From a virus (Duplodnaviria; Caudoviricetes), in IMG/VR virus record IMGVR_UViG_3300010163_003659, positions 31,901 through 95,900 of that record: a stretch of DNA of 64,000 nt; one strand, given 5' to 3'. The translations under genes were made by a program, and so were the position numbers. The notes below the pieces were generated by a model. It had not been told where the DNA came from. It saw only the letters and a program-made list of their open reading frames with translations, and ran no database searches. Below are positions 1 through 64,000 of the stretch, in pieces. The number at the start of each line of letters is the position of its first letter. Position 1 is the first letter of the stretch.

Positions 1-14
1 ACTAGGAGGTTTGT

Positions 15-710
15 ATGGATGCTGAGGAAACAAAGAGGCAAAAAGCAAGGCAGCTTAGGTATAAAAAGCCAATAGCAAAGAACCTAAATTTAATGACTAT
101 CCGAGAGGAGCTGTGGGATATTCAAGAGGAATGCGAAGATGTTCATTGGTATGCTGATACAGACGAAGAAACTTTAATAAATGCGCTGGATGGAAACGAA
201 GATGAAGCATACGAATTTAGAATGATGTTCGGAGACCTATGTGCTGAATGCGAAAGAATGCTTGAAGACTTAAACGAAGAATGGATTCCTGATTGTTTCG
301 ATCAGTTTTTTGTGGCAATAGGAGCTGGTGAGGATTTTGGAGGGCTTTTAGGATACGATTCCTATGAACAGGACTATTTCGGTTTATCCTGTACTGATGC
401 CTATGCAGAGGATGAAAGCAAAAAAATTCTCAAACGACTGACAAAAGATGATTTGATAGCGGCGGCCAGACAGTGCTTTAAGGTTTACCAATCATTTATA
501 GCATTAAGGCACAGGTATGATTGCCTAAAAGCTGCTATTGATATCCTACGAGATCAGAATACTGGTTATCTGCAGATGGTTAAGCAGATAGAAGAAGCAT
601 ATGAAAAAGCCGAAAAAGAATCACTCGGATTTCGTTTTGACTTTGGTGAAGGGGTAAGGGAGTTGGATAGGATTTTAGGAAACATGCCACAAGAAGCATG
701 GATACAATGA
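15..710 (+). CDS. Acidic phage hypothetical protein
   Basis: 231-aa ORF with GGAGG RBS; no motif recognised. Confidence 0.7.
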   Translation: MDAEETKRQKARQLRYKKPIAKNLNLMTIREELWDIQEECEDVHWYADTDEETLINALDGNEDEAYEFRMMFGDLCAECERMLEDLNEEWIPDCFDQFFVAIGAGEDFGGLLGYDSYEQDYFGLSCTDAYAEDESKKILKRLTKDDLIAAARQCFKVYQSFIALRHRYDCLKAAIDILRDQNTGYLQMVKQIEEAYEKAEKESLGFRFDFGEGVRELDRILGNMPQEAWIQ

Positions 711-722
711 GGAAATATCGAG

Positions 723-1058
723 ATGAAAGGGCAGCTGAGATTTGATGAATTCATGAATATATCAGAGGAAAAACCACAGCAGGAAATCAACGGGTGCGTT
801 AAGCAGAGAACTCCGATGGCGGATCCATGTTATTACTGTTTGTGCAATTCCTGTATAAACAATGCAGAAAGTACAACAGTTAACCTGGGTGGGGATAAAT
901 TTCCGAATGATTGGGAGGCGTGTTTCTTTTGCGATGATTGTCGGAAATTTGATGGCAACACTGCAAAAAGAAATATGGAAAGGGAACAATGTGATAGGTA
1001 TGAAATTGATGATTATCATGCGAAAAAGAACCGAAAGAAATTCAAAGTTGTCAAGTGA
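723..1058 (+). CDS. Cys-rich phage hypothetical protein
   Basis: CxxCxCxxC and CxxCxxC clusters; in co-oriented gene string. Confidence 0.6.
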   Translation: MKGQLRFDEFMNISEEKPQQEINGCVKQRTPMADPCYYCLCNSCINNAESTTVNLGGDKFPNDWEACFFCDDCRKFDGNTAKRNMEREQCDRYEIDDYHAKKNRKKFKVVK

Positions 1059-1109
1059 TTTAAGAGATATGTAACTCTTTTACATAACTGGAATACGGAA
1101 GGAAGAAGT

Positions 1110-1328
1110 ATGGATGTAAATAAAATCGATGGAGAGCAATATTGTATGTACTGCAATTACTGGAAAAAAGTTGATGGTAGGTGTCAGTGCATTCATAAAA
1201 AAGCAAAGAAGTGTTGGTTTGCAAATCAGCTCAACGGATGCGATTGTTTTGAAGGAGAATTGCAACCAAAGCAGGACTGGTCAAAAGCATGGTCTGTCGG
1301 ATATAGACCAAGCACATTCAGCAAATAG
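1110..1328 (+). CDS. Small Cys-rich phage protein
   Basis: 72 aa, GTG start, CxxC motifs. Confidence 0.45.
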   Translation: MDVNKIDGEQYCMYCNYWKKVDGRCQCIHKKAKKCWFANQLNGCDCFEGELQPKQDWSKAWSVGYRPSTFSK

Positions 1329-1340
1329 GAGGCAACGACT

Positions 1341-1541
1341 ATGGCTCATAAAGAAAAGTATTGTATGTACTGGTACTGTAAAAGGAACGGAGGAACTACT
1401 TGCTGGGACTGGGGAAATAAATGGGCAGGAAGACCTTGCCCTAATGATGAACGTTGTGAAAAGTATCGAATCTGTAAAAACTGCAATGGTGTTATGGGAG
1501 AGTGCCGGACATACCAGAAAGTGAAGCGGGGTGAATTGTAA
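1341..1541 (+). CDS. Small Cys-rich phage protein
   Basis: AGGAGG RBS; stop overlaps next start. Confidence 0.6.
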   Translation: MAHKEKYCMYWYCKRNGGTTCWDWGNKWAGRPCPNDERCEKYRICKNCNGVMGECRTYQKVKRGEL

Positions 1542-1981
1542 TGTATAAGCAAAGTCAATTATGGTTTTTCTTCCGATTTCTCCAGGAGGTAGAAAAGGAA
1601 CTATCCAAAGAAGAGGAAAAGCAGGTGATGATTGAAAAAGCTATCAATTTGAAGCTCATGTGTGATTATGTTGTCAGCTGTTCCTATGGTGATATTGTTC
1701 TGATTATCTGTATGCTGCGCGATTATGTGAAAATGCTGGATGAGGTAAGAAGTGACATTCAATGGGAGGTTTACTACCGAGAGAAATTTATCAAAATGGC
1801 AGATAGGTTGTCAGAACAGATTGAATACGATTATGATGCGGCATTGGAAAAGTGCAAAAAGAAATTAGAGAAAAAAGAAAGCTCTAGTGATGTTGGTGAA
1901 GAGGCTATGGCCCTGGCGGTGAAGCATACCAAAGGAAAGAAAACGAGGAAAGAAAAGGAGGGCTTGAATGGAAAGAATTGA
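1541..1981 (+). CDS. Phage hypothetical protein
   Basis: Translationally coupled ORF. Confidence 0.6.
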   Translation: MYKQSQLWFFFRFLQEVEKELSKEEEKQVMIEKAINLKLMCDYVVSCSYGDIVLIICMLRDYVKMLDEVRSDIQWEVYYREKFIKMADRLSEQIEYDYDAALEKCKKKLEKKESSSDVGEEAMALAVKHTKGKKTRKEKEGLNGKN

Positions 1982-2447
1982 TTGTGAAAAGTGCAGAAAT
2001 GGACACTTTTATGAAGGCGATAAATTACGTTGCAGGCTAAGGAAATGTCAACCAGATTATGAGGATATGCAGGAGGCGAGGCAAGCATTATGCAAAGCTT
2101 TCCCAAAGAGTTTTATAAACAAGAAAGATGAATTCATTGCTGAGGAAAGAAGTAATCAATATTTTATGCTGAGTGATTGTGAATATCCAGAAGATATAGA
2201 TTGCAAAGTATTGGAATGGTTATCGAGGGCTGCATGCAAAGGAGCTCCCTTTAATCAGGAGTGGAGAAATCGTAAATTCAGAAAATTTATGTTGGATGGA
2301 ATAAATAATTTTCTTGACACAAATTTTTCTGAGGAAGAGATGGGAGAAATATATACATATTTAGGGAATGCATGCAACCATACGAAAACCATGCAATTTG
2401 TAGAAAGCGGTTTTGATATAAAAGTTTTGAAGGAGGTGGCAACATAA
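1968..2447 (+). CDS. Phage hypothetical protein
   Basis: AGGAGG RBS; overlapping gene string. Confidence 0.65.
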   Translation: MERIDCEKCRNGHFYEGDKLRCRLRKCQPDYEDMQEARQALCKAFPKSFINKKDEFIAEERSNQYFMLSDCEYPEDIDCKVLEWLSRAACKGAPFNQEWRNRKFRKFMLDGINNFLDTNFSEEEMGEIYTYLGNACNHTKTMQFVESGFDIKVLKEVAT

Positions 2448-2752
2448 TGAACATTAATGATTTGATTTGTGAACTTTTAGAAGAGCCTGTGACACAAGAG
2501 GATAATGGCATAGAGTTCACAAGCAGAAGCGTAGAGCTGATACATGAAATTGCAGAAATGTGTAATGAGATTCCCATTGTGCAGAAGACAAAGGAGCAGG
2601 CGGAAGACTACGCAGAGGGGTTATCTGCAGAGCAGGTATATATGGATATGCTAGTTAAGATTGTGGAGGCACCGACGGCAATTCACATGAAAATGTCGGC
2701 AAAAATGCTGATACCGATTATAAGTCGGAAGCTGAAAGAGAGGGGATTGTGA
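2447..2752 (+). CDS. Phage hypothetical protein
   Basis: GGAGGT RBS; TAATG coupling. Confidence 0.65.
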   Translation: MNINDLICELLEEPVTQEDNGIEFTSRSVELIHEIAEMCNEIPIVQKTKEQAEDYAEGLSAEQVYMDMLVKIVEAPTAIHMKMSAKMLIPIISRKLKERGL

Positions 2753-3306
2753 TGGATAGAAAAAAGACAACGGAGTTCCTTGGGAACTTGCTCATTTCAG
2801 ATAGGTTTGGAGGAATAGGAAAATATTGGGCGAAGGAAGTCAGCATAGATCCATGGGCGGCCAAAGGCAAACCTAAAAGGGTTGACTATATGCAATTCGT
2901 TCCAGCTGGGCAGTGCTCTGTGTCAGATATAGAAAAAGGTATATTTGTCTGCTATGAAATCAAGAGCTGCAAGCAGGATGTTTACAGTGGAAACGGATTA
3001 AATTTTCTCGGAGAGAAGAACTACATAGTGACAACAATGGAATGTTATAAAGACTTGTTGCAGGATTTTCGAGATGGAACATTTGCAAGACATCTGCACG
3101 AAGTAGCTCCAGAATCATCTTCGCATTTTGGAATAATGGTAGCAATACCTTTTATGTCTGAAATGACGGATGAATTTGAAAATCCAACAGAAATTGATTG
3201 TGAGAATGGTCGATGGAAGCTGGCCGTTATACAGCAATGTGTCCCAGGACTAAGAAAAAAACCAATGACAGAGCTATTGTTTTGTATGCTGAGAAGTGGG
3301 CATTAA
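2749..3306 (+). CDS. Putative PD-(D/E)xK nuclease-fold protein (MmcB-like)
   Basis: E..RVDY..CYEIKSC motif spacing. Confidence 0.5.
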   Translation: MMDRKKTTEFLGNLLISDRFGGIGKYWAKEVSIDPWAAKGKPKRVDYMQFVPAGQCSVSDIEKGIFVCYEIKSCKQDVYSGNGLNFLGEKNYIVTTMECYKDLLQDFRDGTFARHLHEVAPESSSHFGIMVAIPFMSEMTDEFENPTEIDCENGRWKLAVIQQCVPGLRKKPMTELLFCMLRSGH

Positions 3307-4063
3307 AGAATGGGAGGAATGTAGAGTGATAAGACCTATTTTGTTTAATACAGACATGGTTAAATCAGTATTGGACGGAAGAAAAACAGTAACTAGACGA
3401 TGTGTAAAAGCAAAGAGCAAAAATGCTTGTGGGTTCTATGTTACATTCAGAAAATCAGACAATGCGTTTATGGGTGTATATGATTATGACGAAAATGAAA
3501 TGCAGTATGATAATCAACAGACACAGCCTGCATATCCGGGAGATATTCTATGGGTAAGAGAAACATGGAGAGTAGGGGCATGGGACATTCAAAATCAAAT
3601 GATAGCATTTGATTATAAAGATGGAACCTGCGGAGAACTTACATACATACATGACAGGGAATTGCTTGAAAGACTGGTAAACCAATCAAGAGAGAATGCC
3701 CAAAAAGCCGGGTGCAAATACAATGGTGCTGATTTTATCTGGAAAAAAGGGAAATCTCCTTGCCGGTGGCATCCTTCTATCCACATGTCAAAAGAAGCGG
3801 CTCGTATCTGGCTCAAGGTTACGGATGTGAGAGTGGAGCGGTTACAGGATATAAGTGGTATGGATGTATTAAAAGAGGGAGTTAATAGCCATGTGCATCC
3901 AGAAGCGGACTATTTTGACGTGAATCAACGAGAAATGTTTCAAAGTCTATGGAATTCCACAATAGATAAAAAGCAGATTGATACATACGGATGGGAAGCT
4001 AATCCATGGGTGTGGGTGATAGAATTTGAACGGTGCGAAAAACCAGAGGGGTGGTGCGTATGA
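3296..4063 (+). CDS. ASCH/PUA-like phage protein (true start may be ~3326)
   Basis: RPILFNxxMV..GRKTVTRR, GDILWVRETW, WHPSIHM, VERLQDIS, W.ANPWVWVIEF motifs. Confidence 0.7.
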   Translation: MGIKEWEECRVIRPILFNTDMVKSVLDGRKTVTRRCVKAKSKNACGFYVTFRKSDNAFMGVYDYDENEMQYDNQQTQPAYPGDILWVRETWRVGAWDIQNQMIAFDYKDGTCGELTYIHDRELLERLVNQSRENAQKAGCKYNGADFIWKKGKSPCRWHPSIHMSKEAARIWLKVTDVRVERLQDISGMDVLKEGVNSHVHPEADYFDVNQREMFQSLWNSTIDKKQIDTYGWEANPWVWVIEFERCEKPEGWCV

Positions 4064-4263
4064 TTTGCCTGAATTGTGGAAGAAAACTAAGAAGTGCAGC
4101 AAGCAGGGAGGCGGGGTATGGACCTGTCTGCTACAGAAAAATGTTCGGTACCAGCCTGCGAAGCAGTCGCAAAGACAGTGTTTCAGTGACGGCTGATACC
4201 CCCTACTACAATATCCCTGGTCAAATGACGATGGATGAATACCTGCAGAGAGATTCAGAATGA
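4060..4263 (+). CDS. Zn-finger protein (DUF6011-like)
   Basis: CxxCGRKL...S...GYGPVC. Confidence 0.65.
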   Translation: MICLNCGRKLRSAASREAGYGPVCYRKMFGTSLRSSRKDSVSVTADTPYYNIPGQMTMDEYLQRDSE

Positions 4264-4363
4264 ATGGAAAAAGGAGAGTGCTTTCGCAACCCTCCCAACA
4301 GACAGTTATATTATATCATAATTCGATATGAATTAGAAATAAATTTCAAGGAGGTGCGAAAGC

Positions 4364-4954
4364 ATGGATAGCCAGACAACAGACAATAAGACTTTAGTGG
4401 TTCTGACACATGAACAGCTAAAGGATATTTATGAGAATGCGGCTGCTATTGGAGCGAAAGAGGCTCTGAAAATGTTCGAGCAGGAACGGAAGAAAGAGCA
4501 GGGGAAAAGAGCGGATCGGCGGCTGAGGAATACCAAGCTGCTGCTTCGTAATTATCATATGCTGAAGGAACACGCAGAAAATTCAGTTTTTGGAAGAACT
4601 CAGATGGAGGAATCCGCAATAGATATTCTGGAATCAATGATGTCAATGTACGACAATGAGGTAATTATCGAAAGCATAAAGCGGAGCGCCACCAGAACTG
4701 CAGTTATTGTTTCCCATATAGAAACAATGTTTGGGCTGTATGAGGCGTATTGTGGCAAGGCTCCAAACCGGGAAATTGAAATGAGGCGGTACGAGGTTGT
4801 ATGGGATATGTATATGGCGGATAATACCTTATCGGCAAAGGAGATTGCAGATAAGCAGAACATATCTACTAGAAATGTATATGAGGACATCAAAGTTGCG
4901 ACAGAAAGATTATCAGCCCTTATTTTTGGGGTGGATGGATTGAAAGTTCATTAA
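4364..4954 (+). CDS. Putative late-gene transcriptional activator with C-terminal HTH
   Basis: RLRNTKLLLRNY; C-terminal sigma-region-4-like HTH; lies before packaging module. Confidence 0.6.
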   Translation: MDSQTTDNKTLVVLTHEQLKDIYENAAAIGAKEALKMFEQERKKEQGKRADRRLRNTKLLLRNYHMLKEHAENSVFGRTQMEESAIDILESMMSMYDNEVIIESIKRSATRTAVIVSHIETMFGLYEAYCGKAPNREIEMRRYEVVWDMYMADNTLSAKEIADKQNISTRNVYEDIKVATERLSALIFGVDGLKVH

Positions 4955-5039
4955 ATCCGCCATCTGCAAAAATTCTTCCTTGATTTTTCAATATAAAAGT
5001 GAGAAAATTGTACTCGTAAAATTCTGAATCGAACATCGG

Positions 5040-5071
5040 AGGAAGTCTGAGGCTATCGGACTTCCTTTTTT
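5040..5071 (+). terminator. Intrinsic terminator-like hairpin
   Basis: GGAAGTCTGA..TCGGACTTCC followed by T-run. Confidence 0.5.
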
Positions 5072-5151
5072 CGTGCAGTTTTTCCGAGAAAGGAGAGAAT
5101 CAGACACAGGAAAGCATGAAGCTCCTCCAATATAAAAAATGGAGGAAAAGC

Positions 5152-6537
5152 ATGGATTATACTTTGATTGTGCTGTTGACCTATGCAGTAACAATGTTTG
5201 GGGTAACAGTATTTATGACGAAAAAAGAGAACAATATCGAGAAATTCTGTGTTGGAAACAGGAATGCCGGCTGGATGGTGTCGGCATTGAGCATAGCTGC
5301 CACATGGATATGGGCGCCAGCTCTGTTCACATCAACTGAGAATGCCTACACAAAGGGTTTTGCAGGGCTCTTTTGGTTTCTGGTACCGAACGTACTGTGT
5401 CTGATATTGTTCATTCCCTTTGCAAAGAAGATAAGGGAAGAAATGCCGGAGGGAATTACATTGTCCGGCTATATGTATGGGAAATATCATTCCAAAGCTG
5501 TGAAAAACGTATATCTGTTCCAACTCGGCGCATTGTCGGCATTATCAACGGGAGTGCAGCTGTTGGCGGGCAGCAAGATATTAAGTATGCTTACCGGGAT
5601 ACCGTTCGCAGCTATGACAATTATTATGGCTGCGATTGCATTTTCATACTCACAGTTCTCCGGGATAAAAGCATCAATACTGACAGATGCGCTCCAGATG
5701 GTATTCATGTTGGCCGCCAGCATCGGTTTTGTTGCTTTTGGTGTAAAGAATGGTGGAGGGTTGGAAACACTGGTTACGGGTTTAGGAGGAGCCGCAGGGG
5801 ATGCCGGATCATTATTCTCAAAGAGAGGATGGGAAATCTTTTTAGGATTCGGACTTCCAACAACGATAGGACTTATCTCAGGACCGTTTGGAGACCAGTG
5901 CTTTTGGCAGAGGGCATTTTGTGTTAGAAAAGACAGAATAGGTAGGGCTTTCTTTGTGGGAGCGCTGCTGTTTGGGATTGTGCCTTTGTCAATGGGTGTG
6001 CTTGGCTTTATCGGTTCTGGCATGGGATATGTCGCAGCGGATACCGGAATAATCAATTTTGAATTGATAAGCACACTATTCCCGGCATGGGCGGTCATCC
6101 CGTTCCTGTTTATGATTGTATCGGGGCTGCTGTCGACGATAGATAGCAACTTGTGTGCAATATCATCCCTCACAACAGACATTTTCAAGGAAAAGACACT
6201 CGGAAAAACAAAGTTCGCTATGATTTTACTGTTGGCTGTTGGAATTACCGTAGCCAACATACCAGGATTGACAGTAACGCACCTGTTCCTGATGTACGGA
6301 ACATTAAGGGCTGCTACCCTGCTCCCGACGATATTTACCCTTAAAGGAATAGAATTGAAACCGAGGGGAATTGTTGCAGGAATTATATCTGCTTTGATTA
6401 TCGGCTTGCCGATATTCGGATATGGAAATATACAGGGAATTGCGATTTATAAGACCGCAGGCAGTCTTTTGACAGTTATTCTTTCTGGAGCGGTGGCTCT
6501 GGCAGTAAGCAGAAAGAGAGGTGTACGGAATGGGTGA
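5152..6537 (+). CDS. Sodium:solute symporter (SSS) family transporter
   Basis: ~13 hydrophobic helices; ALSIAATWIWAPALF, GIKASILTDALQ, DQCFWQRAF, GLLSTIDS motifs. Confidence 0.85.
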   Translation: MDYTLIVLLTYAVTMFGVTVFMTKKENNIEKFCVGNRNAGWMVSALSIAATWIWAPALFTSTENAYTKGFAGLFWFLVPNVLCLILFIPFAKKIREEMPEGITLSGYMYGKYHSKAVKNVYLFQLGALSALSTGVQLLAGSKILSMLTGIPFAAMTIIMAAIAFSYSQFSGIKASILTDALQMVFMLAASIGFVAFGVKNGGGLETLVTGLGGAAGDAGSLFSKRGWEIFLGFGLPTTIGLISGPFGDQCFWQRAFCVRKDRIGRAFFVGALLFGIVPLSMGVLGFIGSGMGYVAADTGIINFELISTLFPAWAVIPFLFMIVSGLLSTIDSNLCAISSLTTDIFKEKTLGKTKFAMILLLAVGITVANIPGLTVTHLFLMYGTLRAATLLPTIFTLKGIELKPRGIVAGIISALIIGLPIFGYGNIQGIAIYKTAGSLLTVILSGAVALAVSRKRGVRNG

Positions 6538-7315
6538 TGTACTTGGCAGAAAGCAGAGGATACAAAACTCTGATTGGATAGATGCATTTGGGAAAATAGA
6601 ACAGCTGGTGTCGAAGAAGGAACTGGATCAGCTGGTCGAAAAGACAGTAAAAGAGATTAAGAAGAAAACCAAAGGGAAGAAGGCCGCCTATGCATGGAGC
6701 GGTGGAAAGGATTCCCTGGTACTCGGTGAAATCTGCCAGCGGGCAGGGATAACCCCTTGCGTCCTCGTAATCAGTAATTTGGAGTATAAAGCATTTATAG
6801 AATGGGTAGAGGGGCATAAGCCTCCGGAATTGTCCATAATCAACACAGGGCAGGATATAAAATGGTTGGCCGATCATCTGCAGATGCTTTTCCCACAGGA
6901 CAGCAAATTTGCGGCAAGGTGGTTTCAGATTGTACAGCATAGAGGTCAAACAAAATATTACAAGGAGCAGGAACTGGATATGCTGCTGCTTGGAAGGCGG
7001 AGAGCTGACGGAAATTATGTTGGCAAGGGAGATAACATTTACACCAACGGACAGGGGGTAACAAGATACAGTCCCATGTCTGATTGGACGCATGAGCAGG
7101 TGTTGGCATATATCCATTATTATAATCTGGAAATGCCGCCGATTTATGACTGGAAAAACGGTTATCTCTGCGGAACGCATCCATGGCCGGCAAGGCAGTG
7201 GACCGGGAGCGTGGAAAATGCCTGGGCAGAAATTTACGAGATTGACAGCTCCATTGTAACCGAGGCGGCAGAGCATATCCAGAGTGCAAAAGACTTTCTG
7301 GAAAGCCTTAAATAA
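6530..7315 (+). CDS. PAPS-reductase-family (PP-loop) protein
   Basis: AWSGGKDS, LLGRRRADG, PMSDWT...YI. Confidence 0.85.
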   Translation: MGDVLGRKQRIQNSDWIDAFGKIEQLVSKKELDQLVEKTVKEIKKKTKGKKAAYAWSGGKDSLVLGEICQRAGITPCVLVISNLEYKAFIEWVEGHKPPELSIINTGQDIKWLADHLQMLFPQDSKFAARWFQIVQHRGQTKYYKEQELDMLLLGRRRADGNYVGKGDNIYTNGQGVTRYSPMSDWTHEQVLAYIHYYNLEMPPIYDWKNGYLCGTHPWPARQWTGSVENAWAEIYEIDSSIVTEAAEHIQSAKDFLESLK

Positions 7316-7438
7316 ATACGCTGACATTTGACAGCACTTGCAAGCGGTTGTTTGCAGGCTGTCTTTTTGCTATTTGCAGATAGCACATATATATCATACA
7401 TCAATCGTTCCTCCAATAAATCACAGGAGGATACGAAC

Positions 7439-8065
7439 ATGGAAATAACCACAATGAAACTGGCTGACCTTGTTAAGCCGGAGAAGAATGTCAGAATCCA
7501 TACCGAACAGCAGCTGAAGGAGTTTAGGCGCAGCGTGAAGATGTTCGGACAGATCCGCCCTATTGTTGTTGACGAGAACAACATCATTCTGGCGGGAAAT
7601 GGTCTGTACGATACACTCATTGCTATGGGGAAAGAAACAGCAGATGTATATCGGTATGACAATCTCACTGAAAATCAGAAAAAGAAGCTGATGATAGCAG
7701 ACAACAAGATTTTCAGCCTGGGTATTGAGAACTTGGAAACACTGAACAGCTTTTTGGAGGACCTGCAGGGAGATTTGGATATCCCTGGCTTTGATGAAGA
7801 AATCTTAAAGCAGATGGTCTCCGAGGCTGAGGATATTACAGATAAGCTCTCCGAATATGGAACGCTTGATGATGAAGAGATTCAGAGTATCAAGGAAAAT
7901 GCTGAAAGGAAAGAGCAGCAGATACAAAAGATTGAATCAGGACAGGAGCAGACGCCACAATCGGCGCTTCCGTCACAGCAGGATCCAGAGGGAGGTAATG
8001 AAGAAACCACCGAAGTAAGAAAATTCGTTACCTGTCCTAATTGCGGAGAAAAGATATGGCTATAA
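7439..8065 (+). CDS. ParB/Srx N-terminal domain protein with C-terminal Zn ribbon
   Basis: FGQIRPIVVDENNIILAGNG..IADNK; TCPNCG; AGGAGG RBS. Confidence 0.8.
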   Translation: MEITTMKLADLVKPEKNVRIHTEQQLKEFRRSVKMFGQIRPIVVDENNIILAGNGLYDTLIAMGKETADVYRYDNLTENQKKKLMIADNKIFSLGIENLETLNSFLEDLQGDLDIPGFDEEILKQMVSEAEDITDKLSEYGTLDDEEIQSIKENAERKEQQIQKIESGQEQTPQSALPSQQDPEGGNEETTEVRKFVTCPNCGEKIWL

Positions 8066-9204
8066 AGAGATGTCCGGCCAGCATTGATGTTGTAGAGGCA
8101 GCAAAAATCAGAATCCGAAATGTATTTCGGAACGGTCTGCCGGTATATATGTCCTTTAGCGGTGGAAAAGACAGTTTGTGCCTGTCGCAGCTCGTAATGA
8201 ATCTGATACAGACAGGAGAAATCAACCCGGCACAGCTGACTGTGCAATTTATTGATGAAGAAGCCATATTCCCATGCATGGATGAAAAGGTAAGGGAATG
8301 GCGAAAAAAATTTATGCTTGTTGGAGCAAAGTTTGAGTGGTTCTGCCTCGAGGTGAAACACTACAACTGCTTTAATGAACTGTCCAACGACGAAACATTC
8401 ATTTGTTGGGACAGATATAAAAAGGATGTTTGGGTAAGACAGCCGCCATCATTCGCAATCCAAAATCACCCGCTGTTGAAACCCCGGACAGATGCGTATC
8501 AAGATTTTCTTCCAAGGGTATGTTCTGATGGGGTAACGATAACTGGGATAAGGACGGCGGAATCGGTTCAAAGATTACAGAATGTGGCAACCATGCTGAA
8601 AGCAGGGAAGACCGCAACGAACAAGCACCAGGTATTTCCTCTGTATGACTGGACCAATAACGATGTGTGGTTGTACCTTCTTCGAGAAAAGGTAGACATA
8701 CCAGAGATTTATCTATTCTTGTGGCAGTCCGGCACAAGAAAGGGGCAGCTTAGGGTATCGCAGTTCTTTTCTATTGATACCGCCAAAAGCCTTGTGAAAA
8801 TGAATGAGTATTATCCTGACCTTATGGAGAGGATAGTTCGCCGGGAGCCTAACGCATATCTCGCCGCTTTATATTGGGATAGTGAAATGTTTGGAAGAAG
8901 CACGACAGCCAGAAAGCAGAATGAGAAAGGGAAAGCAGAGAAAGATTATAAAGCCGCCCTTTTGGAGTTGTTTTCTGATATGGATGGTAATTTCCAAACA
9001 AAACACAAGAGATATGTGGCCGAACGGTATAGGAATTTCTTTATGAGCGTTTCTGCCATTGCAGACAATAAGGACTGCAAAGCTATTTATGAAGGGCTCA
9101 TTTCCGGTGATCCAAAGCTGCGGTCGTTCCGGGCATTGTATCAGCGGATATATGGTAAATATATCACAGAAGCCAAAAAGAAGGAGGGAATGCGAAATGG
9201 ATAG
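8056..9204 (+). CDS. PAPS-reductase-family protein (IbrA-like)
   Basis: SFSGGKDS, FIDEE, GIRTAESVQR, PLYDWTNNDVW, LRVSQFF. Confidence 0.85.
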   Translation: MAIKRCPASIDVVEAAKIRIRNVFRNGLPVYMSFSGGKDSLCLSQLVMNLIQTGEINPAQLTVQFIDEEAIFPCMDEKVREWRKKFMLVGAKFEWFCLEVKHYNCFNELSNDETFICWDRYKKDVWVRQPPSFAIQNHPLLKPRTDAYQDFLPRVCSDGVTITGIRTAESVQRLQNVATMLKAGKTATNKHQVFPLYDWTNNDVWLYLLREKVDIPEIYLFLWQSGTRKGQLRVSQFFSIDTAKSLVKMNEYYPDLMERIVRREPNAYLAALYWDSEMFGRSTTARKQNEKGKAEKDYKAALLELFSDMDGNFQTKHKRYVAERYRNFFMSVSAIADNKDCKAIYEGLISGDPKLRSFRALYQRIYGKYITEAKKKEGMRNG

Positions 9205-9718
9205 TAAGATGATAAGCCCTCTTGATACTCTGCAATGGGTAGACAGGGGCATGGTAAAACCAAATGATTATAACCCGAACAAAGTATCGAAACAAAATCT
9301 GGAACTGCTGAAGCAGTCCATTTTAACCAACGGATGGACATTGCCGATTGTGGTGAGGCCGGATTTTACGATTATTGACGGATTCCACCGTTGGACCGTT
9401 GCAGGAGAAGAGCCTCTGGTTTCCATGTTGGAAGGGAAGGTTCCGGTTGTTATTGTAGAACATAAAGACAAAGCAGGAAATATTTACGGTACTGTAACCC
9501 ATAACAGGGCAAGAGGCACACATTTGCTAGAGCCTATGAAAGCAATCGTTAAGGAATTGATGAGCGAAGGTAAGACGGTGGAGGAAATCGGAAAGCAGCT
9601 CGGCATGAGACCGGAAGAAATCTTCCGTCTTTCTGAGTTTTCAAAAGAGGACTTCCTGAAAATGATGATTAAGCCGAATGAGGGCTATTCAAAAGCGGAG
9701 TTCATAACGAAGATTTAA
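9197..9718 (+). CDS. ParB-like nuclease-domain protein (IbrB-like)
   Basis: PNDYNPN, GWTLPIVV, IIDGFHR, HNRARGTH. Confidence 0.85.
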   Translation: MDSKMISPLDTLQWVDRGMVKPNDYNPNKVSKQNLELLKQSILTNGWTLPIVVRPDFTIIDGFHRWTVAGEEPLVSMLEGKVPVVIVEHKDKAGNIYGTVTHNRARGTHLLEPMKAIVKELMSEGKTVEEIGKQLGMRPEEIFRLSEFSKEDFLKMMIKPNEGYSKAEFITKI

Positions 9719-9820
9719 TGATAAATCAATAAATATGCGTGAGAGCCACACACCGGGGAGCGTATGCTCTCCTTTTTGCGTTCCCACGATTGCAAAAACG
9801 AATAGAAGAGAGGTGGTGAT

Positions 9821-10651
9821 ATGCCGAGGGCGCCGAGCGAAAAAATGATTGAAGCTGAAAAGCTGTTTAATGATGGAATGGCAATGGTGGAAATCGCAAA
9901 GAAACTGGGAGTTTCTGATGGTACTGTCCGTAGCTGGAAGAACAGATACGGATGGGCTGACAAGTCAAAAAAAAACAAACGCAACGTTGCAAAAAAAGAC
10001 GGTAAGAAAACTGCAACGTTGCAAAAGAAAAAGAAGGGCGGGCAGCTGGGAAATCAAAATTCTAAGGGAGCATCTAAAGGCAAGGGTAACCCAAAGCCAG
10101 TACCGCCACCCGATAGAACAAAACATGGTGGATATGTTCCTGTGTTCATGGATGCCCTCGATGAAGATGAGCAGGAACTCGTTGCAACGATTCCAGAAGA
10201 TACAGAACGGCAGCTCATGGAGCAAATACAGCTTTTTTCCATTCGGGAGCGCAGAATATTAAAAGCAATCAATAAATACCGGGAGCAAAAGGGAGACGTT
10301 GCGGTTGCTGATGTTACCAGATTTGAGGATAAGAGAATCTTCAAGGATAAGGAGGAAGAGGCAGAATACAATAGGCGCCAGAAGAAAAAAGTTGATAATG
10401 AAGAGATTCTTCCGGGTAAGTCCTACAGCATACAGACGCATACATCAAATAAGGATATGATAATAGCGAGGCTGGAACAGGAGCTTTCGACTGTTCAAAG
10501 CAAAAAGACAAAGGCTATTGAAGCATTGTCGAAATATCGCTTAGAAAAAGCAAAGTTGGAAAGTGAAAGTGCTGGAAATGATGCTGTTGACGATTGGATT
10601 GCAGCGGTTCTTGAGGAAGATGAGGGAGAGGATGTGAGTGGTGATGAATAA
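9821..10651 (+). CDS. terS: Terminase small subunit (N-terminal HTH)
   Basis: EIAKKLGVSDGTVRSWKNR HTH, GGQLGNQN, KHGGY; directly upstream of terL. Confidence 0.85.
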   Translation: MPRAPSEKMIEAEKLFNDGMAMVEIAKKLGVSDGTVRSWKNRYGWADKSKKNKRNVAKKDGKKTATLQKKKKGGQLGNQNSKGASKGKGNPKPVPPPDRTKHGGYVPVFMDALDEDEQELVATIPEDTERQLMEQIQLFSIRERRILKAINKYREQKGDVAVADVTRFEDKRIFKDKEEEAEYNRRQKKKVDNEEILPGKSYSIQTHTSNKDMIIARLEQELSTVQSKKTKAIEALSKYRLEKAKLESESAGNDAVDDWIAAVLEEDEGEDVSGDE

Positions 10652-11017
10652 GAACTCACGAGCGTTAAGGAAACGGTTCTTCCAGAAGAGAATTCCGGTA
10701 TATAGGAAAAATCCTGTCATATTCGCAAGGGAGGTATTGTTATTTGAGCCGGATGAATGGCAAATGGCGGCATTGATGGACTTGGCAGAGAATCCGAAAG
10801 TTGCGATTAAATCTGGGCAAGGTGTTGGAAAAACAGGTTTAGAAGCTGTGGCACTGCTGTGGTTTTTATGCTGCCACCCATATCCGAGGATTGTAGCGAC
10901 TGCACCAACCAAACAGCAGCTACACGATGTGTTGTGGTCCGAAGTCAGCAAATGGATGAGCAAGTCTCCTTTGCTCTCAGAAATCCTCAAGTGGACTAAG
11001 ACATATATCTACATGGT
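10644..11017 (+). CDS. terL: Terminase large subunit, 5' fragment (interrupted by integrated element)
   Basis: Walker A SGQGVGKT, ATAPTKQQL; terminase-like sequence ends at KTYIYMVG, which is the att site. Confidence 0.92.
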
Positions 11018-11020
11018 TGG
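11000..11020 (+). repeat. attL GACATATATCTACATGGTTGG (core TCTACATGGT)
   Basis: 19/21 identical to 31440-31460. Confidence 0.92.
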
Positions 11021-11100
11021 TGCGTCATTATTTAACTTTTCGTATCATCTGATATATGGCGGTATTGTTAAAGGGTGTATTTATATCAAATTATATTTTA

Positions 11101-11159
11101 TGGTGTCAATTAGTTTGTAATATGGTGTCAGAATTGGTGTACAGAAAAAAGTGGTGTCA
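11101..11159 (+). repeat. TGGTGTCA repeats (putative integrase arm-type sites)
   Basis: Copies at 11101, 11123, 11135 (partial), 11152; same motif at 31353 and 31365 near attR. Confidence 0.65.
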
Positions 11160-11380
11160 TATTGAAAAAAAGTGCTTGACAAGGGTTTTGATGAAATTTG
11201 TTACTCTGTACTTTTATTTCCATTCATTTTGAAATATGGGGTGTTTTATCTATCACCTGCTATTATGTGTTCTTAAGAGGCTGAAAGAGCGCGATTTGCT
11301 ATAATATTTATATCACTTTACATGGCTTGCCACAGTAAAAGGAAAATTAAAAAGACAAAAAAGAATAGGAGGTTTTTAAA

Positions 11381-11590
11381 ATGGTTGCAAGGGAAAAGGC
11401 TGATACAATGGTAACTTTGTCGGACAAGCGGCTGCTGAGTATAGACGAGTTTGGTATTTATGCCAGCATCGGAATATGTAAGGCAAGAGAAATAGCGGAG
11501 GAAACAGGCTCTTTGCTCAAGGTGGGGAAAAGAGTGCTTGTTGACCGGGTAAAGTTTGACCGGTGGTGTGATGAACACAGTGGAGTATGA
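11381..11590 (+). CDS. Excisionase-like small DNA-binding protein
   Basis: LLSIDEF..Y.SIG..KAR..KVGKRVLVDRVKFDRW pattern; AGGAGG RBS. Confidence 0.7.
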   Translation: MVAREKADTMVTLSDKRLLSIDEFGIYASIGICKAREIAEETGSLLKVGKRVLVDRVKFDRWCDEHSGV

Positions 11591-11620
11591 TACTTGGAGG
11601 AAAGGGGTAAATAAATCAGC

Positions 11621-12034
11621 ATGGGAAGGAAGAAAAAATATTCTCCTAAACCATTTGAAAGTGCTGGTGGAGCAAACGATACTAGCGCCAACATATATGA
11701 AAGTATGTTGACTTCTGCTGCCTTTCAGGATTTAACCAAGAATCAGAGGCTATTGTACATATACATGAAAGCCCAGTTTTACGGTAAAAGGAAGCCAGAG
11801 AAAGATTTTCCGGATGTGGAACAGCTGCAAGGAGATGAATTGTTTTATTTTAATCTTTCTTTGGCTGAAAAATATGGACTTTATACCCGGGCGAACCATA
11901 TGCAGTTTTATAATGACATTAAGATAATAGAACAGCATGGATTTATAAAGACTGTGAGCAATGGGCGTTCTACAAAATCTCGGACAATTTTTAAATTTGT
12001 AGGTGATTGGAAGCTTTGGAATGATACAAGTTAA
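11621..12034 (+). CDS. Putative winged-helix DNA-binding/replication protein
   Basis: S.AFQDLT...RLLYIYM; LEQHGFI-type wHTH end; followed by palindromic repeats. Confidence 0.55.
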   Translation: MGRKKKYSPKPFESAGGANDTSANIYESMLTSAAFQDLTKNQRLLYIYMKAQFYGKRKPEKDFPDVEQLQGDELFYFNLSLAEKYGLYTRANHMQFYNDIKIIEQHGFIKTVSNGRSTKSRTIFKFVGDWKLWNDTS

Positions 12035-12037
12035 AAT

Positions 12038-12180
12038 CCTAGGTGGATTTTTCCACCTAGGCAGGAGGTAAACTAGGTGGATTTTTCCACCTACCCAGAA
12101 GAAAATGGGAAAAAGGTAGGTGGAAATTTCCACCCAGTGTCTGAATATTTTGATACTTACCTAGGTGGAAATTTCCACCA
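12038..12180. repeat. Four palindromic TAGGTGGAWWTTTCCACC units (iteron/operator-like)
   Basis: Copies at 12038 (perfect 10-bp arms), 12073, 12117, 12161. Confidence 0.85.
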
Positions 12181-12324
12181 CTTTATATAAAGTTTACCAT
12201 ATACTTATAAATTTATTGGAAATTAGAAATGGCTGATATGGGCATGCGGATATTGCTTTCAAACAGGAATAGGGATTTGTTATAGAAAGGAAATGAAATT
12301 GGATATCTGTCCGTTGTTTGCTGT

Positions 12325-12404
12325 GACATTTGTACGACGTTTGTTATGACATTTGTCCGGACATTTGTACATCATTTGTTGTGACATTTGTCCAGACAAA
12401 TGTC
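12325..12404. repeat. GACATTTGT tandem repeats, 11-12 bp period, last copy inverted
   Basis: Copies at 12325, 12336, 12348, 12360, 12371, 12383; inverted at 12395. Confidence 0.8.
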
Positions 12405-12919
12405 CTGTCTGCCATTATTGCTGATATGGGAATGTGTGTGGTTTTTCTTCTGATTCCTGATAATAGGATATCTGTAAAGCCTTTATTTTCAAGGTTCAGG
12501 GCATGGTATACCACTGGTAGTTATTTGGTTGCCACAGGTTAGGATAGAGTTAGGTTTGCACAGACCTCTAAATACATGGTGCAAAAAATGACTATTCCAT
12601 TGTGCAAAAATGTCCAATGGAAAGTACCAGAGAAACCAATGGATTGTGTAATAATGTCCAACCAATACCAAATAATAAACCATAGCGAACAGATGTCCGA
12701 TGTATAACTGAATACGGGCATAGGATAGCTCTAAGCCTGAGTAATGTAGCAGCAGGAAAATACTACAGACATGGGTATGCAGACAATAATACCGCTACAG
12801 ATAATGGGCTATTTGCCCAAAGCATAATAAAAGCCTGACTGCTGGGACAGAAAGGCTTTTAAAAGGCAAGTGTGGCATTTGCCATATTGGTAAATCTATT
12901 ATAAGGGAGATGCCGTCAT

Positions 12920-13774
12920 ATGTCGAATGAAAAGATTGTTGAGCAGATACAGCAGGGCATTAATGTGACAGCCAATCAGGAAAAGCTCTGGGAGCAAAAT
13001 AAGGGTTTTGTGGTACAGTGTATCAGAAAGTATGTAGGCGGGTGTGATGGGCAGGATTTTAAGGATTTCCTACAGGAAGGTTTTATAGGCTTGATAGATG
13101 CAGCCCGCCTATTTGATGCCGGGCATGGGGTGAAATTTTTGACTTATGCAGAGTACAGTATACGGAGAGCCGTATACCGTTATAATGGCATGAATACCTA
13201 TATGGTGTGTGTCCCGGAGTATCTTAAGGCGAGAATGAGGAAGTTGGCCGCATTCAGGCAGAAATATCGGGAAGAACACCACAGGAACCCGGAACCGGAA
13301 GAAATACTGAACGCTTTACACATTTCTTACCGTTCCCTCTGCCATCTGGAGAAAACCATAATGAACATAAGCACCAGGAGTCTTGATGAGTACATATCGG
13401 AGGATGGGAATACCAAACTGGCCGACCTGCTCTCAACAGATGAAAAGATTGACGAGCTGGCCGGAGGAAGTGAGTACCAAAGGGAGCTGCATGAGGAACT
13501 GGAAGCGGCACTTTCCATTTTGGATAATAAAACTGCCATGATGATACGGTGTGCATATTACCAGGGGAACAATTACACCAAGACCGCTGAAATATTTGGG
13601 TGCAGCAGGCAGGCGGTTGATGAACGCATAAAGAAAGGCTTTTATAAGATACTCCATTCAAGGCATAGGAAAAGGCTGGAAAGCTTCATGTGGGAGGGAT
13701 ACCATGTAGATTCCCGGCGCCTGAAGGACTATGTGGAGGAAATTGACAATATAAGCAGTGATTTTTTGTTATAA
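12920..13774 (+). CDS. Sigma-70 family RNA polymerase sigma factor
   Basis: Region 2 DFLQEGFIGLIDAARLFD..KFLTYAEYSIR; region 3 SLDEYI; region 4 HTH. Confidence 0.85.
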   Translation: MSNEKIVEQIQQGINVTANQEKLWEQNKGFVVQCIRKYVGGCDGQDFKDFLQEGFIGLIDAARLFDAGHGVKFLTYAEYSIRRAVYRYNGMNTYMVCVPEYLKARMRKLAAFRQKYREEHHRNPEPEEILNALHISYRSLCHLEKTIMNISTRSLDEYISEDGNTKLADLLSTDEKIDELAGGSEYQRELHEELEAALSILDNKTAMMIRCAYYQGNNYTKTAEIFGCSRQAVDERIKKGFYKILHSRHRKRLESFMWEGYHVDSRRLKDYVEEIDNISSDFLL

Positions 13775-13779
13775 GGCAG

Positions 13780-14601
13780 GTGGATGGGCATATGCCATAT
13801 TTTTATGATTATTTTGCTAAGGAATACAGGGACAGGCATAAGGAGGGGCTGTTTCCTGCCCCTGCTGCCATGTTCCGGGATATTAGGCAGGATGTGCAGG
13901 GATGCAGGCGGGTCTTAAAAAGTGCTTTTACCGGCTATCGTGAGGGCAGGAATACAGAAGTATTGAAAATGTTGTTTATGGAATACCGGGAATATATTGC
14001 AGGGCTGAATGATATGCAGGCAAAAGACAGATGTAATGCTTTTGCTTACCAGTATATGGTAGAGACATATGCTGGCAGCAGGGCGATAGCCACAAAGCTG
14101 GGGGTTGTGAAGGATACTGTATGGAATTACATCAACAGATGCATTGATGAAATGCTGATACTCTGCATGGGAATACCGGCAGCAGTTGAAGGTCCTGAAG
14201 GCAAAGAAAAGATTGTCCGGATGCTGGCAGGGGGTTGCAGGCTTCTACGGAATATGGCAGGGGAATATGTCCTGCTGCTCTTCCCGGGCAGGAGGCAGAA
14301 CCGGGCAGTAGAATGGGGCAGAGAGATAACAGGAGATGTTCTGCAGCAATTTGCGGGGGCTGTGGAGGCATACCTAGACTATTGCAGGGATGGACACACC
14401 CGCATTGATACTGACATCCGGAAGGCGTGGGTTCTGGAAAGGTGCATTGACGGAATTAGCCCTGCTGCCATTGCTGAAGAATATGGATGTTGTGAAAGCA
14501 CAATCTATGCAGATATTCGGGAGAATGATAGACGGCTTGCGGCCATGCTGTTTGATATGGAAAGAGATACTGCAAGCAACGGAAAAGTAAGGATAAATTG
14601 A
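13780..14601 (+). CDS. Protein with two sigma-region-4-like HTH motifs
   Basis: IATKLGVVKDTVWNYI and IAEEYGCCESTIYADI. Confidence 0.55.
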   Translation: MDGHMPYFYDYFAKEYRDRHKEGLFPAPAAMFRDIRQDVQGCRRVLKSAFTGYREGRNTEVLKMLFMEYREYIAGLNDMQAKDRCNAFAYQYMVETYAGSRAIATKLGVVKDTVWNYINRCIDEMLILCMGIPAAVEGPEGKEKIVRMLAGGCRLLRNMAGEYVLLLFPGRRQNRAVEWGREITGDVLQQFAGAVEAYLDYCRDGHTRIDTDIRKAWVLERCIDGISPAAIAEEYGCCESTIYADIRENDRRLAAMLFDMERDTASNGKVRIN

Positions 14602-14815
14602 TGCCAGAGAAGAATAGGGGAATAGATTTTTACTCAAAAATGAGTAAAGCAGACAGCAGTGGGAAAACGTCAACGGATTATGACATTTCTTTGGACATGT
14701 CAAAGCAGATTTGTATGATACAGAGGATGTCGGAGGGGAAACAGTGTCGGCAGTACCTTATCGACTTGGAGAAGGCATGAAATACACTGGAGCAGGTTAT
14801 GGCAAGGGAAGGGGA
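14598..14815 (+). pseudogene. AntA/AntB antirepressor remnant
   Basis: DMSKQICMIQR..GKQCRQYLIDLEKA*NTLEQVMAR: TGA where the family has Trp. Confidence 0.7.
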
Positions 14816-14824
14816 ATCTAAAGT

Positions 14825-15580
14825 ATGGAACAGTTGATCATGATTGAAAACGAGATGGTACCAGTATATACTACCAGCACAGGTGAGAAGGTAGTATATG
14901 GAACAGAGCTTCATCGAGTTTTAGAGGTAAAAAGCAATTATCGGGAATGGGCAAGCAGACGTTTTTTGGATATTGGAGCGGTGCAGCAGGAAGACTTCGA
15001 AAGCGTCGAAATTCCGACACTGGCAGGCGGCACTCCGAGGAAAGAGCATATTATCCGGTTGGATACCGCCAAAGAAATGGCTATGCTGGAGAGGAATGAG
15101 AAAGGAAAGCAGATCAGACGGTATTTTATTCAAGTTGAAAAGAAATATAGGGGCAGCAGTTCTGGGATGATTCCGAAAGGCAGGCAGCTGATGGCATTGG
15201 CGGTGATGGAGGCACAGAAGATTATTGCGGAACAGGAGCAGGTCATCTGTAGAATGAAGCCTAAGGAAGTTTTTGCTGATGCGGTGTCTGCATCCGACAG
15301 CTCCATCCTAATTGGGGAACTCGCCAAGATACTCCGGCAGAATGGGATTGCCACCGGGGAAAAGAGGTTATTTAGCTGGATGCGGCAGCAGGGCTATTTG
15401 ATACGCAGGAAAGGCATAGATTATAATATGCCGACGCAACGGAGCATGGAGATGGAACTCTTTGAGATAAGGGAGCGGACTATCAACAATCCGGGCGGGA
15501 GTATCCGGATAACAAAGACTGTGCTTGTGACAGGCAAAGGGCAGCAGTATTTCATTAATAAATTTTTGGATGAGGATTAG
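14825..15580 (+). CDS. Phage antirepressor (AntA/AntB + KilAC)
   Basis: ELHRVLEVKS..LDTAKEMAMLERNEKGKQIRRYFI; KPKEVFADAV..VTGKGQQYFINKF. Confidence 0.9.
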   Translation: MEQLIMIENEMVPVYTTSTGEKVVYGTELHRVLEVKSNYREWASRRFLDIGAVQQEDFESVEIPTLAGGTPRKEHIIRLDTAKEMAMLERNEKGKQIRRYFIQVEKKYRGSSSGMIPKGRQLMALAVMEAQKIIAEQEQVICRMKPKEVFADAVSASDSSILIGELAKILRQNGIATGEKRLFSWMRQQGYLIRRKGIDYNMPTQRSMEMELFEIRERTINNPGGSIRITKTVLVTGKGQQYFINKFLDED

Positions 15581-15625
15581 TATACAGTTATTTCTTATAT
15601 GCAGCAAATAAAGTTCTCAATATGG

Positions 15626-15654
15626 TTGACAAAAAAGCTGACAAATTGTAAAAT
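15626..15654 (+). promoter_or_regulatory. Sigma-A promoter TTGACA-N17-TAAAAT
   Basis: Near-consensus, upstream of 15685. Confidence 0.7.
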
Positions 15655-15684
15655 TAGCTCATATCTAAAAATGATTGGAGGAAA

Positions 15685-16320
15685 ATGATGGGAGCATTTG
15701 GTAAAGATTTGTTAACCCAACACGAGATGATAACCTTGGCATCAATTGTACAGGTTGGAGATGCTACTTACTTTGATTTGCTAGAGGCAGAAAGACCGAT
15801 GTTTGCGCATCCGTATTTCACTGATTTGAAGGGAAGAGTACGGACGAAACTTGTACAGATGCAGTGTGAGATGGAGCACTATGACGGCAAGTTCCCATTT
15901 GCGTTTTCTGAACGGGAATTTTGCTATGGGCATAAAGTGCCAGAATTAAGGAATAAGTATATGATAATCCATTTTGCACAAAGTAATTCGCCGACTTCCC
16001 TTCCAAGCAAGGCTGATTACAAATGTGAATTGACATTTAACAATGATTCGTTGTACCGTCAAATGAGATTTGACTTTTTAGGAGAACAAAAATATGTTAA
16101 AGAGCCATATTATGGCATTTTGGTTTTCGGAGGCCGGCAGGGAAAGACATTTTGCCGTTTACAGTTTCCGGAGCCGGGATACAGGGCTATTGCAGATTAC
16201 ATTGATATACCTATGATGAGTTTGGTGCCTGAAAAGGAGGAAACAAAGAAATTTGAAAGGAAAAAGGCGATACTGAGGGAGGAATTTCTAGCTCATAATG
16301 TCAGGGAAGAAGTATTATGA
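15685..16320 (+). CDS. Hypothetical protein, candidate toxin partner of downstream HTH-peptidase
   Basis: ATGA overlap with next gene; no motif recognised. Confidence 0.6.
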   Translation: MMGAFGKDLLTQHEMITLASIVQVGDATYFDLLEAERPMFAHPYFTDLKGRVRTKLVQMQCEMEHYDGKFPFAFSEREFCYGHKVPELRNKYMIIHFAQSNSPTSLPSKADYKCELTFNNDSLYRQMRFDFLGEQKYVKEPYYGILVFGGRQGKTFCRLQFPEPGYRAIADYIDIPMMSLVPEKEETKKFERKKAILREEFLAHNVREEVL

Positions 16321-17474
16321 AAAATAGTGTCATTCCAAGCCGCATAACAGAGGCACGTGAGGCTTGTGCATTGTCAATGGGGGATTTGGCAGAAAGAATA
16401 GGGGTTACGAGGCAGTCTGTTTCAAAATATGAAAGAGGAATTATGAGCCCTTCACTTGATGTCTTACAGTCAATTTCAGTTTTATTGCATTTCCCGGTTG
16501 ATTTTTTTTATAAAGAAGAGCTGGGAATAAGCACAGGAACAAGCCCGTTATTTTTTCGTTCTAAATCCAATATTTCCAAAAAAGTAAAGATGGCATGTAA
16601 GCACCAGGTAAAATGGGTTTGTGAGATAAGAAAACAGTTGGAAAGATATGTTAAATTTGTTGACCAGAACACTCTTGTAGTTGATGTGGATTATGAGAAT
16701 CTGCAGGATAGTGACATTGAAGAAATAGCTCTGTCGGTAAGACATGAGTGGGAACTTGGTGATGCTCCTATAGATGATTTGATAGGTATTTTAGAGAATC
16801 AGGGGATAATTGTAGCCCAATTTTCGGGAAATGATTTCTGCTCCTTTAATGGAATTGATGCGTATTCCTCATGGTATGGCGGAATACCTTATATAATTTA
16901 CAATTCAATGCAGAAAAGTGCTGTCCGTACAAGGTTTAGTATTCTTCATGAGTTGGGGCATTTAATTTTTCACAGTTCTGTTTCAGAAGAAGATGCAGTA
17001 AAAAAAGAAGTTGTTGATTTTGCAGATATGCAGGCAGACAGATTTGCAGCAGCTTTTCTTTTGCCGTCCACCTCTTTCCCGAAAGATGTAAGGGGAACCT
17101 CTTTGGCTTATTTAGAGATAATCAAAAAGAAATGGGGAGCTGCAATGTCTACCATAATCAGGCGTTGCGAGACATTAGACCTTTTGACGGATAATCAAAT
17201 CGGGTATTTGAAAAGGCAAATGACAACAAACAAGTATTGGCATAAGGAGCCCCTGGATGATGTGCTGCAGATTGAGCCGCCGGAGATGTTACGTGATGCG
17301 GTTTATCTGTTGATAGATAACAATATAATCACAAAACATACTTTTTTGGACTTATGTGCTTTGCCACCAAAGGATTTACAGTGCATATGCTCATTGCCGG
17401 ATGGCTTTTTTGGCAGTCCCCTGCAGAAGCAAAAACCTGTTTTAAGAGTGGTGAGGGAGGGGGAAGATTTTTGA
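16317..17474 (+). CDS. XRE HTH + ImmA/IrrE (peptidase M78) protein
   Basis: N-terminal XRE HTH; RTRFSILHELGH; ADRFAAAFLLP. Confidence 0.9.
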   Translation: MKNSVIPSRITEAREACALSMGDLAERIGVTRQSVSKYERGIMSPSLDVLQSISVLLHFPVDFFYKEELGISTGTSPLFFRSKSNISKKVKMACKHQVKWVCEIRKQLERYVKFVDQNTLVVDVDYENLQDSDIEEIALSVRHEWELGDAPIDDLIGILENQGIIVAQFSGNDFCSFNGIDAYSSWYGGIPYIIYNSMQKSAVRTRFSILHELGHLIFHSSVSEEDAVKKEVVDFADMQADRFAAAFLLPSTSFPKDVRGTSLAYLEIIKKKWGAAMSTIIRRCETLDLLTDNQIGYLKRQMTTNKYWHKEPLDDVLQIEPPEMLRDAVYLLIDNNIITKHTFLDLCALPPKDLQCICSLPDGFFGSPLQKQKPVLRVVREGEDF

Positions 17475-18479
17475 GATGTAATTTGTTTGGAAGTTGCAAT
17501 AAAGGCAAACGGCATAGAAATTAAAGTTATAGGGAATAATATATTGATTAATAGAGGCAGCACTTTCAATGTGAAGCCGGGCACTGCAAGTGTCTGGCTT
17601 TTTTGCGTACAGGGGGGGTGTCTGCAAGGGAAAGCCTACAGGGCAGACAGCGTTTTTTGTGTGTGAGGAAAGCGAACGTTCGCTTAATTACAAAACAATG
17701 GCACATGGCGGTAAGGATACTGTAAACCTGCTGTTTATGGTATCCCGCCCATATTGCTGTGCCTTTTTAAAAAGCGAACGTTCGGTTTGCCCCATACAGA
17801 AAAACGGGCGGGGATTTACCGCAGCGTTGCATTTTCCGCAGAAGGAAAACGAATCACAGGTGGAGCGGTTTGCCAGTGCAAGAAGGTGGCGCAGGTGGAA
17901 CGGCCGAAAGCTCCCCACGGAAGCAAAAACAAATGATTGCAACGTTGCAAAAGCCTGAGGGGAGTCTGTGGCACACGCAGAGGCTTCATTTTGCCGCTCT
18001 AATGGCCGGAATGATAAGAATTGCCCTTCAGCATTGCAAAGGGGCTGTATGGGCAAAATAGGCGGTGCGTGGGGTGGGGCTGCTGCCGTGCAATATTGTG
18101 GCAGGGGATAGGAGGGGCAACAGGAAGAATTTCATGGGGACAGGATGCACAGCGTCAAGGTGTGGGCGGGATAGGATACCATCTGCCCCATCATAGGCGA
18201 GGGGAGTGTATTGAAAGGGTTTGGGATAGCCTGGGGATGCCAGCGCTGCAGTGAAGGGATCCTGCTGCCGTCAGAGACATAACCAGAGACAGAGACATAG
18301 GCATAACCGTATGGCCTTCAGATTGCCCGAAATTCGGTTGAAATTATTTTAGACAATAATTTTATCGTTGAGAGAATAAAATGAGCATGGCGGCCAAAAT
18401 AGAAGGCGAACAGAACTATATCAAACTTGAAGCAGTTAGGACAACAGGTTCTGCTTATAGGAACATAGGAATTTTTTAG

Positions 18480-18508
18480 TTGCGTATGGGACTAACTAAT
18501 ACTATAAT
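18480..18508 (+). promoter_or_regulatory. Promoter TTGCGT-N17-TATAAT for TIR-NLR operon
   Basis: Exact 17-bp spacing; same hexamers precede second module. Confidence 0.7.
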
Positions 18509-18566
18509 AGTGGTAGATAACAAATGACAAGGGAGGACAAAAGATGGAAATACGGAGGTGGAATTT

Positions 18567-19220
18567 ATGGGACAAAGAGTTAAAAACGAACTAAATAATG
18601 TCTCGATTGGAGGCAGCTATATTGGCAGGAGTAGTATAGTTAATAATTATTATATTCATCAGGCAGAAACAGGAACAGAAGGGAGCAGGGATGACAAAAC
18701 AATATTCATTTCCTATAACTGGCATGATGGGAAGATTGCAGACAGGATTGACAGGCATCTGTCAGGGCTTCCAAGTGTAACTGTAAAAAGGGATGTGCGT
18801 GACATTGGCCCATGGAAAAGCATCCGAGAGTTTATGGAAGGCATCCGGCAGCAGGATTATGCGGTTTTCATTGTCAGCGATTCTTATCTGAAATCAAAAA
18901 ATTGTATGTTTGAGGTTACAGAAATGATGAAAGAACAGGAGTATGCGGACAGAATTTTCCCGGCCGTTGTGGAAACCGACATATATGATCCGTTGGTACG
19001 TGCCAGATACATAAGTTACTGGCAGCAGGAATGTGATAAGCTGGAGGCTGCTGTAAAGGGGCTGGATCCGGCCAATGCAGTTGAGCTGGCAGCAGATTTG
19101 AAATGTTATAAAAATATTGCATCTTCTGTAGGGGAGTTTTTAAGCATAGTTGCAGACAGGAACAATCCGGATATCCATGAGGTAGAGGTACAGATAGAGA
19201 AAGCATTACTGAAGAACTGA
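18567..19220 (+). CDS. TIR-domain protein with N-terminal N/G-rich motif
   Basis: IFISYNWHD, SDSYLKSKNCMFE (catalytic-type Glu), RIFPAV; GGAGGTG RBS before ATG 18567. Confidence 0.88.
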   Translation: MGQRVKNELNNVSIGGSYIGRSSIVNNYYIHQAETGTEGSRDDKTIFISYNWHDGKIADRIDRHLSGLPSVTVKRDVRDIGPWKSIREFMEGIRQQDYAVFIVSDSYLKSKNCMFEVTEMMKEQEYADRIFPAVVETDIYDPLVRARYISYWQQECDKLEAAVKGLDPANAVELAADLKCYKNIASSVGEFLSIVADRNNPDIHEVEVQIEKALLKN

Positions 19221-19239
19221 CTGATAAGGGGGAATTACT

Positions 19240-21621
19240 ATGGATCAGAGAATAAATAATCACTTTAAGGGTGGTAACATAGAAGGCGATTATGTAGGGG
19301 GGAATCAGACAAAAAACTACTATATATCCATGTTTCAAGATTTAGAGCGAGAGTTTGTTGTTACACATAATGCCGATATCAAGCCAGTGTCCTATTTTAC
19401 TGGACGAGAAACAGAGCTGCAGGAGTTGCGCCAGCGGCTAGAGGAAGGGCGCAAGTCTGTTCTAGTAAGCGGGATGGGTGGCATTGGAAAAACACATATC
19501 TGCCGGAAGCTGTTTGAGGAATACACCAAAAAACATGCTGATGGTGAGGATATACCTTTCTGCCATATTGGATATGTTGAGTATAATGGGGATATGGGCA
19601 GCAGTCTGCAAACCTGTTTAAAATTTAAGGAGCAGGACGATTCGGGGCAGAATCAAGAAGCGGCATGGAGAGAACTGGAATATCTAGCGGCAGGTGGGAA
19701 ACTTCTGCTGTTTGTGGATAATGTAGACAAGCCTGTAAACGCTGATCCAGGATTGCAGAGGCTAAAGGGGATTCCCGGAGCGGTTATTTTGACATCTCGG
19801 CAGGCTTCTTTTAGTGATGAATTTGAACCATACCCGATAGGTTTCCTTGATATGGAGCAGTGTAAAGAGATTTATGAGAAAATCCGGTTTAAGGGCAGTA
19901 AGAGAAAAGTCAGACTGGAGGAAGAACAGGATTTGAAATATGTCATAGAGGATTTGGCTGGGAGGCATACCATTACAGTTGAACTTCTGGCGCATTTGGC
20001 ACGTACAAAAACATGGACAGTGAAAAGGCTTAGAGAAGAGTTGGGGCAAAAAGGGTTCTGTCTGGCATTTCATAAGAACGGGAAACTTGTCAATATCCAA
20101 AAATCTTATGAAGTGCTTTATGATTTGTCCAAACTGACAGAAGCAGAGCAAAACATTCTGGAGGCTTTTTCAATATTTCCGTATATTTCTTTGGAGGCAG
20201 AGATATGTAATCAATGGCTGCTTGCGGATGCTGGAGTAAGTGAAGAAGATGATATCTTAATGGGATTATATCAGAAAGGTTGGCTGCAGTTTGATATAGA
20301 GCAGGGAAGCTATGCTATGCATCCTGTGTTTGCGAAATTTATTTATGAAAGATGTAAGCCAAAATTGGAAGGGCATCGTGGATTGATAGAGGGATGTCAG
20401 AAGTGTTTGGAAATACCAGAAAGCGGTTCTGTTATGGAGTGCCAGCATTTTATTCCTTTTGCAGAGAATATTTTGAAAAAAATCAGCATGGAAAATGAAA
20501 TAGAACATGTTCAGTTTATGGACATATTGGCATATTCACTACAACATACAAGGGAGTATGCAAAAGCAGAAGTATTATACGAAAAGATTTTACAGATTAG
20601 AAAGAAATTGTATGGACAAAAACATCCAGATACAGCTACCGGTTATAATAATTTAGCAGCTGCATATGCTGAACAGGAAAAGGATAAAGAAGCGAAAAAA
20701 TTGTATAAAAAAGCTTTGTTGATAAGAGAGAAAGTGTTAGGGGAGGAGCATCCAGATACAGCTGACAGTTATAATAATTTGGCAGGGGTTTATTCCAAGC
20801 AGGGGAAGTGCTGGAAAGCAGAGGGACTACATAAAAGAGCCTTGTTGATAAGAGAGAAAGTGTTAGGGGAGGAGCATCCAGATACAGCTGACAGTTATAA
20901 TAATTTGGCAGTGATATATGCTGAACAAGAAAAGTACAGGAAAGCAGAAAGGTTCTGTAAAAGAGCCTTGTTGATAAGAGAGAAAGTGTTAGGGGGGGAG
21001 CATCTAGAGACAGCTAATAGTTATAATAATTTGGCAAGGATATATGCTGGTCAAGAGAAATATAAGGAAGCAGAAGAACTGCATAAAAAAGCCTTGTCGG
21101 TAAGAGAGAGGGTGTTGGGAGAGGATTATCCAGATATAGCTTATAGTTATGATAGTCTTGCAGAGATAAATGAGATTCGAGAGAAGTATAAAGAAGCAGA
21201 AGAATTATATAGAAAAAGCCTACAAATAAGAATGAAAGTGCTAGGGGAAGAATATCCAGATACAGTCATGAGTTATCTCAACTTGGCAAGTGTGTTGAGT
21301 GAACAAGGAAAGTATGGGAAAGCAGAAGAGTTGTATAAAAAGGGTATACAGATAGGTGAAAGCGTTATGGGAAAAGAACATTCATATACAGCTATAGGTT
21401 ATAATAATTTGGCAGGAGTATATATAGAACAAGGAAAGATTGACAGGGCAATAATATATTATCATAAGGCTTATCAAGTTTTTGTGAACAAATTTGGAAG
21501 AGATGATCCAGATACACAAGTTGTATATGGAAATTTGGAAGCGATATACAGAGCATATAATCCAGAAGGCAATTTTGAACAGTGGCTGGAAGAAAAGATG
21601 AAAGAAGCAGATTTGGATTAA
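19240..21621 (+). CDS. STAND/NB-ARC ATPase + ~8 TPR repeats (NLR-like protein 1)
   Basis: FTGRETEL, GMGGIGKT, LLFVDN, ILTSR, MHP; 42-aa TPRs (LGEEHPDTA.SYNNLA). Confidence 0.92.
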   Translation: MDQRINNHFKGGNIEGDYVGGNQTKNYYISMFQDLEREFVVTHNADIKPVSYFTGRETELQELRQRLEEGRKSVLVSGMGGIGKTHICRKLFEEYTKKHADGEDIPFCHIGYVEYNGDMGSSLQTCLKFKEQDDSGQNQEAAWRELEYLAAGGKLLLFVDNVDKPVNADPGLQRLKGIPGAVILTSRQASFSDEFEPYPIGFLDMEQCKEIYEKIRFKGSKRKVRLEEEQDLKYVIEDLAGRHTITVELLAHLARTKTWTVKRLREELGQKGFCLAFHKNGKLVNIQKSYEVLYDLSKLTEAEQNILEAFSIFPYISLEAEICNQWLLADAGVSEEDDILMGLYQKGWLQFDIEQGSYAMHPVFAKFIYERCKPKLEGHRGLIEGCQKCLEIPESGSVMECQHFIPFAENILKKISMENEIEHVQFMDILAYSLQHTREYAKAEVLYEKILQIRKKLYGQKHPDTATGYNNLAAAYAEQEKDKEAKKLYKKALLIREKVLGEEHPDTADSYNNLAGVYSKQGKCWKAEGLHKRALLIREKVLGEEHPDTADSYNNLAVIYAEQEKYRKAERFCKRALLIREKVLGGEHLETANSYNNLARIYAGQEKYKEAEELHKKALSVRERVLGEDYPDIAYSYDSLAEINEIREKYKEAEELYRKSLQIRMKVLGEEYPDTVMSYLNLASVLSEQGKYGKAEELYKKGIQIGESVMGKEHSYTAIGYNNLAGVYIEQGKIDRAIIYYHKAYQVFVNKFGRDDPDTQVVYGNLEAIYRAYNPEGNFEQWLEEKMKEADLD
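20716..21037 (+). repeat. 126-bp near-identical TPR-coding tandem repeats
   Basis: Units at 20716, 20842, 20968; 70 bp identical between first two. Confidence 0.85.
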
Positions 21622-21825
21622 GTCATAGGCACGATATTGGCTAATGGTAATGGATGCACTGATTCTGCTGCCGTACAGCAGTAGATATTGTTATGTTGAA
21701 ATAGTGGAATTTATGCAGGACCTTAGTGATGAGGAACTGGAGACATTGAACAGGCAAGTAAATCAGGCGATGGAGCATGTTCGCATCGTTTACAAATGAA
21801 ACAAAATGTGGAAGGGGAATGTACC

Positions 21826-22422
21826 ATGAAGAGAGAAACAACTCCGATCAGAGTGACGGATAAGATTATGGAATTATGCAGCGGGATAGTACCGGATGCG
21901 AAACCGGAATATGTTTCGGTTAAAGTGCAGGAATGGAGCAGACCAATGGAATGTTTTCCCAATGTGGAGCGTATGGTTCAAGAGCAGGGCGGGCAGCAGA
22001 TTAATGGTTGGGCAATCTGGCAATGGGCGAATATCCTTGTAGAGGCCGAGGCTCATTCTGTGTGGCAAAGTCCGAAAGGGGAACTGATGGATATTACCCC
22101 TCATGACAATGGGGAAAGGGAAATCCTATTCCTGCATGATGCTGGCATGGTGTATTCCGGGCAGAGCATTGGAAATGTAAGGCTTGCCATCACCGGATCA
22201 CCGCTGGCTGCTGAAATGGTCGATCTCGGCGATAAGATAGATGCGGTCATGTGCAGTTACAAGCCAGGAACGGAAATTCCACTTTGGGAGCTACGGCGCC
22301 GACTGCTGCCACTAAAGGAGCAGAGGGAGGCAATCGTGGGGATGTTGAACCAGAAAGCCAGCAGGAATGCCCCTTGCCCATGCCAGTCTGGATTAAAGTA
22401 CAAGAAATGCTGTGGGAGGTAA
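21826..22422 (+). CDS. SEC-C motif protein
   Basis: C-terminal RNAPCPCQSGLKYKKCCG; N-terminal CFPNV..H..DITP. Confidence 0.8.
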   Translation: MKRETTPIRVTDKIMELCSGIVPDAKPEYVSVKVQEWSRPMECFPNVERMVQEQGGQQINGWAIWQWANILVEAEAHSVWQSPKGELMDITPHDNGEREILFLHDAGMVYSGQSIGNVRLAITGSPLAAEMVDLGDKIDAVMCSYKPGTEIPLWELRRRLLPLKEQREAIVGMLNQKASRNAPCPCQSGLKYKKCCGR

Positions 22423-22425
22423 GTT

Positions 22426-23007
22426 ATGATATTTGATGTTATTTTCAGCATCCTTTCAACAGTTATTAGTTCAACTTCTCTTATATTTATTAAAGAGGTT
22501 TTTGACAGAAAGCAGAACCATCAGGAAAATAAAGAAATCCAAGAAGATGCTGAGAAGATTATTGGAGATACATTTAAAAGTGATGATGTAATTGACTTGA
22601 TGCTAAAAAATGTTCGTGAATTGAGAGAGTATTACATAATCAGCAAAAGACAGGCAACAAATGCGTTTTCTGCTTCACTGATAGTCTGCTTTTTGGGTTT
22701 TATTGTTTATATTGCGGGTATCGCTGTATTTGTTATTTCTGGAGAAAATGCATTACTGTTAACTACCATATCAGGAACAATAGTGGAAGTAATTTCCGGA
22801 TTATTTTTCTGGCTTTATAGACATGCAATTAAGCAGTTAAATATTTATCATCAGAGATTAGGTACAACAGAGAAGTATCTGACAGCAATTCGTTTAGTGG
22901 ATAAAATGGGACAGGATAAGCATGATGATATGTACAAGCATATTATTGAATGTGTTTTAATAGATAATCGTATGCAATCAAATGAGGAAAATGAAAAAGA
23001 GCAGTAA
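22426..23007 (+). CDS. Membrane protein, TRADD-N-associated 2TM-like
   Basis: YY..KRQA..F..S followed by two TM helices ending ISGLFFWLY. Confidence 0.6.
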   Translation: MIFDVIFSILSTVISSTSLIFIKEVFDRKQNHQENKEIQEDAEKIIGDTFKSDDVIDLMLKNVRELREYYIISKRQATNAFSASLIVCFLGFIVYIAGIAVFVISGENALLLTTISGTIVEVISGLFFWLYRHAIKQLNIYHQRLGTTEKYLTAIRLVDKMGQDKHDDMYKHIIECVLIDNRMQSNEENEKEQ

Positions 23008-23174
23008 GAAGGAATATGTTCTCTAATCTGCAGAGTGTTTCAAATCCGTCCGAAAAGGCTTTTGGCGATTAATTTAACTGTTGAGAGGGGAAAAGAGGAA
23101 TATGGAGCAAATTAGAGGGTATAGGGAGCGTGTTGTACATTAGACAGCAGGCTCTTTCTTTATGAGATTTAAAG

Positions 23175-23203
23175 TTGCGTAAGCATTAAACCAATATTAT
23201 AAT
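23175..23203 (+). promoter_or_regulatory. Promoter TTGCGT-N17-TATAAT for second effector-NLR operon
   Basis: Same hexamers and spacing as 18480-18508. Confidence 0.7.
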
Positions 23204-23218
23204 AAAGACAGATAAAGG

Positions 23219-23461
23219 ATGATAGGGGGAATGGTGGAAATGATGGAAGTGTTTAATGTTATTAGTGGAGTATGTTCCATTGTTGGACTGTCTGTTTCTC
23301 TTTTTACGGCCAGCAAGGTGATTAAAATAACGCAGAACATTAACAGTGGCAATGTAGATGACCATTCAAAGGTTGTTAATGGAGGCAAAGGCAATACATA
23401 TAATGGGCCATATGCAGGGAGGGATTATACGAATGAGACGAGAAGTGGACAACAGAAATAA
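23219..23461 (+). CDS. Single-TM micro-protein with C-terminal N/G-rich GPYAGRD motif (start may be 23240/23243)
   Basis: Hydrophobic VFNVISGVCSIVGLSVSLF; tail shares motif with NLR2 N-terminus. Confidence 0.75.
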   Translation: MIGGMVEMMEVFNVISGVCSIVGLSVSLFTASKVIKITQNINSGNVDDHSKVVNGGKGNTYNGPYAGRDYTNETRSGQQK

Positions 23462-25820
23462 AGACAGCAATTTCTATGGGCCATATGCTGGCAGGGATAT
23501 GAATGTTACCAATATCATAATGCTTCAAGATTCAGAGCGTGAATTTGTCGTTACGCACAATGCTGATATTAAGCCAGTGTCATATTTCACAGGCAGGGAA
23601 ACGGAACTGGAAGAACTGCGTCAGAGGATAGATGAGGGACGCAAGTCGGTTCTGGTGAGTGGCATGGGCGGTATTGGTAAGACTCATATCTGCAGGAAGT
23701 TGTTTGAAGAGTACACCAATAAACATGCGAAAGGTGAAAATATACCTTTCTGCCATATTGGATATATTGAGTACAATGGGGACATGGGCAGCAGTTTACA
23801 GAACTGTCTAAAATTTAAGGAACAGGATAACCCAGAACAGAACCAGGCGGCAGCGTGGAAAGAATTAGAATATTTGGCAGCAGACGGGAAACTGTTGCTG
23901 TTTGTTGACAATGTGAATGTGTCGGTGAGGGAGGATGCAGGGCTGGAAAGGCTGAAACAGATTCCTGGAGCAGTGGTGCTGACTTCCAGAAGGACATCTT
24001 TCGGCAAGGAGTTTGAACCGTACAGGATTGGTTTTTTGAGTACAGAGCAATGCATAATGGTTTATGAGAAAATCCGGTATGAGAATAGCAGCAAGAAAGT
24101 GCCGGAAGAAGAGATACTGGATTTAGAATATATCATAGAGAATATGGCAGCAGGACATACCATTACCATTGAATTTTTTGCACATTTAGCCGAAACAAAG
24201 CAATGGAGTATAAAAAGGCTGCGTGAGGAACTGGACAGCAAAGGGTTTCGGTTGGAATACAAGGATGAAGAGGACAAGTTGATAAATATTCAGGAAGAAT
24301 ATGAAAAGTTGTATGATTTGTCTGTTCTGACAGAGGCGGAAGGGAACATACTGGAGGCGTTTTCTGTATTTCCGTATATTCCTTTATCTGCGGAAATTTG
24401 TAATCAATGGTTGCTTTTTGATGCGGGGGCAAGTGAAGATGATGATATTCTGATGGGACTGTATCAAAAAGGGTGGTTGCAGTTTGATGTGGAGCAGGAG
24501 AGCTATGCTATGCATCCAGTATTTGCAAAGTTTATTGATGAGAGGAAGAAACCAAAATTTGAAGAGCATCGTGGATTGATAGAGGTATGTCAAAAGTGTT
24601 TGGAAATACCAGAAAACGGCTCTGCTTTGGATTGTCAAAGATATATTCCGTTTGCAGAAAATATTATAAAAAAGATAGATATGAAATCAAGTATAAAGGA
24701 AGCAAGATTTATAACAGAACTTGCTTATTTGTTGCAATATATAGCAGAGCATGAAAAAGCGGAGGAATTGTATGAAAAAAGTTTGAGAATACAGGAAAGA
24801 GTGCTGGGGGAAGAACATTCAGATACCGTTGCGATCTATAATAATCTGGCATATGTATATAATTGCCAAGGAGAGTACAAAAGATCGAAAGAGCTATATG
24901 AAAAGAGTCTGTGGATAAGGGAAAAAGTGTTTGGAGAGAAACATCCAGCTATGGCATACGATTATAATAATTTGGCAATGATGTATGAGAGGCAAGGGAG
25001 ATATAGGGAGTCAGAGGACTCGGTTGTTGATAATATGGAGAATGAAGGAAGTGCAAGAAAAAGAGAAAGACGAAGAAAAGGAAATATTTTTGGAAATGTA
25101 CTATCAATAATTTCTTTGGTAATTAGTTTATTATCGTTATTGATATCTTACAGGACTATCCAATTAGAAGAAGTGGAATATCAACCGCATTTTATTTGTA
25201 CTACAAAAAATAATGAGGAATATAAAAAACCTGAAAGTTTCTATTTTAAGATTCACACGATTAAAAATATTGGAGTGCCGATATCTAACGTGGAATTTGA
25301 TATACAAGAAGTTTTATGTTTTCAAAGGGCTTTAACCAGTGAAAGTATGGATGTGTTGATTTGGAAAAAAACAGATATTCTAAACGAGGATAAAGATATT
25401 AAATACGATTTAGATAAACAAGAAATTGTAATTGAAGGAATCCGTTTAGAATATATAGAATATATGCTTAATAGCTATTTTAACAGTGATAGCAATATTT
25501 TTTTTTATGAGCCATATCGCATTAAAGTATATAATGTGACTTGTAAAAGAATCTTAAATATACAGTATACAAATAGGGAGGGCGTAAACTGTAGGGAATG
25601 TTATGAGTTAAAAGAAAATCATATTTCTCTTTTAGACAAAATTGTGAAACGTGAAGATTATAACGAAATAGTTGATTTTATACATGGAAGTAAGTATGAA
25701 TTAGGGGAGGTGTATCAAGATAATATGGAACAAGCACAAGATATGATAACTAATATGTTGGGAATTAATATAGAAAGAGAGAAAGAGGAGTTAGCAAAAC
25801 AATATAACAAGAAAGATTAA
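23433..25820 (+). CDS. STAND/NB-ARC + short TPR array fused to TM-anchored C-terminal domain (NLR-like protein 2)
   Basis: Paralogue of NLR1 from QDxEREFVVTHNADIKPVSYFTGRETEL onward; RBS GGGAGG before ATG 23433. Confidence 0.88.
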   Translation: MRREVDNRNKDSNFYGPYAGRDMNVTNIIMLQDSEREFVVTHNADIKPVSYFTGRETELEELRQRIDEGRKSVLVSGMGGIGKTHICRKLFEEYTNKHAKGENIPFCHIGYIEYNGDMGSSLQNCLKFKEQDNPEQNQAAAWKELEYLAADGKLLLFVDNVNVSVREDAGLERLKQIPGAVVLTSRRTSFGKEFEPYRIGFLSTEQCIMVYEKIRYENSSKKVPEEEILDLEYIIENMAAGHTITIEFFAHLAETKQWSIKRLREELDSKGFRLEYKDEEDKLINIQEEYEKLYDLSVLTEAEGNILEAFSVFPYIPLSAEICNQWLLFDAGASEDDDILMGLYQKGWLQFDVEQESYAMHPVFAKFIDERKKPKFEEHRGLIEVCQKCLEIPENGSALDCQRYIPFAENIIKKIDMKSSIKEARFITELAYLLQYIAEHEKAEELYEKSLRIQERVLGEEHSDTVAIYNNLAYVYNCQGEYKRSKELYEKSLWIREKVFGEKHPAMAYDYNNLAMMYERQGRYRESEDSVVDNMENEGSARKRERRRKGNIFGNVLSIISLVISLLSLLISYRTIQLEEVEYQPHFICTTKNNEEYKKPESFYFKIHTIKNIGVPISNVEFDIQEVLCFQRALTSESMDVLIWKKTDILNEDKDIKYDLDKQEIVIEGIRLEYIEYMLNSYFNSDSNIFFYEPYRIKVYNVTCKRILNIQYTNREGVNCRECYELKENHISLLDKIVKREDYNEIVDFIHGSKYELGEVYQDNMEQAQDMITNMLGINIEREKEELAKQYNKKD

Positions 25821-25927
25821 AAAAGTGATTATATCAAAAATTCTAGTAATTTATTATTTGAGGTAGCAGTTAGAATTTTAGGCAATACAAAAGGCATATG
25901 CATGAAGCACATGCCTTTTCTTTTTGG

Positions 25928-26491
25928 TTAAATATTCAGCAAATCGGCAATTTCCGAGAAGTTGATAAGCAGATCATCATAGATATTGACCTTGATTGTG
26001 GAATCAAAGGAGTACTGGATGTTTAGCATATTTTCCTCGAAGTAGTTGACGGTTACTGTTTTGCGGCGCGGATCTACAATCCAATACTCACGCACTCCAT
26101 AATTTTTGTAGTAGTAGAGTTTGCGGACATAATCATCTGCTGGATTACTGGGAGAAATAATTTCAATGATAAAATCTGGAGCACCGTTGCACCGTTTTCC
26201 GTCTAACTTGTCTTTATCACATACAATCATGAGGTCAGGTTGGACAATGGTAAGTGGAGTATCATTCAATTTTACATCAAATGGGGCATGAAATACCCGG
26301 CATGGCCCATTTTTGCTTTTGAGATAGGTGTTGAGCATAGTCGAAAGTTCCATGGAGATTGTCTGGTGATCCTGGGACGGACTGGCCATATCAAAGACAA
26401 TACCATCAAATACTTCTACCCTTTTTTCCTCTGGAAGAGCTTCATACTGTTCTAGGGTGATTGTTTCCGGCTGTGGTTGTAATGCTGGCAT
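25928..26491 (-). CDS. Uma2 family endonuclease
   Basis: MASPS..HQ, VQPDLMIVCD, GAPDFIIEIISPS, GVREYWIVDP. Confidence 0.92.
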   Translation of the reverse strand: MPALQPQPETITLEQYEALPEEKRVEVFDGIVFDMASPSQDHQTISMELSTMLNTYLKSKNGPCRVFHAPFDVKLNDTPLTIVQPDLMIVCDKDKLDGKRCNGAPDFIIEIISPSNPADDYVRKLYYYKNYGVREYWIVDPRRKTVTVNYFEENMLNIQYSFDSTIKVNIYDDLLINFSEIADLLNI

Positions 26492-26619
26492 AGTATCACT
26501 TCCTTTCTGGTTATTGTTTGTGTGTGGTTATAAGCGGTGTATTCATATGCTGGCAGTTGCGGTCATATGGGTACAACTGCTGCCGCATGGTGGAGAATTG
26601 TTGTCAAGTGGCAGCAGGA

Positions 26620-27474
26620 CTAATAACAAGCCTCATAAAAACGGTTGTTGCGTATGCCCTCCGACATGAAATGGCAGATATTATAATCACAGTTATCATA
26701 CTGTGTTTTGAAATGCTGTGATATCAATGCCTTATACATATCCGGATCAGTGCCATCAACCAGCTCAGAGCCAGAGTAGATAGCTTCTATGACGCTGTCC
26801 ATTGCCGAGCTTGACAGGCGAGGATGTTCCTTGTGAAATGTTGCCATATACAGTGAGTAGTAGTACTCAATGATTGTAATATAGTCGGAATGCTCTGTAA
26901 TACCCTGCTTGTGGCATGATTTGATTATCTGTTTCTCCAATATGGATGAATTAAAAGGCGTAGTTGTGCTTAATGTGTGAAACTGTTTTAGTTCTGTGCC
27001 ATTTAAACTTTTAATGTTCTCTGTAGTAGTATCTGTGTAGTCTATGGTATTGGCCTGTTCATTTTGAACAGTTCCATAGTGCCAATCTGAACAGACGATG
27101 TGTTCATTTTGAACAGACGAGGAAAAGAGACTATTTAACGCATTATAGTTAATTGTGTACCATTTTGTTTTATCAAATCCAGCCCTATTGTAATTTCCGG
27201 CAATTAGCAGCCCCTTGTTTTCAAGTTTGGTCATGGTGCGCCGGATAGTCATAATGGACCAGAACGGAAACTGCTCTTGCCACTGATCATAGGTATTATA
27301 TACCCAGTAATGCCCGTCAATGTAGTCCTGTCCGGTTTTCTCCTTGTGCTTCAGCCAATAATGCACTTGCTGTAGTATGATGGCTTCGTTTAGCCCAATC
27401 AGCGTTGCCAATGTCGGCATGACTTGTAATGGGTGTTCATCTAATAATAAATTGCTAATGGCTGTTACCTCCAT
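26620..27474 (-). CDS. Phage-type replication initiator (wHTH)
   Basis: LIGLNEAIILQQVHYW, WVYNTY..W..QFPFWS..TIRR, DKTKWYTINY; internal repeats. Confidence 0.75.
   Translation of the reverse strand: MEVTAISNLLLDEHPLQVMPTLATLIGLNEAIILQQVHYWLKHKEKTGQDYIDGHYWVYNTYDQWQEQFPFWSIMTIRRTMTKLENKGLLIAGNYNRAGFDKTKWYTINYNALNSLFSSSVQNEHIVCSDWHYGTVQNEQANTIDYTDTTTENIKSLNGTELKQFHTLSTTTPFNSSILEKQIIKSCHKQGITEHSDYITIIEYYYSLYMATFHKEHPRLSSSAMDSVIEAIYSGSELVDGTDPDMYKALISQHFKTQYDNCDYNICHFMSEGIRNNRFYEACY
27055..27120. repeat. Iteron-like repeats inside rep gene (TGTTCATTTTGAACAG / TGAACAGACGA)
   Basis: Copies at 27056, 27088, 27101. Confidence 0.7.
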
Positions 27475-27498
27475 TCTGTGTATTTGGACATATGTTAC

Positions 27499-27717
27499 CT
27501 ATTTTTCGGCACTGTCAGCAGGAACATACTCCATAATGTCTTCTGGTTGACAGTTAAGGGCTTCACATATATTGCTTAATACTTCTGTTGTAACAGTTTC
27601 ACCCTTCGATAATTTGGCAAGTGTAGGAGAAGAAATGATTTTGTTATTTAATAAATCAGTTTTTTTCATTCCTTTGCGTGTCAATAAATCGAAAAGTTTA
27701 TAGTACTTCATACTCAT
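27499..27717 (-). CDS. Cro/C1-type HTH repressor
   Basis: ISSPTLAKLSKGETV..ICEALNCQPEDIMEY. Confidence 0.88.
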   Translation of the reverse strand: MSMKYYKLFDLLTRKGMKKTDLLNNKIISSPTLAKLSKGETVTTEVLSNICEALNCQPEDIMEYVPADSAEK

Positions 27718-27737
27718 TGTACCACCTCCTTGTATTT

Positions 27738-27834
27738 AGTATACACTAAAATTATATAAGCGTCAATTAAAAATATATTAGCGAAAGCTATTGACAAAGT
27801 GATTAACGCATGCTAATATAATTTTAGCGAAAGC
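27738..27834. promoter_or_regulatory. Back-to-back promoters with TTAGCGAAAGC operator-like repeats
   Basis: Minus TTGACG-N17-TATACT; plus TTGACA-N17-TAATAT with TGn; repeats at 27778 and 27824. Confidence 0.75.
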
Positions 27835-27906
27835 GAAACAAAAGGAAAAGAACGCTAAAGGTCAAACGGAAGTAAATGTGGGTACCGAAAAGAAAGGAGT
27901 GATTCC

Positions 27907-28341
27907 ATGAAAAACATTACAACAATCCGCCGGACAGTAGCAACCATGGCGAACCAGTTACACAAGCTGGGGTATTCCCTATCTCAGGCATTCAAAACCG
28001 CATGGAAGCGTATCAAAGAATCCATGACCTGCAGGGTATCCGGTGTCACATACGACAAGCGTCAGGAGCTTCTACAGTTCATTGCCAGCAGGAAACCGGA
28101 AGAGCTGACGGTATACCTGCAGCGTGACAGGGCAAACACCTATGACAGGTTCGCAGTTGCGGTAGTTATCGGCATTAAGGACATAGGGTATGGACATATA
28201 GGGTATCTGCCAAAGGGGCTGTCCCAGGGCATGGCGGCAGTCATAGACAAGGGGATACAGGTCAAGGCCACGCTGGTACAGGTTATCGGGGGCTACAGCT
28301 ATAAGGAAACCCTCGGCGCACTGGTAAATATCGCAGTATGA
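27907..28341 (+). CDS. HIRAN domain protein
   Basis: VSGVTY..RQ, LQRDRANTYDRFAVAV, HIGYLP. Confidence 0.85.
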   Translation: MKNITTIRRTVATMANQLHKLGYSLSQAFKTAWKRIKESMTCRVSGVTYDKRQELLQFIASRKPEELTVYLQRDRANTYDRFAVAVVIGIKDIGYGHIGYLPKGLSQGMAAVIDKGIQVKATLVQVIGGYSYKETLGALVNIAV

Positions 28342-28352
28342 AGGAGGAGAAG

Positions 28353-28487
28353 ATGGATTATCAGGCATTAACGGTTGAGGACTGCATCAGTAAACTGGAG
28401 CAGGAAGGGATGGCAGCAGTCATTGAGGATGGAGCCGTTACAGGCTTCGTAGAAGAAAAGAGCCCTTACCAGAGGTCGCAACTCTGA
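28353..28487 (+). CDS. 44-aa hypothetical protein (not in ORF track)
   Basis: AGGAGG RBS; MDYQALTVEDC... Confidence 0.5.
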   Translation: MDYQALTVEDCISKLEQEGMAAVIEDGAVTGFVEEKSPYQRSQL

Positions 28488-28591
28488 TAAAGGCAGGTAA
28501 CCCGTCAACCAAGCAAATCGGGGTATGCAGGCAGTATAACACGACTGCTGCCGCCCTGTCAAAGAAATTAAGGAATATGGAGGTAAGAATA

Positions 28592-28984
28592 ATGCAGGGT
28601 AACACAATAACGCATACTGATACTGCCTGCCAGGTGGTGGACATCAGTGGTTTTAAAGGATGCAGGAAGGAGATGGTGGAAGACTGGCTGAGAAAGAAAA
28701 TGTCAGAAACGTATGGTGATGATTCAGAATGCATACTGGGCAATCCGCTCCTCAGAATTTCCACGAAGTTTACAGCGCTAAGCCATAGTGCGCAGCATAA
28801 GCTTTATGGTTATGCCGAGAGGGTTATTATGGCCCAGGGGAACGAACTGACACTGAAAGACAAGCTGTGGGATGTTTTGGAAAAGGGAGGAAGGGACGGT
28901 TCATGGGAGACCATAGAAAAATATGCTGATACACTACTGGCAAAGGAAAAGGCATGGAAGCAGGGGAATGGAGGTTTGGTTTAG
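28592..28984 (+). CDS. Hypothetical protein
   Basis: GGAGGT RBS; operon context. Confidence 0.55.
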   Translation: MQGNTITHTDTACQVVDISGFKGCRKEMVEDWLRKKMSETYGDDSECILGNPLLRISTKFTALSHSAQHKLYGYAERVIMAQGNELTLKDKLWDVLEKGGRDGSWETIEKYADTLLAKEKAWKQGNGGLV

Positions 28985-28985
28985 G

Positions 28986-29309
28986 ATGGAACAGGATGTA
29001 ATTAAGGCAAAGGCGGACAGGGAATGTGAAATTTTAAGAAGAAAGCAGAGGGAAAGTCTTGAATCAGACCTGATTAAGGAAATCTATTACATGGTGAATG
29101 AAGACAGGAATGAAACTGCCGGCGAAATGCAGGCAGACATGAAGCTGGAGGAAGCGCTGGAAGCATTTGAAAATGGCACTCCTGCAGGCAATATCATTGA
29201 CTTGGCAAGTGAGTGCAGTGCGGAGGCAAGGGAAGCAGGTTTCAAGATGGGATTCCGTGTAGCCATGAAACTCTGCATGGAGGGAATGAAAGGGGGTGCT
29301 GTCTTGTGA
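28986..29309 (+). CDS. Hypothetical protein
   Basis: GGAGG RBS; C-terminal GFKMGFRVAMKL. Confidence 0.55.
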   Translation: MEQDVIKAKADRECEILRRKQRESLESDLIKEIYYMVNEDRNETAGEMQADMKLEEALEAFENGTPAGNIIDLASECSAEAREAGFKMGFRVAMKLCMEGMKGGAVL

Positions 29310-29375
29310 CAGCCCTTACGGCAGAATGGCTTAAGGAATTGCAGTTGGATTTGGTAAAAATATAGCAGGAGATAT

Positions 29376-29780
29376 GTGCTGATGGAAGACAGGAAAATAT
29401 TCCTTACTGCTGCAGACATAGCCTCTGACCTCTCCATCAGTGAGGAAGAGGCTGTGGAACTTGTCAAAAAGCTGCAGAAGGAGTTGAAGGAATCCGGCAG
29501 GCTGGTTGTCTCAGGCAAAGTACCTGCTGCCTGGTATGAACAACAGAAAGAGGATGGTTTCATGGGAATAGGGCAGCAGACGGAGCGCATACCGTTGACA
29601 GAACGCAGATTATTAGGCATAAAGGAGTTTCGGGTATATGCAGGGGGGATTGGTGATGGGATGGCGAGGAAACTGGTTAAAGAGATAGGCGCCGCAGTTC
29701 ATATTGGGGACCGCCTTCTGGTCGACCGCCTCCGGTTTGATGAATGGTGTTCAGAACAGAACCGTCAGGGGCAGCAGTAG
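29376..29780 (+). CDS. Two-domain excisionase-like protein
   Basis: N-terminal HTH-like; C-terminal half aligns with 11381-11590 protein; upstream of integrase. Confidence 0.65.
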   Translation: MLMEDRKIFLTAADIASDLSISEEEAVELVKKLQKELKESGRLVVSGKVPAAWYEQQKEDGFMGIGQQTERIPLTERRLLGIKEFRVYAGGIGDGMARKLVKEIGAAVHIGDRLLVDRLRFDEWCSEQNRQGQQ

Positions 29781-30101
29781 GAAACTGACAGGGCTGTGAC
29801 GCACGTAGAGGCCTTATTTTGGACCGAAAAGAGAAAAGGTGATAATAATACCGTTAATGAAATAAAAAGCCCTGTAGGGGAAATTAGAGGGCATTGGAAG
29901 AAAAGGTGATTATGGGGAAAGCAGAAAACAGAGGCTCCCGCCATGCTGCAACATGGGAGAGCCCATAAGAGCTAAGGCACATGATAAGAAAGACCAAAGC
30001 ATTTGTATTATAACTGAATTTAGAGACGTTCACAATAAAAACTGAATATGGATTGAGGCGGTTCTGCTGCCTCTTTGCGTAACAGAAAGGAGCTGGGGGA
30101 C

Positions 30102-31283
30102 ATGGCAGAGAACAAAAAGAAACAGTTGCCGCCGGGGATTTCACTGCGTAAGGATGGCAGGTACCAGGCGAGATATACATTTAACGGCAAACGCTATTCA
30201 ATTTATGGCAAGGACTTGAAGGAAGTGCAGAAAAAGCTTCGGGATGCCAAGTATGAAATGGATCATGGCATATTCGCCAAGCCGGATAAGGTAACGGTAG
30301 ATTCATGGTTTAAGGTATGGAAAGAGGAATATGCAGCCAACAGCATGAGGGAGAACACCCTCGCCCATGTAGACAGCATGTATAGATACCACATAAAGCC
30401 GGAGATAGGGAACATGAAAATACAGGATGTACGAACCGAACATATCCAGATGCTGCTTAACAAGATGAAAAAGCAGGAATATTCTTCGGATTTTATGAAA
30501 AGAGTCAGAAATGTTGTGAGCCAGATGTTTAAGCAGGCATACAGGAATGACATGATTATGCGGAATCCAGTAGAGAATGCAGTTACCCCATCCGGAAAGA
30601 CAAAAAAGGAGCACAGGGTACTGACGGAACAGGAGCAGGCGTTGTTCCTGGAATATGCAAAGGAAACTGAATATGAGCTGGTTTTCGTGCTCGGATTTTC
30701 TACAGGAATGAGGATAGGCGAGATACAGGCCCTGCAGTGGCAGAACATAGATTTCAAAAATCTGGAAATCAGCATAGAGGGTACACTTGTCAAGGTGGAT
30801 GGAAAGGAGTATGTAAAAGGGCCTACAAAGACAAAGAGCAGCATCCGCACCGTTCCACTGCTCCCTGATGTAGCAAAACAGCTAAAGAAGTACAAAAAAG
30901 AACAGTCGGAATACCGCATGATGTTAGGGGCAGAGTGGCAGCAGGTAAGGGGGCTGGAGGATTTGCTGTTCTGTACTGCAGTGGGCAGGCCGCTTTCAAG
31001 GAGCGTTTTGTACAATGCTATTGACCGGATTATTGAGCTGATTAATCATGATGAGAGGATAAGGGCAAAAGCAGAGGGACGGAAAGCGGCAGTGTTTGAG
31101 CATTTTTCAAGCCACACCATGAGACACACCTTTGCGACAAGGGCTTTAGAGAATGGTATTCCTCCAAAGGTTGTCCAGGAACTTCTGGGGCACAGCACTA
31201 TAAAGACTACAATGGATATATATACTCATGTATTGCCTAAGACAAAGAATGAGGAGATACAGAAAATTGCCAGTCTGTTCTGA
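30102..31283 (+). CDS. int: Tyrosine integrase of the embedded element
   Basis: [22 protein letters not shown]...TMDIYTH; N-terminal arm-binding domain. Confidence 0.95.
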
Positions 31284-31439
31284 TGGTTATCTGCTGCCGG
31301 CCGGGAAAAAGTACCAGCCTGGCAGCAGATGGTTTATACCATGTAAGATAATTGGTGTCAATGGTGGTGTAAACCAGTGGCATGAAACGCTTCAAATGAC
31401 TGGCAAAGCAGGCGGTTAGGGCATTTATAGAAAGTATAC

Positions 31440-31460
31440 GACATATCTCTACATGGTCGG
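31440..31460 (+). repeat. attR GACATATCTCTACATGGTCGG
   Basis: Direct repeat of attL, same reading-frame register. Confidence 0.92.
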
Positions 31461-32559
31461 CAATGAAAAGCGTTGGTTTGCGGTAGCCAGGACTGCTACA
31501 AAGCCAGAAAATATGCAGGGATTCCACGAGGATAATATGCTATTCATAGTAGATGAAGCCTCTGGCGTTGCCGATCCAATCATGGAAGCAATACTTGGTA
31601 CACTGTCCGGTGAAAATAACAAATTATTGATGTGCGGGAACCCGACAAGAACTTCTGGCACATTTTATGATGCTTTCCATGCTGATAGAACCCTATATAA
31701 AAATCATACGGTATCATCTGCAGACAGTCCCAGAACAAATAAACAGAATATTGAAAGTCTTATACGAAAGTACGGCAGGGACAGTAATGTAGTGCTTGTC
31801 AGGGTATTTGGAAAATTCCCAGAGCAGGAGGATGATGTATTTATAATACTTGCTATTATTGAACAGTGTGGGAGTAAGATATACAACCTGCCAGAAGATA
31901 AAGGTATGCCCTTTATTGTGTTTGGGGTAGATGTTGCCAGGTTCGGGGATGATGAAACTGTTATATACAGGAATGTTAAAGGGAAATTAAAGCTGGCTGT
32001 CCATAGGCTCGGGCAGAACTTGATGGCAACTGTTGGGGATATCGTTGCACAGTATAGAAAAGTAATCAGGGAATTCCCAGAATACAATGGACGTATCTAT
32101 GTCAATATTGATGATACTGGATTGGGCGGCGGGGTAACGGATAGGCTGAGAGAGGTAAAGATGGAGCAGAAATTACACCGTCTGTTTGTGATACCTATTA
32201 ATGCGGCAGAAAAGATTGAGACAGATACCAAAGAAGGGAAAGAGGCTGCAGAGCATTATAATAACCTGACTACACATATGTGGGCGGTTTTGCGAGATTT
32301 ACTAGAGGATAAGCAGGTTGAGATAGAGGATGATGCAGATACCTTTGCACAGCTCTCCGCCAGGAAATATTTTATGGCATCAAACGGTAAACTGGAACTT
32401 GAAAGTAAAAAAGAGATGAAGAAGCGGAATCTCCCATCGCCCGATAGGGGAGACGCAGTAGCCTTGTCAGTATATCTTGGAAAGATCAAAAAATATACAG
32501 GAAGCGCACCAAGCAGTGATGCTATTAACGGTCTTAATAAATCAAGTTATTGGACATGA
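31453..32559 (+). CDS. terL: Terminase large subunit, 3' fragment
   Basis: Walker B FIVDEASG, CGNPT, nuclease GVDVARFGDD, SPDRGDA. Confidence 0.93.
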   Translation: MVGNEKRWFAVARTATKPENMQGFHEDNMLFIVDEASGVADPIMEAILGTLSGENNKLLMCGNPTRTSGTFYDAFHADRTLYKNHTVSSADSPRTNKQNIESLIRKYGRDSNVVLVRVFGKFPEQEDDVFIILAIIEQCGSKIYNLPEDKGMPFIVFGVDVARFGDDETVIYRNVKGKLKLAVHRLGQNLMATVGDIVAQYRKVIREFPEYNGRIYVNIDDTGLGGGVTDRLREVKMEQKLHRLFVIPINAAEKIETDTKEGKEAAEHYNNLTTHMWAVLRDLLEDKQVEIEDDADTFAQLSARKYFMASNGKLELESKKEMKKRNLPSPDRGDAVALSVYLGKIKKYTGSAPSSDAINGLNKSSYWT

Positions 32560-32579
32560 AGAAAGTGGGGTGAGAATGC

Positions 32580-34172
32580 ATGGCAAATGGCAGTAAGGAA
32601 ATCGGACGCATAGGTCAGCGGCGATACGGTGGGATTGTTTATGAAGAGTTCCTGCATGAACTCAGAGGCAAGAAAGGGATAGAGGTTTACCGTGAAATGT
32701 CAGAGAATGACGATGTGGTGGGCGCTATCCTTTTTGCGATAGAAATGCTGGTCAGACAGTGCGACTGGAATGTAGAACCAGGCGGCGACACAGCAAAGGA
32801 CAAAGAAGCGGCTGAGTTTGTGGAAAGCTGCATGAATGATATGCAGGACACCTGGATTGATACTATATCAGAAATCCTGTCATTCCTCACTTACGGCTGG
32901 AGCTTCCATGAGATTGTGTATAAGCGGCGTATGGGCAACACGAAGAACCCAAAAACAAAGAGCAAATATAATGATGGGCTGATTGGGTGGCAGAAACTCC
33001 CGATCAGGGCGCAGGAAACTTTGTATGAGTGGGAGTATGATAATGAAGATAACCTGCTTGGCATGACGCAGATGCCGCCGCCGGACTTAGGATTGTTCAC
33101 GATACCACTGAGTAAGGCTATGTTATTCCGGACGAAAAGCAGGAAGAACAATCCGGAGGGCAGGAGCATATTGAGAAATGCCTACCGTTCCTGGTACTTC
33201 AAGAGACGGATCCAGGAGATTGAGGGAATAGGCATAGAGAGAGACTTGGCAGGATTGCCAGTTATGCATGGACCAGAGGGGCTTGACTTGTGGGATGATA
33301 CCGTTGAGCTGAATGTCAAAGCGAGGGTAGGCATGGAACAGATGGTGCGCAGCATACGTAGAGATGAAATGGAGGGAGTTGTTCTTCCGTTTGGATATGA
33401 GCTGGAATTACTCAGCTCTGGAGGCACAAGGCAATTTGACACAAACGCAATCATAAACCGCTATGACACCCGGATTGCTATGACAGTGCTGGCGGATTTT
33501 ATTTTCCTGGGGCATTCTGAGACTGGTTCATGGGCGCTGAGTTCTGACAAGACAGAGCTTTTTGCGGTTGCAATAGGGGCATTTCTGGATATTATCTGCG
33601 AGACTTTCAACAGCCAGGGAATCCCGCCGCTGATTGACATTAACGGAGAGCATTTTTCCGGAATCACGGAATACCCGAAAATGACACACGGCGATATTGA
33701 GGATATGGATATCACGAAAGTAGCAGCATTCCTTAAAGATATGACTGGAATTGGCCTGTTGGTACCGGATGATGGGCTGGAGGATTATATCAGACAGGTG
33801 GGACATCTGCCAGAGAGGACATCAGACACCAGAAATATTGACGGGAGAAGAAAAGACCTGCAGGAGCAGAACGAACCGCCGGAGCCGGAAACAGCCGCAG
33901 GCACCGAACCAAACGAGGACAGTGAAGAAATCCCGGATGATAAGGTGAAAGCGGCGAAAAAGAGGCTGGGGAGAGTACAAAAATTCCATATGGCAGAATA
34001 TGCGGCAGCACTTTACAAGAACAATCCCAAAGAGTTTGATGAAGAAATGAAAAGAGCCAAAGAATCTTGGGATGAATTTGAAAAGTCAATGAAGAGTGTA
34101 ATGAGTGAGGAAGTTTGGAAAAAATATATGGAGAAATATCAGGAGGACTTGTATGGGGTTCCGGATGATTGA
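32580..34172 (+). CDS. Portal protein
   Basis: NPEGRSILRNAYRSWYFK; follows terL. Confidence 0.85.
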   Translation: MANGSKEIGRIGQRRYGGIVYEEFLHELRGKKGIEVYREMSENDDVVGAILFAIEMLVRQCDWNVEPGGDTAKDKEAAEFVESCMNDMQDTWIDTISEILSFLTYGWSFHEIVYKRRMGNTKNPKTKSKYNDGLIGWQKLPIRAQETLYEWEYDNEDNLLGMTQMPPPDLGLFTIPLSKAMLFRTKSRKNNPEGRSILRNAYRSWYFKRRIQEIEGIGIERDLAGLPVMHGPEGLDLWDDTVELNVKARVGMEQMVRSIRRDEMEGVVLPFGYELELLSSGGTRQFDTNAIINRYDTRIAMTVLADFIFLGHSETGSWALSSDKTELFAVAIGAFLDIICETFNSQGIPPLIDINGEHFSGITEYPKMTHGDIEDMDITKVAAFLKDMTGIGLLVPDDGLEDYIRQVGHLPERTSDTRNIDGRRKDLQEQNEPPEPETAAGTEPNEDSEEIPDDKVKAAKKRLGRVQKFHMAEYAAALYKNNPKEFDEEMKRAKESWDEFEKSMKSVMSEEVWKKYMEKYQEDLYGVPDD

Positions 34173-35103
34173 CCCGAAGAGGGTAAGGAAAGTGAAAACC
34201 GAGAATGGCAAGGAAGTTCTCCGCAGGCTTGAAGAGTATTTGGAAAGTTCTGCAGTTACTGGAGAGCCGGTTGAAATCCTTTGTGGCTTTTGGCAGGATC
34301 AGCAAAATGCGCTTACTTACCAGGAAATCAGGCAGGCAGTCATAGAGGGTGCCATAAGCCAGGAAACATTGCGTTTATGGATACAGGATTATTCTGTACT
34401 GGTGGCAACCAGACTTAGCAGCTTATGGACAAATGCAATCATGGCAGGGTCAGAAGGACAGCCGATTCTTGATGGCCTTGCTTTTGAATTCAATACGCAG
34501 ACGCCTGGCATATTGGGCTGGATCAGTGAACGTGGGGCGGAATTTGTGACCGACAGCACACAGGAACAAAAAGACGCTATAGCAGCGCTGCTGACAAAAA
34601 AGATGAAGGACGGACACACGGTTGATGAGCTTTCAAGGCTGATCCGTCCCTGCATTGGCCTGACAGAAGGGGACGCAAAAGCAGCGGCGAGGCTCTATGA
34701 CAGCATTGTGGCGAATCTAAAAAAAGAGCATCCGCGCATGAAGCCGGAAAGCGTCCGCAGGAAAGCGCTGGATGCCACGGCAAAATATGCGGAGCGGAAA
34801 CACCGGCAGAGGGCATTAACGATCGCTCAGACGGAGAGCGCATTTGCCTATAACCGTGGCGCAGACTATGGCATAAGGCAGGCACAGGAGCAGGGGTACT
34901 TAGGCGTGATGAAAAAGCGGTGGAGGACATCGGGTGATGATGCAGTATGCACTACCTGTTCAGCACTGGAGGGTACGGAGATTGGCATGGATTCTGAATT
35001 TAATTTCGGAGGCAGGGTATTATTTCCCGGCCATCATATGCTGCCACCTGCCCACCCAAGATGTGCATGTGCGGTTGAATACATTGAGGAAGTGATAGAA
35101 TGA
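34153..35103 (+). CDS. Minor head protein (SPP1 gp7/Mu F-like)
   Basis: RALTIAQTE, KRW..CxxC, PPAHPRCAC. Confidence 0.85.
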   Translation: MGFRMIDPKRVRKVKTENGKEVLRRLEEYLESSAVTGEPVEILCGFWQDQQNALTYQEIRQAVIEGAISQETLRLWIQDYSVLVATRLSSLWTNAIMAGSEGQPILDGLAFEFNTQTPGILGWISERGAEFVTDSTQEQKDAIAALLTKKMKDGHTVDELSRLIRPCIGLTEGDAKAAARLYDSIVANLKKEHPRMKPESVRRKALDATAKYAERKHRQRALTIAQTESAFAYNRGADYGIRQAQEQGYLGVMKKRWRTSGDDAVCTTCSALEGTEIGMDSEFNFGGRVLFPGHHMLPPAHPRCACAVEYIEEVIE

Positions 35104-35540
35104 GAAAATTTTCAGATATGATCGAAAAGAAATCCAGGGATAACGTCATAAAAGGAAAGTTCAAAATCATGAAATCCGATGATGATAAGATGCTCGCCTT
35201 TGGATGGGCGAATGTGTCTATGAGAGTTGACGGAGAACTGATTGAGGACTGGCAGGGGGATATTATTGAGCCGGAAGAACTGGAAGCCGCAGCGTATGAA
35301 TATGTCAGACTGTATGGTGACGGTGGAGAGATGCACGAAAGAGGCGGCGTTGCTGTACTCATTGAAAGCGTTGTTTTCACGGAAGAGAAAATGCAGGCTA
35401 TGGGTATTCCAGCGGGAACACTTCCAATAGGCTGGTGGATAGGATTTAAGGTCACAGATGAAGATGTATGGCAGAAAGTCAAAGATGGAACCTATCCCAT
35501 GTTCTCCATTGAAGGAGAGGCAGAGAGAGTGGAGGTATAA
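35100..35540 (+). CDS. XkdF-like prohead serine protease
   Basis: DWQGDII..ELE.AAY, EMH, VKDGTYPMFSIEG. Confidence 0.85.
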   Translation: MRKFSDMIEKKSRDNVIKGKFKIMKSDDDKMLAFGWANVSMRVDGELIEDWQGDIIEPEELEAAAYEYVRLYGDGGEMHERGGVAVLIESVVFTEEKMQAMGIPAGTLPIGWWIGFKVTDEDVWQKVKDGTYPMFSIEGEAERVEV

Positions 35541-35706
35541 GCAGGTAAAAAAGAGGCGTAGAAGCGTTTTTTAGACCTCCAAACCCTATAATCCTACCTT
35601 GCGGGCCTTAAAAAGGGCGTAGGTAACATATTTTTGTTGATAAAACAAGGCATCCGGCACAGGGCGCCTTTTGTTTTATATAAATCCACGGAAAGGAGGG
35701 AATGTA

Positions 35707-36966
35707 GTGGCAACAAAACTGAAAAACCTCAAAATCAGAAAAGTTGATTTTGTGGACGAGGGTGCTAATCCGGACGCTCACATCGGAATCTTAAAACACA
35801 AAGATGGAGAACAGGCCACAGGAAAGGATGGGGAGAAAGCTCCCGGCTTTATGAACCGTCTGCTCAACTTTATCGGCAAAGCGGCTGGAATGAATCAGAA
35901 AGAAATAGACGGTGCAATAGATGAAATCCAAAAAGGCGACTCCGTGAGCTTCAATGAGAAGATCAATGAAGTAAATAACCGGAAGATTGCTGATGAAATA
36001 TGGGATGTGTGCTATGCACTGCAGGCTTCTTTATGCTCTATTCTGAACGATGAAGAGATGGATAGCACCAGTACAGCAACGGCAATGAAAGAGAGCCTTG
36101 ACGAGTTTACTGCGGTAGCGCAGGAGTCAATCGGAAGCTGGTCCAGCGGAAAGGCTGTCAACATTGTCAAAAAGGAAGAGGTTACGGAGGCAGACCTGGA
36201 GGTTATGAAGTCGGCGGCAGAGAGGCTGCAGGCTGAAATCCAGAAAGCTGGCAAAGGGACCGGGGAGCCGGAGGAAACCGGGGAAGAAAATGAAACAGGA
36301 AAAGATGGACCAGACAACAATAACCCGAAAGGAGAGGAAGAGGAAATGAAGATTGACAAGAGCAGGCTGACTGACGCAGAGAGGGCTTTCCTGGAGAGCA
36401 TCGAGAAGCGTTATGGCACAGAGGAAGGAACTGGGGGCGGTGGGAATACACCAGCAGAACCGACAGCAGCAGAGCCTGCGGTGAAGTCCAAGACACCACA
36501 GGAGGCTGAGGCGCCAACAGGGCAGGATAACGGCGGGGATGGCATCTACAAGGGGCTGCATCCGGCGGTACAGGCAGAGCTGGAGGCATTGAAAAAATTC
36601 AAGGAGGCAGCGGAGGACAGGGAACTGAACCAGATTGCTGACAAGTATGCCATTATTGGCAAGAAAAAAGAGGAACTGGTGCCAATGTTCAAGAGCCTCC
36701 GTGCGGCAGGCGGCACAGCGTTTGACGACATGGTTGCGGTGCTTGATAATGCGGTGGATGTGGTGGAAAAATCCGGTGCGTTCACTGAGGTAGGAAAGTC
36801 TGGTCATGGTTCTGTATCTGCAGGGCAGACAGAAGAGAAGATTGACACCATCGCCAAAGGCTATATGGAAAAAGACGCTTCTCTTGATTATACCTCAGCA
36901 GTAGCTAAGGCATGGGAAAATAATCCTGAGCTTGTGGCGGAATATGAGGAAGAGGCAGGATTCTAA
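35707..36966 (+). CDS. Putative scaffold/head assembly protein
   Basis: VDFVDEGANPDA N-terminus; acidic coiled coil; upstream of capsid genes. Confidence 0.65.
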   Translation: MATKLKNLKIRKVDFVDEGANPDAHIGILKHKDGEQATGKDGEKAPGFMNRLLNFIGKAAGMNQKEIDGAIDEIQKGDSVSFNEKINEVNNRKIADEIWDVCYALQASLCSILNDEEMDSTSTATAMKESLDEFTAVAQESIGSWSSGKAVNIVKKEEVTEADLEVMKSAAERLQAEIQKAGKGTGEPEETGEENETGKDGPDNNNPKGEEEEMKIDKSRLTDAERAFLESIEKRYGTEEGTGGGGNTPAEPTAAEPAVKSKTPQEAEAPTGQDNGGDGIYKGLHPAVQAELEALKKFKEAAEDRELNQIADKYAIIGKKKEELVPMFKSLRAAGGTAFDDMVAVLDNAVDVVEKSGAFTEVGKSGHGSVSAGQTEEKIDTIAKGYMEKDASLDYTSAVAKAWENNPELVAEYEEEAGF

Positions 36967-36985
36967 GAAAGGGGGATAAGGCGAA

Positions 36986-37426
36986 ATGAATAGAAATTTT
37001 AACGGCTCACAGATTAACCAGAGCGTCACAATCGTAGAGCAGGCAGGAGCGGCTATTGAGGATGTGAGAAACCGCATCCTGGCCTATGACGGGAATGGCA
37101 ATGTAATTTTAGCGGCAGACGGCACAGCGGTTCCAGCCGGCATTGCAATCATTGAGGCGGGAGTGAATGATATTTCCGGAAAAGAATCCGGAAAAGTGGC
37201 AGTGGGTGATGATGTTGACATCCAGATTAAGGATATCGGCTATGTGCTTACAGGAGCGGCCATCACAAAAGGGGCCGAAGTCATGGCAAGCACGGGTCTG
37301 GCGGTTCCCGCCACAGCCGGTAACTATGTTGTTGGTATCGCACTTTCCGCATCGGCTAAGGATGAATACTGCAGGGTGCAGATTGCCAGATACCAGAAGG
37401 CATCCGCAGCAGCGGCAGGAAAATAA
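36986..37426 (+). CDS. Capsid decoration/cement protein (DUF2190-like)
   Basis: GAAITKGAEV..G.AV...VVGIAL pattern. Confidence 0.7.
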   Translation: MNRNFNGSQINQSVTIVEQAGAAIEDVRNRILAYDGNGNVILAADGTAVPAGIAIIEAGVNDISGKESGKVAVGDDVDIQIKDIGYVLTGAAITKGAEVMASTGLAVPATAGNYVVGIALSASAKDEYCRVQIARYQKASAAAAGK

Positions 37427-37440
37427 GGAGGTAAAATCAG

Positions 37441-38466
37441 ATGAAAAGAACAGCAGCGAGCATCCAGGCAGATATTGCCAAGGGTGCGTTCAGGCCACAC
37501 ACGGCGTTATCCAATATGGCGCTGGCATATTACCAGAGTGATGCGAACAGTTTCGCAAAGACAATGTTCCCGGTTTGCCCGGTAACTTTGTCATCTGACA
37601 ATTACTACATATTTGACAAAGAAGATTTGCTAAGGGATAACTGGCACAGAAAACCGGCATACGGCAAGGTTGACCCAGCTGTATTATCCGAACATCTGGA
37701 TACCTACGCATGCCGGGTTGACCAGATGATTATGGGGATTGACCAGATCAGGCAGACAGACCTTACACGCAGGATGGGGCCGAGGACAGCCGACCCGAAG
37801 CAGCAGTGCACAAAGACGATGGCAGGACAGGCAAATATCCATCAGGACCGGATTTTTGCAGACAAATACTTTAAGAGCGGTGTCTGGAAACAGGAGTTTT
37901 CCGGTGTTGACAGTACCACACCGGCTGATAAGCAGTTTATAAAGTTCAGCAATGGCAACAGCGACCCGGTTGCTTTCGTAGACCAGAAGAAAACGGATAT
38001 TCACGGAGAAACGGGCAGGATGCCTAACAGGCTTGCTTTGGGCGTGAATGTGTTTAATGCACTGAAAAAGCACCCGGCAATCCTGGAAAGGGTAAAATAT
38101 GGCGGTTCCACCGCTAATCCGGCATCCGTCACATTGAATGTGCTTGCACAGCTTTTTGAGGTTGACAGGGTAACAGTGCCGCTTTCCATCATGAATAAGG
38201 CAGAACCCGGACAGGAGGCAGATATGCAGTACATCGGTGATCCGGACGCTTTTCTTCTTGCCTATGCGACAGATACACCGTCCATCGAAGAGCCTTCCGC
38301 TGGTTATATCTTTACATGGGATATGCTCGGCAACGGCAATATCTTCCCGGTACTCAATTATCCTGGTGAGAACGGCACACACTCTGAGTTTATTGAGGGG
38401 CTGATGGCTATGGATATGAAGAAAACAGCCGACGACCTTGCTATGTTCTTCAAGGATGCAGTGTAA
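37441..38466 (+). CDS. Major capsid protein
   Basis: 341 aa; position in head module; LSNMALAYYQ, HPAILERVKY. Confidence 0.75.
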   Translation: MKRTAASIQADIAKGAFRPHTALSNMALAYYQSDANSFAKTMFPVCPVTLSSDNYYIFDKEDLLRDNWHRKPAYGKVDPAVLSEHLDTYACRVDQMIMGIDQIRQTDLTRRMGPRTADPKQQCTKTMAGQANIHQDRIFADKYFKSGVWKQEFSGVDSTTPADKQFIKFSNGNSDPVAFVDQKKTDIHGETGRMPNRLALGVNVFNALKKHPAILERVKYGGSTANPASVTLNVLAQLFEVDRVTVPLSIMNKAEPGQEADMQYIGDPDAFLLAYATDTPSIEEPSAGYIFTWDMLGNGNIFPVLNYPGENGTHSEFIEGLMAMDMKKTADDLAMFFKDAV

Positions 38467-38478
38467 GGAGGGGATGCT

Positions 38479-39093
38479 ATGAAACTGATTGCTAACAGAC
38501 CATGCAGCTTTGGAGGAAGGCAGTTCTATATCGGGGATGAAATCCCTGCAGGGCTGGTTGCAGACCCTGTGACACAGGAGGGGTTAGGGGTTATTGCTAT
38601 TGCCAATACAGGCAGCGGTGGGGAACCGGATAGGCAGATGTTCACACAGGAGCAGGTTGAAAAGATGCTGGAGGAGGCGGTAGAAGAGGCTGTCAACAAT
38701 ACGGTTGCAGAAATGAAGCAGGAACAGGAAGAACTGCGGCAGGCAGCTGCGGAACTCAAAGAAACGGAACCCGGCCTGTATCAGGGTACTGTCCTGATTT
38801 CTGTAAGAGGCCCGTCTGACGGCGGGAATGAACAGGTTATGGCAGTTCCTGCAAAGCCGGAGGAAATAAAACAGGTATTTTCCATCATGCAGATGAATGC
38901 CGAGGAAGGTGCAAAGGCAATAGCGGAAATCCAGTCGGAGAATGTCTTGATACTGCTCCATGCGGCAGACAGCCGTAAAACGGTCAAAAATGCTGCCAGA
39001 GAGCAGGCAGATAAATTATTCCCAGCCCATGGGGATTTGAACGAATCCACAGGCGGTAACGCAGCCACAGACACACATACGGAGGGGAGCTGA
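38479..39093 (+). CDS. Phage hypothetical (head-associated)
   Basis: GGAGG RBS; gene order. Confidence 0.6.
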   Translation: MKLIANRPCSFGGRQFYIGDEIPAGLVADPVTQEGLGVIAIANTGSGGEPDRQMFTQEQVEKMLEEAVEEAVNNTVAEMKQEQEELRQAAAELKETEPGLYQGTVLISVRGPSDGGNEQVMAVPAKPEEIKQVFSIMQMNAEEGAKAIAEIQSENVLILLHAADSRKTVKNAAREQADKLFPAHGDLNESTGGNAATDTHTEGS

Positions 39094-39099
39094 TGCATT

Positions 39100-39501
39100 A
39101 TGGCGGATGGCGCATACACTTATGAGCCTGCAAACATCAGGGAACCCGGCAAAGACCGTATGAGGTTTGAGCTTGGCGACACGATGGTGGAAGGCGGTGC
39201 AGATACCACTGCGTTAACGGATGAGGAAATACAGGCGGCAATAGATAGTTACCCAAGGGCATGGAAGAAAGCCAAGCTTATGCTTTTGGAAAGTCTCTGC
39301 CGCCGTTTTTCGTATGAACCGGATACCAAGACAGGGCCTTTGGAGCTAAAACTGCAGGACAGGGCAAAGATGTGGAAGGATGATTATAATGCATTAAAAA
39401 AGGAGATATCGTTTGGTTCATGTCCTGTGCCTGCATCTGATGTCAGGGAAAAATCACCCTATTTTTATACTGGGATGCAGCAGAATGAAAGGATATATTA
39501 A
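39100..39501 (+). CDS. Putative head-tail adaptor
   Basis: DRMRFELGDT..LTDEEI; position. Confidence 0.6.
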   Translation: MADGAYTYEPANIREPGKDRMRFELGDTMVEGGADTTALTDEEIQAAIDSYPRAWKKAKLMLLESLCRRFSYEPDTKTGPLELKLQDRAKMWKDDYNALKKEISFGSCPVPASDVREKSPYFYTGMQQNERIY

Positions 39502-39503
39502 TA

Positions 39504-39863
39504 ATGATAAATGCGAGAATGATGTATTTAAAGCCGGGGAATCTTTTCAAAGATTTCATTATTGAAAAAAATAGCCAGAAAGTAACATCTACAGGCAGGG
39601 TACCAGTGAGCTATAGTAGCGATGGTACTGATATCCTGAAGGGATGCCTTGCGGATGCGTCTGACTCGGATAAAGCGAATCACAGTATGACAAAGCATCA
39701 AGTCACGCATACGATTGTGCAGAGAGGTGCCCCCAAAGCGAAGAGGGCTGACAGGCTGGTTTTTGAAGAGCGTGTGTTTTATATTGTTGATGTAAATGAT
39801 ATAGGGGCACTTGGCATAACGACTATTTATTATGCTGAAGAAAGAAAGGACGTGAAGGGATGA
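39504..39863 (+). CDS. Putative head closure protein
   Basis: Size and position. Confidence 0.55.
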   Translation: MINARMMYLKPGNLFKDFIIEKNSQKVTSTGRVPVSYSSDGTDILKGCLADASDSDKANHSMTKHQVTHTIVQRGAPKAKRADRLVFEERVFYIVDVNDIGALGITTIYYAEERKDVKG

Positions 39864-40318
39864 GATTATGGAATGATACAGATGCAAGGGGCAGCCCCGG
39901 GGCTGCCGTCCACATGAAGGTAAAGGAGATTAAAGAAGGCATTACCCGGCAGGTGGCATCCAGAGGTGCAAGGGCAGTAAATGCCCTGCGCAATGCTGAA
40001 TTAGAAGTGCTAAAAGGACAGAGGAGCGGTAAGGTATATCGGAAACCATATACAAAAAAGGCAACATACACTGCATCCGCACCAGGGGAGGCACCGGCCA
40101 AAAGAACAGGGAACCTCCGTTTACATTGGAATGGGGATGTAAAGGTGGATGGGAATCCAAAGAATGGTGTAACGGTATCAGCAGTATTGGAGAGCCAGGA
40201 AAAATATGCTGTATATCTGGAGAAAGGAATGGGTATGGCACCAAGGCCTTTTGTGGATAAAATTATTGAGAAGGCAGAGCCGGAAATTAAAAAAATTTAT
40301 AGTGGGCCATTTGGCTGA
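39860..40318 (+). CDS. HK97 gp10-like neck protein
   Basis: ASAPGEAPAKRTGNLR, YAVYLEKG.GMAPRPF. Confidence 0.75.
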   Translation: MRLWNDTDARGSPGAAVHMKVKEIKEGITRQVASRGARAVNALRNAELEVLKGQRSGKVYRKPYTKKATYTASAPGEAPAKRTGNLRLHWNGDVKVDGNPKNGVTVSAVLESQEKYAVYLEKGMGMAPRPFVDKIIEKAEPEIKKIYSGPFG

Positions 40319-40340
40319 CACAGGCAGGAGGTGGAAATAA

Positions 40341-40661
40341 ATGCAGTTGGTAATTGAAAAACCCACGGCGGTTTTTAACCTTGCACAGATAAAACCGGGT
40401 TATTTGTTTTATGGGAAACACAGGACATGGAGTGAAGGAAAATCAGGAATAGTGACATCAGCTACGGAAAAGCAGTTGACGGTACAATATTTTCCGGGGC
40501 TTGCAAATATCACGAACCATTTTTTTATTCCGGCAGAGGAAGTAACGGCTGGCGAGTGGGATGTGAGATATTCCGCTGATATGTCAGAGGTGTATTGTTT
40601 TGCAGGGGAAGACACTGGGAAAGGAGATGCCGTAGATGAATCTGGCGGAACTGATTTATAA
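40341..40661 (+). CDS. Phage hypothetical protein
   Basis: AGGAGGT RBS. Confidence 0.6.
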   Translation: MQLVIEKPTAVFNLAQIKPGYLFYGKHRTWSEGKSGIVTSATEKQLTVQYFPGLANITNHFFIPAEEVTAGEWDVRYSADMSEVYCFAGEDTGKGDAVDESGGTDL

Positions 40662-41760
40662 AAGGTTTGTAGATTCTGAGAGCCTGACAAAGCATCTTTC
40701 ACGGTATGCGGGATATCCGGCTGTATTCAGCCCGGAGCCACCAGAAAATGAACAAGAAGGGTGGAACGGGATTACACAATACCCAAGAGTCGTTTATAAT
40801 TTTGACCTGCAGGCAAATGAAGAGAGAAACAGTGCAGGGACACTGGCCGTATCCCTTATCTGCCAGAATACAGGCCAAGTATCACCGGAAGATATCGGTG
40901 CGGAAATAAAGATGTGCCTTAAGGATGTCCTGCTAAAGACAGACAGCGGCATTTTGTATGCTTTTGCATGGGCAAAAACAGAAGCTTTTACCATGCCGGA
41001 GGAAAAGAAGGATATTTTAATTGGCTGTGACATCTATTTTGACATTCTAGAATACACAAACCAGGAAACGACTGACCCAGACCCGATAATGGCAGCGGGC
41101 AGGTATATAAAAGAACTTTATCCGGAGTGTATTGTCATTGGAATGGACCAGATGGGGGAGATTACAGAAGCATCTGATGATGTTCCTGTTGTTTATTGCA
41201 GGCTTGCATCACTGGATAAGGCAGAGGAAACAAATACTGTGGCATGGATGGATGGCAGGATAGCCGTCCATATTTTATGCCCGGATGGAGAAAAACGGAC
41301 AAAAATGGCAGGTGCAGTTGTAAATAGATTGTCTCTGGACGGGGAAATTATCATGCTGGATAAATCCCCCATGACAGTTAAAAGGCTGCAGGCGAACTAT
41401 AAATCTGACTATCTGAAAGACGGCCAGATTTTTTTTACCGGACATTATGGTTTGCTTAGGTATAAACCAAAAGGCCATACCATAAAACAGGCAGAGTGTT
41501 CAAATATGGAGACAGGAGGTGGGATTGTGGCTAAAACAGGCACAGAAAGAAAAACGGGCCAACAAACCAGGGTGGCAGCAGATGCCGGGCAGAAAGGACC
41601 GGTTTATACAGTAGGGGAATTTGCTGACAATGCAGAAGAGTTGTTCCATACACGGCCGGAATGTGTTATTGCAGCCCTAAAGGAAGTGAATATTACAGAA
41701 TGTGGGAAAGCACAGGCAGAAAAGATTGTAAATGCATTCAAGAAAAGGGAGGTTAAATAG
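40636..41760 (+). CDS. Putative tail terminator/completion protein
   Basis: Immediately before sheath gene. Confidence 0.55.
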   Translation: MNLAELIYKRFVDSESLTKHLSRYAGYPAVFSPEPPENEQEGWNGITQYPRVVYNFDLQANEERNSAGTLAVSLICQNTGQVSPEDIGAEIKMCLKDVLLKTDSGILYAFAWAKTEAFTMPEEKKDILIGCDIYFDILEYTNQETTDPDPIMAAGRYIKELYPECIVIGMDQMGEITEASDDVPVVYCRLASLDKAEETNTVAWMDGRIAVHILCPDGEKRTKMAGAVVNRLSLDGEIIMLDKSPMTVKRLQANYKSDYLKDGQIFFTGHYGLLRYKPKGHTIKQAECSNMETGGGIVAKTGTERKTGQQTRVAADAGQKGPVYTVGEFADNAEELFHTRPECVIAALKEVNITECGKAQAEKIVNAFKKREVK

Positions 41761-41762
41761 AA

Positions 41763-43169
41763 ATGGCAGGAACATTTATTATTGGTGAACAGAAAATAAG
41801 GCCTGGTTCCTATTTTAATATCGGGACAAAGGATGGTTATTCTGCGGATGTGATTAACGGAGTGACTGCAGTTATTTTCCGTTCAGATTTTGGCCCGGTA
41901 GGTGAGGCGGTTGAGTTAAGCAGGGATGAAGGTTATGCGGATGTATTCGGTACAGGTGGCACTACTGATGCTATCCAGGAAGCGCTGAATGGCGGGGCAA
42001 AAACTATTATAGCATGCAGGCTCGGCAATGGGGGAACTGTATCTTCTGTTATATTAAAGGATGCAGATAATGAGGATGCAGTTACAGTAAGCACGAAATA
42101 TCCAGGCTCAAAATCTTTCCATCTGACAATCCGTGAAAAAATTACGGATTTTTCGGTTAAGGAATGTATTATCTACTGTGGGGTAAAAGAATTTGAGAAA
42201 GTTACATTTGCAGCTGGCAATGGGGAAACAAAGGCTCTGGCAGAAGCCTTGGCAGCTACCAGCTGTTTTTCTGCTGTTATTGCAGATGGTAAGGAAGATG
42301 CCGTACTGCTGAATGTTTCACAAGATGAACTTTCAGGGGGCAGTGACCCGGCCATCACCACGGAAGCATATTCTGATGCTTTCGAACTTGTTGAGCCATA
42401 TGTATTTAATACAATCTGTGTTGATACTGAGGATTCAGCAGTACATCTGTTGTTACAGGCGTTTATTAACCGTATTTTTGAAAACGGTTCCTTCACTCAG
42501 GCGGTTGTGGCAGAAAAGAGTTCCCTTGATATCAAAATACGGGAAAACCGTGCAGTATCTTATAATGATGAAAAGATGAATTATGTCCTTAACCCAAGGC
42601 TTGATGTGCAGGGGACAGTAATTGATGGCTACCAGACAGCGGCACGCATTGCTGGAATGATAGGCTCCGTGCCATCGAACCAGTCATTGACCCATGCAAT
42701 CATGAAAAATTGTACAGATATATTGGAACGGCTTACCCCGGCACAGATAACAAAAGCTGAGACGAAGGGGTGCATTGTGCTGTCAATGAATTCTGACAAA
42801 CAGGTCTGGATTGATAATGCAATCAATACGCTGATTACGCCTGCTGAAAATCAGGATAAAGGCTGGAAAAAAATACGGCGTGTAAAAACCAGGTTTGAAA
42901 TGCTCAGACGCTGTAACCAGACAACAGACAGGCTTGTAGGGAAGGTTGATAATGATACGAACGGAAGGAAAACCATTATCAGTAATCTGAACGGAGTAGG
43001 CGCTGATATGGTCAGTGAAGGGAAACTGAATTATTTCAAAGCGTCAGAAAGCTATCAGTTTGAATCAGATGGGGATTCCTGTTGGTTTGACGTTGATGTG
43101 GTTGATAAGGATTCTGCTGAACATATTTATGCAATGTATGAATTCCAGTTCAGCACCAATTTGGTTTAG
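41763..43169 (+). CDS. Tail sheath protein (XkdK-like)
   Basis: KIRPGSYFN, KYPG, NQSLTH, WKKIRRVK, GKVDND. Confidence 0.9.
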   Translation: MAGTFIIGEQKIRPGSYFNIGTKDGYSADVINGVTAVIFRSDFGPVGEAVELSRDEGYADVFGTGGTTDAIQEALNGGAKTIIACRLGNGGTVSSVILKDADNEDAVTVSTKYPGSKSFHLTIREKITDFSVKECIIYCGVKEFEKVTFAAGNGETKALAEALAATSCFSAVIADGKEDAVLLNVSQDELSGGSDPAITTEAYSDAFELVEPYVFNTICVDTEDSAVHLLLQAFINRIFENGSFTQAVVAEKSSLDIKIRENRAVSYNDEKMNYVLNPRLDVQGTVIDGYQTAARIAGMIGSVPSNQSLTHAIMKNCTDILERLTPAQITKAETKGCIVLSMNSDKQVWIDNAINTLITPAENQDKGWKKIRRVKTRFEMLRRCNQTTDRLVGKVDNDTNGRKTIISNLNGVGADMVSEGKLNYFKASESYQFESDGDSCWFDVDVVDKDSAEHIYAMYEFQFSTNLV

Positions 43170-43182
43170 GAGGTGAAGGCTT

Positions 43183-43647
43183 ATGATAAGAAATCCACAG
43201 GCGGCCAGTGATACAAGGCATGCGAGGACCGGAAAAGATGGTGCGCTTTACAATCAGGCGGGTGTCCTTATGGCATCGGTTGAATCGTTTACATCAAATG
43301 TAAGCTGGAATAATGCAAAATATTCTGTAATGGGTGATGCGCAGGAGCATGAAACAACAAATACTTTTGCTGTCACCCTTACCCTGTCACAGGTTGTCAT
43401 AGAGGATGACGCCTTTTTTGTCGAATTGATGGAGTCCATGGAGACACAGGAAAAGCCTGTCTGGAATTTTCAGGGTTCCCTGCTTGGCAGAAATGGTTCT
43501 GAAGAACGTGTATCATATTATGAGTGTGTGCCGTCCGGACAGGTTGACATCCAGAATTTATCTGTGGGCGATGTAATTAAGCGGCAGTGGAATTTATTTG
43601 TAAACAGGCCGCCGAAGCTGACAAGCCTTTTAACAGTAGACAGATAG
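43183..43647 (+). CDS. Tail tube protein (XkdM-like)
   Basis: 154 aa, follows sheath. Confidence 0.8.
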   Translation: MIRNPQAASDTRHARTGKDGALYNQAGVLMASVESFTSNVSWNNAKYSVMGDAQEHETTNTFAVTLTLSQVVIEDDAFFVELMESMETQEKPVWNFQGSLLGRNGSEERVSYYECVPSGQVDIQNLSVGDVIKRQWNLFVNRPPKLTSLLTVDR

Positions 43648-43741
43648 AAAGCATGAAAAAAATATTTGTAACTTAACAGGTAAACATGGGGAATGCATTG
43701 GCATTCCCTTTTTTTAATAAGACGAATGGAGGAAAAATTAT

Positions 43742-44311
43742 ATGTCAAGTGAATTTAAGCCGGGAGTAACTGTAAAAAATGCACCTTCTCCGGAGAATGG
43801 GGCTGTATCAAATGCAGAAGAACGTGAGTTTTCGGAAAAGGAAACTGCAAATCAGATGAGACAGCAGGAGGAAGATTTTATACAGGGGCTGATTGATGCA
43901 TCTGGTTATACACAGGAGGAGCACAAGATTATAGAAATAGCAAGGAAAGGCAAGGTGTATTTCCAGTTCAGCATCCGTCCGCTTTCAGAGAATGAATATG
44001 AAAAATGCCGCAAAAAGAATACGAAATATGTGCGCAATAAGAAGCTTGGCATGAAGATGCCGGAAGATACAGACAGCGTTAAGTACAGGGACATGCTTAT
44101 TTATGAGGCTACCATTCCGGAAGACCGCGAAAAGCTGTGGGATAACAAGAAGGTCTGGGATGCAATGCGTAACAATGGTTTGCAGATTATGAATGGGCTT
44201 GATGTTATTGAATATTCTCTCATAGCGGGCGAGAAGGAAAAAATAGTGGAACAGATTGACAGAATCAGTGGATTTGAAGACGACAGTCTGGAGGAAGTTA
44301 CAAAAAACTAA
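43742..44311 (+). CDS. Tail assembly chaperone (XkdN-like), probable -1 frameshift extension to 44487
   Basis: A AAA AAC slippery site at 44302-44308 before stop; open -1 frame; downstream hairpin. Confidence 0.8.
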   Translation: MSSEFKPGVTVKNAPSPENGAVSNAEEREFSEKETANQMRQQEEDFIQGLIDASGYTQEEHKIIEIARKGKVYFQFSIRPLSENEYEKCRKKNTKYVRNKKLGMKMPEDTDSVKYRDMLIYEATIPEDREKLWDNKKVWDAMRNNGLQIMNGLDVIEYSLIAGEKEKIVEQIDRISGFEDDSLEEVTKN

Positions 44312-44464
44312 TACGGGCAGGCGGTAAACTCTGCCTGCTTCACCATATATTCCAGAAACAGGGAATAACCCCGGATGAATTTTATCAGAAGCCGAAAGGA
44401 ATCCAGACATTTATGCTGTCATCGACCATCATAGCCTTGGAAGCACAGGGGGGAGGTGAGGACG

Positions 44465-47400
44465 ATGGCGGAAACAATCAGGATTGAAATACCAATTGAG
44501 ACAAAAGATGAAACGGAGCCGGATTTATCCAATATAGGAAAAAAGTTAGACAAGGTGGGAAGCGCAGCGGAAAAAACAGGGGAATCCGTTCAGGAAGCCG
44601 GAAGGAAAGTATCAAAGTTTGATGCTTCCGCAGAAAAGACGCAGCGCAGCCTTGCAAAATGGGCAAAAGAAAAGTATCAGATATTCCTTGAAGCAAAGGA
44701 ACGGATTACGCCTGTTCTTTCAACGCTTGGCAACGGGCTTAAGAGTTTTACCGGAAAAACATGGCAGGTGAGTATGAAAGCGCTTGATTTTGTCACATCC
44801 CCGGTAAAAGGAATTATTAACCTGCTGAAAAACCCCATTTTCCAAGCAGGGGCAGTCCTCGGGGTCAGTATTGGGATGAAAGATACCATAGATACTTATA
44901 AGGATTTCGAGTCAGCGATGTCACAGGTGGCTGCCATCAGTGGTGCCACAGGCTCAGACTTTGAAAAACTGAATGCCAAGGCAAAGGAGATGGGAGCCAC
45001 AACGAAATTTACGGCAACGGAAGCAGCCGAAGGTTTCAATTATATGGCAATGGCTGGATGGAAAACAAAAGATATGCTAAACGGCATAGATGGGATTTTA
45101 AGCCTTGCTGCAGCGTCTGGGGAAGATTTAGGCACGACTTCGGACATTGTGACAGATGCTTTGACAGCTTTCGGGTTAAAGGCCAGCGATTCCGGGCATT
45201 TTGCTGATGTGCTTGCACAGGCATCTGCCAACGCTAACACTAATGTATCTATGCTTGGAGAATCTTTTAAGTATGTTGCCCCGGTTGCCGGTGCAATGAA
45301 ATACAGTGTGGAAGATGTTTCCCTTGCGCTGGGGCTTATGGCAAATTCCAGCGTCAAAGGCTCTATGGCAGGTACAGCATTGAAGACATCGCTTGCAAAT
45401 ATGGCATCCCCGACGGATAAGATGGAGGCTGCCATGAAACGGTACAATATCAGCCTGAAGGATGGCCATGGAAAAATGAAGACACTGAAAGGTGTCATGG
45501 ACAACCTGCGGAAAGGCCTGGGTGGATTATCAGAAGCTGAACAGACTGCTGCAGCAAGTACTATATTTGGCAAGGAAGCCATGGCTGGCATGCTGTCAAT
45601 TATTAATGCCAGCGAGAAAGATTATAAGAAACTGACCAAGGCAGTGAATAATGCAGATGGTGCTTCAAAGAATATGGCAGATACCATGCTTGATAATCTG
45701 GAGGGTTCCATTACCCTCTTGCAGAGCGCTTTGGATGGCGTAAAGCTTTCCTTTGGGAAGCGTTTGTCCCCATATGTACGGGGGATTGCGGACTGGCTCA
45801 CTGAAATGATGCCCGACGTGGAGTCAGCGATTAGTGATATGATGGATTTTGTTGACCGGAAGGTCTCTAAACTACAGGCAAGGTTCCGTGAAATATCTGA
45901 TACTGATGACTGGAAGAATGCAGATTTGTTTGGAAAAGCAGGTATTGCGTGGGATGAATTCATTGTTGAGCCTTTTTCAGAATGGTGGGAAAGTACAGGA
46001 AAGGCAAAAATTGCAGGGATTGCAGGCGACTTTGGCAGTGCGCTTGGGACGGGGTTGAATGCGGGTATTATGACGCTCCTTGGCCTTGATGTATCTGATT
46101 CACTGGATGAGGGGGCGAACATTGGAAGGTCATTTGCCAGAGGTTTTGCAGACGGTTTTGATTTTGATGCAATAAGCAGTAAACTCTGGGATGGTTTAGG
46201 GAACCTTGTAAAAAATGCTGGCAAACTGCTTCCGGGAGGTGAATCAGCTGATTTGTCTTCTTTATTGTCGGCGGCTATGCTGGCAAAGATAGCCAGCCCA
46301 TTAATAAGTGTCGGTTCCGGTGCGGCTGGTCTGGGTAAAATGGTATTTGGGGCAGGTACTGGCTCCGGAGGAGCTTCACTTGCTGGAACAATGCTTGGCT
46401 CAGCAAGTGCCGGGACAGGGCTGGCGGGAGTTGGTGCAAATACAGCTATTAAGTTAGGTGCTGGGAACCTTGCAGGTGGTGCCTCACTGAGTGCTGGGGC
46501 ATTAAGCGGGATTGGCCTTGGTGCTGTGGCAGGCGGCGCTGTTGGTGGCGCGTCCCTTATCAGTGGAGGCATGGATGTATATAAAGCAGTAAAAGCTGAC
46601 AATCTGGAAGAGCAGGATGCCTATGCGGAATCTGCAACATGGAAAATCGGAGGTGTTGCCAGTGGCGCCGCAATTGGAGCAGGCATAGGTTCTGTTGTAC
46701 CTGTACTTGGTACTGCCGCGGGTGCTCTTATTGGAGCAGGCGTCGGTGGAATTACGGGGTTTGTACAGGGAAAGAAAGCCTTGGAAGAATATGAAGAAAA
46801 AATGGAACTGGCAAGGCAGGAGTCGGAAAAGGCAGAGAAGGTGTATGCAGCAACAGGGCATTCTATTAAAGATGTCAGCTTTGAGTCAAAAGCATTGACA
46901 GATGCAATGAATGATTCCAGTGTCAGTGCTGAGCAGCTGGGTCTGATGTTCCAAGAAGCTGTTAATGATAAACTGAAAAACAGCTTCGGTGATATTTCAT
47001 TATCCCTGTCAGAAATAAAGGAAATAGCAGGCAGTATTGTGTTTGACAGGCAGACCAAAAGCATGGATAAATTTGAAGAGGCAGTACGGAATTCTGATGA
47101 TTCGTTTCAGACGTTACAAAGCAGCATGGACAATCTTGATAAAGCAAACTGGGAAGTCGGGCTTGGCATGAAGTTAAATAAAGCGGATAAGGAGAATTAC
47201 AGAAATGCCATTGATTCCTATGTGGAAAGTGCAAAATCCTATATAAAAAATAAGCATTACGAAGCTTCTGTTGCTATAGACCTCCTGATTGAGAATTCAG
47301 ACGGTGGCTATACAGATAGTCTTGACGATACGTATAACAGCCTGAATAAGAAAATCAAGAAGTGGGACAAAAAACTGGATGCTGAAATAAAAGTTGCTTT

Positions 47401-48853
47401 AAAGGACGGGGTTATAGATCTGGATGAAGAGAAGGAGATAACACGCCTGCAAAAGAAGATTCAGAATATCACAAATAAAGTATCTTCTGCAGAGGAAAAG
47501 GCCTCTTTTGCCTCGTTGAAAGTAAGATACAGCGGTTCCGACCTTGATGCAGAATCATTTGCCGGCCTGCAGGAAGAGATTCAGGCAAATGTGGAAAGCA
47601 TGGCCGGAAATTATGATGATGCATTACAGATAAGCCTTACAAATCTTCAGCTGCAATTGGATGAGGGCGCAATTGACCAGAAGGGGTATGATAAAATGCT
47701 CCAGAAGATTTCTGACGGTTACAACAAACAGATAGAAGAACTGCAGGACAGGGCAGAGGATTTTCAATTGGGCGCCATCGCAGATGCTTTCAGCAGCCAG
47801 CTTGACGGAATCCTGCCTGATATCGAAGGCACAACAGCGGAGAAATTCAAAGAAGCCATGAACCATGCTTTGTCTGTACAGCCAGACGCAGCGCAATGGG
47901 CACCGGAGGACATTGCGGGATGGTTTGGTTTGGAAGGGCTTGATAACGAAGTGCAGGAAGCCGTTTCATCCATGCTGCAGAGCACTGCCTTATCTATTCC
48001 GGATAGTGTTGCAGTATCGCTTCAGGAAAATGCACAGGCACAGTTCCAGCAGGTGCTCGACAGTGCAACGATGTATGATACATTCAGCGCTGCAGGGAGC
48101 AGTTATGGTTCATCCATGACAACAGGGATTACAGCAGGAATCCAGCAGGGGACGCCGTTGCTGCGGTCAGCGGCCGAGACAAGTGTCCAAAGGGCTTTTT
48201 CAACTCCGTTCAGTGTTGCAGCAAACATAAATGTTACACCAAGTTACAACATGGCGTCTGCATTTTCTTTGCCTGATCTTTCTGGCAGAGATACAAAAAT
48301 TCCTCTTAAGAAACATGCATCCGGTGGCTATGCATCCAGTAAACAGTTATCATGGCTGGCAGAGGAAGGCTGGGGGGAATTCATTATCCCGACTAATCCA
48401 AGCCGGAGAAAGAAAGCATTGGAACTGTACGAACAGGCAGGGCATATGCTTGGGGTAAGTGGACATGCAGATGGAGGTTTTGCTGCAGGGGTATTCGGCA
48501 GTGGCATTCTTCCATACAAAGACAGGGGGAATGATAGCAACAGGGCTTTGGGATGGCAGCAGCAAACGCCATCTGTAGAATGGGATGGTCCTACAGATGG
48601 GGATTATGGCACAAAACCACAGGTTCCATTTAGCTCCGGGGATTCCGGCAGGGATAATGCATCCGGCATATCTATCCAGATAGATATACAGGTTAACCCG
48701 GAATTCAATATTTCTTCTCCCGATGGACAGAATGATGCAGATATTATACAGGCATTGCGGCGGCATATGAGGGAAATAGCAGATGAAGTAGGTGGCGAAA
48801 TTGCTTCAAGGCTGGAAGGCGTATTTTCTAATATGCCATTAGAGGAGGCGTAA
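44465..48853 (+). CDS. Tape measure protein
   Basis: TP901-type core (AKEMGATTKFTATEAAEG..MAMAGW, KGSMAGTAL); ~1460 aa. Confidence 0.93.
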   Translation: MAETIRIEIPIETKDETEPDLSNIGKKLDKVGSAAEKTGESVQEAGRKVSKFDASAEKTQRSLAKWAKEKYQIFLEAKERITPVLSTLGNGLKSFTGKTWQVSMKALDFVTSPVKGIINLLKNPIFQAGAVLGVSIGMKDTIDTYKDFESAMSQVAAISGATGSDFEKLNAKAKEMGATTKFTATEAAEGFNYMAMAGWKTKDMLNGIDGILSLAAASGEDLGTTSDIVTDALTAFGLKASDSGHFADVLAQASANANTNVSMLGESFKYVAPVAGAMKYSVEDVSLALGLMANSSVKGSMAGTALKTSLANMASPTDKMEAAMKRYNISLKDGHGKMKTLKGVMDNLRKGLGGLSEAEQTAAASTIFGKEAMAGMLSIINASEKDYKKLTKAVNNADGASKNMADTMLDNLEGSITLLQSALDGVKLSFGKRLSPYVRGIADWLTEMMPDVESAISDMMDFVDRKVSKLQARFREISDTDDWKNADLFGKAGIAWDEFIVEPFSEWWESTGKAKIAGIAGDFGSALGTGLNAGIMTLLGLDVSDSLDEGANIGRSFARGFADGFDFDAISSKLWDGLGNLVKNAGKLLPGGESADLSSLLSAAMLAKIASPLISVGSGAAGLGKMVFGAGTGSGGASLAGTMLGSASAGTGLAGVGANTAIKLGAGNLAGGASLSAGALSGIGLGAVAGGAVGGASLISGGMDVYKAVKADNLEEQDAYAESATWKIGGVASGAAIGAGIGSVVPVLGTAAGALIGAGVGGITGFVQGKKALEEYEEKMELARQESEKAEKVYAATGHSIKDVSFESKALTDAMNDSSVSAEQLGLMFQEAVNDKLKNSFGDISLSLSEIKEIAGSIVFDRQTKSMDKFEEAVRNSDDSFQTLQSSMDNLDKANWEVGLGMKLNKADKENYRNAIDSYVESAKSYIKNKHYEASVAIDLLIENSDGGYTDSLDDTYNSLNKKIKKWDKKLDAEIKVALKDGVIDLDEEKEITRLQKKIQNITNKVSSAEEKASFASLKVRYSGSDLDAESFAGLQEEIQANVESMAGNYDDALQISLTNLQLQLDEGAIDQKGYDKMLQKISDGYNKQIEELQDRAEDFQLGAIADAFSSQLDGILPDIEGTTAEKFKEAMNHALSVQPDAAQWAPEDIAGWFGLEGLDNEVQEAVSSMLQSTALSIPDSVAVSLQENAQAQFQQVLDSATMYDTFSAAGSSYGSSMTTGITAGIQQGTPLLRSAAETSVQRAFSTPFSVAANINVTPSYNMASAFSLPDLSGRDTKIPLKKHASGGYASSKQLSWLAEEGWGEFIIPTNPSRRKKALELYEQAGHMLGVSGHADGGFAAGVFGSGILPYKDRGNDSNRALGWQQQTPSVEWDGPTDGDYGTKPQVPFSSGDSGRDNASGISIQIDIQVNPEFNISSPDGQNDADIIQALRRHMREIADEVGGEIASRLEGVFSNMPLEEA

Positions 48854-48858
48854 GGGAA

Positions 48859-49545
48859 ATGAAAATCAAATTAAAGGTTTATGGGGATAGCCCGTTTTAT
48901 TTTTCGGTAATGCCAGAGCAGATCCAGGTAAAATCATCCGCCAGATACCAGAGTTTCGACACGATATCCAAGGGGACCATAAAGGTTCCCAAGGGTACTG
49001 ATGTTGAAGAGGTTTCATGGGATGGTGAATTTTTTGGGAAGCCAAAGAGAAAAGAAAGCCTTGTCCAGACAGGGCATTGGATGGAGCCGGAAGACTGTAT
49101 ACATATCCTTAAAAGGTACATGAAAAAAGGCACCATATTAAATCTGATTGTATCTGAAACATGGATTAATATGGATGTTACAATTTCTTCCCTTACAGCA
49201 TCAGCATATGGTGCTTATGGCAATATCAGGTATTCTATAACGTTTTCCAAGGTGAAGCCTTTGAAAATTTATACAACCAAAGAGTCTGAGGTTGGGAAGA
49301 AAAAGAAAGTGAAATCCCGCGCATCTGGTAAAAAGAAGGATACGGCAAAAGGTTCTGTTTATACCGTAAAGAGTGGTGATACGCTTTGGGGGATTGCAAC
49401 TTCTAATCTAGGCAGTGGGCTTGACTGGAAAAAGATATATAGCAAAAACAAAGCTGCCATAGAATCAGCGGCAAAGAAGCATGGGAGAAAAAATTCAGAT
49501 AACGGGCATTGGATTTATCCCGGAACCAGGCTGGTCATGCCATAG
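48859..49545 (+). CDS. LysM-domain tail protein (XkdP-like)
   Basis: YTVKSGDTLWGIA...IYPGTRL. Confidence 0.88.
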   Translation: MKIKLKVYGDSPFYFSVMPEQIQVKSSARYQSFDTISKGTIKVPKGTDVEEVSWDGEFFGKPKRKESLVQTGHWMEPEDCIHILKRYMKKGTILNLIVSETWINMDVTISSLTASAYGAYGNIRYSITFSKVKPLKIYTTKESEVGKKKKVKSRASGKKKDTAKGSVYTVKSGDTLWGIATSNLGSGLDWKKIYSKNKAAIESAAKKHGRKNSDNGHWIYPGTRLVMP

Positions 49546-49556
49546 GAGGTATATTA

Positions 49557-50561
49557 ATGGTTGATGTATACAAGTTAAAATATAAAGTGGCAGTTGTAGA
49601 TGACAAGGGAGGCAGGAATAATATTACAGATTATATTGAAAATCTTGGATGGGAAGAAAACGACAAGGAGATTTCTGTCCATTCTTCTTTTACGGCAAGA
49701 AATGATAAAACATCAAAAGGTTATCTCTCCAGCCTTATCAGACCGAACTGCCTGATTATCATTTATGCGGATGGCGGTGACGGAAGATACAGGGAGGTGG
49801 CACGGGGAAACATTGCCACATGGGACAATACACGTCAGAACAGCGCACATGATTTAAAGTGTACAGCGTATGACAGCCTGTATAATCTGCAGAAAAGCCA
49901 GGATAATTTCTTTTTTCCTTCTGGGACCGGAACAAAGGCCAGAATTGAGAAGATTTTGAATAAGTGGGGAATGCCTCTTGGAAAGTATGACGGCCCAAAT
50001 AAGAAACATGGGAAAAAGAAATATCAGAATAAATACCTGTCTGATATTATTCTTGATATTCTGGATGACAGTACCAAAAAAGGAAGCAGCAAATGTATTA
50101 TCCGGCAGGAAAAAGGAAAAACACAGATTATAAAACGTGGCAGCAACAAAGACATATATGTCTTTAAAGGCAGCAATACAAAAGTAACAAATCATTCCAT
50201 CAGCACAACGGACATGGTTACGCGTGTAAAGATAATCGGCAAAGAGAAAAAGGGTGGGAAAAACAAAGTAATTGCCACGCTGAATGGTTCAACTAAATAT
50301 GGGGTCAGGCAGAGGATATATACCAGAGGTGCAGATGAATCCCTTGCAGACGCGAAATCTGCTGCAAAAGCAATTCTTGATGATGATGGGGATGTTAAAG
50401 ATGAGATTACTGTGCAGGCCCCGGATGTTCCTTATGTCAGGAAGGGGGACCTGGTTTACTTAAAAATTGGAAGCATCAAAGGATATTATTATGTTCTGGG
50501 AGTGAGGCATGATGCGGATACCTGCAGTATGTCCATGGATCTGGAGAAGAAAAAGAGGTGA
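49557..50561 (+). CDS. Baseplate hub (XkdQ-like)
   Basis: CTAYDSLYNLQKS; position. Confidence 0.75.
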   Translation: MVDVYKLKYKVAVVDDKGGRNNITDYIENLGWEENDKEISVHSSFTARNDKTSKGYLSSLIRPNCLIIIYADGGDGRYREVARGNIATWDNTRQNSAHDLKCTAYDSLYNLQKSQDNFFFPSGTGTKARIEKILNKWGMPLGKYDGPNKKHGKKKYQNKYLSDIILDILDDSTKKGSSKCIIRQEKGKTQIIKRGSNKDIYVFKGSNTKVTNHSISTTDMVTRVKIIGKEKKGGKNKVIATLNGSTKYGVRQRIYTRGADESLADAKSAAKAILDDDGDVKDEITVQAPDVPYVRKGDLVYLKIGSIKGYYYVLGVRHDADTCSMSMDLEKKKR

Positions 50562-50932
50562 TATGCATGTCCTTTGAGTCAAATGAGGGAACAAACAGAC
50601 TGGCTAAAGTGATTACATCGAGAATAAAAAAGCACGGCGAAAACCCGCTGGTGCTGGATTTTGGCTCTATCCAGCCGAATGGGAGCCTTTTGACAAATAC
50701 ATTTCCGCAGGAGATTCCCAGAGGCCAGTACACAGTATGCAGGCATCTGACTTATGGAAAACAGGGAGAAACACTCACATGGGTAAAAATATTAAACCAT
50801 TCACTGAGTGACCCAGAGATATCAGATGTTATCATACCTGTGAAAATGAGAAGCCTTTTGCCGGGTGACAGGGTATTGGTTGCATGGGTGCAGGATGAAG
50901 CAGTTGTAATTGATATTATTGAAAGTTCATGA
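50558..50932 (+). CDS. Baseplate spike-like protein (XkdR-like)
   Basis: LLPGDRVLVAW..VVIDII. Confidence 0.65.
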   Translation: MICMSFESNEGTNRLAKVITSRIKKHGENPLVLDFGSIQPNGSLLTNTFPQEIPRGQYTVCRHLTYGKQGETLTWVKILNHSLSDPEISDVIIPVKMRSLLPGDRVLVAWVQDEAVVIDIIESS

Positions 50933-50944
50933 CAAGGAGGGATT

Positions 50945-51394
50945 ATGGCTGACAGACTATTCCCGGCATTTGATGTCCCGGATATTGAGGAAGATGAGGA
51001 ATATGACAGCGAATATAAAAAGAGTGTGAAATGGAATCCAGAGTCAGGTGATTTTGTACGTGACGGTTCCAATAATATGGTGGGATGTGACGGCATGGAA
51101 GCATACATGATTTGGTGCTATAAAATGGTCCAGACAGAAAGATACTGCCATATGGCATATCTGGAGGGGACTGCAGGTACCGAATTAGGTGTCGAAATAG
51201 AAGAAGCTTTGCAGGAAAGTGACCATAAGGTGACAGAATCCATGATTACAAGGACAATCACTGACGCACTTATGGTCAATCCGAGAACAGAGTATGTCAG
51301 GAATTTCACATATTCATGGGAAGGTGACGAGCTACATTTCACCTTTGAAGTAAAAGGAATTGATTGGGATGAAACCATCCAGATATCTTTATAG
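50945..51394 (+). CDS. DUF2634/XkdS-like baseplate protein
   Basis: QTERY..AY, ITDALMVNPRT..V..F. Confidence 0.75.
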   Translation: MADRLFPAFDVPDIEEDEEYDSEYKKSVKWNPESGDFVRDGSNNMVGCDGMEAYMIWCYKMVQTERYCHMAYLEGTAGTELGVEIEEALQESDHKVTESMITRTITDALMVNPRTEYVRNFTYSWEGDELHFTFEVKGIDWDETIQISL

Positions 51395-51406
51395 GGAGGT
51401 GATGGG

Positions 51407-52546
51407 ATGCAGCCAGAATTTACTGCACCGGAATTTGTAGAGGATAATTCGCCGGAGGAGATCCACGAAAGAATGATGAAGAATCTGCCAGCAGACATAG
51501 ATGATACTCCGGGCGGTTTTCCTTATGATTTTACCATGCCTGCAGCTATTGAGAAGTCAGATTTTATACAATATTATCTGGTAAGGTCATTACAGATAGC
51601 GTTCCCGCAGTTTTCATGGGGAGCCTGGCTGGATTATCACGGGCAGCAGGTAAACCTTACAAGACATAAAGCAAAGAGGGCAAAGGGAAAGCTGCTGCTG
51701 GCTGGAACAGCAGGAACAGAGATTGAAAAGGGGACGGTATTCTGTGTCCCTGCAACACAATATACACCTGCTGTCGGGTTCAGTACAGATGATGTTTGCG
51801 TAATCGGTGATGATGGCACGGTGGAAATTGATATCACAGCTGTGGATGACGGGCCGGATTCTAATGTCAGGGCAGATTCTATTGTTATTATGGAGGAACC
51901 CATAGATGAAATCACGGCGATCACAAATCCGGATCCGGTAAAAGGCGGTGCAGCCGAGGAAAGCAACGATGATTTTTATGACCGTATTGCAGAAGAATAT
52001 GCTAACAGCAGGACGTTTCTGGGGAATGACAACGATTACAGGCGTTGGGCAAAAGAAGCGGGGGCAGGGGACTGTATTGTTGACCCTGCTTTTGATGGCC
52101 CGGGAACAGTCCAGCTGGTGCTGACGGATACGAACGGCCAGCCTGCAAATGAGGAACTCATTAAAATGGTATATGATTATATTGTTTCCCCAAATGACAG
52201 GACACGCAGGCTGCTCCCTACTGCCTGTGCAGAACTTTCCTGTATCCCTGCATCTGCCGTCATAATTGATTATATCTGTACAGGTTTGTTGTTTGATAAG
52301 GAAGTCACAGACATCACGCAGATTGCCATTAATTTTGAAAAGGCAGTAAAAAGTGTTTATGCGGAAGCCAAGGCCGAGGGGATTTTGAGATATAATGATG
52401 TCCGGCCGATTATCAGCGATATAGATGGAGTAGAGGATTTTGACGAGTTTCTGGTAAATGGTGATATGAAAAACATTTCCCTGCAGAAGAAAGAATATCC
52501 GGAAACTGGCATCTGTAGATTTAGTGAGGGGGCTGGCAATGCGTGA
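51407..52546 (+). CDS. Baseplate J protein
   Basis: GAWLDYHG, GGAAEESND, GNDNDYRRWA, GPGTV. Confidence 0.9.
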   Translation: MQPEFTAPEFVEDNSPEEIHERMMKNLPADIDDTPGGFPYDFTMPAAIEKSDFIQYYLVRSLQIAFPQFSWGAWLDYHGQQVNLTRHKAKRAKGKLLLAGTAGTEIEKGTVFCVPATQYTPAVGFSTDDVCVIGDDGTVEIDITAVDDGPDSNVRADSIVIMEEPIDEITAITNPDPVKGGAAEESNDDFYDRIAEEYANSRTFLGNDNDYRRWAKEAGAGDCIVDPAFDGPGTVQLVLTDTNGQPANEELIKMVYDYIVSPNDRTRRLLPTACAELSCIPASAVIIDYICTGLLFDKEVTDITQIAINFEKAVKSVYAEAKAEGILRYNDVRPIISDIDGVEDFDEFLVNGDMKNISLQKKEYPETGICRFSEGAGNA

Positions 52547-53402
52547 AGTTGATTTGGAACGGTTTCCTACGAGTGAAAGTGCCATAAGAATGCTGGAATC
52601 AGTGTCAACAGAATTTTATGGGAAGTCATATGTTGGAAAATGGCTGTACCAGGCCATGGGAATGGAATATGATGGTGCTCTTAATCTTGCAGAGGAACTT
52701 CCTCTGCAGTTTTTTCCGGAAACAGCAACATGGGGGCTCCGGTACCATGAGGAAAAGTGGCAGATCCCAGTCAGGGAACATCTCTCTTATGATGAGAGAA
52801 GAAAACTGATATATGAAAAGATGCATTTTAAAGCACCCATGACGCCGTATAGGATGGAGCAGTACATTCAAAAAATTATGGATGATGTTGAGGTCCATGT
52901 ATCTGATATCCATGATTCTGGGGAATATGTTTTTCAGCCATCCCATCCCAATATATTTAAGGTAATGTGCATTCCAAAAGATATATTGGATGTGCGTGGG
53001 TTGAAAAAAATTCTTGATAAAATCAAGCAGTCACATACTGTGTATATTATTGCAGAATTGATTATCATTGTGATTAATAACCAAAGCATAGAGCGGATAA
53101 ATGTATCTGATATATGTATTCACATATCAATTCCTTTTGTAATCATGAGTTCCGCATTGAAAAGGAACGAATGGTATCTGGATGGGGAATATATGCTGGA
53201 CGGTGAGCGGCTTCTGGATTCTGGTATGCTGGCTAAGTTACGGGACACCGGAATTATTATCAAGGGTATCTGTATGTTGCACCATGAGAAGTTTGGGGAC
53301 ATGTGTATTATTTCAAAAAGGAATGAGTGGTATCTGGATGGGGAGCATTTACTTGATGGCAGCAGGATTTTAAATTCAGAAGTGATTAAGGAGGATATAT
53401 AA
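52539..53402 (+). CDS. DUF2313/XkdU-like tail protein
   Basis: FFPETATWGL..HE, KIKQSH; two WYLDG..LDG repeats. Confidence 0.75.
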   Translation: MREVDLERFPTSESAIRMLESVSTEFYGKSYVGKWLYQAMGMEYDGALNLAEELPLQFFPETATWGLRYHEEKWQIPVREHLSYDERRKLIYEKMHFKAPMTPYRMEQYIQKIMDDVEVHVSDIHDSGEYVFQPSHPNIFKVMCIPKDILDVRGLKKILDKIKQSHTVYIIAELIIIVINNQSIERINVSDICIHISIPFVIMSSALKRNEWYLDGEYMLDGERLLDSGMLAKLRDTGIIIKGICMLHHEKFGDMCIISKRNEWYLDGEHLLDGSRILNSEVIKEDI

Positions 53403-53405
53403 ATT

Positions 53406-53786
53406 ATGGGAGATGCAATTGTTACATTAACTGCAAGAAAAAAGATGCTGCGTGCCAGGGCTGGTGAAATCGTCCTTCCGCCAATTAAAGGGTTTGCTTT
53501 TGGGAATGGGGGGACGGACGAGGAAGGTAATGTAAAAGTGCCGATAGAAACACAGGCTGCTTTAAATAACGAGCTGCTTAGAAAAGAAATTGATGGATAT
53601 ACCATGATGTCTGATACGAAGTGCAGGTATGCATGTACACTGGAATATGGCGATTTGGAGAATGAAATTATCAGTGAAGTTGCTGTTTACGATGCAGAAG
53701 GTGATCTGGTCTCTATTAAAAATTTTAAGCCAAAGCATAAAGATGGTGATATTGAAATGACATTTCAGATTGATGATGAGTTTTAG
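53406..53786 (+). CDS. Tail fibre N-terminal/collar protein
   Basis: AFGNGG, ISEVAVYDAEGDLV. Confidence 0.7.
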   Translation: MGDAIVTLTARKKMLRARAGEIVLPPIKGFAFGNGGTDEEGNVKVPIETQAALNNELLRKEIDGYTMMSDTKCRYACTLEYGDLENEIISEVAVYDAEGDLVSIKNFKPKHKDGDIEMTFQIDDEF

Positions 53787-53800
53787 GAGGTGGTATTTGT

Positions 53801-54025
53801 ATGAGTCAATTCAATGTTTTGCCAGAGTATTCTGAAACAGCAGAAAAATTTAAGACAACTGACCCGGGACATGCTGATGTGTTCAATAAAAGAATGCAGA
53901 TACTTCTTAATAACGACAAATATAATAAAGAAAATGTTGAGAAATGCGCCAAAGGGGAAGGCTTAGAATTCAGCGTCGTAAATGGCATATTAAATGTAAC
54001 CTATGATGATGGGAAGGAGGCATAA
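53801..54025 (+). CDS. Small tail-fibre-associated protein
   Basis: TTDPGHADVFN..LLNND; AGGAGGT RBS. Confidence 0.6.
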   Translation: MSQFNVLPEYSETAEKFKTTDPGHADVFNKRMQILLNNDKYNKENVEKCAKGEGLEFSVVNGILNVTYDDGKEA

Positions 54026-54028
54026 ATA

Positions 54029-54673
54029 GTGGCAAAACAAACAATACAGATAGCAGACAAGCCGACGGAGGATGAAATTTTGGCACTGCTTAAAAGCAGT
54101 GAGATAGGACTTGCGGTCTTAAAGGGGCTTCTCGGACAGAGTGCAAGTGCAGATACTGTGGCGGCGATAAAGGCACTGCTGGAGAATGGCACATATGGAT
54201 TAAACGCGATAAAATCTGCAGTGGACGGAAGGGCAAATGAAACAACGGTGGCAGCGGTAAAGACACTGTTAGAGAATGGGTCGTATGGCCTGTATGCTAT
54301 CCTGTCAGCGATTAGCGGGAGGGCAAACGAGACAACGGCAGCAGCCATCAAGACGTATCTGGAGAATGGTACATATGGGCTGAATGCGCTGAGAAATGCA
54401 ATAATGGGGAATCTCAAAACGATAAAGTCTGTGCAGAGCGGGCTGGTAGAAACCATTACATACACTTATCTGTACAATGTAACCATATCGCCGGTGGTTA
54501 TAAACAAAACATTTATCATTGCACAGCCTGCCCAGTTTGCTCTTTCCAAGGGGGAGCCTGAAAGAGCAAGCACTAATCCATATACTATCCGTCTTGTTAA
54601 TCCAACTACAATACAGATTGCCGCACAAACCGGTGGCTGTAAATTAGTATGGCAGGTTGTGGAATTTTATTAA
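54029..54673 (+). CDS. Short tail fibre-like protein with three ~29-aa repeats
   Basis: AAxKxLLENGxYGLxA x3; C-terminal IKSVQSG..WQVVEFY. Confidence 0.65.
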   Translation: MAKQTIQIADKPTEDEILALLKSSEIGLAVLKGLLGQSASADTVAAIKALLENGTYGLNAIKSAVDGRANETTVAAVKTLLENGSYGLYAILSAISGRANETTAAAIKTYLENGTYGLNALRNAIMGNLKTIKSVQSGLVETITYTYLYNVTISPVVINKTFIIAQPAQFALSKGEPERASTNPYTIRLVNPTTIQIAAQTGGCKLVWQVVEFY

Positions 54674-54694
54674 TAGGAAGGAAGGTGAAATGTA

Positions 54695-55054
54695 ATGAGA
54701 TATGCACAGATTAATGAGGACGGTTTCGTTATATCAGACAGCAGCCTCAGTGGGAAAGTGGAAGCAGATAATATGATTCCGCTGGATGATGGTTTTGACT
54801 TGGCAAACAAAAGGTATGTTAATGGGAAGTGGGAGGAGTACATTCCGGAACCAATTGAACCGGAACCGGATGAACAGGATGTGGTGCAGGCGCAGATTTT
54901 ATTGAACCAGGCAGATATAATAGCGAAGCAGCAGGAACAGGACGAAGTACTTGCAGAAATGCTCCTGCAGCAGTCAGTAAAACAGCAGGAGCAGGACGAG
55001 GTACTTGCGGCAATCCTGCTAAACCAGATGGGAGGGGGTGAAGCGGATGTTTAA
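54695..55054 (+). CDS. Tail fibre chaperone-like protein
   Basis: MRYAQIN; duplicated KQQEQDEVLA. Confidence 0.55.
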   Translation: MRYAQINEDGFVISDSSLSGKVEADNMIPLDDGFDLANKRYVNGKWEEYIPEPIEPEPDEQDVVQAQILLNQADIIAKQQEQDEVLAEMLLQQSVKQQEQDEVLAAILLNQMGGGEADV

Positions 55055-55178
55055 TATAGTCAGAAGGTTTTATGATAATGGGATTTACAGCAACGAAGAC
55101 GTTGCAAGGTTTGTCAAGGCAAGGAAAATCACAGCAGCACAGTACAGGGAAATAACTTCTGAGGAATATGCAGGGTAG
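55047..55178 (+). CDS. XkdX family protein (43 aa, not in ORF track)
   Basis: MFNIVRRFYDNGIYS..V..FV...KIT..QY.EIT.EEY. Confidence 0.8.
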   Translation: MFNIVRRFYDNGIYSNEDVARFVKARKITAAQYREITSEEYAG

Positions 55179-55326
55179 GGCCGGAAGGCTCTTTTTTCAT
55201 GCCATAGGAAATTGCTGTAATCGTAGCGGGAGCCGACAAAAATGGCCTTTTGGCCATTTTTGCAAAGTGTCCGTGCTGGCGGACACTTTTTTCATGGGTT
55301 CCTTTGGAAGGGAGGTGAGAAAGGGA

Positions 55327-55650
55327 ATGGACATGCTGGTAACAGTTCTGGTTGCTGCAGGGCTTCCTTCGGCAATAATGTCCTTCGGGCTTGGCTGGCT
55401 GAACAGGAAACTTTCTAAACGGCAGGAGGAAGACGAACGGAAAGAGGAGGCACGGCGAAAGAATGAAGCAATCGTCATTGAAGGTGTTATGGCATCCATC
55501 ACATTAGGGGAAGCCACAGCAAAAGCGGTACAGCGTATTCCGGATGCAAACTGTAATGGTGACATGCACGCAGCATTAGCGTATGCGACAGAGGTAAAGA
55601 ACAAGCACAGGGATTTTATCAGGAAGCAGGGCGTTGATGCCCTGTATTAG
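55327..55650 (+). CDS. Membrane protein of lysis module
   Basis: N-terminal TM helix; GGAGGT RBS. Confidence 0.65.
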   Translation: MDMLVTVLVAAGLPSAIMSFGLGWLNRKLSKRQEEDERKEEARRKNEAIVIEGVMASITLGEATAKAVQRIPDANCNGDMHAALAYATEVKNKHRDFIRKQGVDALY

Positions 55651-55665
55651 AAGGAGGTTTTTATC

Positions 55666-55872
55666 ATGGATAAGAAATGGTGGAAAGCAGCAGGGGTAAG
55701 GGCAGTAAAGACGGTGGCAGAGACAGCGGTAGCCTTAATCCCTGCAGCGGCAACAATAACGGCGGTTGACTGGAAAACAGTCATTGGGACAGCGGCACTG
55801 GCCGGGGTGACATCCCTGCTTATGTCGGTTAAAGGGCTGCCGGAGCTGGAACTAACGGAAACAAAAAATTAA
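55666..55872 (+). CDS. Holin (r1t-like)
   Basis: WWKAAGVRAVKTVAETA..VDW..SLL.S..GLPE. Confidence 0.85.
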   Translation: MDKKWWKAAGVRAVKTVAETAVALIPAAATITAVDWKTVIGTAALAGVTSLLMSVKGLPELELTETKN

Positions 55873-55893
55873 GAAAGAGAGGAACAACAGAAT

Positions 55894-56352
55894 ATGAAAA
55901 AGTATATTGGAACAAAGATGATTGAAGCAAGGGAAATGAACAGAGGGGATTATAATAAATACCGTGGCTGGACTATCCCGGAAAATGAAAATCCGGAGGA
56001 TGAGGGGTATTTAGTGAAATATTCTGACGGGTATGAGAGCTGGTCACCAAAGAAGCAGTTCGAGGAAGCATATAAGGACTGCATGGGCATGACTTTTGGC
56101 ATTGCATTGGAGCTTCTGAAAAATGGATGCAAAGTAGCGCGTGAGGGATGGAATAGAAAAGGGATGTTTTTATATCATGTTCCGGCAGCGTCTTATGCCC
56201 CGTGTACACTGATTGGGAAAGAATGCGCTACAGATGGTGGGAAGGTGCCGTATGGTGCATATATTGCCATGAAAACAGCACAGGGCAATGTTGTGCCGTG
56301 GCTGGCAAGCCAGACAGATATGCTGGCTGAGGACTGGGTTCTGGTTGGGTAA
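55894..56352 (+). CDS. DUF2829/Tad2-family protein with extra N-terminal domain
   Basis: MTFGIALELLKNG.KVAREGWN.KGMF ... PWLASQTDMLAEDW. Confidence 0.82.
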   Translation: MKKYIGTKMIEAREMNRGDYNKYRGWTIPENENPEDEGYLVKYSDGYESWSPKKQFEEAYKDCMGMTFGIALELLKNGCKVAREGWNRKGMFLYHVPAASYAPCTLIGKECATDGGKVPYGAYIAMKTAQGNVVPWLASQTDMLAEDWVLVG

Positions 56353-56433
56353 GGCTGGCAGACATTTGAAATATTAAAAAAGCATGGGCTGGTACTGCAG
56401 GTGCCAGCTTTTTTGAAAGAAACAGGAGGAAAT

Positions 56434-57003
56434 ATGCAAAAAATAACAAAGGTAACAGTCCACGCTGGCCACAATAAGCAAGGTAGGATTGCGTGCGGGG
56501 CATCTGACTACATTGACGAATCCACAGAGGCACGGATTATCTGCAGGAAGGTAATCAGGCTGCTGAAAAAACACAAGATTACAGCTTATAACTGTACGGT
56601 CAACAATGGGACATGCCAGAATGATGTTTTGAAGAAAATATGCAAAAAATGCAATGCAAAGGAGCGGCAGTTGGATATCTCTATCCATTTCAATGCCTGC
56701 AGCCATTCCAAAGCGGACGGGCGGACAAAAGGCGTGGAAGTTCTCTGCAGGACAACAGATGGTGTCCGTGGTGATGTTGCCAGACGGATATGCAGCCAGA
56801 TTAGTATGATTGGGTTCGCAAACAGGGGTGTAAAGACCGAAAGTGATTTATATTTTCTAAACCGTACAAACAGGCCTGCCATCCTGGTAGAGGTTTGCTT
56901 CGTGGACGACCAAGACGATGCTAGACTATATAAGCAGAACAAGGACGCAGTAGCACAGGCCATTGTAAAAGCTGTACTGAATTATAACAAAATCTACAGA
57001 TGA
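56434..57003 (+). CDS. Endolysin, N-acetylmuramoyl-L-alanine amidase (Amidase_3)
   Basis: HAGH..E, ISIHFNA, NRGVK, PAILVEVCFVD. Confidence 0.92.
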   Translation: MQKITKVTVHAGHNKQGRIACGASDYIDESTEARIICRKVIRLLKKHKITAYNCTVNNGTCQNDVLKKICKKCNAKERQLDISIHFNACSHSKADGRTKGVEVLCRTTDGVRGDVARRICSQISMIGFANRGVKTESDLYFLNRTNRPAILVEVCFVDDQDDARLYKQNKDAVAQAIVKAVLNYNKIYR

Positions 57004-57046
57004 TGCCACAATGATTATGGCAGTGAAAAAATAATATTACAAAATA

Positions 57047-57091
57047 GAGTAGCCCAGATTGCCATATAGCAGTCTGGGCTATTATTTTTTT
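57047..57091. terminator. Probable bidirectional terminator between endolysin and CRISPR array
   Basis: TAGCCCAGATTGC..GCAGTCTGGGCTA hairpin, T-run on right, A-rich on left. Confidence 0.7.
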
Positions 57092-57092
57092 A

Positions 57093-57856
57093 GACGGGCT
57101 GACGTCATTACTACCATTTCTACTAAAATGTGCGTAGTAAAGGAAAAAGCATATAAGATGTGTGTCAATGCTCTTAGCCGAGCTACTACCATTTCTACTA
57201 CCGAAGCAATCTCCTTGAAGAGTATTTGGTTGAATGGTGTCAATGCCCTTAAACGGGCTAATACCATTTCTACGAAGTGAGCAAGCTATGGAGAGAATAT
57301 TCAGGTTGTGTGTCAATGCCATTAAACGGGCTGACGTCATTTCTACAACGACCACCATTCAACCCCGACCCGAGAATACGTGTGTCAATGTCCTTAAGCG
57401 GGCTAACGTCATTTCTACTCATATCAAATTTAGGTTGCTCGCAACTCTTAATGTGTCAGTGCCCTTAAGCGGGCTGACGTCATTTCTACAGAGTGTCCTA
57501 TTGAAGAAGTTTCAATTACAGGATTTGTGTCAATGCCCTTAAACGGGCAAATACCATTTCTACGAAAAGAATGCAAATATACAGAAAAACTGGATGAATT
57601 GTGTCAATGTCCTTAAACGGGCTAATCCCATTTCTACGATGAATGGATTTGACTTTGGAGTAAAAGACTACAGTGTGTCAATGCCCTTAAACAGGCTGAT
57701 GTCATTTCTACAGTGCGATGCTGGTGATCAGTGTCTGTAGCGTGATGTGTCAATGCCCTTAACCGGGCTTATGTCATTTCTACCAGTTTTTAAGTGTAGA
57801 TGAGAATATTTGGGAAGAAATGTGTCAATGCCCTTAAGCGGGCTGATTTTTCTTAC
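57093..57856 (-). CRISPR. Orphan CRISPR array: 11 repeats (37 bp, end copies degenerate), 10 spacers of 34-38 bp
   Basis: Plus-strand consensus GTGTCAATGCCCTTAAACGGGCTRAYRYCATTTCTAC at 57162, 57237, 57310, 57382, 57453, 57527, 57601, 57675, 57747, 57822, partial at 57093; minus strand ends ATTGACAC. Confidence 0.95.
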
Positions 57857-57861
57857 AAACT

Positions 57862-58194
57862 CTATAGCATTATTTTTTCTAGCTGCTCCAGTTTCTCCAA
57901 TACTATATCACGGATAAAGTCAGCATCTGTTTTATGCAAATTTAATACCTGTAATCTTTCCTTGGTTCCTTTGGGGAATTCCACATTTATAGTGTAAGCA
58001 CCTGTTTCCTGCTTCGCTTTATTTAATACATCTCGGATATATCTTTCTGCTTCCAGACATGTTCTAAACTTCTTTTCAGTCCCCGTAATTATCCAATGAT
58101 TATCATGAAGGTATAAATTTTGGCCCATGTACTCATATTCGTTGATATCTATAACGCCGGGATATTGTGTAGTGCTCTGTGTATGTTCCTGCAT
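57862..58194 (-). CDS. Small protein with C-terminal ribbon-helix-helix-like domain
   Basis: YTINVEFPKGTKERLQ...DFIRDIVLEKLE; AGAAAGG RBS. Confidence 0.65.
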   Translation of the reverse strand: MQEHTQSTTQYPGVIDINEYEYMGQNLYLHDNHWIITGTEKKFRTCLEAERYIRDVLNKAKQETGAYTINVEFPKGTKERLQVLNLHKTDADFIRDIVLEKLEQLEKIML

Positions 58195-58263
58195 AATTTT
58201 GTCTGCCTTTCTGTGACATTTGATTTAGATAGTGTATACAAGCAGGTGCTTTTCTTTATGATT

Positions 58264-58292
58264 AAAATAACATAACCATGATGGTATTTCAA
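58264..58292 (-). promoter_or_regulatory. Promoter TTGAAA-N17-TATTTT (TGn) with ACCATnATGGT palindrome in the spacer
   Basis: Exact spacing; palindrome at 58275-58285. Confidence 0.6.
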
Positions 58293-58531
58293 GGATTTTC
58301 TTTCTGGCTGCGCTGGTGTTTTTTGCCGTTTTATTTATAACGATGATCAGGGTATGCAGCAGATGTAATTTGAAATGAACTATTCTCTGACATATTCAAA
58401 TCTTTAGCTATACTGTGTTGTCGCCCAGTCTATCGGAATACGATAGGATATGACACAATCCGCTATAAAATAACAAATGGCACAAAACCGTGTTGAAAAA
58501 TGTTATTTTATAGCGGAAGGAGCGATGATGT

Positions 58532-58789
58532 ATGATAAGAATTTTACTATCAACAAAGCTCGGTGAACTTAGGTGGACACAGGCAGATTTGGCAAGGGCT
58601 ACTGGTATCCGGCCAAATACAATCAATGAATTGTACCATGAGTTGATAGACAGAGTAAGTTTAGAGCAACTGGATCTCATTTGTGAGGCTCTGCATTGTG
58701 AACTGGATGAGTTGATTGTAAGGACGCCGGATGAGAGTCCTAAAGTCAAGCATTACAAAAATGGTTCTCTGATTTCATCAGACCAATAG
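58532..58789 (+). CDS. Cro/C1-type HTH regulator
   Basis: TQADLARATGIRPNTINELY..LDLICEALHC. Confidence 0.88.
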   Translation: MIRILLSTKLGELRWTQADLARATGIRPNTINELYHELIDRVSLEQLDLICEALHCELDELIVRTPDESPKVKHYKNGSLISSDQ

Positions 58790-59434
58790 TGCTGCAACAC
58801 TTGGTTAGGAGAGGGATGCTCATTATAATGTGGGCATCTCTTTGTTTTGTCTCAAAATTATAGTAGCAGGTTTTATAGTACATCATAAAATATTTCTACT
58901 AAACACAAAAATATTGAAAAGCAGTATAATAAGTTTTATAATCTCAATTATACAGTGTATGTGTAAAAACTGTGTTAATAAATGTGGGGTGTATCTGCAG
59001 GATGGTAGTGTGGTATGATGTATATGACGAAGATATTTCCATGATGTTTTCGTGATGTTAAAAGTTAGACAAAATGAAAGTAGACAGAGTATGTAGAAGT
59101 AAAATCGAATAAAAAGCAATATATTTTAAGTATGACAGTACACAAAAATACCATTACGAAATCGAGTTCGAATAGCGGACATTTGGGCTGGAAAGTGCGT
59201 AAAATAGGTGCTTTCCAGCCTTTCTCTTTGCTTCGTGAGATTGTTTTGAGATTCATATTTAAACACTTTCCATATATTCCACGAAAAGAGAATCGGATTG
59301 AAATTCCTGTCGAACTGTGATAGTATTTCATTGGGACTACCAAGATGGTAGGCGGTTAGCCCTCTCCGGAGGGACTGTGCCCCTCCGTTTACATAGAAAC
59401 CCGAAAGGGAATCTGGGAAAGGAGGGCTGAGCCA

Positions 59435-59533
59435 ATGGATATTTTAGGACTTATGGCAGTGTTAAGCTTTGGCTTGACCTGCTTTGGAATAGGATACTCT
59501 ATCGGTAAAGATAGTAACAAGACACAGAAATAG
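59435..59533 (+). CDS. Putative type I toxin (32 aa)
   Basis: MDILGLMAVLSFGLTCFGIGYSIGKDSNKTQK: TM helix plus basic tail; AAAGGAGG RBS; structured leader. Confidence 0.7.
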   Translation: MDILGLMAVLSFGLTCFGIGYSIGKDSNKTQK

Positions 59534-59680
59534 CCGTCCCGGTCCGACAAGGTTCTTACTCATGATTGGGTAAGAACCGGTGACGGCACAAACAAAAAAG
59601 AGTGCATTTCGTACTCTTTTTTGTTTGCTATGATATTTCTTATTTTTGGGTGTTTATGTTATAATTAATAAAAATAAGAC

Positions 59681-60773
59681 ATGGAGGTTTTGGTAATGGG
59701 GACAGGAAAAAATAAGAAAAAATATTCTGAGATAAATATGGGCGAAATATTGTTCGGGGACAGTGTGGCTGTCTTTGGGCATGTTGAAGATGACCGCCAT
59801 ATCACGCTTTTTATGAAATCCAAAGCGGTACAGGGAACCTGTCCTGTGTGTAGCGTTGTTTCTGACCAATACCACAGCACCTATCATAGAAATTTGCAGG
59901 CAGTCCCCATCCGGGGGAAAAATACCCGCCTTGACGTAATCGCTTATAAGTTCTATTGCAATAATCCAGAATGCAGCCAGAAAGTTTTTATGGAATCCCT
60001 CCCCTTCGCATCCCCATCGCAGACAAGGACGGACGAACTTACCTGCATTATTCTTGCGGTATCATTATTCATGAGCAATGAAGGAGCAAGCACTATCCTT
60101 AAGGAAATGGGAATCCATGTAAGCAACGACACGATTGGCTGTCTTTACAACAGGCTGTCTATTGAGGATGCCACGGATATTCAGGCTGTCGGCATTGACG
60201 ATGTCGCCATACGGAAGGGGCAGACATATGCCACCGCAATCTATGACCTTGCCGATCACCATATGGTAGCCCTGCTTGACGGCAGGGAGGCTGATACCCT
60301 GCGGGAATGGCTGAGAAACCATAAGAAGATAAAACTTGTCGCAAGAGACCGCGCCAGTGCATACGCGAACGCAATCAACGATGTACTGCCGGAATGTACC
60401 TAGGTGGCAGACCGCTTTCATCTGCTTCAGAACCTGATAGACAGGATGAAAGACATTTTCAGAGAGGAACTGCCGGAGAAGTTTTACATAAAGGACGGAA
60501 AACTGCTGGATGAAACACCGGATGTGGAGAAAAGGCTCAAGATCCCGCAAGATTCAGAAGCATTCCATGGTATAGCCTATGACAATTCGCCTCCCCTGGA
60601 TCATACAGGCTCTCCTGTCATGTTTGATGACACCACATACCACCCGGGCAGGGCAAGGAGCAAAAAGGAAGCGGAAAACAGGAAAAAAAACAGCAGAAAG
60701 TCATAGATATCCGGGCGGAATGGGACGCCTGTCCAGAAACAGCAGATATGAAAGCATTTGCACAGACTCATTC
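59681..60773 (+). pseudogene. ISL3 transposase, premature stop and truncated by IS3
   Basis: CPVC, GIDDVAIRKGQTY, RDRASAY, T*VADRFHL (TAG 60401); C-terminal KLIKRILYGR resumes after 62131. Confidence 0.88.
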
Positions 60774-60847
60774 TGATGTTGTATCATAATACTTGACACT
60801 TCCACTTCACGGATATATAAAAAAGAAGTGAAAATGGAGGTTGTAAA

Positions 60848-61180
60848 ATGGCACAGAAAAAAGTCTACGACAAAGAATTCAAAATTCAGGCCGTAAAGCT
60901 TGGAAGAGAGATTGGGTTTAGCAAAGCGGCAAAAGAACTGGGAGTCAATATTGATACGCTATATGGATGGAATAAGCGTGCAAAAGACGCCAGGCTGGGT
61001 CTGGGGCCGGGAACTCAGACACCAGATACAGCGATGAGCCTTACGGAAGAGGTACAGAAGCTTAGACAGCAGAACAGAGAACAGGCAAAGGAAATTGCCC
61101 GCTTAAAAGAGGAAAATGAGTTCTTAGCGGAAGCCAGCGCTTTTTTCGCAGCGAGCCGTCGGAAGTCAGCAAAAACCTGA
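60848..61180 (+). CDS. IS3 transposase OrfA
   Basis: YDKEFKIQAV HTH; LKEENEFL..ASAFFA. Confidence 0.9.
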   Translation: MAQKKVYDKEFKIQAVKLGREIGFSKAAKELGVNIDTLYGWNKRAKDARLGLGPGTQTPDTAMSLTEEVQKLRQQNREQAKEIARLKEENEFLAEASAFFAASRRKSAKT

Positions 61181-61182
61181 GG

Positions 61183-62088
61183 ATGAGGTTTATCGATATA
61201 AAGACGGATGGCGGCACTCTCAAGGGGAAAATTGCGTTTTATTGTGATGCGCTTGATGTGACAAGGCAGGGATTTTACTGGTATTTAAAACATCGGGATG
61301 ACCCGTGGAAATACGAGGGAATCGCTGAAAAAATGCGTGGTATCGTGGCAGAGGATGAATGTAATGATACTTACGGCCGCTGCCGGATGTATCAGGCGTT
61401 AAAGCTGAAATATCCGGACGAAGACATTCCCAGTGAAAGGACTGTTTACAGGATTATGGAAGAGATAGGGTTAAGCCACAGGCCAAACCGCAAACCAAAT
61501 GGAATTACAAAAGAGGACAGGAATGCCCGGAAATCAGAAGATCTTTTCAAGCGGGATTTCACGGCGCAAAGGCCGCTTGAAAAATGTGTGACGGACATCA
61601 CCGAAATTCCTGCCATGGATGGGAAACTCTATGTATCGGCAATCTTTGACTGCTATGATCTAGGGGTACTTGGACTTGCAATGGCAAATAATATGAAAGC
61701 TGGACTGTGTGTATCCACAATAGAAAATGCTGCGAAAGCATTCCCATCCATCAGCGGTGCAATTATCCACAGTGACCGTGGGAGTCAGTACACAAGCGCA
61801 TCCTATAGGGCGGAACTAAGCCGCTGCGGGATCGTGCAGAGTATGAACAGCGATGGCGGTAGATGCCATGACAATGCGCGCTGTGAGGCTATGTGGGCGA
61901 GGATGAAGGAGGAACTCTTGTATGGCAGATATAATACAAAGGAAATGGCAATCGAGGAACTTAAAACCCTAGTATGGAGATACTTTATTATCTATTGGAA
62001 CAATCGGAGGATATGCTCAGCCAATGGCGGTCTGCCTCCAATGCTTAAAAGGAAACAGTATTATGAATCACTGGAGCAGGCGGCTTAA
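61183..62088 (+). CDS. IS3 transposase OrfB (DDE)
   Basis: TDITE, HSDRGSQY, DNARCE..KEE. Confidence 0.92.
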   Translation: MRFIDIKTDGGTLKGKIAFYCDALDVTRQGFYWYLKHRDDPWKYEGIAEKMRGIVAEDECNDTYGRCRMYQALKLKYPDEDIPSERTVYRIMEEIGLSHRPNRKPNGITKEDRNARKSEDLFKRDFTAQRPLEKCVTDITEIPAMDGKLYVSAIFDCYDLGVLGLAMANNMKAGLCVSTIENAAKAFPSISGAIIHSDRGSQYTSASYRAELSRCGIVQSMNSDGGRCHDNARCEAMWARMKEELLYGRYNTKEMAIEELKTLVWRYFIIYWNNRRICSANGGLPPMLKRKQYYESLEQAA

Positions 62089-62441
62089 AGATTTCGTGAA
62101 GAAAAAGTGTAAAGGGATATTGACAATATCAAACTGATCAAACGTATTCTTTACGGACGCTCCGGTCTCGCAAACCTGTTCCGAAAATGTTACGCCGCAT
62201 TCAGTATAACACAGACCAATGTGCCTGTCCAATCACTAATCCCTGGTCTAGATAAGCGTATAAAAAAGTTAACAGAAAAAATCATGGTTCTTACCCAATC
62301 ATGAGTAAGAACCTCCGACAAACTGAGCGGCTGTTTCAGCAACTTATAAGTTGGGCTAACCGTCTATCGGTAGTCCTGTGGGGCACCTGTTACAGCAGGT
62401 GTCCTTCTTTATGTTCAATATACCATAATCTGTGCAGAGTT

Positions 62442-63542
62442 TCAAGTGCTTTCTTCTGGCGGCGGTGTCCGGCGGAACTGGTTCAGCCTGTCGGCCAGCT
62501 TCTGATCTTTATCCGGGTACAGATGGGAATAGGTGTCAAGGGTTGTTTTCACTGATTCATGTCCCAGACGGTCAGCTATCTCCAATGGGGTAAAGCCGAG
62601 TTCTATCAACATGCTTGCATGGCTGTGCCGCAGGTCATGCACCCGGATCGGCGTCAGCCCTGCCTTTTCGGATGCCCGCTTTATTTCCTTTTCCAGAGCA
62701 GATTTTGTAAAATAAAAGATTCGGTCTCCCTTCCCAATCCCATAGAGCTTTGATATATACTCATGGATATCATTATACAGAAAATCTGGAATGGAGATAC
62801 ACCGCTTTGCTTTGGGCGTCTTCGGTTCCAGAAATAGTTCCTCGCCTTTTACTTTTGCATAATTCTTATTGATATCCACCCGCTTAGAGGGAAGGATGTC
62901 TGCAGGGGTGAGCGCCAGCAGCTCCCCAGACCGCATCCCGGTATAAAACAGCATGTCAAAAGCCAGCTTTATAGATGATTTCTGGATAGCACCGGAAAAC
63001 TGTTCATATTGTTCCTGCGTCCAGATGTGCATTTCGTCTGCTTTGCTTTTCCCCATACTGCCGGCTGCCCTGCAGGGATTGGATGGGAGCTGGTAATGTG
63101 CCACGGCATAATTCATAAGGGCAGACAGCTGGTTATTGACGGTCTTAAGGTATGTCTGCGAGAATGGTTTCCCTGTTTCATCCCTGTATGAAATCAATTT
63201 ATTCTGCCACTTCCGGATTTTGATGGTATCAATATCGCACACTTTCAGCCTGCCGAAGTAGGGGAGCAGTTTGCCTTCGATGATAAAGCGCTTATTCTCC
63301 ATCGTGGTAGGCTTCAGACGGTGCCCCATGTCTTCCAGATAATTTTCTACGAGGGAAGAAAAGAGTATGTCGCTGGTATTCTTTTCCTGATCCAGAAACG
63401 ACCGTTCATACTCTTTAGCCTCCCGCTGTGTTTTGAATTCTCTTTTACAGGTATGTTTATTCTGCCCGGTCCAGTCCGTATAGTTAAAGGCAGCGTACCA
63501 CATGGTTTTTCCGTTTTTAAGAGTGTATTTATAGGCTGGCAT
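62442..63542 (-). CDS. int: Phage tyrosine integrase
   Basis: YTGMRSGE, HDLRHSHAS, RLGHES...TYSHLY; N-terminal arm-binding domain. Confidence 0.95.
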   Translation of the reverse strand: MPAYKYTLKNGKTMWYAAFNYTDWTGQNKHTCKREFKTQREAKEYERSFLDQEKNTSDILFSSLVENYLEDMGHRLKPTTMENKRFIIEGKLLPYFGRLKVCDIDTIKIRKWQNKLISYRDETGKPFSQTYLKTVNNQLSALMNYAVAHYQLPSNPCRAAGSMGKSKADEMHIWTQEQYEQFSGAIQKSSIKLAFDMLFYTGMRSGELLALTPADILPSKRVDINKNYAKVKGEELFLEPKTPKAKRCISIPDFLYNDIHEYISKLYGIGKGDRIFYFTKSALEKEIKRASEKAGLTPIRVHDLRHSHASMLIELGFTPLEIADRLGHESVKTTLDTYSHLYPDKDQKLADRLNQFRRTPPPEEST

Positions 63543-63604
63543 TGATTTTCCTCTTTTAAATTATTTTGCTATATTGAAAAGTTGCAATAATATGTTATAA
63601 TATG

Positions 63605-63702
63605 TTTAACAAGAGAGTCGAAGCTAGATGAAACCTAGCCCCCGGCAAAGTAAGAAATAAAAAATAGCGTCGTATCTTGTCAGGATGGGGACGCTATTTT
63701 TT
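63605..63702 (+). ncRNA. Putative antisense antitoxin RNA
   Basis: TTGAAA..TGtTATAAT promoter (63574-63601); AAAATAGCGTC..GACGCTATTTT terminator overlapping toxin 3' end. Confidence 0.5.
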
Positions 63703-63780
63703 ACGTATGAAAGTAATTACAAGAGAAATTACTGTACACAACATAATTACAAATGTAAATAAATCACTGTATGTAACCAG
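63694..63780 (-). CDS. Putative holin-like type I toxin (28 aa, CTG at start position)
   Basis: (M)VTYSDLFTFVIMLCTVISLVITFIRKK; AAAGGGGA RBS. Confidence 0.65.
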   Translation of the reverse strand: MVTYSDLFTFVIMLCTVISLVITFIRKK

Positions 63781-64000
63781 AATATCATCCCCTTTCGTAA
63801 TGTCCGGGGGTGAAGCATCGCCCAGTCGGCTCCCTGACCAAGCATATTATTCAATTTATAATGTAAAATTGCTTTACATAGTTATTATATTACTTCGGCT
63901 ATTAAAACTCGAATTTTTAATAGCCGTATTTTTTTATGTACTCAAGTTTTTTGTGTTCAAACAAGCAAGTTACTTTTTTCCGTTCATTTTGCAGACCTAT

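Follow-up and report, generated by a model that had tools for sequence, protein, structure and literature searches.

A 20,440-bp integrative element inside the large terminase gene of a gut prophage is a probable helper-embedded phage satellite

The large terminase gene (terL) of a prophage is split between its Walker A and Walker B motifs by a 20,440-bp element, in the 64,000-nt stretch of DNA that we analysed (the window). We consider it probable that this element is a terL-embedded satellite whose excision gates its helper, which is packaged by that helper and whose cargo protects the host. The helper, a myovirus prophage of the Mu-portal type and roughly 60-65 kb, belongs to a gut Lachnospiraceae-like host and has a complete structural module. 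The source is an IMG/VR provirus record listed as 95.9 kb and 100% complete, which appears to contain tandem related prophages. The helper genes and insertion junctions are as follows:

4364-4954, helper regulator gene (phrog_1558, E 2e-53)
9821..10651, + strand, helper small terminase gene terS (phrog_1889, E 1.5e-53; Pfam Terminase_5, Phage_terminase)
10638..11120, + strand, terL N-terminal fragment with Walker A; native codons to about 11021, then 32 element-derived codons and a stop
11000..11020, + strand, attL; 10-bp identical core at 11008-11017
31440..31460, + strand, attR; 10-bp identical core at 31448-31457
31453..32559, + strand, terL C-terminal fragment with Walker B and the nuclease domain (homologue alignment, profile matches)
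32580-34172, Mu-type portal gene, after the terL C-terminal fragment

An earlier, sequence-only reading had proposed that a 20.4-kb element splits terL and that excision would restore the gene exactly, and our analysis bears out both points. The identical 10-bp core TCTACATGGT is found on the + strand at each junction, with a repeat-to-repeat offset of 20,440 bp (0.11 copies expected by chance in the window), and is surrounded by the 21-bp imperfect repeat GACATAT[A/C]TCTACATGGT[T/C]GG. The N-terminal fragment, starting at ATG 10644 or GTG 10638, contains SGQGVGKT as Walker A and departs from TerL sequence after ...KWTKTYIYMVG, stopping at 11120 after 32 unrelated codons. The C-terminal fragment has Walker B (MLFIVDEA) without Walker A; its match to TerL begins at YMVGNEKRW, 12 codons downstream of an in-frame stop. 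The halves match consecutive stretches of the same profiles, at positions 15-130 then 124-357 of phrog_5902 and 260-348 then 350-596 of phrog_2. As expected of a large terminase, the split protein combines an N-terminal ATPase with Walker A/B, a C-terminal nuclease and a gene position between terS and portal (alignment A1, PHROGs), and GenBank phage terminases match it at about 50% identity.

Recombination of attL with attR would rebuild a TerL of 123 + 368 = 491 aa from ATG 10644 (493 aa from GTG 10638), rejoining Walker A and Walker B at the length (~491 aa) given by the earlier reading. Related phages with an intact terL support this prediction. Intact homologues of 491-494 aa (81-98% identity) read ...LKWTKTYIYMVGNEKRWF..., and uninterrupted terL genes whose proteins are 94-98% identical read ...KWTKTYIYMVGNEKRW..., which is exactly the predicted joint. 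The empty sites in L022-L025 are identical at 45/45 nt on each flank. Entry into terL was by conservative site-specific recombination at the 10-bp core. The attL and attR sites do share a codon register, as had been pointed out, but this is automatic for any insertion flanked by direct repeats and so is not extra evidence of adaptation.

The element encodes its own recombination functions, with arm-type repeats on both sides:

11101..11159, + strand, arm-type repeat cluster TGGTGT(C/A)A; three exact copies and one variant, +92 to +143 from the core
11381..11590, + strand, Xis-like gene (Tn916-Xis / DUF6462), the first element gene 3' of the terL N-terminal fragment, on the same strand
29376..29780, + strand, double Xis-like protein (ICEBs1 Xis model E 1.9e-7, below cut-off; DUF6462 weak)
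30075..31283, + strand, tyrosine integrase, co-oriented with terL; Integrase_DNA-like arm domain, SAM_3 and catalytic domain (Pfam Phage_integrase 1.5e-31; phrog_1)
31353..31372, + strand, doubled arm-type repeat TGGTGTCAATGGTGGTGTAA, -96/-84 from the core

The integrase is intact and of the Tn916/ICEBs1 type, and its relatives in phage and plasmid databases all fall below 37% identity. Alignment A2 shows no variation at R213, H347, R350, H373 and Y383, which we read as the catalytic residues (R..H-x-x-R..H..Y). Xis-like proteins are encoded at both element ends. The product of 11381..11590 scores 24.6 bits against PF09035 (cut-off 22.9) and 27.2 bits against PF20063 (cut-off 27.1), also matches the phrog_16129 excisionase and is kept in the relative L001 at 84%; every family member examined has the double Xis-like gene immediately upstream of int. 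TGGTGT(C/A)A occurs 13 times in the window, against 4 expected, with 5/13 copies within the two arms, and the doubled right-arm repeat is conserved in L001, L011, L029 and L031.

Integrase phylogeny, proposed earlier as a check, places this enzyme in a clade that repeatedly targets phage genes. Relatives with 51-91% identity adjoin split phage genes in >20 independent contigs, and the clade has three target sites: terL contains two of them, and the third is in a gene for a phage symporter. The integrases of a site group together form one subclade (supports 100/97, 100/98 and 99/97), every insertion is co-oriented with its target gene, and L001-4, L011, L029, L040 and L127 are independent insertions at the same terL site. 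Across the family, element length ranges from 9.6 to >20 kb, which counts against the satellite account in that the elements do not retain a constant share of the helper genome. NCBI takes its name for the integrase cluster of one relative from Candidatus Merdisoma sp. JLR.KK006, and a cultured lysogen may therefore exist. The family is widespread and apparently an undescribed Gram-positive counterpart of helper-embedded satellites.

The gene order of the element is xis, sigma, regulator, cargo, Uma2, DnaD-like, HIRAN, xis-like and int; the genes between the two xis-like ends are:

12920..13774, + strand, sigma-70 family factor, regions 2-4, group-3-like (Pfam; phrog_351 E 1.5e-43; NCBIfam superfamily)
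13780..14601, + strand, tandem two-domain homologue of the helper phrog_1558 regulator, an element-family core gene
14598..15580, + strand, AntA remnant (14598-14780) and Ant/KilAC antirepressor (14825-15580), where the variable cargo begins
15685..17474, + strand, Rosmer-like pair: weak RmrT (15685-16320) and RmrA (HTH + M78 peptidase, 16317-17474)
18558..21621, + strand, TIR protein (18558-19220) and STAND NB-ARC + TPR NTPase (19240-21621) (profile matches, PADLOC)
21796..25820, + strand, SEC-C protein, 2TM protein and second STAND NB-ARC + TPR NTPase (23358-25820) (profile matches)
25928..26491, - strand, Uma2-family nuclease (PADLOC PDC-S03), semi-conserved in the element family
26620..27717, - strand, DnaD-like replication initiator (26620-27474; phrog_6493 E 3.4e-54) and Cro/CI-type HTH (27499-27717; HTH_26)
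27907..29309, + strand, HIRAN-domain protein and two small ORFs of unknown function, conserved in the element family

The sigma factor belongs to the family core; L001 and L034 encode it at 76-77% identity. In the tandem regulator, the N-half matches phrog_1558 positions 104-172 (E 2e-9) and the C-half aligns with helper residues 112-193 (hhalign on shallow alignments, probability 79%, E 1.6e-5). PADLOC reports RmrA at E 1.4e-104 and RmrT at E 1.2e-6, and the SEC-C/2TM/STAND module also occurs in L045, L050, L051 and L052. The DnaD-like initiator shows no similarity to the helper replisome organizer. The earlier description of defence cargo without capsid genes agrees with the profile searches: Pfam, PHROGs and PADLOC reveal the cargo and detect no capsid, terS or terL gene in the element, and no conjugation genes were detected in it. 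As in phage satellites generally, the element has its own integration and replication functions without structural or packaging genes.

Three further regions carry DNA motifs, two of them common to element and helper:

12040..12179, four copies of the 18-nt palindromic hairpin TAGGTGGA(A/T)(A/T)TTTCCACC, terminator-like on both strands
12302..12405, array of origin-like iterons with the unit GACATTTGT(C/A)C, matching those within the helper gene for the replisome organizer (record C1:21018-21076)
17475..18557, region rich in palindromes, without a supported ORF; CGAACGTTCG twice (17673, 17775) and TTGCAACGTTGCAA, the same as the terS palindrome, at 17937

In the 95.9 kb of the record, the iteron 11-mer is found just 4 times, confined to the element array and the helper organizer gene (phrog_5968 E 9e-53). 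The array is missing from the small relative L001, which counts against the satellite account. The terS palindrome GCAACGTTGC(AAAA) is present twice in terS, at 9981 and 10013, in different reading frames, and GCAACGTTGC is conserved in the terS of relatives. Exact 14-17-mers common to element and helper by chance are frequent (41 positions), so the single 16-mer match alone is weak and gains weight only from recurrence in other elements. Two site groups have elements with the terS palindrome, which lies within a conserved ~90-nt module. The 17475..18557 region, which matches no Rfam family, is a candidate packaging or TerS site.

These data allow us to propose a lifestyle for the element. While it is integrated, the helper would be without a functional large terminase, and virion production would wait for excision. 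TerL could be supplied in trans by another prophage, counter to the satellite account; the evidence here is the 95.9-kb record, which holds no second terL. Late transcripts of the helper may run on from terS and the terL N-terminal fragment into xis, with no + strand terminator-like site seen between terS and xis; this would couple excision to the helper late phase. The excised circle would replicate via its own DnaD-like initiator and/or the helper replisome organizer, whose iterons it carries. Helper terminase would then package it through its copy of the terS palindrome, the satellite supplying no structural genes. The sigma factor and tandem phrog_1558-like domains may act on late transcription. 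In the lysogen, the Rosmer-like pair, TIR-STAND, SEC-C/2TM-STAND and Uma2 would shield the consortium of host, helper and element from other phages. Searches for an attP junction and an element-only contig found neither, so excision and packaging remain inferences.

The element could instead be a defence island resident in a prophage, an explanation we consider unlikely. Phage genes would then be attachment sites only, the element would be inherited vertically with a crippled, in effect domesticated prophage or move by rare generalized transduction, and the helper-like motifs would be regulator binding sites or chance. The mostly defensive cargo, the lack of packaging or capsid genes and the frequency of chance 14-17-mer matches fit such an island, but intact integrase, Xis genes and arm sites have been conserved over many helpers and at the three sites, which argues for frequent movement. 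The attachment sites are moreover in phages only, conjugation genes are absent, the terS palindrome recurs in elements of different site groups, and helper-type iterons occur in the element.

It is improbable that the element is a second temperate phage, nested in the first, that decayed and lost its structural genes. Its integrase/Xis, Cro/CI-type HTH, antirepressor, DnaD-like initiator and sigma factor are phage-like modules; however, the same core recurs in >20 relatives (9.6 to >20 kb) that have no structural modules, with a tape-measure-like gene in L034 only. This consistent small size and conserved core are the pattern of a satellite family rather than of independent decay. The provirus record, with its apparent tandem prophages, might also raise the suspicion of an assembly chimera in which the element does not truly lie inside terL, but the junctions bear the repeat expected from site-specific recombination and independent assemblies from ENA, Logan, NCBI and IMG/VR show junctions of the same type, making a chimera exceedingly improbable.

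To our knowledge, helper-embedded satellites have been described once so far, in lambdoid prophages of enterobacteria only. The same solution has been reached in Gram-positive gut anaerobes by an integrase lineage unrelated to theirs: the late gene is broken, insertions are co-oriented with it, phage genes provide several sites, each with its own subclade, and arm motifs are doubled. This suggests that phage parasites have converged on helper embedding as a general strategy. Composites of element and prophage inflate provirus size and completeness calls, as in the present 95.9-kb, 100% complete record, look defective through their split terL, and conceal a mobile reservoir of gut defence systems. 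Tentatively, and with more doubt than confidence, we suggest that the element founds a large family of satellites embedded in phages of gut Lachnospiraceae, which evolved independently of the enterobacterial HE-PICIs. Such satellites would hold terL hostage, time excision by the late transcript, copy helper origin iterons and a pac-like palindrome, seize late transcription with the sigma factor and a tandem copy of the helper late regulator, and serve as a main gut vehicle for NLR-like STAND/TIR defence.

The match to helper-embedded satellites made in the sequence-only reading stands as an analogy, strengthened by the three phage-gene sites and their site-tracking subclades, and does not extend to membership of the published HE-PICI family. 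The element appears to work like an HE-PICI (Tommasini, Mageeney & Williams 2023, PMC10111431) without being one. Both lie co-oriented inside a late gene of the helper prophage; HE-PICI sites include terL (A:Terminase_1:245) (PMC10111431), and here the element sits between terS and the portal gene, with int and most element genes on the terL strand. Neither has replacement sequence in its attP, and the target gene therefore stays disrupted until excision (PMC10111431), as seen here in the 32 unrelated codons ending the N-terminal fragment and the C-terminal fragment without Walker A. Both also share a 10-bp identity block, one integrase clade using several phage-gene sites with subclades tracking them, and doubled arm-type motifs at fixed distances in both attP arms (PMC10111431).

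In contrast, HE-PICIs inhabit lambdoid enterobacterial phages and the element a phage of Gram-positive Lachnospiraceae, and the arm motifs differ, TGGTGT(C/A)A at -96/-84 and +92 to +143 here and TGTATTGC in HE-PICIs (PMC10111431). No doubled copy of TGTATTGC (about -81 and +132 of HE-PICI attP) was found, the four scattered single copies being at chance level. AlpA (PF05930), the HE-PICI excisionase/regulator beside int, has no match in the record; the element's Xis-like genes are of Tn916/ICEBs1 type. Given its Tn916-like architecture (Integrase_DNA, SAM_3), the integrase is very unlikely to belong to the HE-PICI clade within the P4/PICI group. Gram-negative PICIs are ordered as int-alpA, a Bro-N zone, primase/replication and a late zone with capsid genes (PMC10111431), an order not matched in the element, which has no primase and no capsid/late genes. 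A DnaD-like initiator replaces the primase, the core comprises the sigma factor and tandem regulator, the defence cargo is large, and one site of the family is in a non-structural gene, the phage symporter.

P4 Delta, which consists of two tandem Ogr-like domains and activates the late genes of the helper P2, is analogous to the element's tandem phrog_1558-like protein, although the proteins are unrelated. Both P4 and the 20.4-kb element lack structural genes of their own, carry defence cargo and are about one third of the helper in size; P4 integrates in the chromosome and the element in its helper. No capsid-size factor such as P4 Sid was identified in the element. SaPIs and Gram-positive PICIs are likewise phage-dependent Firmicutes islands with int/xis, a regulator and a replication module, and exploit the helper packaging machinery, as the element probably does, but they attach in the chromosome rather than the helper (PMC10085698). 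No homologues of SaPI-type terS, ppi or cpm and no Stl-type master repressor were identified in the element. Integrative elements such as skin in sigK and SPbeta in spsM split host genes and serve host development. Like them (also treated in PMC10111431), the element splits a gene that programmed excision would rebuild, but its target belongs to another mobile element rather than to the host.

That a 20.4-kb element splits the terL gene of its helper prophage, as the sequence-only reading had claimed, is borne out by two ORFs on consecutive profile positions and by empty sites that match both flanks. The two ORFs are:

Start at ATG 10644 or GTG 10638, plus strand: left ORF, terL N-terminus with Walker A
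31453-32559, plus strand: right ORF, Walker B and nuclease domain, opening at the M of YMVG

The left ORF is TerL-like as far as ...KWTKTYIYMVG and is followed by 32 unrelated codons. In a PHROGs profile search, the left and right pieces matched positions 15-130 and 124-357 of phrog_5902, and positions 260-348 and 350-596 of phrog_2. A window scan placed the 10-mer core TCTACATGGT on the plus strand at 11008 and 31448 (chance expectation 0.11 copies), enclosed at both element ends by a 21-bp imperfect repeat, GACATAT[A/C]TCTACATGGT[T/C]GG. Contigs L022-L025 have an uninterrupted terL, and all four agree at every base with the 45 nt that precede attL in the window and with the 45 nt that follow attR; because the flanks of these empty sites are identical, the bounds of the element are fixed to the base, giving a length of 20,440 bp. 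These empty sites are the real proof of insertion. Related phages with an intact terL, suggested earlier as a check, proved plentiful: among 5.8 billion proteins searched there were many intact TerL homologues of 491-494 aa (81-98% identity). The best of these (protein cluster P0003, 98%) reads ...LKWTKTYIYMVGNEKRWF... in the TerL alignment A1, which is the predicted joint exactly. Recombination between attL and attR would restore terL exactly, rejoining Walker A and Walker B as had been proposed. The two ends do share a codon register, as was also stated, but this is automatic for an insertion flanked by direct repeats and so has no evidential weight alone.

From left to right, the element carries the following features:

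+92 to +143 from the core, left arm: four copies of the arm-type repeat TGGTGT(C/A)A
Left end, after the arm repeats: Tn916-Xis/DUF6462 gene, then an unknown ORF
After the left-end genes: four hairpin repeats, then an iteron array
After the iteron array: sigma-70 family factor, then an HTH_23 protein (273 aa, the tandem regulator)
After the HTH_23 protein: AntA remnant, then Ant antirepressor
After Ant: Rosmer-like RmrT/RmrA pair (RmrA E 1e-104)
Between RmrA and TIR: palindrome-rich non-coding region, 1.1 kb
18558-25820: TIR and STAND (NB-ARC-TPR); SEC-C, 2TM protein and second STAND
After the second STAND: Uma2 (PDC-S03)
After Uma2, minus strand: DnaD-like initiator and Cro/CI-type HTH
Upstream of the integrase: HIRAN protein and two small ORFs, then a double Xis-like protein
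Right end: tyrosine integrase, with R213, H347, R350, H373 and Y383 invariant (integrase alignment A2)
-96/-84 from the core, between integrase and attR: doubled arm repeat

We read the invariant integrase residues as the catalytic set. Searches with Pfam, PHROGs, NCBIfam and PADLOC detected no capsid, terS, terL, portal or conjugation genes in the element. This agrees with the earlier description of defence cargo without recognisable capsid genes, the cargo being Rosmer-like, TIR/STAND, SEC-C/2TM/STAND and Uma2, with nothing structural. No Rfam family was found within 9500-33000.

The hairpin repeats, which separate the left-end genes from the iteron array, are four copies of a palindromic 18-mer, TAGGTGGA(A/T)(A/T)TTTCCACC, at 12040-12179; they appear terminator-like on either strand, and the region is missing from the small relative L001. 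A 60-aa AntA fragment (14598-14780) lies directly 5' of the complete Ant gene, where the conserved left core gives way to variable cargo, and may be a scar of cargo exchange. Two effector-plus-STAND (NB-ARC-TPR) modules lie in 18558-25820: STAND1 is paired with TIR, STAND2 with SEC-C/2TM. Identity between the STAND genes is 78-82% across 300-nt stretches, and STAND1 has 126-nt TPR repeats.

The same terL codon is occupied elsewhere. Five of the 120 best TerL clusters are C-fragments in which foreign residues stand ahead of xLYM[VI]G, and these are other insertions at that codon. Their contigs (L001-L004) hold a relative, 9.6 kb long, that has its ends, Xis, sigma factor, tandem regulator, Uma2 and integrase in common with the element. 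Integrase homologues fell into identity tiers of 82-91%, 62-69% and 51-59%, and their contexts were examined in ENA, Logan, NCBI and IMG/VR. Integrases of this family do target phage genes, as anticipated, at three sites, two in terL and one in a symporter-like gene. Site A, terL codon ~125, is used in the window, L001, L011, L029, L040 and L127. Site B, terL codon ~149 and directly ahead of Walker B, is used in L031/L034, L041-L048, L050 and L053; 874 data blocks list one of the site-B integrases. Site C (L049, L051, L052) is codon ~338 of a phage sodium/solute-symporter-like gene that lies 3.8 kb upstream of terS. Each site group forms one split in an IQ-TREE integrase tree (supports 99/97, 100/97 and 100/98), the integrase lies on the same strand as the split gene in all cases examined, and the site groups share the doubled arm motif located between int and attR. 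STAND/TIR/SEC-C cargo modules recur in L045 and L050-L052. A rule that elements measure one third of their helper was dropped, as the family spans 9.6 to >20 kb.

The window has its own copy of the symporter-like gene (5116-6537), a gene type hit by the sister integrase subclade in other phages. In the site-B relative L034 (1293-4862), a 1189-aa PhageMin_Tail (tape-measure-like) gene directly follows the sigma/regulator pair and may be a captured helper late gene, as described for HE-PICIs, the helper-embedded PICIs. A more distant element (L035:1-12000) encodes a CI-like repressor, DUF6462 Xis, sigma factor and Uma2, and its integrase is 32% identical to the one here; it adjoins phage early genes (RecT, replisome organizer), not terL, and further phage sites may be in use across the wider family. 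In a Eubacterium sp. MAG (L011:5302-6460) the integrase matches as three pieces in different frames, which could reflect a decaying copy or assembly errors.

The window takes in bases 31901-95900 of the 95.9-kb IMG/VR provirus record, in which the helper is laid out as follows:

8755-11912 of the whole record (C1), left end of helper: integrase and repressor
Next: SbcCD-like genes, replisome organizer, DnaC-like loader
Then, in order: pre-terminase module, terS, split terL, Mu-type portal, Mu F, protease, major head protein, sheath, tape measure, baseplate, amidase

By gene content the helper looks structurally complete; minus the element it measures about 60-65 kb, and the 95.9-kb record holds no other terL. 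A second integrase, at window 62442-63851, shares 82% DNA identity with the first (C1:8774-10152), adjacent sequence included, at a distance of 85.6 kb. Because these two genes are 82% identical in DNA, the 'provirus' probably contains related prophages in tandem as well as the embedded element, and its size and completeness calls are likely inflated. No att sites of the helper were found in the record, where the integrase genes are the only mutual match, and no tRNA was found within the window. Named relatives (Candidatus Merdisoma, "Eubacterium" and Mediterraneibacter MAGs) indicate Lachnospiraceae. An IS3-type transposase lies at window 60848-62088. The pre-terminase module (5116-9718) comprises the symporter-like gene, two PAPS-reductase-like genes and two ParB-like genes; relatives L022, L049, L051 and L052 keep this module, which may be a DNA-modification pathway.

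Several sequences link element and helper. The 11-mer iteron GACATTTGTCC has four copies in the 95.9 kb: two lie within the replisome-organizer gene of the helper and two in the element array, with degenerate copies next to each locus. In SPP1-type phages the origin lies inside the organizer gene. Of the three copies of a palindrome, GCAACGTTGC, in the record, two lie in terS and one in the element. The two terS 14-mer copies are in different reading frames, so what is conserved is the DNA sequence. Intact relatives retain both copies in terS, and elements of site groups A and B carry 1-3 copies within a conserved ~90-nt module. A control found exact 14-17-mers common to the element and the rest of the record at 41 element positions; a 16-mer shared with terS was dropped as stand-alone evidence on this ground, and because single matches are common by chance the palindrome argument rests on recurrence in relatives' terS and in other elements.

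The helper has a full-length member of phrog_1558 at 4364-4954 (E 2e-53). The position of this gene ahead of the late module and weak Atlas leads (ArpU/RinA-like, sigma-like) suggest a late activator. The N-half of the element's 273-aa protein matches the C-terminal part of phrog_1558 (E 2e-9), and its C-half aligns with residues 112-193 of the helper protein (hhalign probability 79%, E 1.6e-5). This remote homology came from profile methods; comparing the HTH_23 protein with the helper regulator by BLASTP gave no match. The DnaD-like initiator of the element has no similarity to the helper replisome organizer, and neither a second sigma factor nor a tandem-regulator paralogue was found in the helper.

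These data establish site-specific insertion, a complete recombination apparatus and recurrent targeting of phage genes. We think it probable that the element is a satellite of its helper. Helper packaging would be blocked until the element leaves terL, and helper late transcription may trigger excision, since xis follows the terL N-fragment with no other gene and no plus-strand terminator-like site in between. Once excised, the circle would be replicated by the element's initiator, by the helper organizer working on copied iterons, or by both, and the terS-type palindrome would serve for its packaging. Modulation of late transcription would fall to the sigma factor and tandem regulator, and the cargo would defend the lysogen.

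The main rival, which we regard as doubtful, is a defence island merely parking in phage genes and crippling the prophage. A decayed nested phage is distinctly unlikely, and an assembly artefact is so unlikely as to be negligible. Searches for the excised form found nothing but say little, as long assemblies favour the integrated form: attP gave no match in IMG/VR (exact 37-nt or degenerate 36-nt pattern) or in JGI metagenomes (degenerate pattern), nulls that are uninformative for this reason, and the same bias applies to the long contigs of integrase cluster P0170, integrated in 24/24. Four matches to a 20-nt core pattern were dismissed as attP, their flanks and gene content being unrelated.

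For the putative satellite, the closest known system is the HE-PICIs of enterobacterial prophages (PMC10111431). The likeness drawn in the sequence-only reading holds as an analogy of shared logic and does not extend to membership. As in HE-PICIs (PMC10111431), the insertion breaks a late gene and brings no replacement sequence, the element runs in the same direction as that gene, a 10-bp identity block is present, the integrase clade has site-specific subclades, and doubled arm motifs occur on both arms. Unlike HE-PICIs, the element is without AlpA, the doubled TGTATTGC motif, a primase or a late-gene zone, its Int/Xis are of Tn916/ICEBs1 type and its host is Gram-positive; assignment to the HE-PICIs fails on these several points. 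GenBank phages and PLSDB plasmids held no close integrase relative (all <37% identity), and no Gram-positive helper-embedded element was found in the literature searched. The element represents a convergent Firmicute family that is helper-embedded, without structural genes and defence-laden, with predicted excision and packaging.

Follow-up and report, generated by a model that had tools for sequence, protein, structure and literature searches.

The window, a continuous stretch of 64 kb of viral DNA, holds two modules in which a small effector gene is followed by a gene for an NLR-like sensor (Table 1), with all effector and NLR genes of both modules on the plus strand. For the TIR effector, the start chosen is the ATG behind the ribosome site GGAGGTGG. 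The longest open reading frame of the peptide gene begins at 23219, and 23243 was used; the start of NLR2 was set at the ATG at 23433, in agreement with all homologues, the longest frame running from 23358. The TIR stop and the NLR1 start are 19 nt apart, and the peptide gene and NLR2 overlap by 29 nt. By eye, no slippery site for a programmed peptide-NLR frameshift was seen in this overlap.

Table 1. Features of the two modules and their surroundings, in window coordinates
Feature	Position	Strand	Remarks
RosmerTA-like pair	15685..17474	+	RmrT-like protein and RmrA (HTH and M78 peptidase)
Promoter-like site, module 1	18480..18508	+	TTGCGT-N17-TATAAT
TIR_2 effector 1	18567..19220	+	217 aa; Pfam TIR_2, E=6e-17
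Motif copy, TIR N-terminus	18576..18656	+	
NLR1	19240..21621	+	793 aa; motif, NB-ARC, 7-8 TPR
NLR1 motif copy	19249..19329	+	GGN sub-type
Hairpin 3' of NLR1	21664..21685	+	terminator-like
SEC-C-motif protein	21796..22422	+	Pfam SEC-C
Two-TM protein	22426..23007	+	CyanoTRADDas_TM family; Pfam E=1.9e-17
Promoter-like site, module 2	23175..23203	+	
Effector 2, peptide	23243..23461	+	72 aa
Peptide motif copy, C-terminus	23369..23449	+	GRD sub-type
NLR2	23433..25820	+	motif, NB-ARC, two TPRs, foreign tail
NLR2 motif copy	23442..23522	+	GRD sub-type

An integrative element of about 20 kb interrupts the large-terminase gene (terL) of a prophage. Its genes include those for an integrase, a DnaD-like initiator, a repressor, Ant and a sigma factor, and none of the ORFs tested matched a structural gene. 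Judged from these genes, the modules appear to be cargo of this satellite-like integrative element within the prophage, in broad agreement with the original prediction. The RosmerTA-like pair (PADLOC: RmrA, E=1e-104; RmrT, E=1e-6) lies beside them and identifies the region as a defence island. Both modules had also been said to start from a TTGCGT-N17-TATAAT promoter. The window does contain two exact copies of this string, at 18480 and 23175, where 0 would be expected, but the two promoter and leader regions are homologous copies and cannot be counted as independent matches. The leader of module 1 is homologous to peptide-type leaders and contains a relic ATG-GAA start at 18545; its promoter is missing from a sigma-70 scan because the -35 hexamer matches TTGACA at only three of six positions. 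In the other loci searched the exact string is absent, and the promoters and leaders of peptide-type loci are related, not identical, and conserved. A search of the whole window against Rfam gave no match.

Sensors, effectors and the motif they share

By their predicted domains, NLR1 and NLR2 are NLR-like STAND NTPases combining NB-ARC and TPRs, NLR2 with two TPRs only. They are 67% identical across 529 residues, starting from a Q-D-x-E-R-E-F junction, and differ in their first ~30 residues. The motif occupies residues 4-30 and NB-ARC begins at about residue 57 (Pfam E=1.5e-9 and 3e-10 for the two proteins, with AAA_16 also matched). The Walker A of NLR1, GMGGIGKT, is unchanged across 16 aligned homologues, and the TPR units of NLR1, of 126 nt each, match TPR_12 at E=1e-91. 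In NLR2 just two TPRs are found, at about 24822-25019, followed in frame (25020-25820) by a basic stretch, a TM helix and an AT-rich domain that have no relative in any related locus. In the ESM Atlas, this foreign part falls into unnamed clusters only (0.91), a lead at most. NLR2 looks to have lost most of its TPR sensor here, and module 2 looks damaged.

Each divergent N-terminus matches the gene upstream of it, as had been noticed originally: local BLOSUM62 scores are 57 for TIR against NLR1 and 53 for peptide against NLR2, versus 36 and 34 for the crosswise pairs. The four copies align without gaps over a G-x-Y-x-G core. When 57 copies of the motif, including the window's four, were made into a profile, it found exactly these four ORFs in the six-frame translation of the 64 kb (29-44 bits), with the next match at 4.9 bits. 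The common G-x-Y core of the original prediction is thus retained, as is the richness in Asn and Gly, while the idea of "private", unrelated motifs gives way to another picture: on alignment, GGN and GRD are two sub-types of one ~27-residue motif family.

The TIR effector consists of the motif and a hydrophilic linker (residues 1-40, with pLDDT<35 in the AlphaFold2 model), a TIR core at about 44-140 and a helical C-terminal part. A Glu in a C-M-F-E stretch (E116) is invariant in 40 homologues. Foldseek against the PDB returned nothing at E<=0.001, and the top matches, with weak E-values, are TIR domains (L6, BtpA, PdTIR, RUN1 and AbTir). Model and alignment thus point to a TIR fold that keeps the catalytic Glu, and an NADase role is predicted. 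The motif lies at residues 4-30 of 217 and is N-terminal in about 118 of 120 homologues, not at the C-terminus as in the effectors of the pairs of Dyrka et al. (2020); the same number retain it, and the linker behind it varies. At its turn, the window's copy reads G-R-S, where 108 of the 120 homologues have GGN or GGD; as far as the alignment goes, this is a rare change at the most conserved turn of the TIR motif. Together with the loss of TPRs and the foreign fusion in NLR2, it suggests that one or both modules may be impaired here. A recurrent fused TIR-NLR architecture was not found with the query used; there are single-member chimeras only, and these look like deletions.

In the peptide, residue 2 is acidic, a single hydrophobic membrane helix is modelled at residues 3-33, and a disordered tail holds the motif at residues 43-69 of 72, thus C-terminal as in the pairs of Dyrka et al. 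(2020). It has no further domain and no Pfam match, and so falls short of a Bell- or HeLo-like executioner. The family occurs in public gene calls, one variant on 598 contigs. The G-R-D codons of the peptide gene double as the ribosome-binding site of NLR2, so part of the GRD conservation in peptide genes could lie at the level of the DNA. Two further genes are frequent companions of peptide-type modules and lack the motif. Full-length matches to the SEC-C protein are found 5' of the peptide gene at 13 other loci, with fragments in a few more, and the two-TM CyanoTRADDas_TM protein has copies of 80-96% identity at 11 loci. The SEC-C protein is a candidate member of the system.

Pairing of motif and effector in related loci

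The related loci were collected by alignment to viral and metagenome contigs; a single-protein scan of genome contigs, with patterns that were too specific, gave 4 loci only. The motif at the N-terminus of the NLR is also present in the gene directly upstream at 44 of 46 loci, and in the remaining two the contig has less than 400 nt upstream of the NLR. The genes are collinear, with a 19-nt gap or an overlap of 23-29 nt. All 29 distinct effector/NLR pairs are matched in class: seven of seven GGN pairs have a protein of ~217 aa with the motif at its N-terminus (TIR_2 being confirmed by Pfam for the window's copy and three others), and 22 of 22 GRD pairs have a peptide of 61-72 aa. The mean motif score is 59-60 in cognate pairs; it is 53-55 in non-cognate combinations within a class and 29-31 between classes. 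None of 10,000 permutations reached the observed total, whether for all pairs or for the peptide class alone, and four further look-ups each came out as predicted. Co-conservation of the motifs between neighbouring genes in homologous loci, by which the original prediction had proposed to be judged, is therefore found.

Some sensors that are nearly identical in their bodies differ in the motif. P0004 and P0011 share 92% of their NB-ARC bodies and 34% of their N-termini, one being encoded downstream of a TIR gene and the other downstream of a gene for a 70-aa peptide; P0102 and P0032 (bodies 95% identical, N-termini 27%) form a second such case. Both cases are natural swaps of the motif, with each motif matching its own upstream effector. 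Same-class sensors from different clades have bodies that are 66-68% identical and motifs that are 55-72% identical. On a quick NB-ARC tree, motif class changes 16 times, equal to shuffled labels, and the well-supported branches require at least 4 such changes. At the level of sequence, comparison of the loci demonstrates a strict co-inheritance of motif sub-type with effector type, and a swapping of motif/effector cassettes on a constant sensor body.

The motif profile matched only two of 401 Lachnospiraceae species genomes, both of which contain close NLR homologues, and this search gave no new class of receptor or effector. A further match in these genomes, in an IspD-like gene, was judged to be due to chance. 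The effectors of two distant NLRs, and the fused N-terminal domains of other NLRs, matched no Pfam family.

Relation to known systems and possible mode of action

Amyloid- or prion-like templating in immunity is established in fungi and mammals, with one tested bacterial case, and signalling by matching amyloid tags is already known in fungi, in Streptomyces and in a single anti-phage system of E. coli. Compared with the rest of the proteins, the motif is enriched in Asn (3.5x), Gly (2x), Val (1.6x) and Ile (1.25x) and depleted in Leu (0.2x) and Pro (0.23x), and it is disordered in AlphaFold2 monomers. Published BASS are rich in Q, N, G, V and I and poor in K, P and L (Dyrka et al. 2020); the motif is unlike them in Gln (0.41x) and Lys (0.93x). 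In pairwise comparisons with seven published sequences (z against composition-matched shuffles, in place of the curated BASS1-11 profiles), the GGN type resembles two BASS1 "GGNQ" sequences (z=7.2 and 4.7) and BASS6 (z=4.6), and the GRD type two BASS1 "AGRD" sequences (z=4.1-4.5) and BASS2 (z=2.5); among the five BASS1 sequences compared, one was not similar (z=0.5). The resemblance is thus spread over BASS1, BASS2 and BASS6, and no single BASS family is matched. BASS1 is amyloid-forming and prion-forming. A complex prediction for two copies each of NLR2 residues 1-45 and peptide residues 31-72 (score 0.02, mark 0.32) gave no answer. In length and gene arrangement, and for the most part in position and composition, the motifs fit bacterial amyloid signalling sequences, in line with the original prediction; they resemble BASS and, by analogy, probably have an amyloid-templating role.

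As in the BASS1-10 pairs, the genes are adjacent and collinear with a tiny gap or overlap, and a motif of ~25 residues, rich in Asn and Gly, is shared by the N-terminus of an NB-ARC/TPR protein and a neighbouring effector. Here, however, the hosts are unicellular gut Lachnospiraceae and phage-borne elements, the TIR motif is N-terminal whereas published effector-side motifs are C-terminal, and the second effector is a one-helix peptide of 61-72 aa instead of a Bell domain. Dyrka et al. (2020, bioRxiv 10.1101/2020.01.06.895854; J Mol Biol 432:6005) already list TIR2 among the BASS-linked effectors and describe NLR architectures as scarce or missing in Firmicutes. The literature that was searched returned nothing specific on amyloid signalling in Firmicutes or Lachnospiraceae. 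Bab/Agp (BASS11) of E. coli ECOR25 acts in anti-phage abortive infection via its motif and lies on a prophage island (Ibarlosa et al. 2024, bioRxiv 10.1101/2024.11.07.622273). Like the modules here, it comprises two genes and sits in a defence island of a prophage; its sensor carries the motif N-terminally, and its small membrane-targeting executioner combines an acidic residue near the N-terminus and a hydrophobic helix with the motif at the C-terminus. It differs in its sensor (TPR-GreA/B-PIN instead of an NB-ARC NLR), in its helical "Babybell" domain of ~85 residues instead of one helix, and in its motif family. In view of these precedents, the claim that the motif family and the effector combination were unfamiliar was overstated. 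New here are the phage-borne setting in Lachnospiraceae, the N-terminal motif on a TIR protein and the minimal peptide effector.

The proposed logic is also that of fungal HET-S/NWD2 and other NLR/HeLo pairs, in which an oligomerising NLR seeds a prion-like fold and this fold switches on the effector of the neighbouring gene, be it membrane-targeting or enzymatic. Those pairs belong to another kingdom and use the HRAM motif, with two pseudo-repeats on the effector versus the single copy here, and a HeLo domain as effector. The Avs/AVAST and bNACHT systems are reportedly STAND sensors with fused effectors. They too combine a STAND ATPase with a repeat sensor, lead to abortive infection and occur in defence islands of mobile elements; their effector is covalently fused, whereas here it is a separate protein linked by the motif only. 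The PADLOC models for these systems gave no match here.

Motif-mediated coupling of effector and sensor, taken by itself, is highly probable. On balance, we lean towards two abortive-infection-type modules that signal via a BASS-like motif with an amyloid step, a step put forward for both by analogy. Each module would be an operon with an executioner gene followed by that of an NB-ARC/TPR sensor, a bacterial NLR. The TPR array would sense a phage-derived cue, upon which the NB-ARC domain would oligomerise and cluster the N-terminal motifs of ~27 residues, rich in Asn and Gly and disordered in the monomer. The cluster could then take up a cross-beta, amyloid-like fold and serve as a template for the same motif in the free effector. 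In module 1 this may concentrate TIR domains into active NADases; in module 2 the one-helix peptide may assemble into a membrane-damaging oligomer, with the GGN and GRD sub-types holding the two modules apart. We infer the trigger, the oligomerisation and the amyloid state, and likewise the depletion of NAD+, the damage to the membrane and the death of the cell.

The comparative evidence speaks for motif-specific coupling and is silent on the polymer state. It would also suit a homotypic adaptor without amyloid, a short beta-hairpin or strand tag with one effector per activated sensor subunit, giving a finite resistosome-like oligomer without a self-propagating cross-beta polymer. The N-terminal TIR motif, which differs from described amyloid pairs, and the abundance of Lys in the GRD type agree with such an adaptor; however, no structure is predicted for the motif in the monomer, and a tag of 27 residues without a globular partner surface would be an unusual finite docking device, so that this seems rather unlikely. 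It is improbable that the sensor motif instead holds the effector inactive at rest, antitoxin-like, until sensing frees it. Co-transcription of a motif-matched effector and sensor, beside a Rosmer-type pair with toxin-antitoxin logic, would agree with such a restraint, but effectors that depend on clustering (TIR) or on oligomerisation (a one-helix peptide) are easier to explain by activation than by release, HET-S/NWD2 and Bab/Agp, the relatives that have been characterised, act by activation, and there are degenerate loci with effector fragments and no intact sensor, a state that would come at a cost with the sensor as antidote. A by-product at the level of the DNA (gene conversion, a recombination scar or overlapping translation signals, without protein signalling) could account for the 21 of 23 identical nucleotides in the window's two GRD copies (family D15) and for the double use of the G-R-D codons, but is already disfavoured and very improbable: identical residues of cognate motifs have the same codon in only 44% of cases across loci, TIR-type pairs have no overlap at the sensor start, about 118 of 120 TIR homologues retain the motif next to a linker that drifts, and the sensor-side copy has no ribosome-site role. 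The codon differences and the motif kept in TIR homologues suggest that selection acts on the motif as protein and not as DNA.

If the amyloid reading of the two modules is true, an N-terminus-to-N-terminus topology would activate a TIR enzyme, raising the question of whether NADase activity can be turned on by an amyloid scaffold. An executioner made of one membrane helix and a motif would be the smallest HET-S-like device, and the 72-residue peptide the smallest amyloid-gated membrane executioner. Motif sub-types that are orthogonal by nature, and that are shuffled with their effectors while the sensor body stays constant, would then form a plug-and-play signalling code that phage-borne elements have evolved. 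The two compact pairs, orthogonal in nature, and the natural swaps offer material for tests of seeding specificity, and short ORFs that overlap the start of an NLR merit a label as effectors in annotation. Tentatively, there may be a very abundant, as yet undescribed family of amyloid-signalling NLRs, an exchangeable cargo of satellite-like elements in Lachnospiraceae phages, that would extend the paradigm in the three ways just named (topology, minimal executioner and shuffled sub-types). Such a family would place amyloid immune signalling in common gut anaerobes and in the elements that parasitise their phages, and its supposed link with multicellular bacteria would therefore fall.

Two matched effector and sensor modules

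The window (bases 31901-95900 of an IMG/VR provirus record 95.9 kb in length) contains two modules, each composed of an effector gene and a gene for an NB-ARC/TPR sensor (NLR): a TIR_2 protein with NLR1 in module 1, and a 72-aa membrane peptide with NLR2 in module 2 (see the table). For NLR2, the start listed is the real one as judged from all homologues. The two sensors are 67% identical downstream from a Q-D-x-E-R-E-F junction, while the sequences before it are unlike. According to the original prediction, each sensor N-terminus matches a segment of the effector encoded upstream, and this matching is real: local alignment of the motifs yields scores of 57 for TIR/NLR1 and 53 for peptide/NLR2, whereas crosswise pairing gives 36 and 34. 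In a six-frame translation of the window, a motif profile selects only these four ORFs (29-44 bits; next best 4.9), which indicates specificity and not discovery, since its training set included the four window copies.

The same prediction placed a TTGCGT-N17-TATAAT promoter ahead of both modules; it is indeed found there and nowhere else in the window (expected number: 0). Both sites lie within homologous promoter/leader copies. Peptide-type loci elsewhere retain a promoter related to these, together with an AGATAA box and the ribosome-binding site. Module 1 has a leader homologous to those of the peptide type; it contains a relic ATG-GAA at 18545 that is out of frame with the TIR gene, and is spliced ahead of that gene's own ribosome site. 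This suggests that a peptide cassette downstream of this promoter was exchanged for a TIR cassette, a first sign of cassette exchange. In the peptide gene, the codons for G-R-D (23412-23420) read GGGAGGGAT and are likely to serve also as the ribosome-binding site of NLR2, a dual use of motif-coding DNA.

As to the condition of this copy, NLR2 has only two TPRs, and its reading frame continues past them through a basic stretch, a TM helix and an AT-rich part. Its C-terminal 265 residues match no Pfam family and have no relative among the related loci; they probably stem from a deletion that fused NLR2 to an unrelated gene, and module 2 may therefore sense nothing in this copy. At the turn of the window's TIR motif the residues are G-R-S, in place of the GGN or GGD present in 108 of 120 homologues. 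Sensors with identical N-termini (proteins P0059-P0118) are 702, 744, 786 or 870 aa long, with TPR copy-number steps of 42 residues. Such stepping is typical of fast-evolving NLR sensors.

Features of the two modules, their surroundings and distant relatives
Feature	Position	Strand	Remarks
Large terminase, N-part	10638-11120		PHROG 5902 positions 15-130
Palindrome/iteron array	12040-12179 and 12302-12394		non-coding
RosmerTA-like pair	15685-17474	+	RmrT-like; RmrA = HTH + M78 peptidase; PADLOC RmrA E=1e-104
TTGCGT-N17-TATAAT	18480 and 23175		ahead of modules 1 and 2
Module 1 leader	18509-18566		peptide-type
TIR_2 protein	18567-19220	+	effector, module 1
NLR1	19240-21621	+	NB-ARC, AAA_16, 7-8 TPR units; 19 nt past TIR_2 gene
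TPR units	20563-21444		126-nt repeats, mutually 63-74% identical
SEC-C-motif gene and two-TM CyanoTRADDas_TM-family gene	21796-23007	+	separate the two modules
Peptide gene	23243-23461	+	effector, module 2; 29-nt overlap with NLR2
NLR2 start	23433	+	ATG
NLR2, part past the TPRs	25020-25820		265 residues, ~33% GC
Uma2-family gene	25928-26491	minus	putative endonuclease; directly downstream of NLR cargo
Tyrosine integrase	30075-31283		within element
Large terminase, C-part	31453-32559		PHROG 5902 positions 128-357
Distant NLRs and the proteins upstream of them	L071:979-1500 and L073:1480-2124	minus	N-terminal motif sharing

Carrier element and neighbouring genes

The large terminase gene of the prophage is split, and between its halves lies an integrative element of ~20.3 kb (about 11.1-31.45 kb), with TGGTGTCA-type repeats at both junctions. 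Besides the integrase, it encodes a DnaD-like initiator, a repressor, an Ant-like protein and a sigma-factor-like protein; no virion gene was matched among the element ORFs tested. In a non-coding stretch, a palindrome-like unit of 18 nt occurs four times and an iteron-like GACATTTGT unit five times, the latter spaced by 11-12 nt; this may be an origin or a regulatory array. In related loci the order is shared: effector/NLR cargo, then Uma2, initiator, HTH and HIRAN genes, with Uma2 directly after the cargo in loci L009, L013, L014, L037, L094 and L097. The modules had been predicted to reside on a satellite. An integrative element with integrase, replication and regulation genes and a conserved gene order is present, and on this gene content and order it may plausibly be a satellite.

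The RosmerTA-like (toxin-antitoxin-type) pair, both modules and the genes between them all lie on the plus strand. An RmrA homologue is also found upstream of the module in related locus L036. Over the ~1 kb from RmrA to module 1 (17475-18480), no ORF is convincing and Rfam yields no match at the gathering threshold. The two genes separating the modules also occur immediately ahead of peptide-type modules in other loci (two-TM gene, 11 loci; full-length SEC-C gene, 13). Neither protein carries the motif, and the pair may be a two-gene system in its own right or may be accessory.

Pairing and exchange of motifs in related loci

The sensor family is large, with 520 proteins at E<=1e-3 among 8000 candidates scored. 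The best 120 of these (NLR1 itself left out) are 68-76% identical to NLR1, and all have a ~30-residue N-terminal motif belonging to one of a few sub-types. Fifty-five related loci were fetched from genomes, viral contigs and metagenomes. The NLR start could be recognised in 46 of these, and in 44 of them it is the next gene upstream that best matches the sensor N-terminus; the remaining two have less than 400 nt of upstream DNA. Sensors of the GGN sub-type are preceded by a ~217-aa protein with the motif at its own N-terminus (7 distinct pairs). Pfam TIR_2 is recognized in the window copy and three others of this class, as well as in the related L070 locus and in the genes upstream of sensor P0004 and its counterpart in a second mixed clade. 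Sensors of the GRD sub-type are preceded by a peptide of 61-72 aa (22 distinct pairs; overlap with the sensor start 23-29 nt), with an acidic residue in second position, a hydrophobic helix of ~22 residues, a Lys-rich stretch and, at the C-terminus, the motif.

Motif co-conservation between neighbouring genes thus holds in homologous loci, all 29 distinct pairs being class-matched. Mean motif scores over these pairs are 59-60 for cognate partners, 53-55 for non-cognate partners of the same class and 29-31 across classes. Neither over all pairs nor inside the peptide class did any of 10,000 permutations reach the observed total, although this is not a strict probability as the sequences are related. 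The motifs had also been considered private to each module. They are not separate families, however: an alignment of all copies spans 27 positions and is nearly gap-free, one Asn being invariant and one Gly nearly so, and GGN and GRD are therefore two sub-types of one motif family.

On a quick maximum-likelihood NB-ARC tree (400 residues, 80 rows), motif class changes 16 times, compared to 16.5 for shuffled labels, and well-supported branches force at least four changes. Four sensors were picked out of two mixed clades and their upstream genes looked up. P0004 (GGN) and P0011 (GRD) have NB-ARC bodies that are 92% identical and N-termini that are only 34% identical; the former is preceded by a TIR_2 gene, the latter by a gene for a 70-aa peptide. 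P0102 and P0032 form a second such case (95% and 27%). Conversely, same-class sensors from different clades are 66-68% identical in their bodies and 55-72% in their motifs. Near-identical bodies thus bear unlike motifs, each matching its own effector, which implies that the motif travels with the effector gene and not with the sensor body. The motif is the sole feature that always matches the effector, and this is the strongest evidence here for its being the coupling device.

Recent gene conversion does not explain the likeness of cognate motifs, since only 44% of the positions with the same residue have identical codons. In the window itself, however, the two GRD copies are identical at 21 of 23 nt. 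Conservation of G-R-D in the peptide gene may partly act at the DNA level, its codons doubling as sensor ribosome-binding site. In ~118 of 120 TIR homologues the N-terminal motif is kept, while the 12-15-residue linker after it varies freely.

Close homologues are sporadic in species genomes (2 of 401 sampled Lachnospiraceae) and numerous in metagenomes and on phage contigs, which fits carriage by mobile elements. Named sources of close relatives are Lachnospiraceae MAGs, Roseburia sp., Hungatella sp., Candidatus Merdisoma, Otoolea muris, a Eubacterium sp. MAG and a Bacilli MAG. A decayed module occurs in genome G320 (L091:1492-2900), where a TIR effector truncated to 143 aa adjoins an NLR fragment without the N-terminal half of NB-ARC.

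Likeness to known amyloid-signalling systems

Compared with the remainder of the proteins that bear it, the motif is rich in Asn (3.5x), Gly (2x) and Val (1.6x) and poor in Leu (0.2x) and Pro (0.23x). This resembles the published bias of bacterial amyloid signalling sequences (BASS); unlike in BASS, Gln is not enriched and Lys not depleted. Seven published BASS sequences (PMC8086366, supplement) were compared pairwise, with z calculated against composition-preserving shuffles. The GGN type resembles two BASS1 'GGNQ' sequences (z=7.2 and 4.7) and BASS6 (z=4.6), and the GRD type two BASS1 'AGRD' sequences (z=4.1-4.5) and BASS2 (z=2.5); a fifth BASS1 sequence has no similarity to either type (z=0.5). 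At the level of sequence the motif is BASS-like, a designation that carries no family assignment because the comparison covered just seven sequences. In AlphaFold2 models, residues 1-40 of the TIR protein have pLDDT<35 and precede a confident TIR core, and the peptide forms a single helix (3-33), its tail being disordered.

BASS1 assembles into ordered amyloid and prions, TIR2 is a listed BASS partner (Dyrka 2020, bioRxiv 10.1101/2020.01.06.895854), and the Bab/Agp pair from an E. coli prophage defence island works via infection-triggered amyloid conversion (bioRxiv 10.1101/2024.11.07.622273). Motif-mediated coupling of effector and sensor is well supported and can be held with high confidence. 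How it operates is a more guarded matter: by analogy, amyloid-like templating is the best-supported mechanism and somewhat favoured, its main rival being a motif that acts as a finite, non-amyloid adaptor.

Several differences set these modules apart. The effector-side motif is C-terminal in BASS and Bab/Agp pairs, whereas that of the TIR protein is N-terminal. Two distant Lachnospiraceae NLRs (loci L071 and L073; 32% identical) have other, quite unlike Asn/Gly/Gln-rich N-terminal motifs, each recurring at the N-terminus of the helical protein (126 or 151 aa) encoded upstream, and these helical proteins match no Pfam family. An N-terminus-to-N-terminus topology may be common in this group. Bell and Babybell domains are far larger than the peptide, in which nothing of them is kept but an acidic residue at position 2 and a hydrophobic helix. 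Furthermore, the hosts here are unicellular gut anaerobes, and NLR architectures have been described as rare or absent in Firmicutes (Dyrka et al. 2020, bioRxiv 10.1101/2020.01.06.895854). The kind of system is already known, and what is present here is a large and convenient family of it.

Follow-up and report, generated by a model that had tools for sequence, protein, structure and literature searches.

Results

Organization of the TIR/NLR1 locus

The window, by which we mean the whole 64,000-nucleotide stretch of DNA analyzed here, derives from a phage-like or otherwise mobile element of gut Lachnospiraceae and contains, on one strand, a gene for a TIR domain protein followed directly by a gene for an NB-ARC/TPR STAND NTPase, which we call NLR1 (Table 1). 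The TIR reading frame begins at ATG 18567 (MGQ...), with GGAGGTGG 6-7 nt upstream of the ATG; the program-made list of open reading frames gives an alternative, longer frame that starts at GTG 18558. The ATG of NLR1 (19240) lies 19 nt past the TIR stop codon. Pfam assigns to NLR1 an NB-ARC domain (E 1.5e-9), AAA_16, and seven or eight TPR_12/TPR_10 repeats, the Walker A motif G-M-G-G-I-G-K-T occupies residues 78-85, and 524 homologues were found. The hairpin behind NLR1 is the sole terminator-like site between positions 18200 and 23500, a region in which 2.7 such sites are expected by chance. Promoter-like sites near the two genes are not clearly enriched (20 against a shuffle mean of 13.9, sd 4.3), and the TTGCGT-N17-TATAAT promoter proposed in a preliminary description of this DNA fails the consensus scan, its -35 hexamer matching at 3 of 6 positions.

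Table 1. Positions of the genes and sequence features of the TIR/NLR1 locus in the window
Feature	Position	Strand	Basis
TIR effector gene, 217 aa	18567..19220	+	ORF and translation; Pfam TIR_2; homologues; AlphaFold2 model
TIR N-terminal tag, residues 1-29	18567..18653	+	Consensus M-G-Q-x-I-x-N-x-L-x-x-V-x-I-G-G-x-Y-x-G-G-N-S-x-V-N-x-Y-Y
Variable charged linker, TIR residues 30-44	18654..18698	+	Poor conservation and varying length in alignment; low pLDDT
Glu116 codon (C-M-F-E), candidate catalytic glutamate	18912-18914	+	Invariance in alignment
NLR1, NB-ARC/TPR STAND NTPase, 793 aa	19240..21621	+	Pfam domains, Walker A, homologues
NLR1 N-terminal tag, class A, residues 1-29	19240..19326	+	TIR-tag profile match, E 1.8e-7
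Conserved tag/NB-ARC junction M-F-Q-D-x-E-R-E-F-V-V-T-H, cassette exchange site	19327..19365	+	Convergence of all tag classes; L001 vs L004 identity jump
Terminator-like hairpin after NLR1	21664..21685	+	Consensus match only; weak

The TIR protein belongs to a family of more than 100 homologues from gut Lachnospiraceae, about 217 aa long and 69-93% identical. In the TIR of the window, Pfam TIR_2 covers residues 46-158 (E 6e-17; 62.7 bits against a cut-off of 28). A search of Protein Data Bank sequences with the TIR profile gave no match at E <=0.01. The AlphaFold2 model is of moderate confidence (mean pLDDT 66.5), and the best Foldseek matches of its core are the plant proteins L6 (E 9.5e-4), RPP1, and RUN1 and the bacterial proteins BtpA, PdTIR, and AbTir. 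The earlier observation that this TIR retains the catalytic-type glutamate (CMFE) holds: Glu116 is invariant in an alignment of 16 TIR sequences reaching down to 69% identity, and it is also present in the divergent TIRs P0269 and P0278. From its S-x-x-Y-x-x-S-x-x-C-x-x-E context, Glu116 is probably the counterpart of the catalytic glutamate of characterized TIR NADases (SARM1 E642, RUN1 E100). The model places it in helix 111-122, after the third strand (98-103). The protein has the TIR fold, and its conserved glutamate appears to occupy the place expected in a TIR NADase, where the helix behind strand C begins.

Neither protein resembles a catalogued defense component closely. Against PADLOC-DB 2.0, the TIR gave weak partial matches only (SAVED-TIR model, 1.5e-6; spbK, 5e-4) and NLR1 a weak or partial match to a generic TPR model only; no catalogued antiphage system among the PADLOC-DB 2.0 models (e.g., Avs, Thoeris ThsB, SpbK) was matched by the two proteins jointly.

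TIR and NLR1 share an N-terminal tag

The N-termini of TIR and NLR1 agree at 8 of 20 positions without gaps, and a shared NYYI aligns after one gap. We built a hidden Markov model from 100 non-redundant TIR N-termini, leaving out the TIR of the window itself, and searched the 1454 six-frame open segments of the window with it. Only two segments matched, TIR (54.5 bits, E 4.5e-16) and residues 1-29 of NLR1 (27 bits, E 1.8e-7), and the next-best segment had an E value of 0.56. None of 20,000 composition-preserving shuffles of the NLR1 N-terminus scored above 13.9 bits, compared with 32.4 bits for the real peptide. The likeness of the two tags is thus far above chance. Positions N7, L9, G16, Y18, G20, and G21 are near-invariant in a joint alignment of the tags of both proteins, and the NxYY tail is absent from some TIRs, such as that of locus L063. 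The motif reported in the preliminary description therefore stands as regards its 8/20 identities, backed by the profile and the shuffles, while the NYYI tail falls outside the conserved core.

The tag is kept in 112 of 119 TIR homologues with an intact start. Gly accounts for 18.8% and Asn for 16.1% of its residues (~4x the TIR body share), Tyr, Val, and Ile are likewise abundant, Leu stands at 0.53x its share in the TIR body, Lys is not depleted, and Pro and Trp are absent. In the AlphaFold2 monomer the TIR tag is disordered (pLDDT <50). Since only 47 of 87 bases (~54%) are common to the two tag-coding stretches, the likeness appears to be maintained at the protein level and does not stem from recent duplication.

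Tag class follows effector type across loci

All 10 distinct TIR loci examined (the window, L001, L040, L043/L055, L056-58, L059, L061, L063, L067, and L069) carry a class-A tag on the adjacent NB-ARC/TPR protein, including L067, where the order of the TIR and NLR genes is reversed. The adjoining NLR of a more divergent pair, L073, likewise bears a class-A tag. Other NLRs of this family have a different N-terminal class (G-x-Y-A/V-G-R/H-D); in front of them lies the gene for a one-helix membrane protein of 61-96 aa with the matching tag class at its C-terminus, without exception in 26 distinct loci. When distinct NLR sequences with both tag class and effector resolved are tabulated, class A occurs with a TIR in 9 cases and other classes with a small membrane effector in 26, and there are no mixed combinations. 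Two tag classes even lie side by side within the window, each paired with its own effector: class A on TIR and NLR1, and class B/C on a second NLR (NLR2) and a small membrane protein (23219-23461). The surroundings of tag-bearing loci comprise ICE, prophage-like, and toxin-antitoxin island contexts.

Within class A, we found no pair-private covariation between TIR and NLR tags, cognate tags being no closer to each other than non-cognate ones (permutation p 0.77). The longer proteins of this TIR subfamily included no TIR-NB-ARC-TPR fusion, only rare deletion-like fusions (P0281, P0283), which is weak evidence.

Effector gene and tag move together in recombination

On a tree of 78 NB-ARC domains, the class-A NLRs do not form a single clade, and well-supported branches force at least five changes of class; at least three changes of effector among the loci are likewise required by well-supported branches. 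L001, which has a TIR, is nested with 100% SH-aLRT support inside L004/L027, which have a membrane effector. The DNA of L001 and L004 is ~97% identical from the tag/NB-ARC junction on and unrelated upstream of it (~40%), placing the recombination breakpoint exactly at the end of the tag. Judged from these comparisons, the effector and the tag are swapped together as one cassette. Physical linkage alone would be enough to carry an effector gene along with the neighboring 5' end of an NLR gene; it is only the likeness of the two tags that argues for an interaction between them.

Relatives of the tag beyond TIR/NLR pairs

A search of 1.84 billion representative sequences with the joint tag profile matched 42 proteins. 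Among these were membrane proteins of 83-101 aa in which the tag is present twice, as pseudorepeats at the C-terminus, an arrangement also described for HET-s and for BASS1/BASS6 effectors. AlphaFold2 predicts the same strand-turn-strand-turn-strand pattern for both pseudorepeats (pLDDT 70-83). Structure searches with this double-repeat model gave nothing significant in Foldseek (best E 3.9); the entries for HET-s (2RNM, 2LBU) and HELLF (6EKA) came up at E 8-10 with a probability of 0.01-0.02, which is not evidence of a relationship, and VIA-align against representative chains reached a best Z of 2.8, mostly with single helices. The tag is also found on proteins of DUF2326 ABC-ATPase operons such as P0280, whose 101-aa neighbor may be tagged as well.

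Comparison with known amyloid-signaling systems

We compared the locus with BASS (bacterial amyloid signaling sequence) pairs, in which a Bell-domain effector is encoded next to an NLR. As such pairs are described, their genes are adjacent or overlapping, a motif of ~25-30 residues lies just upstream of the NOD on an NB-ARC/TPR NLR, and the effector has the same motif on a terminal tail. Gly, Asn, Gln, Val, and Ile abound in the motif, which has β propensity and little Pro or Leu. TIR and NLR1 resemble them in having adjacent genes for the NLR and a separate effector, with a similar short motif at the NLR N-terminus and on the effector, and in a motif that is Gly/Asn-rich, free of Pro (0%), and low in Leu, with β strands predicted in the motif repeats of its relatives. 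The layout of the sister module, whose one-helix membrane protein has its motif at the C-terminus, is the classical one. The TIR differs in that its motif is not C-terminal, as it is on the membrane effectors of the sister modules. Further differences are the hosts, which are unicellular gut Lachnospiraceae (Bacillota), and the location of the modules on phage-like, ICE, and defense-island DNA. According to the account in Dyrka et al. 2020 (10.1101/2020.01.06.895854), published BASS searches looked for C-terminal effector motifs; TIR_2 is already listed there and in the accompanying dataset (PMC8086366) as an occasional BASS-associated effector, and NLR architectures are rare or absent in Bacillota as far as that survey describes them. 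The point made in the preliminary description, that the motif is N-terminal on this effector, agrees with its location at residues 1-29 of the TIR, as opposed to the C-terminal position in the published searches. Literature searches turned up no relevant paper on amyloid signaling in connection with Lachnospiraceae.

At the level of individual motifs, the BASS1 core V-Y-Q-A-G-R-D-Q-H-I, in its longer form R-V-Y-Q-A-G-R-D-Q-H-I-T-E-R, is similar to the tag core Y-(A/V)-G-(R/G)-(D/N), including the alternation between G-R-D and G-G-N, and exact runs common to BASS1 peptides and tags (A-G-R-D-M-N-V-T and V-G-G-N-Q-T) can be found by eye. The published BASS1 consensus core scored 9.7 bits against the profile of the G-R-D class, a value reached by 2 of 3000 shuffles, and with the class-A profile two BASS1 G-G-N variants gave scores of 9.6 and 6.0 bits, reached by 2 and 7 of 3000 shuffles, respectively. 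Overall, the test peptides, taken from supplement file 43 of PMC8086366, gave 6-10.5 bits (0-8 of 3000 shuffles); they are short, and four of the five were picked for looking similar. The resemblance of the tag to the BASS1 core is weak and spans only 8-10 residues.

An experimentally studied bacterial counterpart is the Bab/Agp pair, which was shown to mediate abortive infection on E. coli prophages (Ibarlosa et al. 2024, 10.1101/2024.11.07.622273); its motif, BASS11, also occurs with TIR, NB-ARC, and NACHT domains, according to the authors. Bab/Agp is a two-gene antiphage module of prophage hotspots, and its sensor, with an amyloid motif at the N-terminus, switches on a small effector bearing that motif too, a plan that TIR/NLR1 would share. 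Its sensor, however, is a TPR-GreA/B-PIN protein and not an NLR, its effector, a Bell-like protein, forms pores and has the motif at the C-terminus, and the key BASS11 positions (I87-G88-S89-V90, Q92, D99-N100), compared from their description in the text, do not match the spacing of the tag. Fungal signalosomes (NWD2/HET-S, PNT1/HELLP, sigma, PP) share the principle that an NLR N-terminal motif templates the motif of the effector, their effectors may contain two pseudorepeats like the double-repeat membrane proteins matched by the tag profile, and enzymatic effectors exist among them (SesB lipase, PNP_UDP). These systems are eukaryotic and their effector motif is C-terminal, and a sequence relationship to the tag is not demonstrated.

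Discussion

The tag described here is real, conserved on both partners, specific in its class for the type of effector, and exchanged together with it. We consider it reasonably probable that TIR and NLR1 form a BASS-type (amyloid-like) NLR-effector signaling pair with a TIR NADase as the effector. In favor of this reading, the tag resembles BASS motifs as they have been described: it is disordered in the monomer model, a variable linker follows it, and Gly, Asn, Tyr, Val, and Ile are abundant in it. TIRs with the conserved glutamate are activated when an oligomerizing scaffold gathers their domains, as in the plant RPP1/ROQ1 resistosomes, SARM1, and the bacterial TIR-SAVED, TIR-STING, and AbTir filaments. 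Unlike in the all-in-one TIR-NLRs, the TIR is a separate polypeptide here, and the idea in the preliminary description that a short shared tag couples a free TIR to an NLR in trans finds comparative support in the tags on both partners, the tracking of effector type by tag class, and the exchange of cassettes.

For such a two-gene immune module on a phage-like or otherwise mobile element, we infer an amyloid-like contact, a direction of signaling, NADase chemistry, and an antiphage role as follows. As the sensor, NLR1 would bind a ligand, presumably of phage origin, through its TPR repeats and would oligomerize in a nucleotide-dependent manner through its NB-ARC domain. Oligomerization would gather several copies of the 28-residue tag, which might then stack in an amyloid-like β-arch fold, recruiting free TIR and templating the matching tag that it carries on a flexible linker. 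The clustered TIR domains would assemble the NADase site around Glu116, and NAD+ would be degraded or turned into a signal, so that the infection is aborted. The tag would thereby substitute for a covalent TIR-NLR fusion.

Alternatively, the tag could be a discrete, non-amyloid docking peptide, one TIR tag and one NLR tag joining by β-strand addition in a fixed complex without open-ended templated polymerization, formed either before activation, with the NLR keeping the TIR inactive, or afterward. We regard this as rather unlikely, even if all of the comparative evidence for coupling fits it equally well and the missing pair-private covariation is compatible with a simple conserved interface. 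Both tags are, moreover, N-terminal, like the homotypic effector-associated adaptor domains of bacterial STAND systems that were reportedly described by Kaur, Burroughs, Iyer, and Aravind in 2020. A 28-residue peptide that lacks a hydrophobic core and consists of Gly to 19% and of Asn to 16% is nevertheless unlikely to form a stable globular interface, and it is disordered in the monomer model. The tandem pseudorepeats of the tag, in turn, are predicted to be β and are typical of stacking β-arch motifs, and the tag core is similar to that of BASS1, for which prion formation has been reported.

The two tags might also not need to meet at all, the tag working separately on each protein as a degradation signal, a localization signal, or a binding site for a third factor, giving shared regulation without contact between tags. 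Its presence in DUF2326 ABC-ATPase operons, and hence beyond NLR pairs, would fit such a role, although there too it may be on two proteins (P0280 and possibly its 101-aa neighbor). We nonetheless find this explanation improbable: tag class switches with effector type on near-identical NLR bodies, and the two classes adjoining in the window, each with its own effector, fit pairwise specificity better than a common factor. Hardly credible is a chance likeness of low-complexity N-termini or a functionless leftover of local duplication. Both peptides are compositionally biased and their raw identity (8/20) is modest, but more than 100 TIRs and all of the partner NLRs have kept the tag, in settings that include ICEs, prophage-like DNA, and toxin-antitoxin islands, its coding DNA is only ~54% identical between the two genes, and no shuffle came close to the real peptide. 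The profile E-value of 1.8e-7, the 10/10 tagged partners, and the lack of mixed combinations effectively refute it.

Extending the BASS-type reading, it is possible, if not quite probable, that these loci represent a plug-and-play immune chassis of gut Lachnospiraceae mobile elements, built on one conserved NB-ARC/TPR sensor body to which interchangeable cassettes, each an effector with its matching amyloid tag, are joined by recombination at a fixed point. The effector would be either an N-tagged TIR or a C-tagged pore-type membrane peptide. Non-matching classes would allow tandem modules to operate without cross-talk, and the TIR would be a NAD-degrading enzyme switched on by N-terminal amyloid templating.

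Amyloid-type signaling between NLRs and effectors is established in fungi, and for bacteria a preprint reports experimental evidence with a pore-forming effector (10.1101/2024.11.07.622273). As a compact pair of genes that is widespread in gut metagenomes, TIR/NLR1 could serve to ask whether the amyloid principle also controls an enzyme and whether a tag can operate from the N-terminus. In effect, the cassette swaps found in nature on near-identical sensor bodies are a specificity experiment already set up. They also show how mobile elements diversify immune outputs, an effector and its address tag recombining as a unit. NLR/BASS-type systems would thereby be extended to unicellular Bacillota and to the cargo of phages, ICEs, and defense islands.

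TIR and NLR1 share an N-terminal tag

The candidate effector TIR and the adjoining STAND sensor NLR1 are encoded on the same strand, with 19 nt between their genes. A GGAGGTGG ribosome-binding site precedes the TIR start codon (ATG at 18567), and TIR homologues share this Met start position. The AlphaFold2 monomer of TIR shows, at moderate confidence, a TIR core with a helical C-terminal extension; Foldseek ranks TIR domains of plants and bacteria as its closest matches, and Glu116 is invariant in the aligned homologues. PADLOC models gave only partial, weak matches to the two proteins, so the pair is not a catalogued defence system.

Features of the two NLR modules and their surroundings
Feature	Position	Strand	Basis or remarks
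TIR gene, 217-aa protein	18567-19220	+	ORF; Pfam TIR_2, residues 46-158, E 6e-17
NLR1 gene, 793-aa protein	19240-21621	+	Pfam NB-ARC, AAA_16, seven or eight TPR_12/TPR_10 repeats
Terminator-like hairpin, 3' of NLR1	21664-21685		weak evidence
SEC-C-motif protein	21796-22422		second module (21796-25820)
CyanoTRADDas_TM two-helix membrane protein, 193 aa	22426-23007		second module (21796-25820)
80-aa one-helix protein	23219-23461		C-terminal tail G-P-Y-A-G-R-D matches N-terminus of NLR2; overlaps NLR2
NLR2, class-B/C tag	23358-25820		same NLR family as NLR1
Phage-type sigma factor, antirepressor, HTH/ImmA-like regulator	12920-17474		upstream of both NLR modules
Uma2 nuclease, DnaD-like replication initiator, integrase	25928-31283		downstream of both NLR modules
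Second integrase	62442-63542

Translation reproduced, for both proteins, the N-terminal peptides quoted in the preliminary description. An HMM of this tag, built from 100 non-redundant TIR tags with the window's own left out and searched against the 1454 six-frame open segments of the window, matched two segments only, TIR at E 4.5e-16 and NLR1 (residues 1-29) at E 1.8e-7; the next-best match had an E value of 0.56. Shuffling the NLR1 N-terminus 20,000 times never gave a score above 13.9 bits, whereas the native peptide reaches 32.4 bits; the motif that the preliminary description saw as common to both proteins is therefore shared beyond chance. Only 47 of 87 tag-coding bases are identical between the two genes, which argues that the likeness is kept at the protein level and does not stem from a fresh duplication. 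More than 100 TIR homologues (69-93% identical, equal length) retain the tag, with the consensus M-G-Q-x-I-x-N-x-L-x-x-V-x-I-G-G-x-Y-x-G-G-N-S-x-V-N-x-Y-Y, directly followed by a charged, variable linker. A few homologues have a named source, in each case a MAG with the label Lachnospiraceae, Eubacterium sp. or Bacilli.

The NLR tag class matches the type of effector

Homologues of NLR1 are ≥70% identical starting at the junction Q-D-S-E-R-E-F-V-V-T-H, and their first ~30 residues fall into discrete classes. The class A tag (D-Y-V-G-G-N-Q-T-x-N-Y-Y) resembles that of TIR and scores 22-45 bits with the TIR-tag profile, compared with 0-24 bits for the other NLR classes; classes B to D centre on G-x-Y-(A/V)-G-(R/H)-D. 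Across 75 loci drawn from genome, metagenome, viral and assembly collections, a class-A NLR adjoins every TIR gene of the window TIR's family (10 distinct loci), including L067, where the gene order is reversed; a more divergent TIR/class-A pair, at L073, has overlapping genes. Every class B, C or D NLR is preceded and overlapped by a gene for a 61-96 aa membrane effector, which has a single N-terminal hydrophobic helix and, in its C-terminal tail, a motif matching the NLR class. Of the distinct NLR sequences for which both labels could be assigned, nine pair class A with TIR, 26 pair classes B-D with a membrane effector, and none is mixed. The membrane-effector tails also co-vary with the tags of their NLRs (p 0.002), and a search for pair-level co-variation between TIR and NLR tags within class A found none.

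The window carries both kinds of module, the TIR type and the membrane-effector type. One-helix effectors (window 23219-23310; L002-L046) start M-(D/E)-L-F-N-I-I-C-G-V-C-S, with acidic residue 2 ahead of the hydrophobic helix, a feature reported for the Bell, HeLo and Bab pore-type effectors. In many loci (L010-L018, L024, L025, L045) the small effector is again preceded by the 193-aa two-helix protein. NLR2 has two or three TPR units only (window 24740-25820), past which follow in frame a basic stretch, a hydrophobic helix and ~220 aa without a Pfam match; since its homologues elsewhere have full TPR arrays, a deletion fusion may have given rise to the window copy. P0110, the commonest TIR variant, occurs in 254 blocks of the collection, mouse-gut samples included. 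Its loci (L067:53-5289, L068) have the order NLR then TIR, directly followed by a membrane-anchored Metallophos phosphoesterase, which may belong to the module as its third component or may be an unrelated gene nearby.

Effector gene and NLR tag are exchanged as a cassette

On the NB-ARC-body tree of 78 proteins class A is scattered, with at least five class changes forced by well-supported branches, and at least three effector changes are forced likewise among the loci; these are quick-search trees with support from SH-aLRT only. L001, of the TIR type, is nested within the membrane-type loci L004 and L027 with 100% SH-aLRT. Between L001:5001-5110 and L004:4989-5100, DNA identity rises from ~40% upstream to ~97% downstream within ~30 nt, and this sharp recombination breakpoint coincides with the end of the tag-coding segment, at the tag/NB-ARC junction. 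Effector gene and NLR tag therefore transfer as a unit onto otherwise near-identical sensors. Their co-transfer follows from physical linkage; linkage does not explain why the same peptide stands at both ends of the cassette, which speaks for a functional contact of the TIR tag with the NLR tag.

Irregular arrangements were also seen. L065:4130-7089 shows module decay and duplication in a tandem array: a TIR gene, a degenerate NLR with stop codons in its tag region, and a further TIR-like start, fused within a longer ORF. Two rare natural fusions, each a single-member cluster, are probably deletion products: P0283 (484 aa) runs from a truncated class-C NLR straight into a TIR domain that lacks the TIR tag, and P0281 (419 aa) links a tagged TIR with the final TPR units of an NLR.

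Nature of the tag and relation to known systems

The tag is rich in Gly (18.8%), Asn (16.1%) and Tyr (9.2%) and lacks Pro and Trp, and TIR residues 1-40 have pLDDT <50 in the AlphaFold2 monomer. A profile combining 21 tags of TIRs and NLRs, searched against 1.84 billion representative proteins, gave 42 matches, among them further N-terminally tagged TIRs, NLR fragments and 83-101 aa membrane proteins with the unit twice in tandem at the C-terminus. AlphaFold2 models both repeats of such a protein as strand-turn-strand-turn-strand (pLDDT 70-83); structure searches with this double-repeat model gave no match backing an amyloid fold. The main rival to amyloid-like stacking is a discrete, non-polymeric docking contact between tags. 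Operons that encode a DUF2326 ABC/SMC-like ATPase of ABC-3C or Lamassu-like type also contain the tag (L071:260-3269, L074:2167-4249, P0280 operons), and it may couple components there too: 82-101 aa membrane proteins carry two C-terminal pseudorepeats, P0267 and P0275 an N-terminal tag and then a membrane helix, and the CTD11-domain protein P0280 a tag near its N-terminus.

Stacking has its closest parallel in the bacterial amyloid signalling sequences (BASS). The BASS1 core R-V-Y-Q-A-G-R-D-Q-H-I-T-E-R and its variants A-G-R-D-L-N-V, A-G-R-D-M-N-V-T and Q-V-G-G-N-Q-T-I (PMC8086366, supplement file 43) include both G-R-D and G-G-N forms, mirrored by the NLR tag classes here. Short BASS1 peptides score 6-10.5 bits with the corresponding tag profiles, equalled by 0-8 of 3000 shuffles; four of these five peptides had been selected for their likeness, and kinship with BASS1 is suggested rather than established. 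The doubled unit of the membrane proteins recalls HET-s and the BASS1/BASS6 effectors, in which the effector has two pseudorepeats and the NLR a single one. TIR_2 is already among the rare BASS-linked effectors in Dyrka et al. 2020 (10.1101/2020.01.06.895854), and TIR-NLR1 is best read as an example of that known kind. Unlike those pairs, the TIR tag is N-terminal, the modules ride on mobile elements, and effector-plus-tag cassettes are clearly exchanged at a fixed junction; the hosts belong to the unicellular Bacillota, a group for which that paper describes NLR architectures as rare or absent. Our literature search found no paper on this tagged TIR/NLR family.

Proposed mechanism and mobile setting

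The coupling of TIR to NLR1 is strongly supported. TIR enzymes are activated by assembly. Ligand-bound NLR1 would oligomerise via NB-ARC, and its clustered tags would seed a β-arch stack onto which free TIR molecules are drawn by their matching tag; brought together in this way, the TIR domains could assemble an active NADase site around Glu116, and infection would be aborted by NAD+ loss or a nucleotide signal. We infer the amyloid-like mode, the TIR enzymology and the trigger from the families involved, by analogy with BASS pairs, assembly-activated TIR enzymes and Bab/Agp, an abortive-infection system of E. coli prophages (10.1101/2024.11.07.622273).

The window is part of a virus record. 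In it, portal and tape-measure genes and the second integrase lie beyond the Uma2/DnaD-like/integrase block. Elsewhere, related modules stand in an ICE-like setting beside a TraG/VirD4 coupling protein plus integrase, beside HicB and YafQ toxin-antitoxin genes, or on IMG/VR contigs. The TIR-NLR modules are typical mobile defence cargo.
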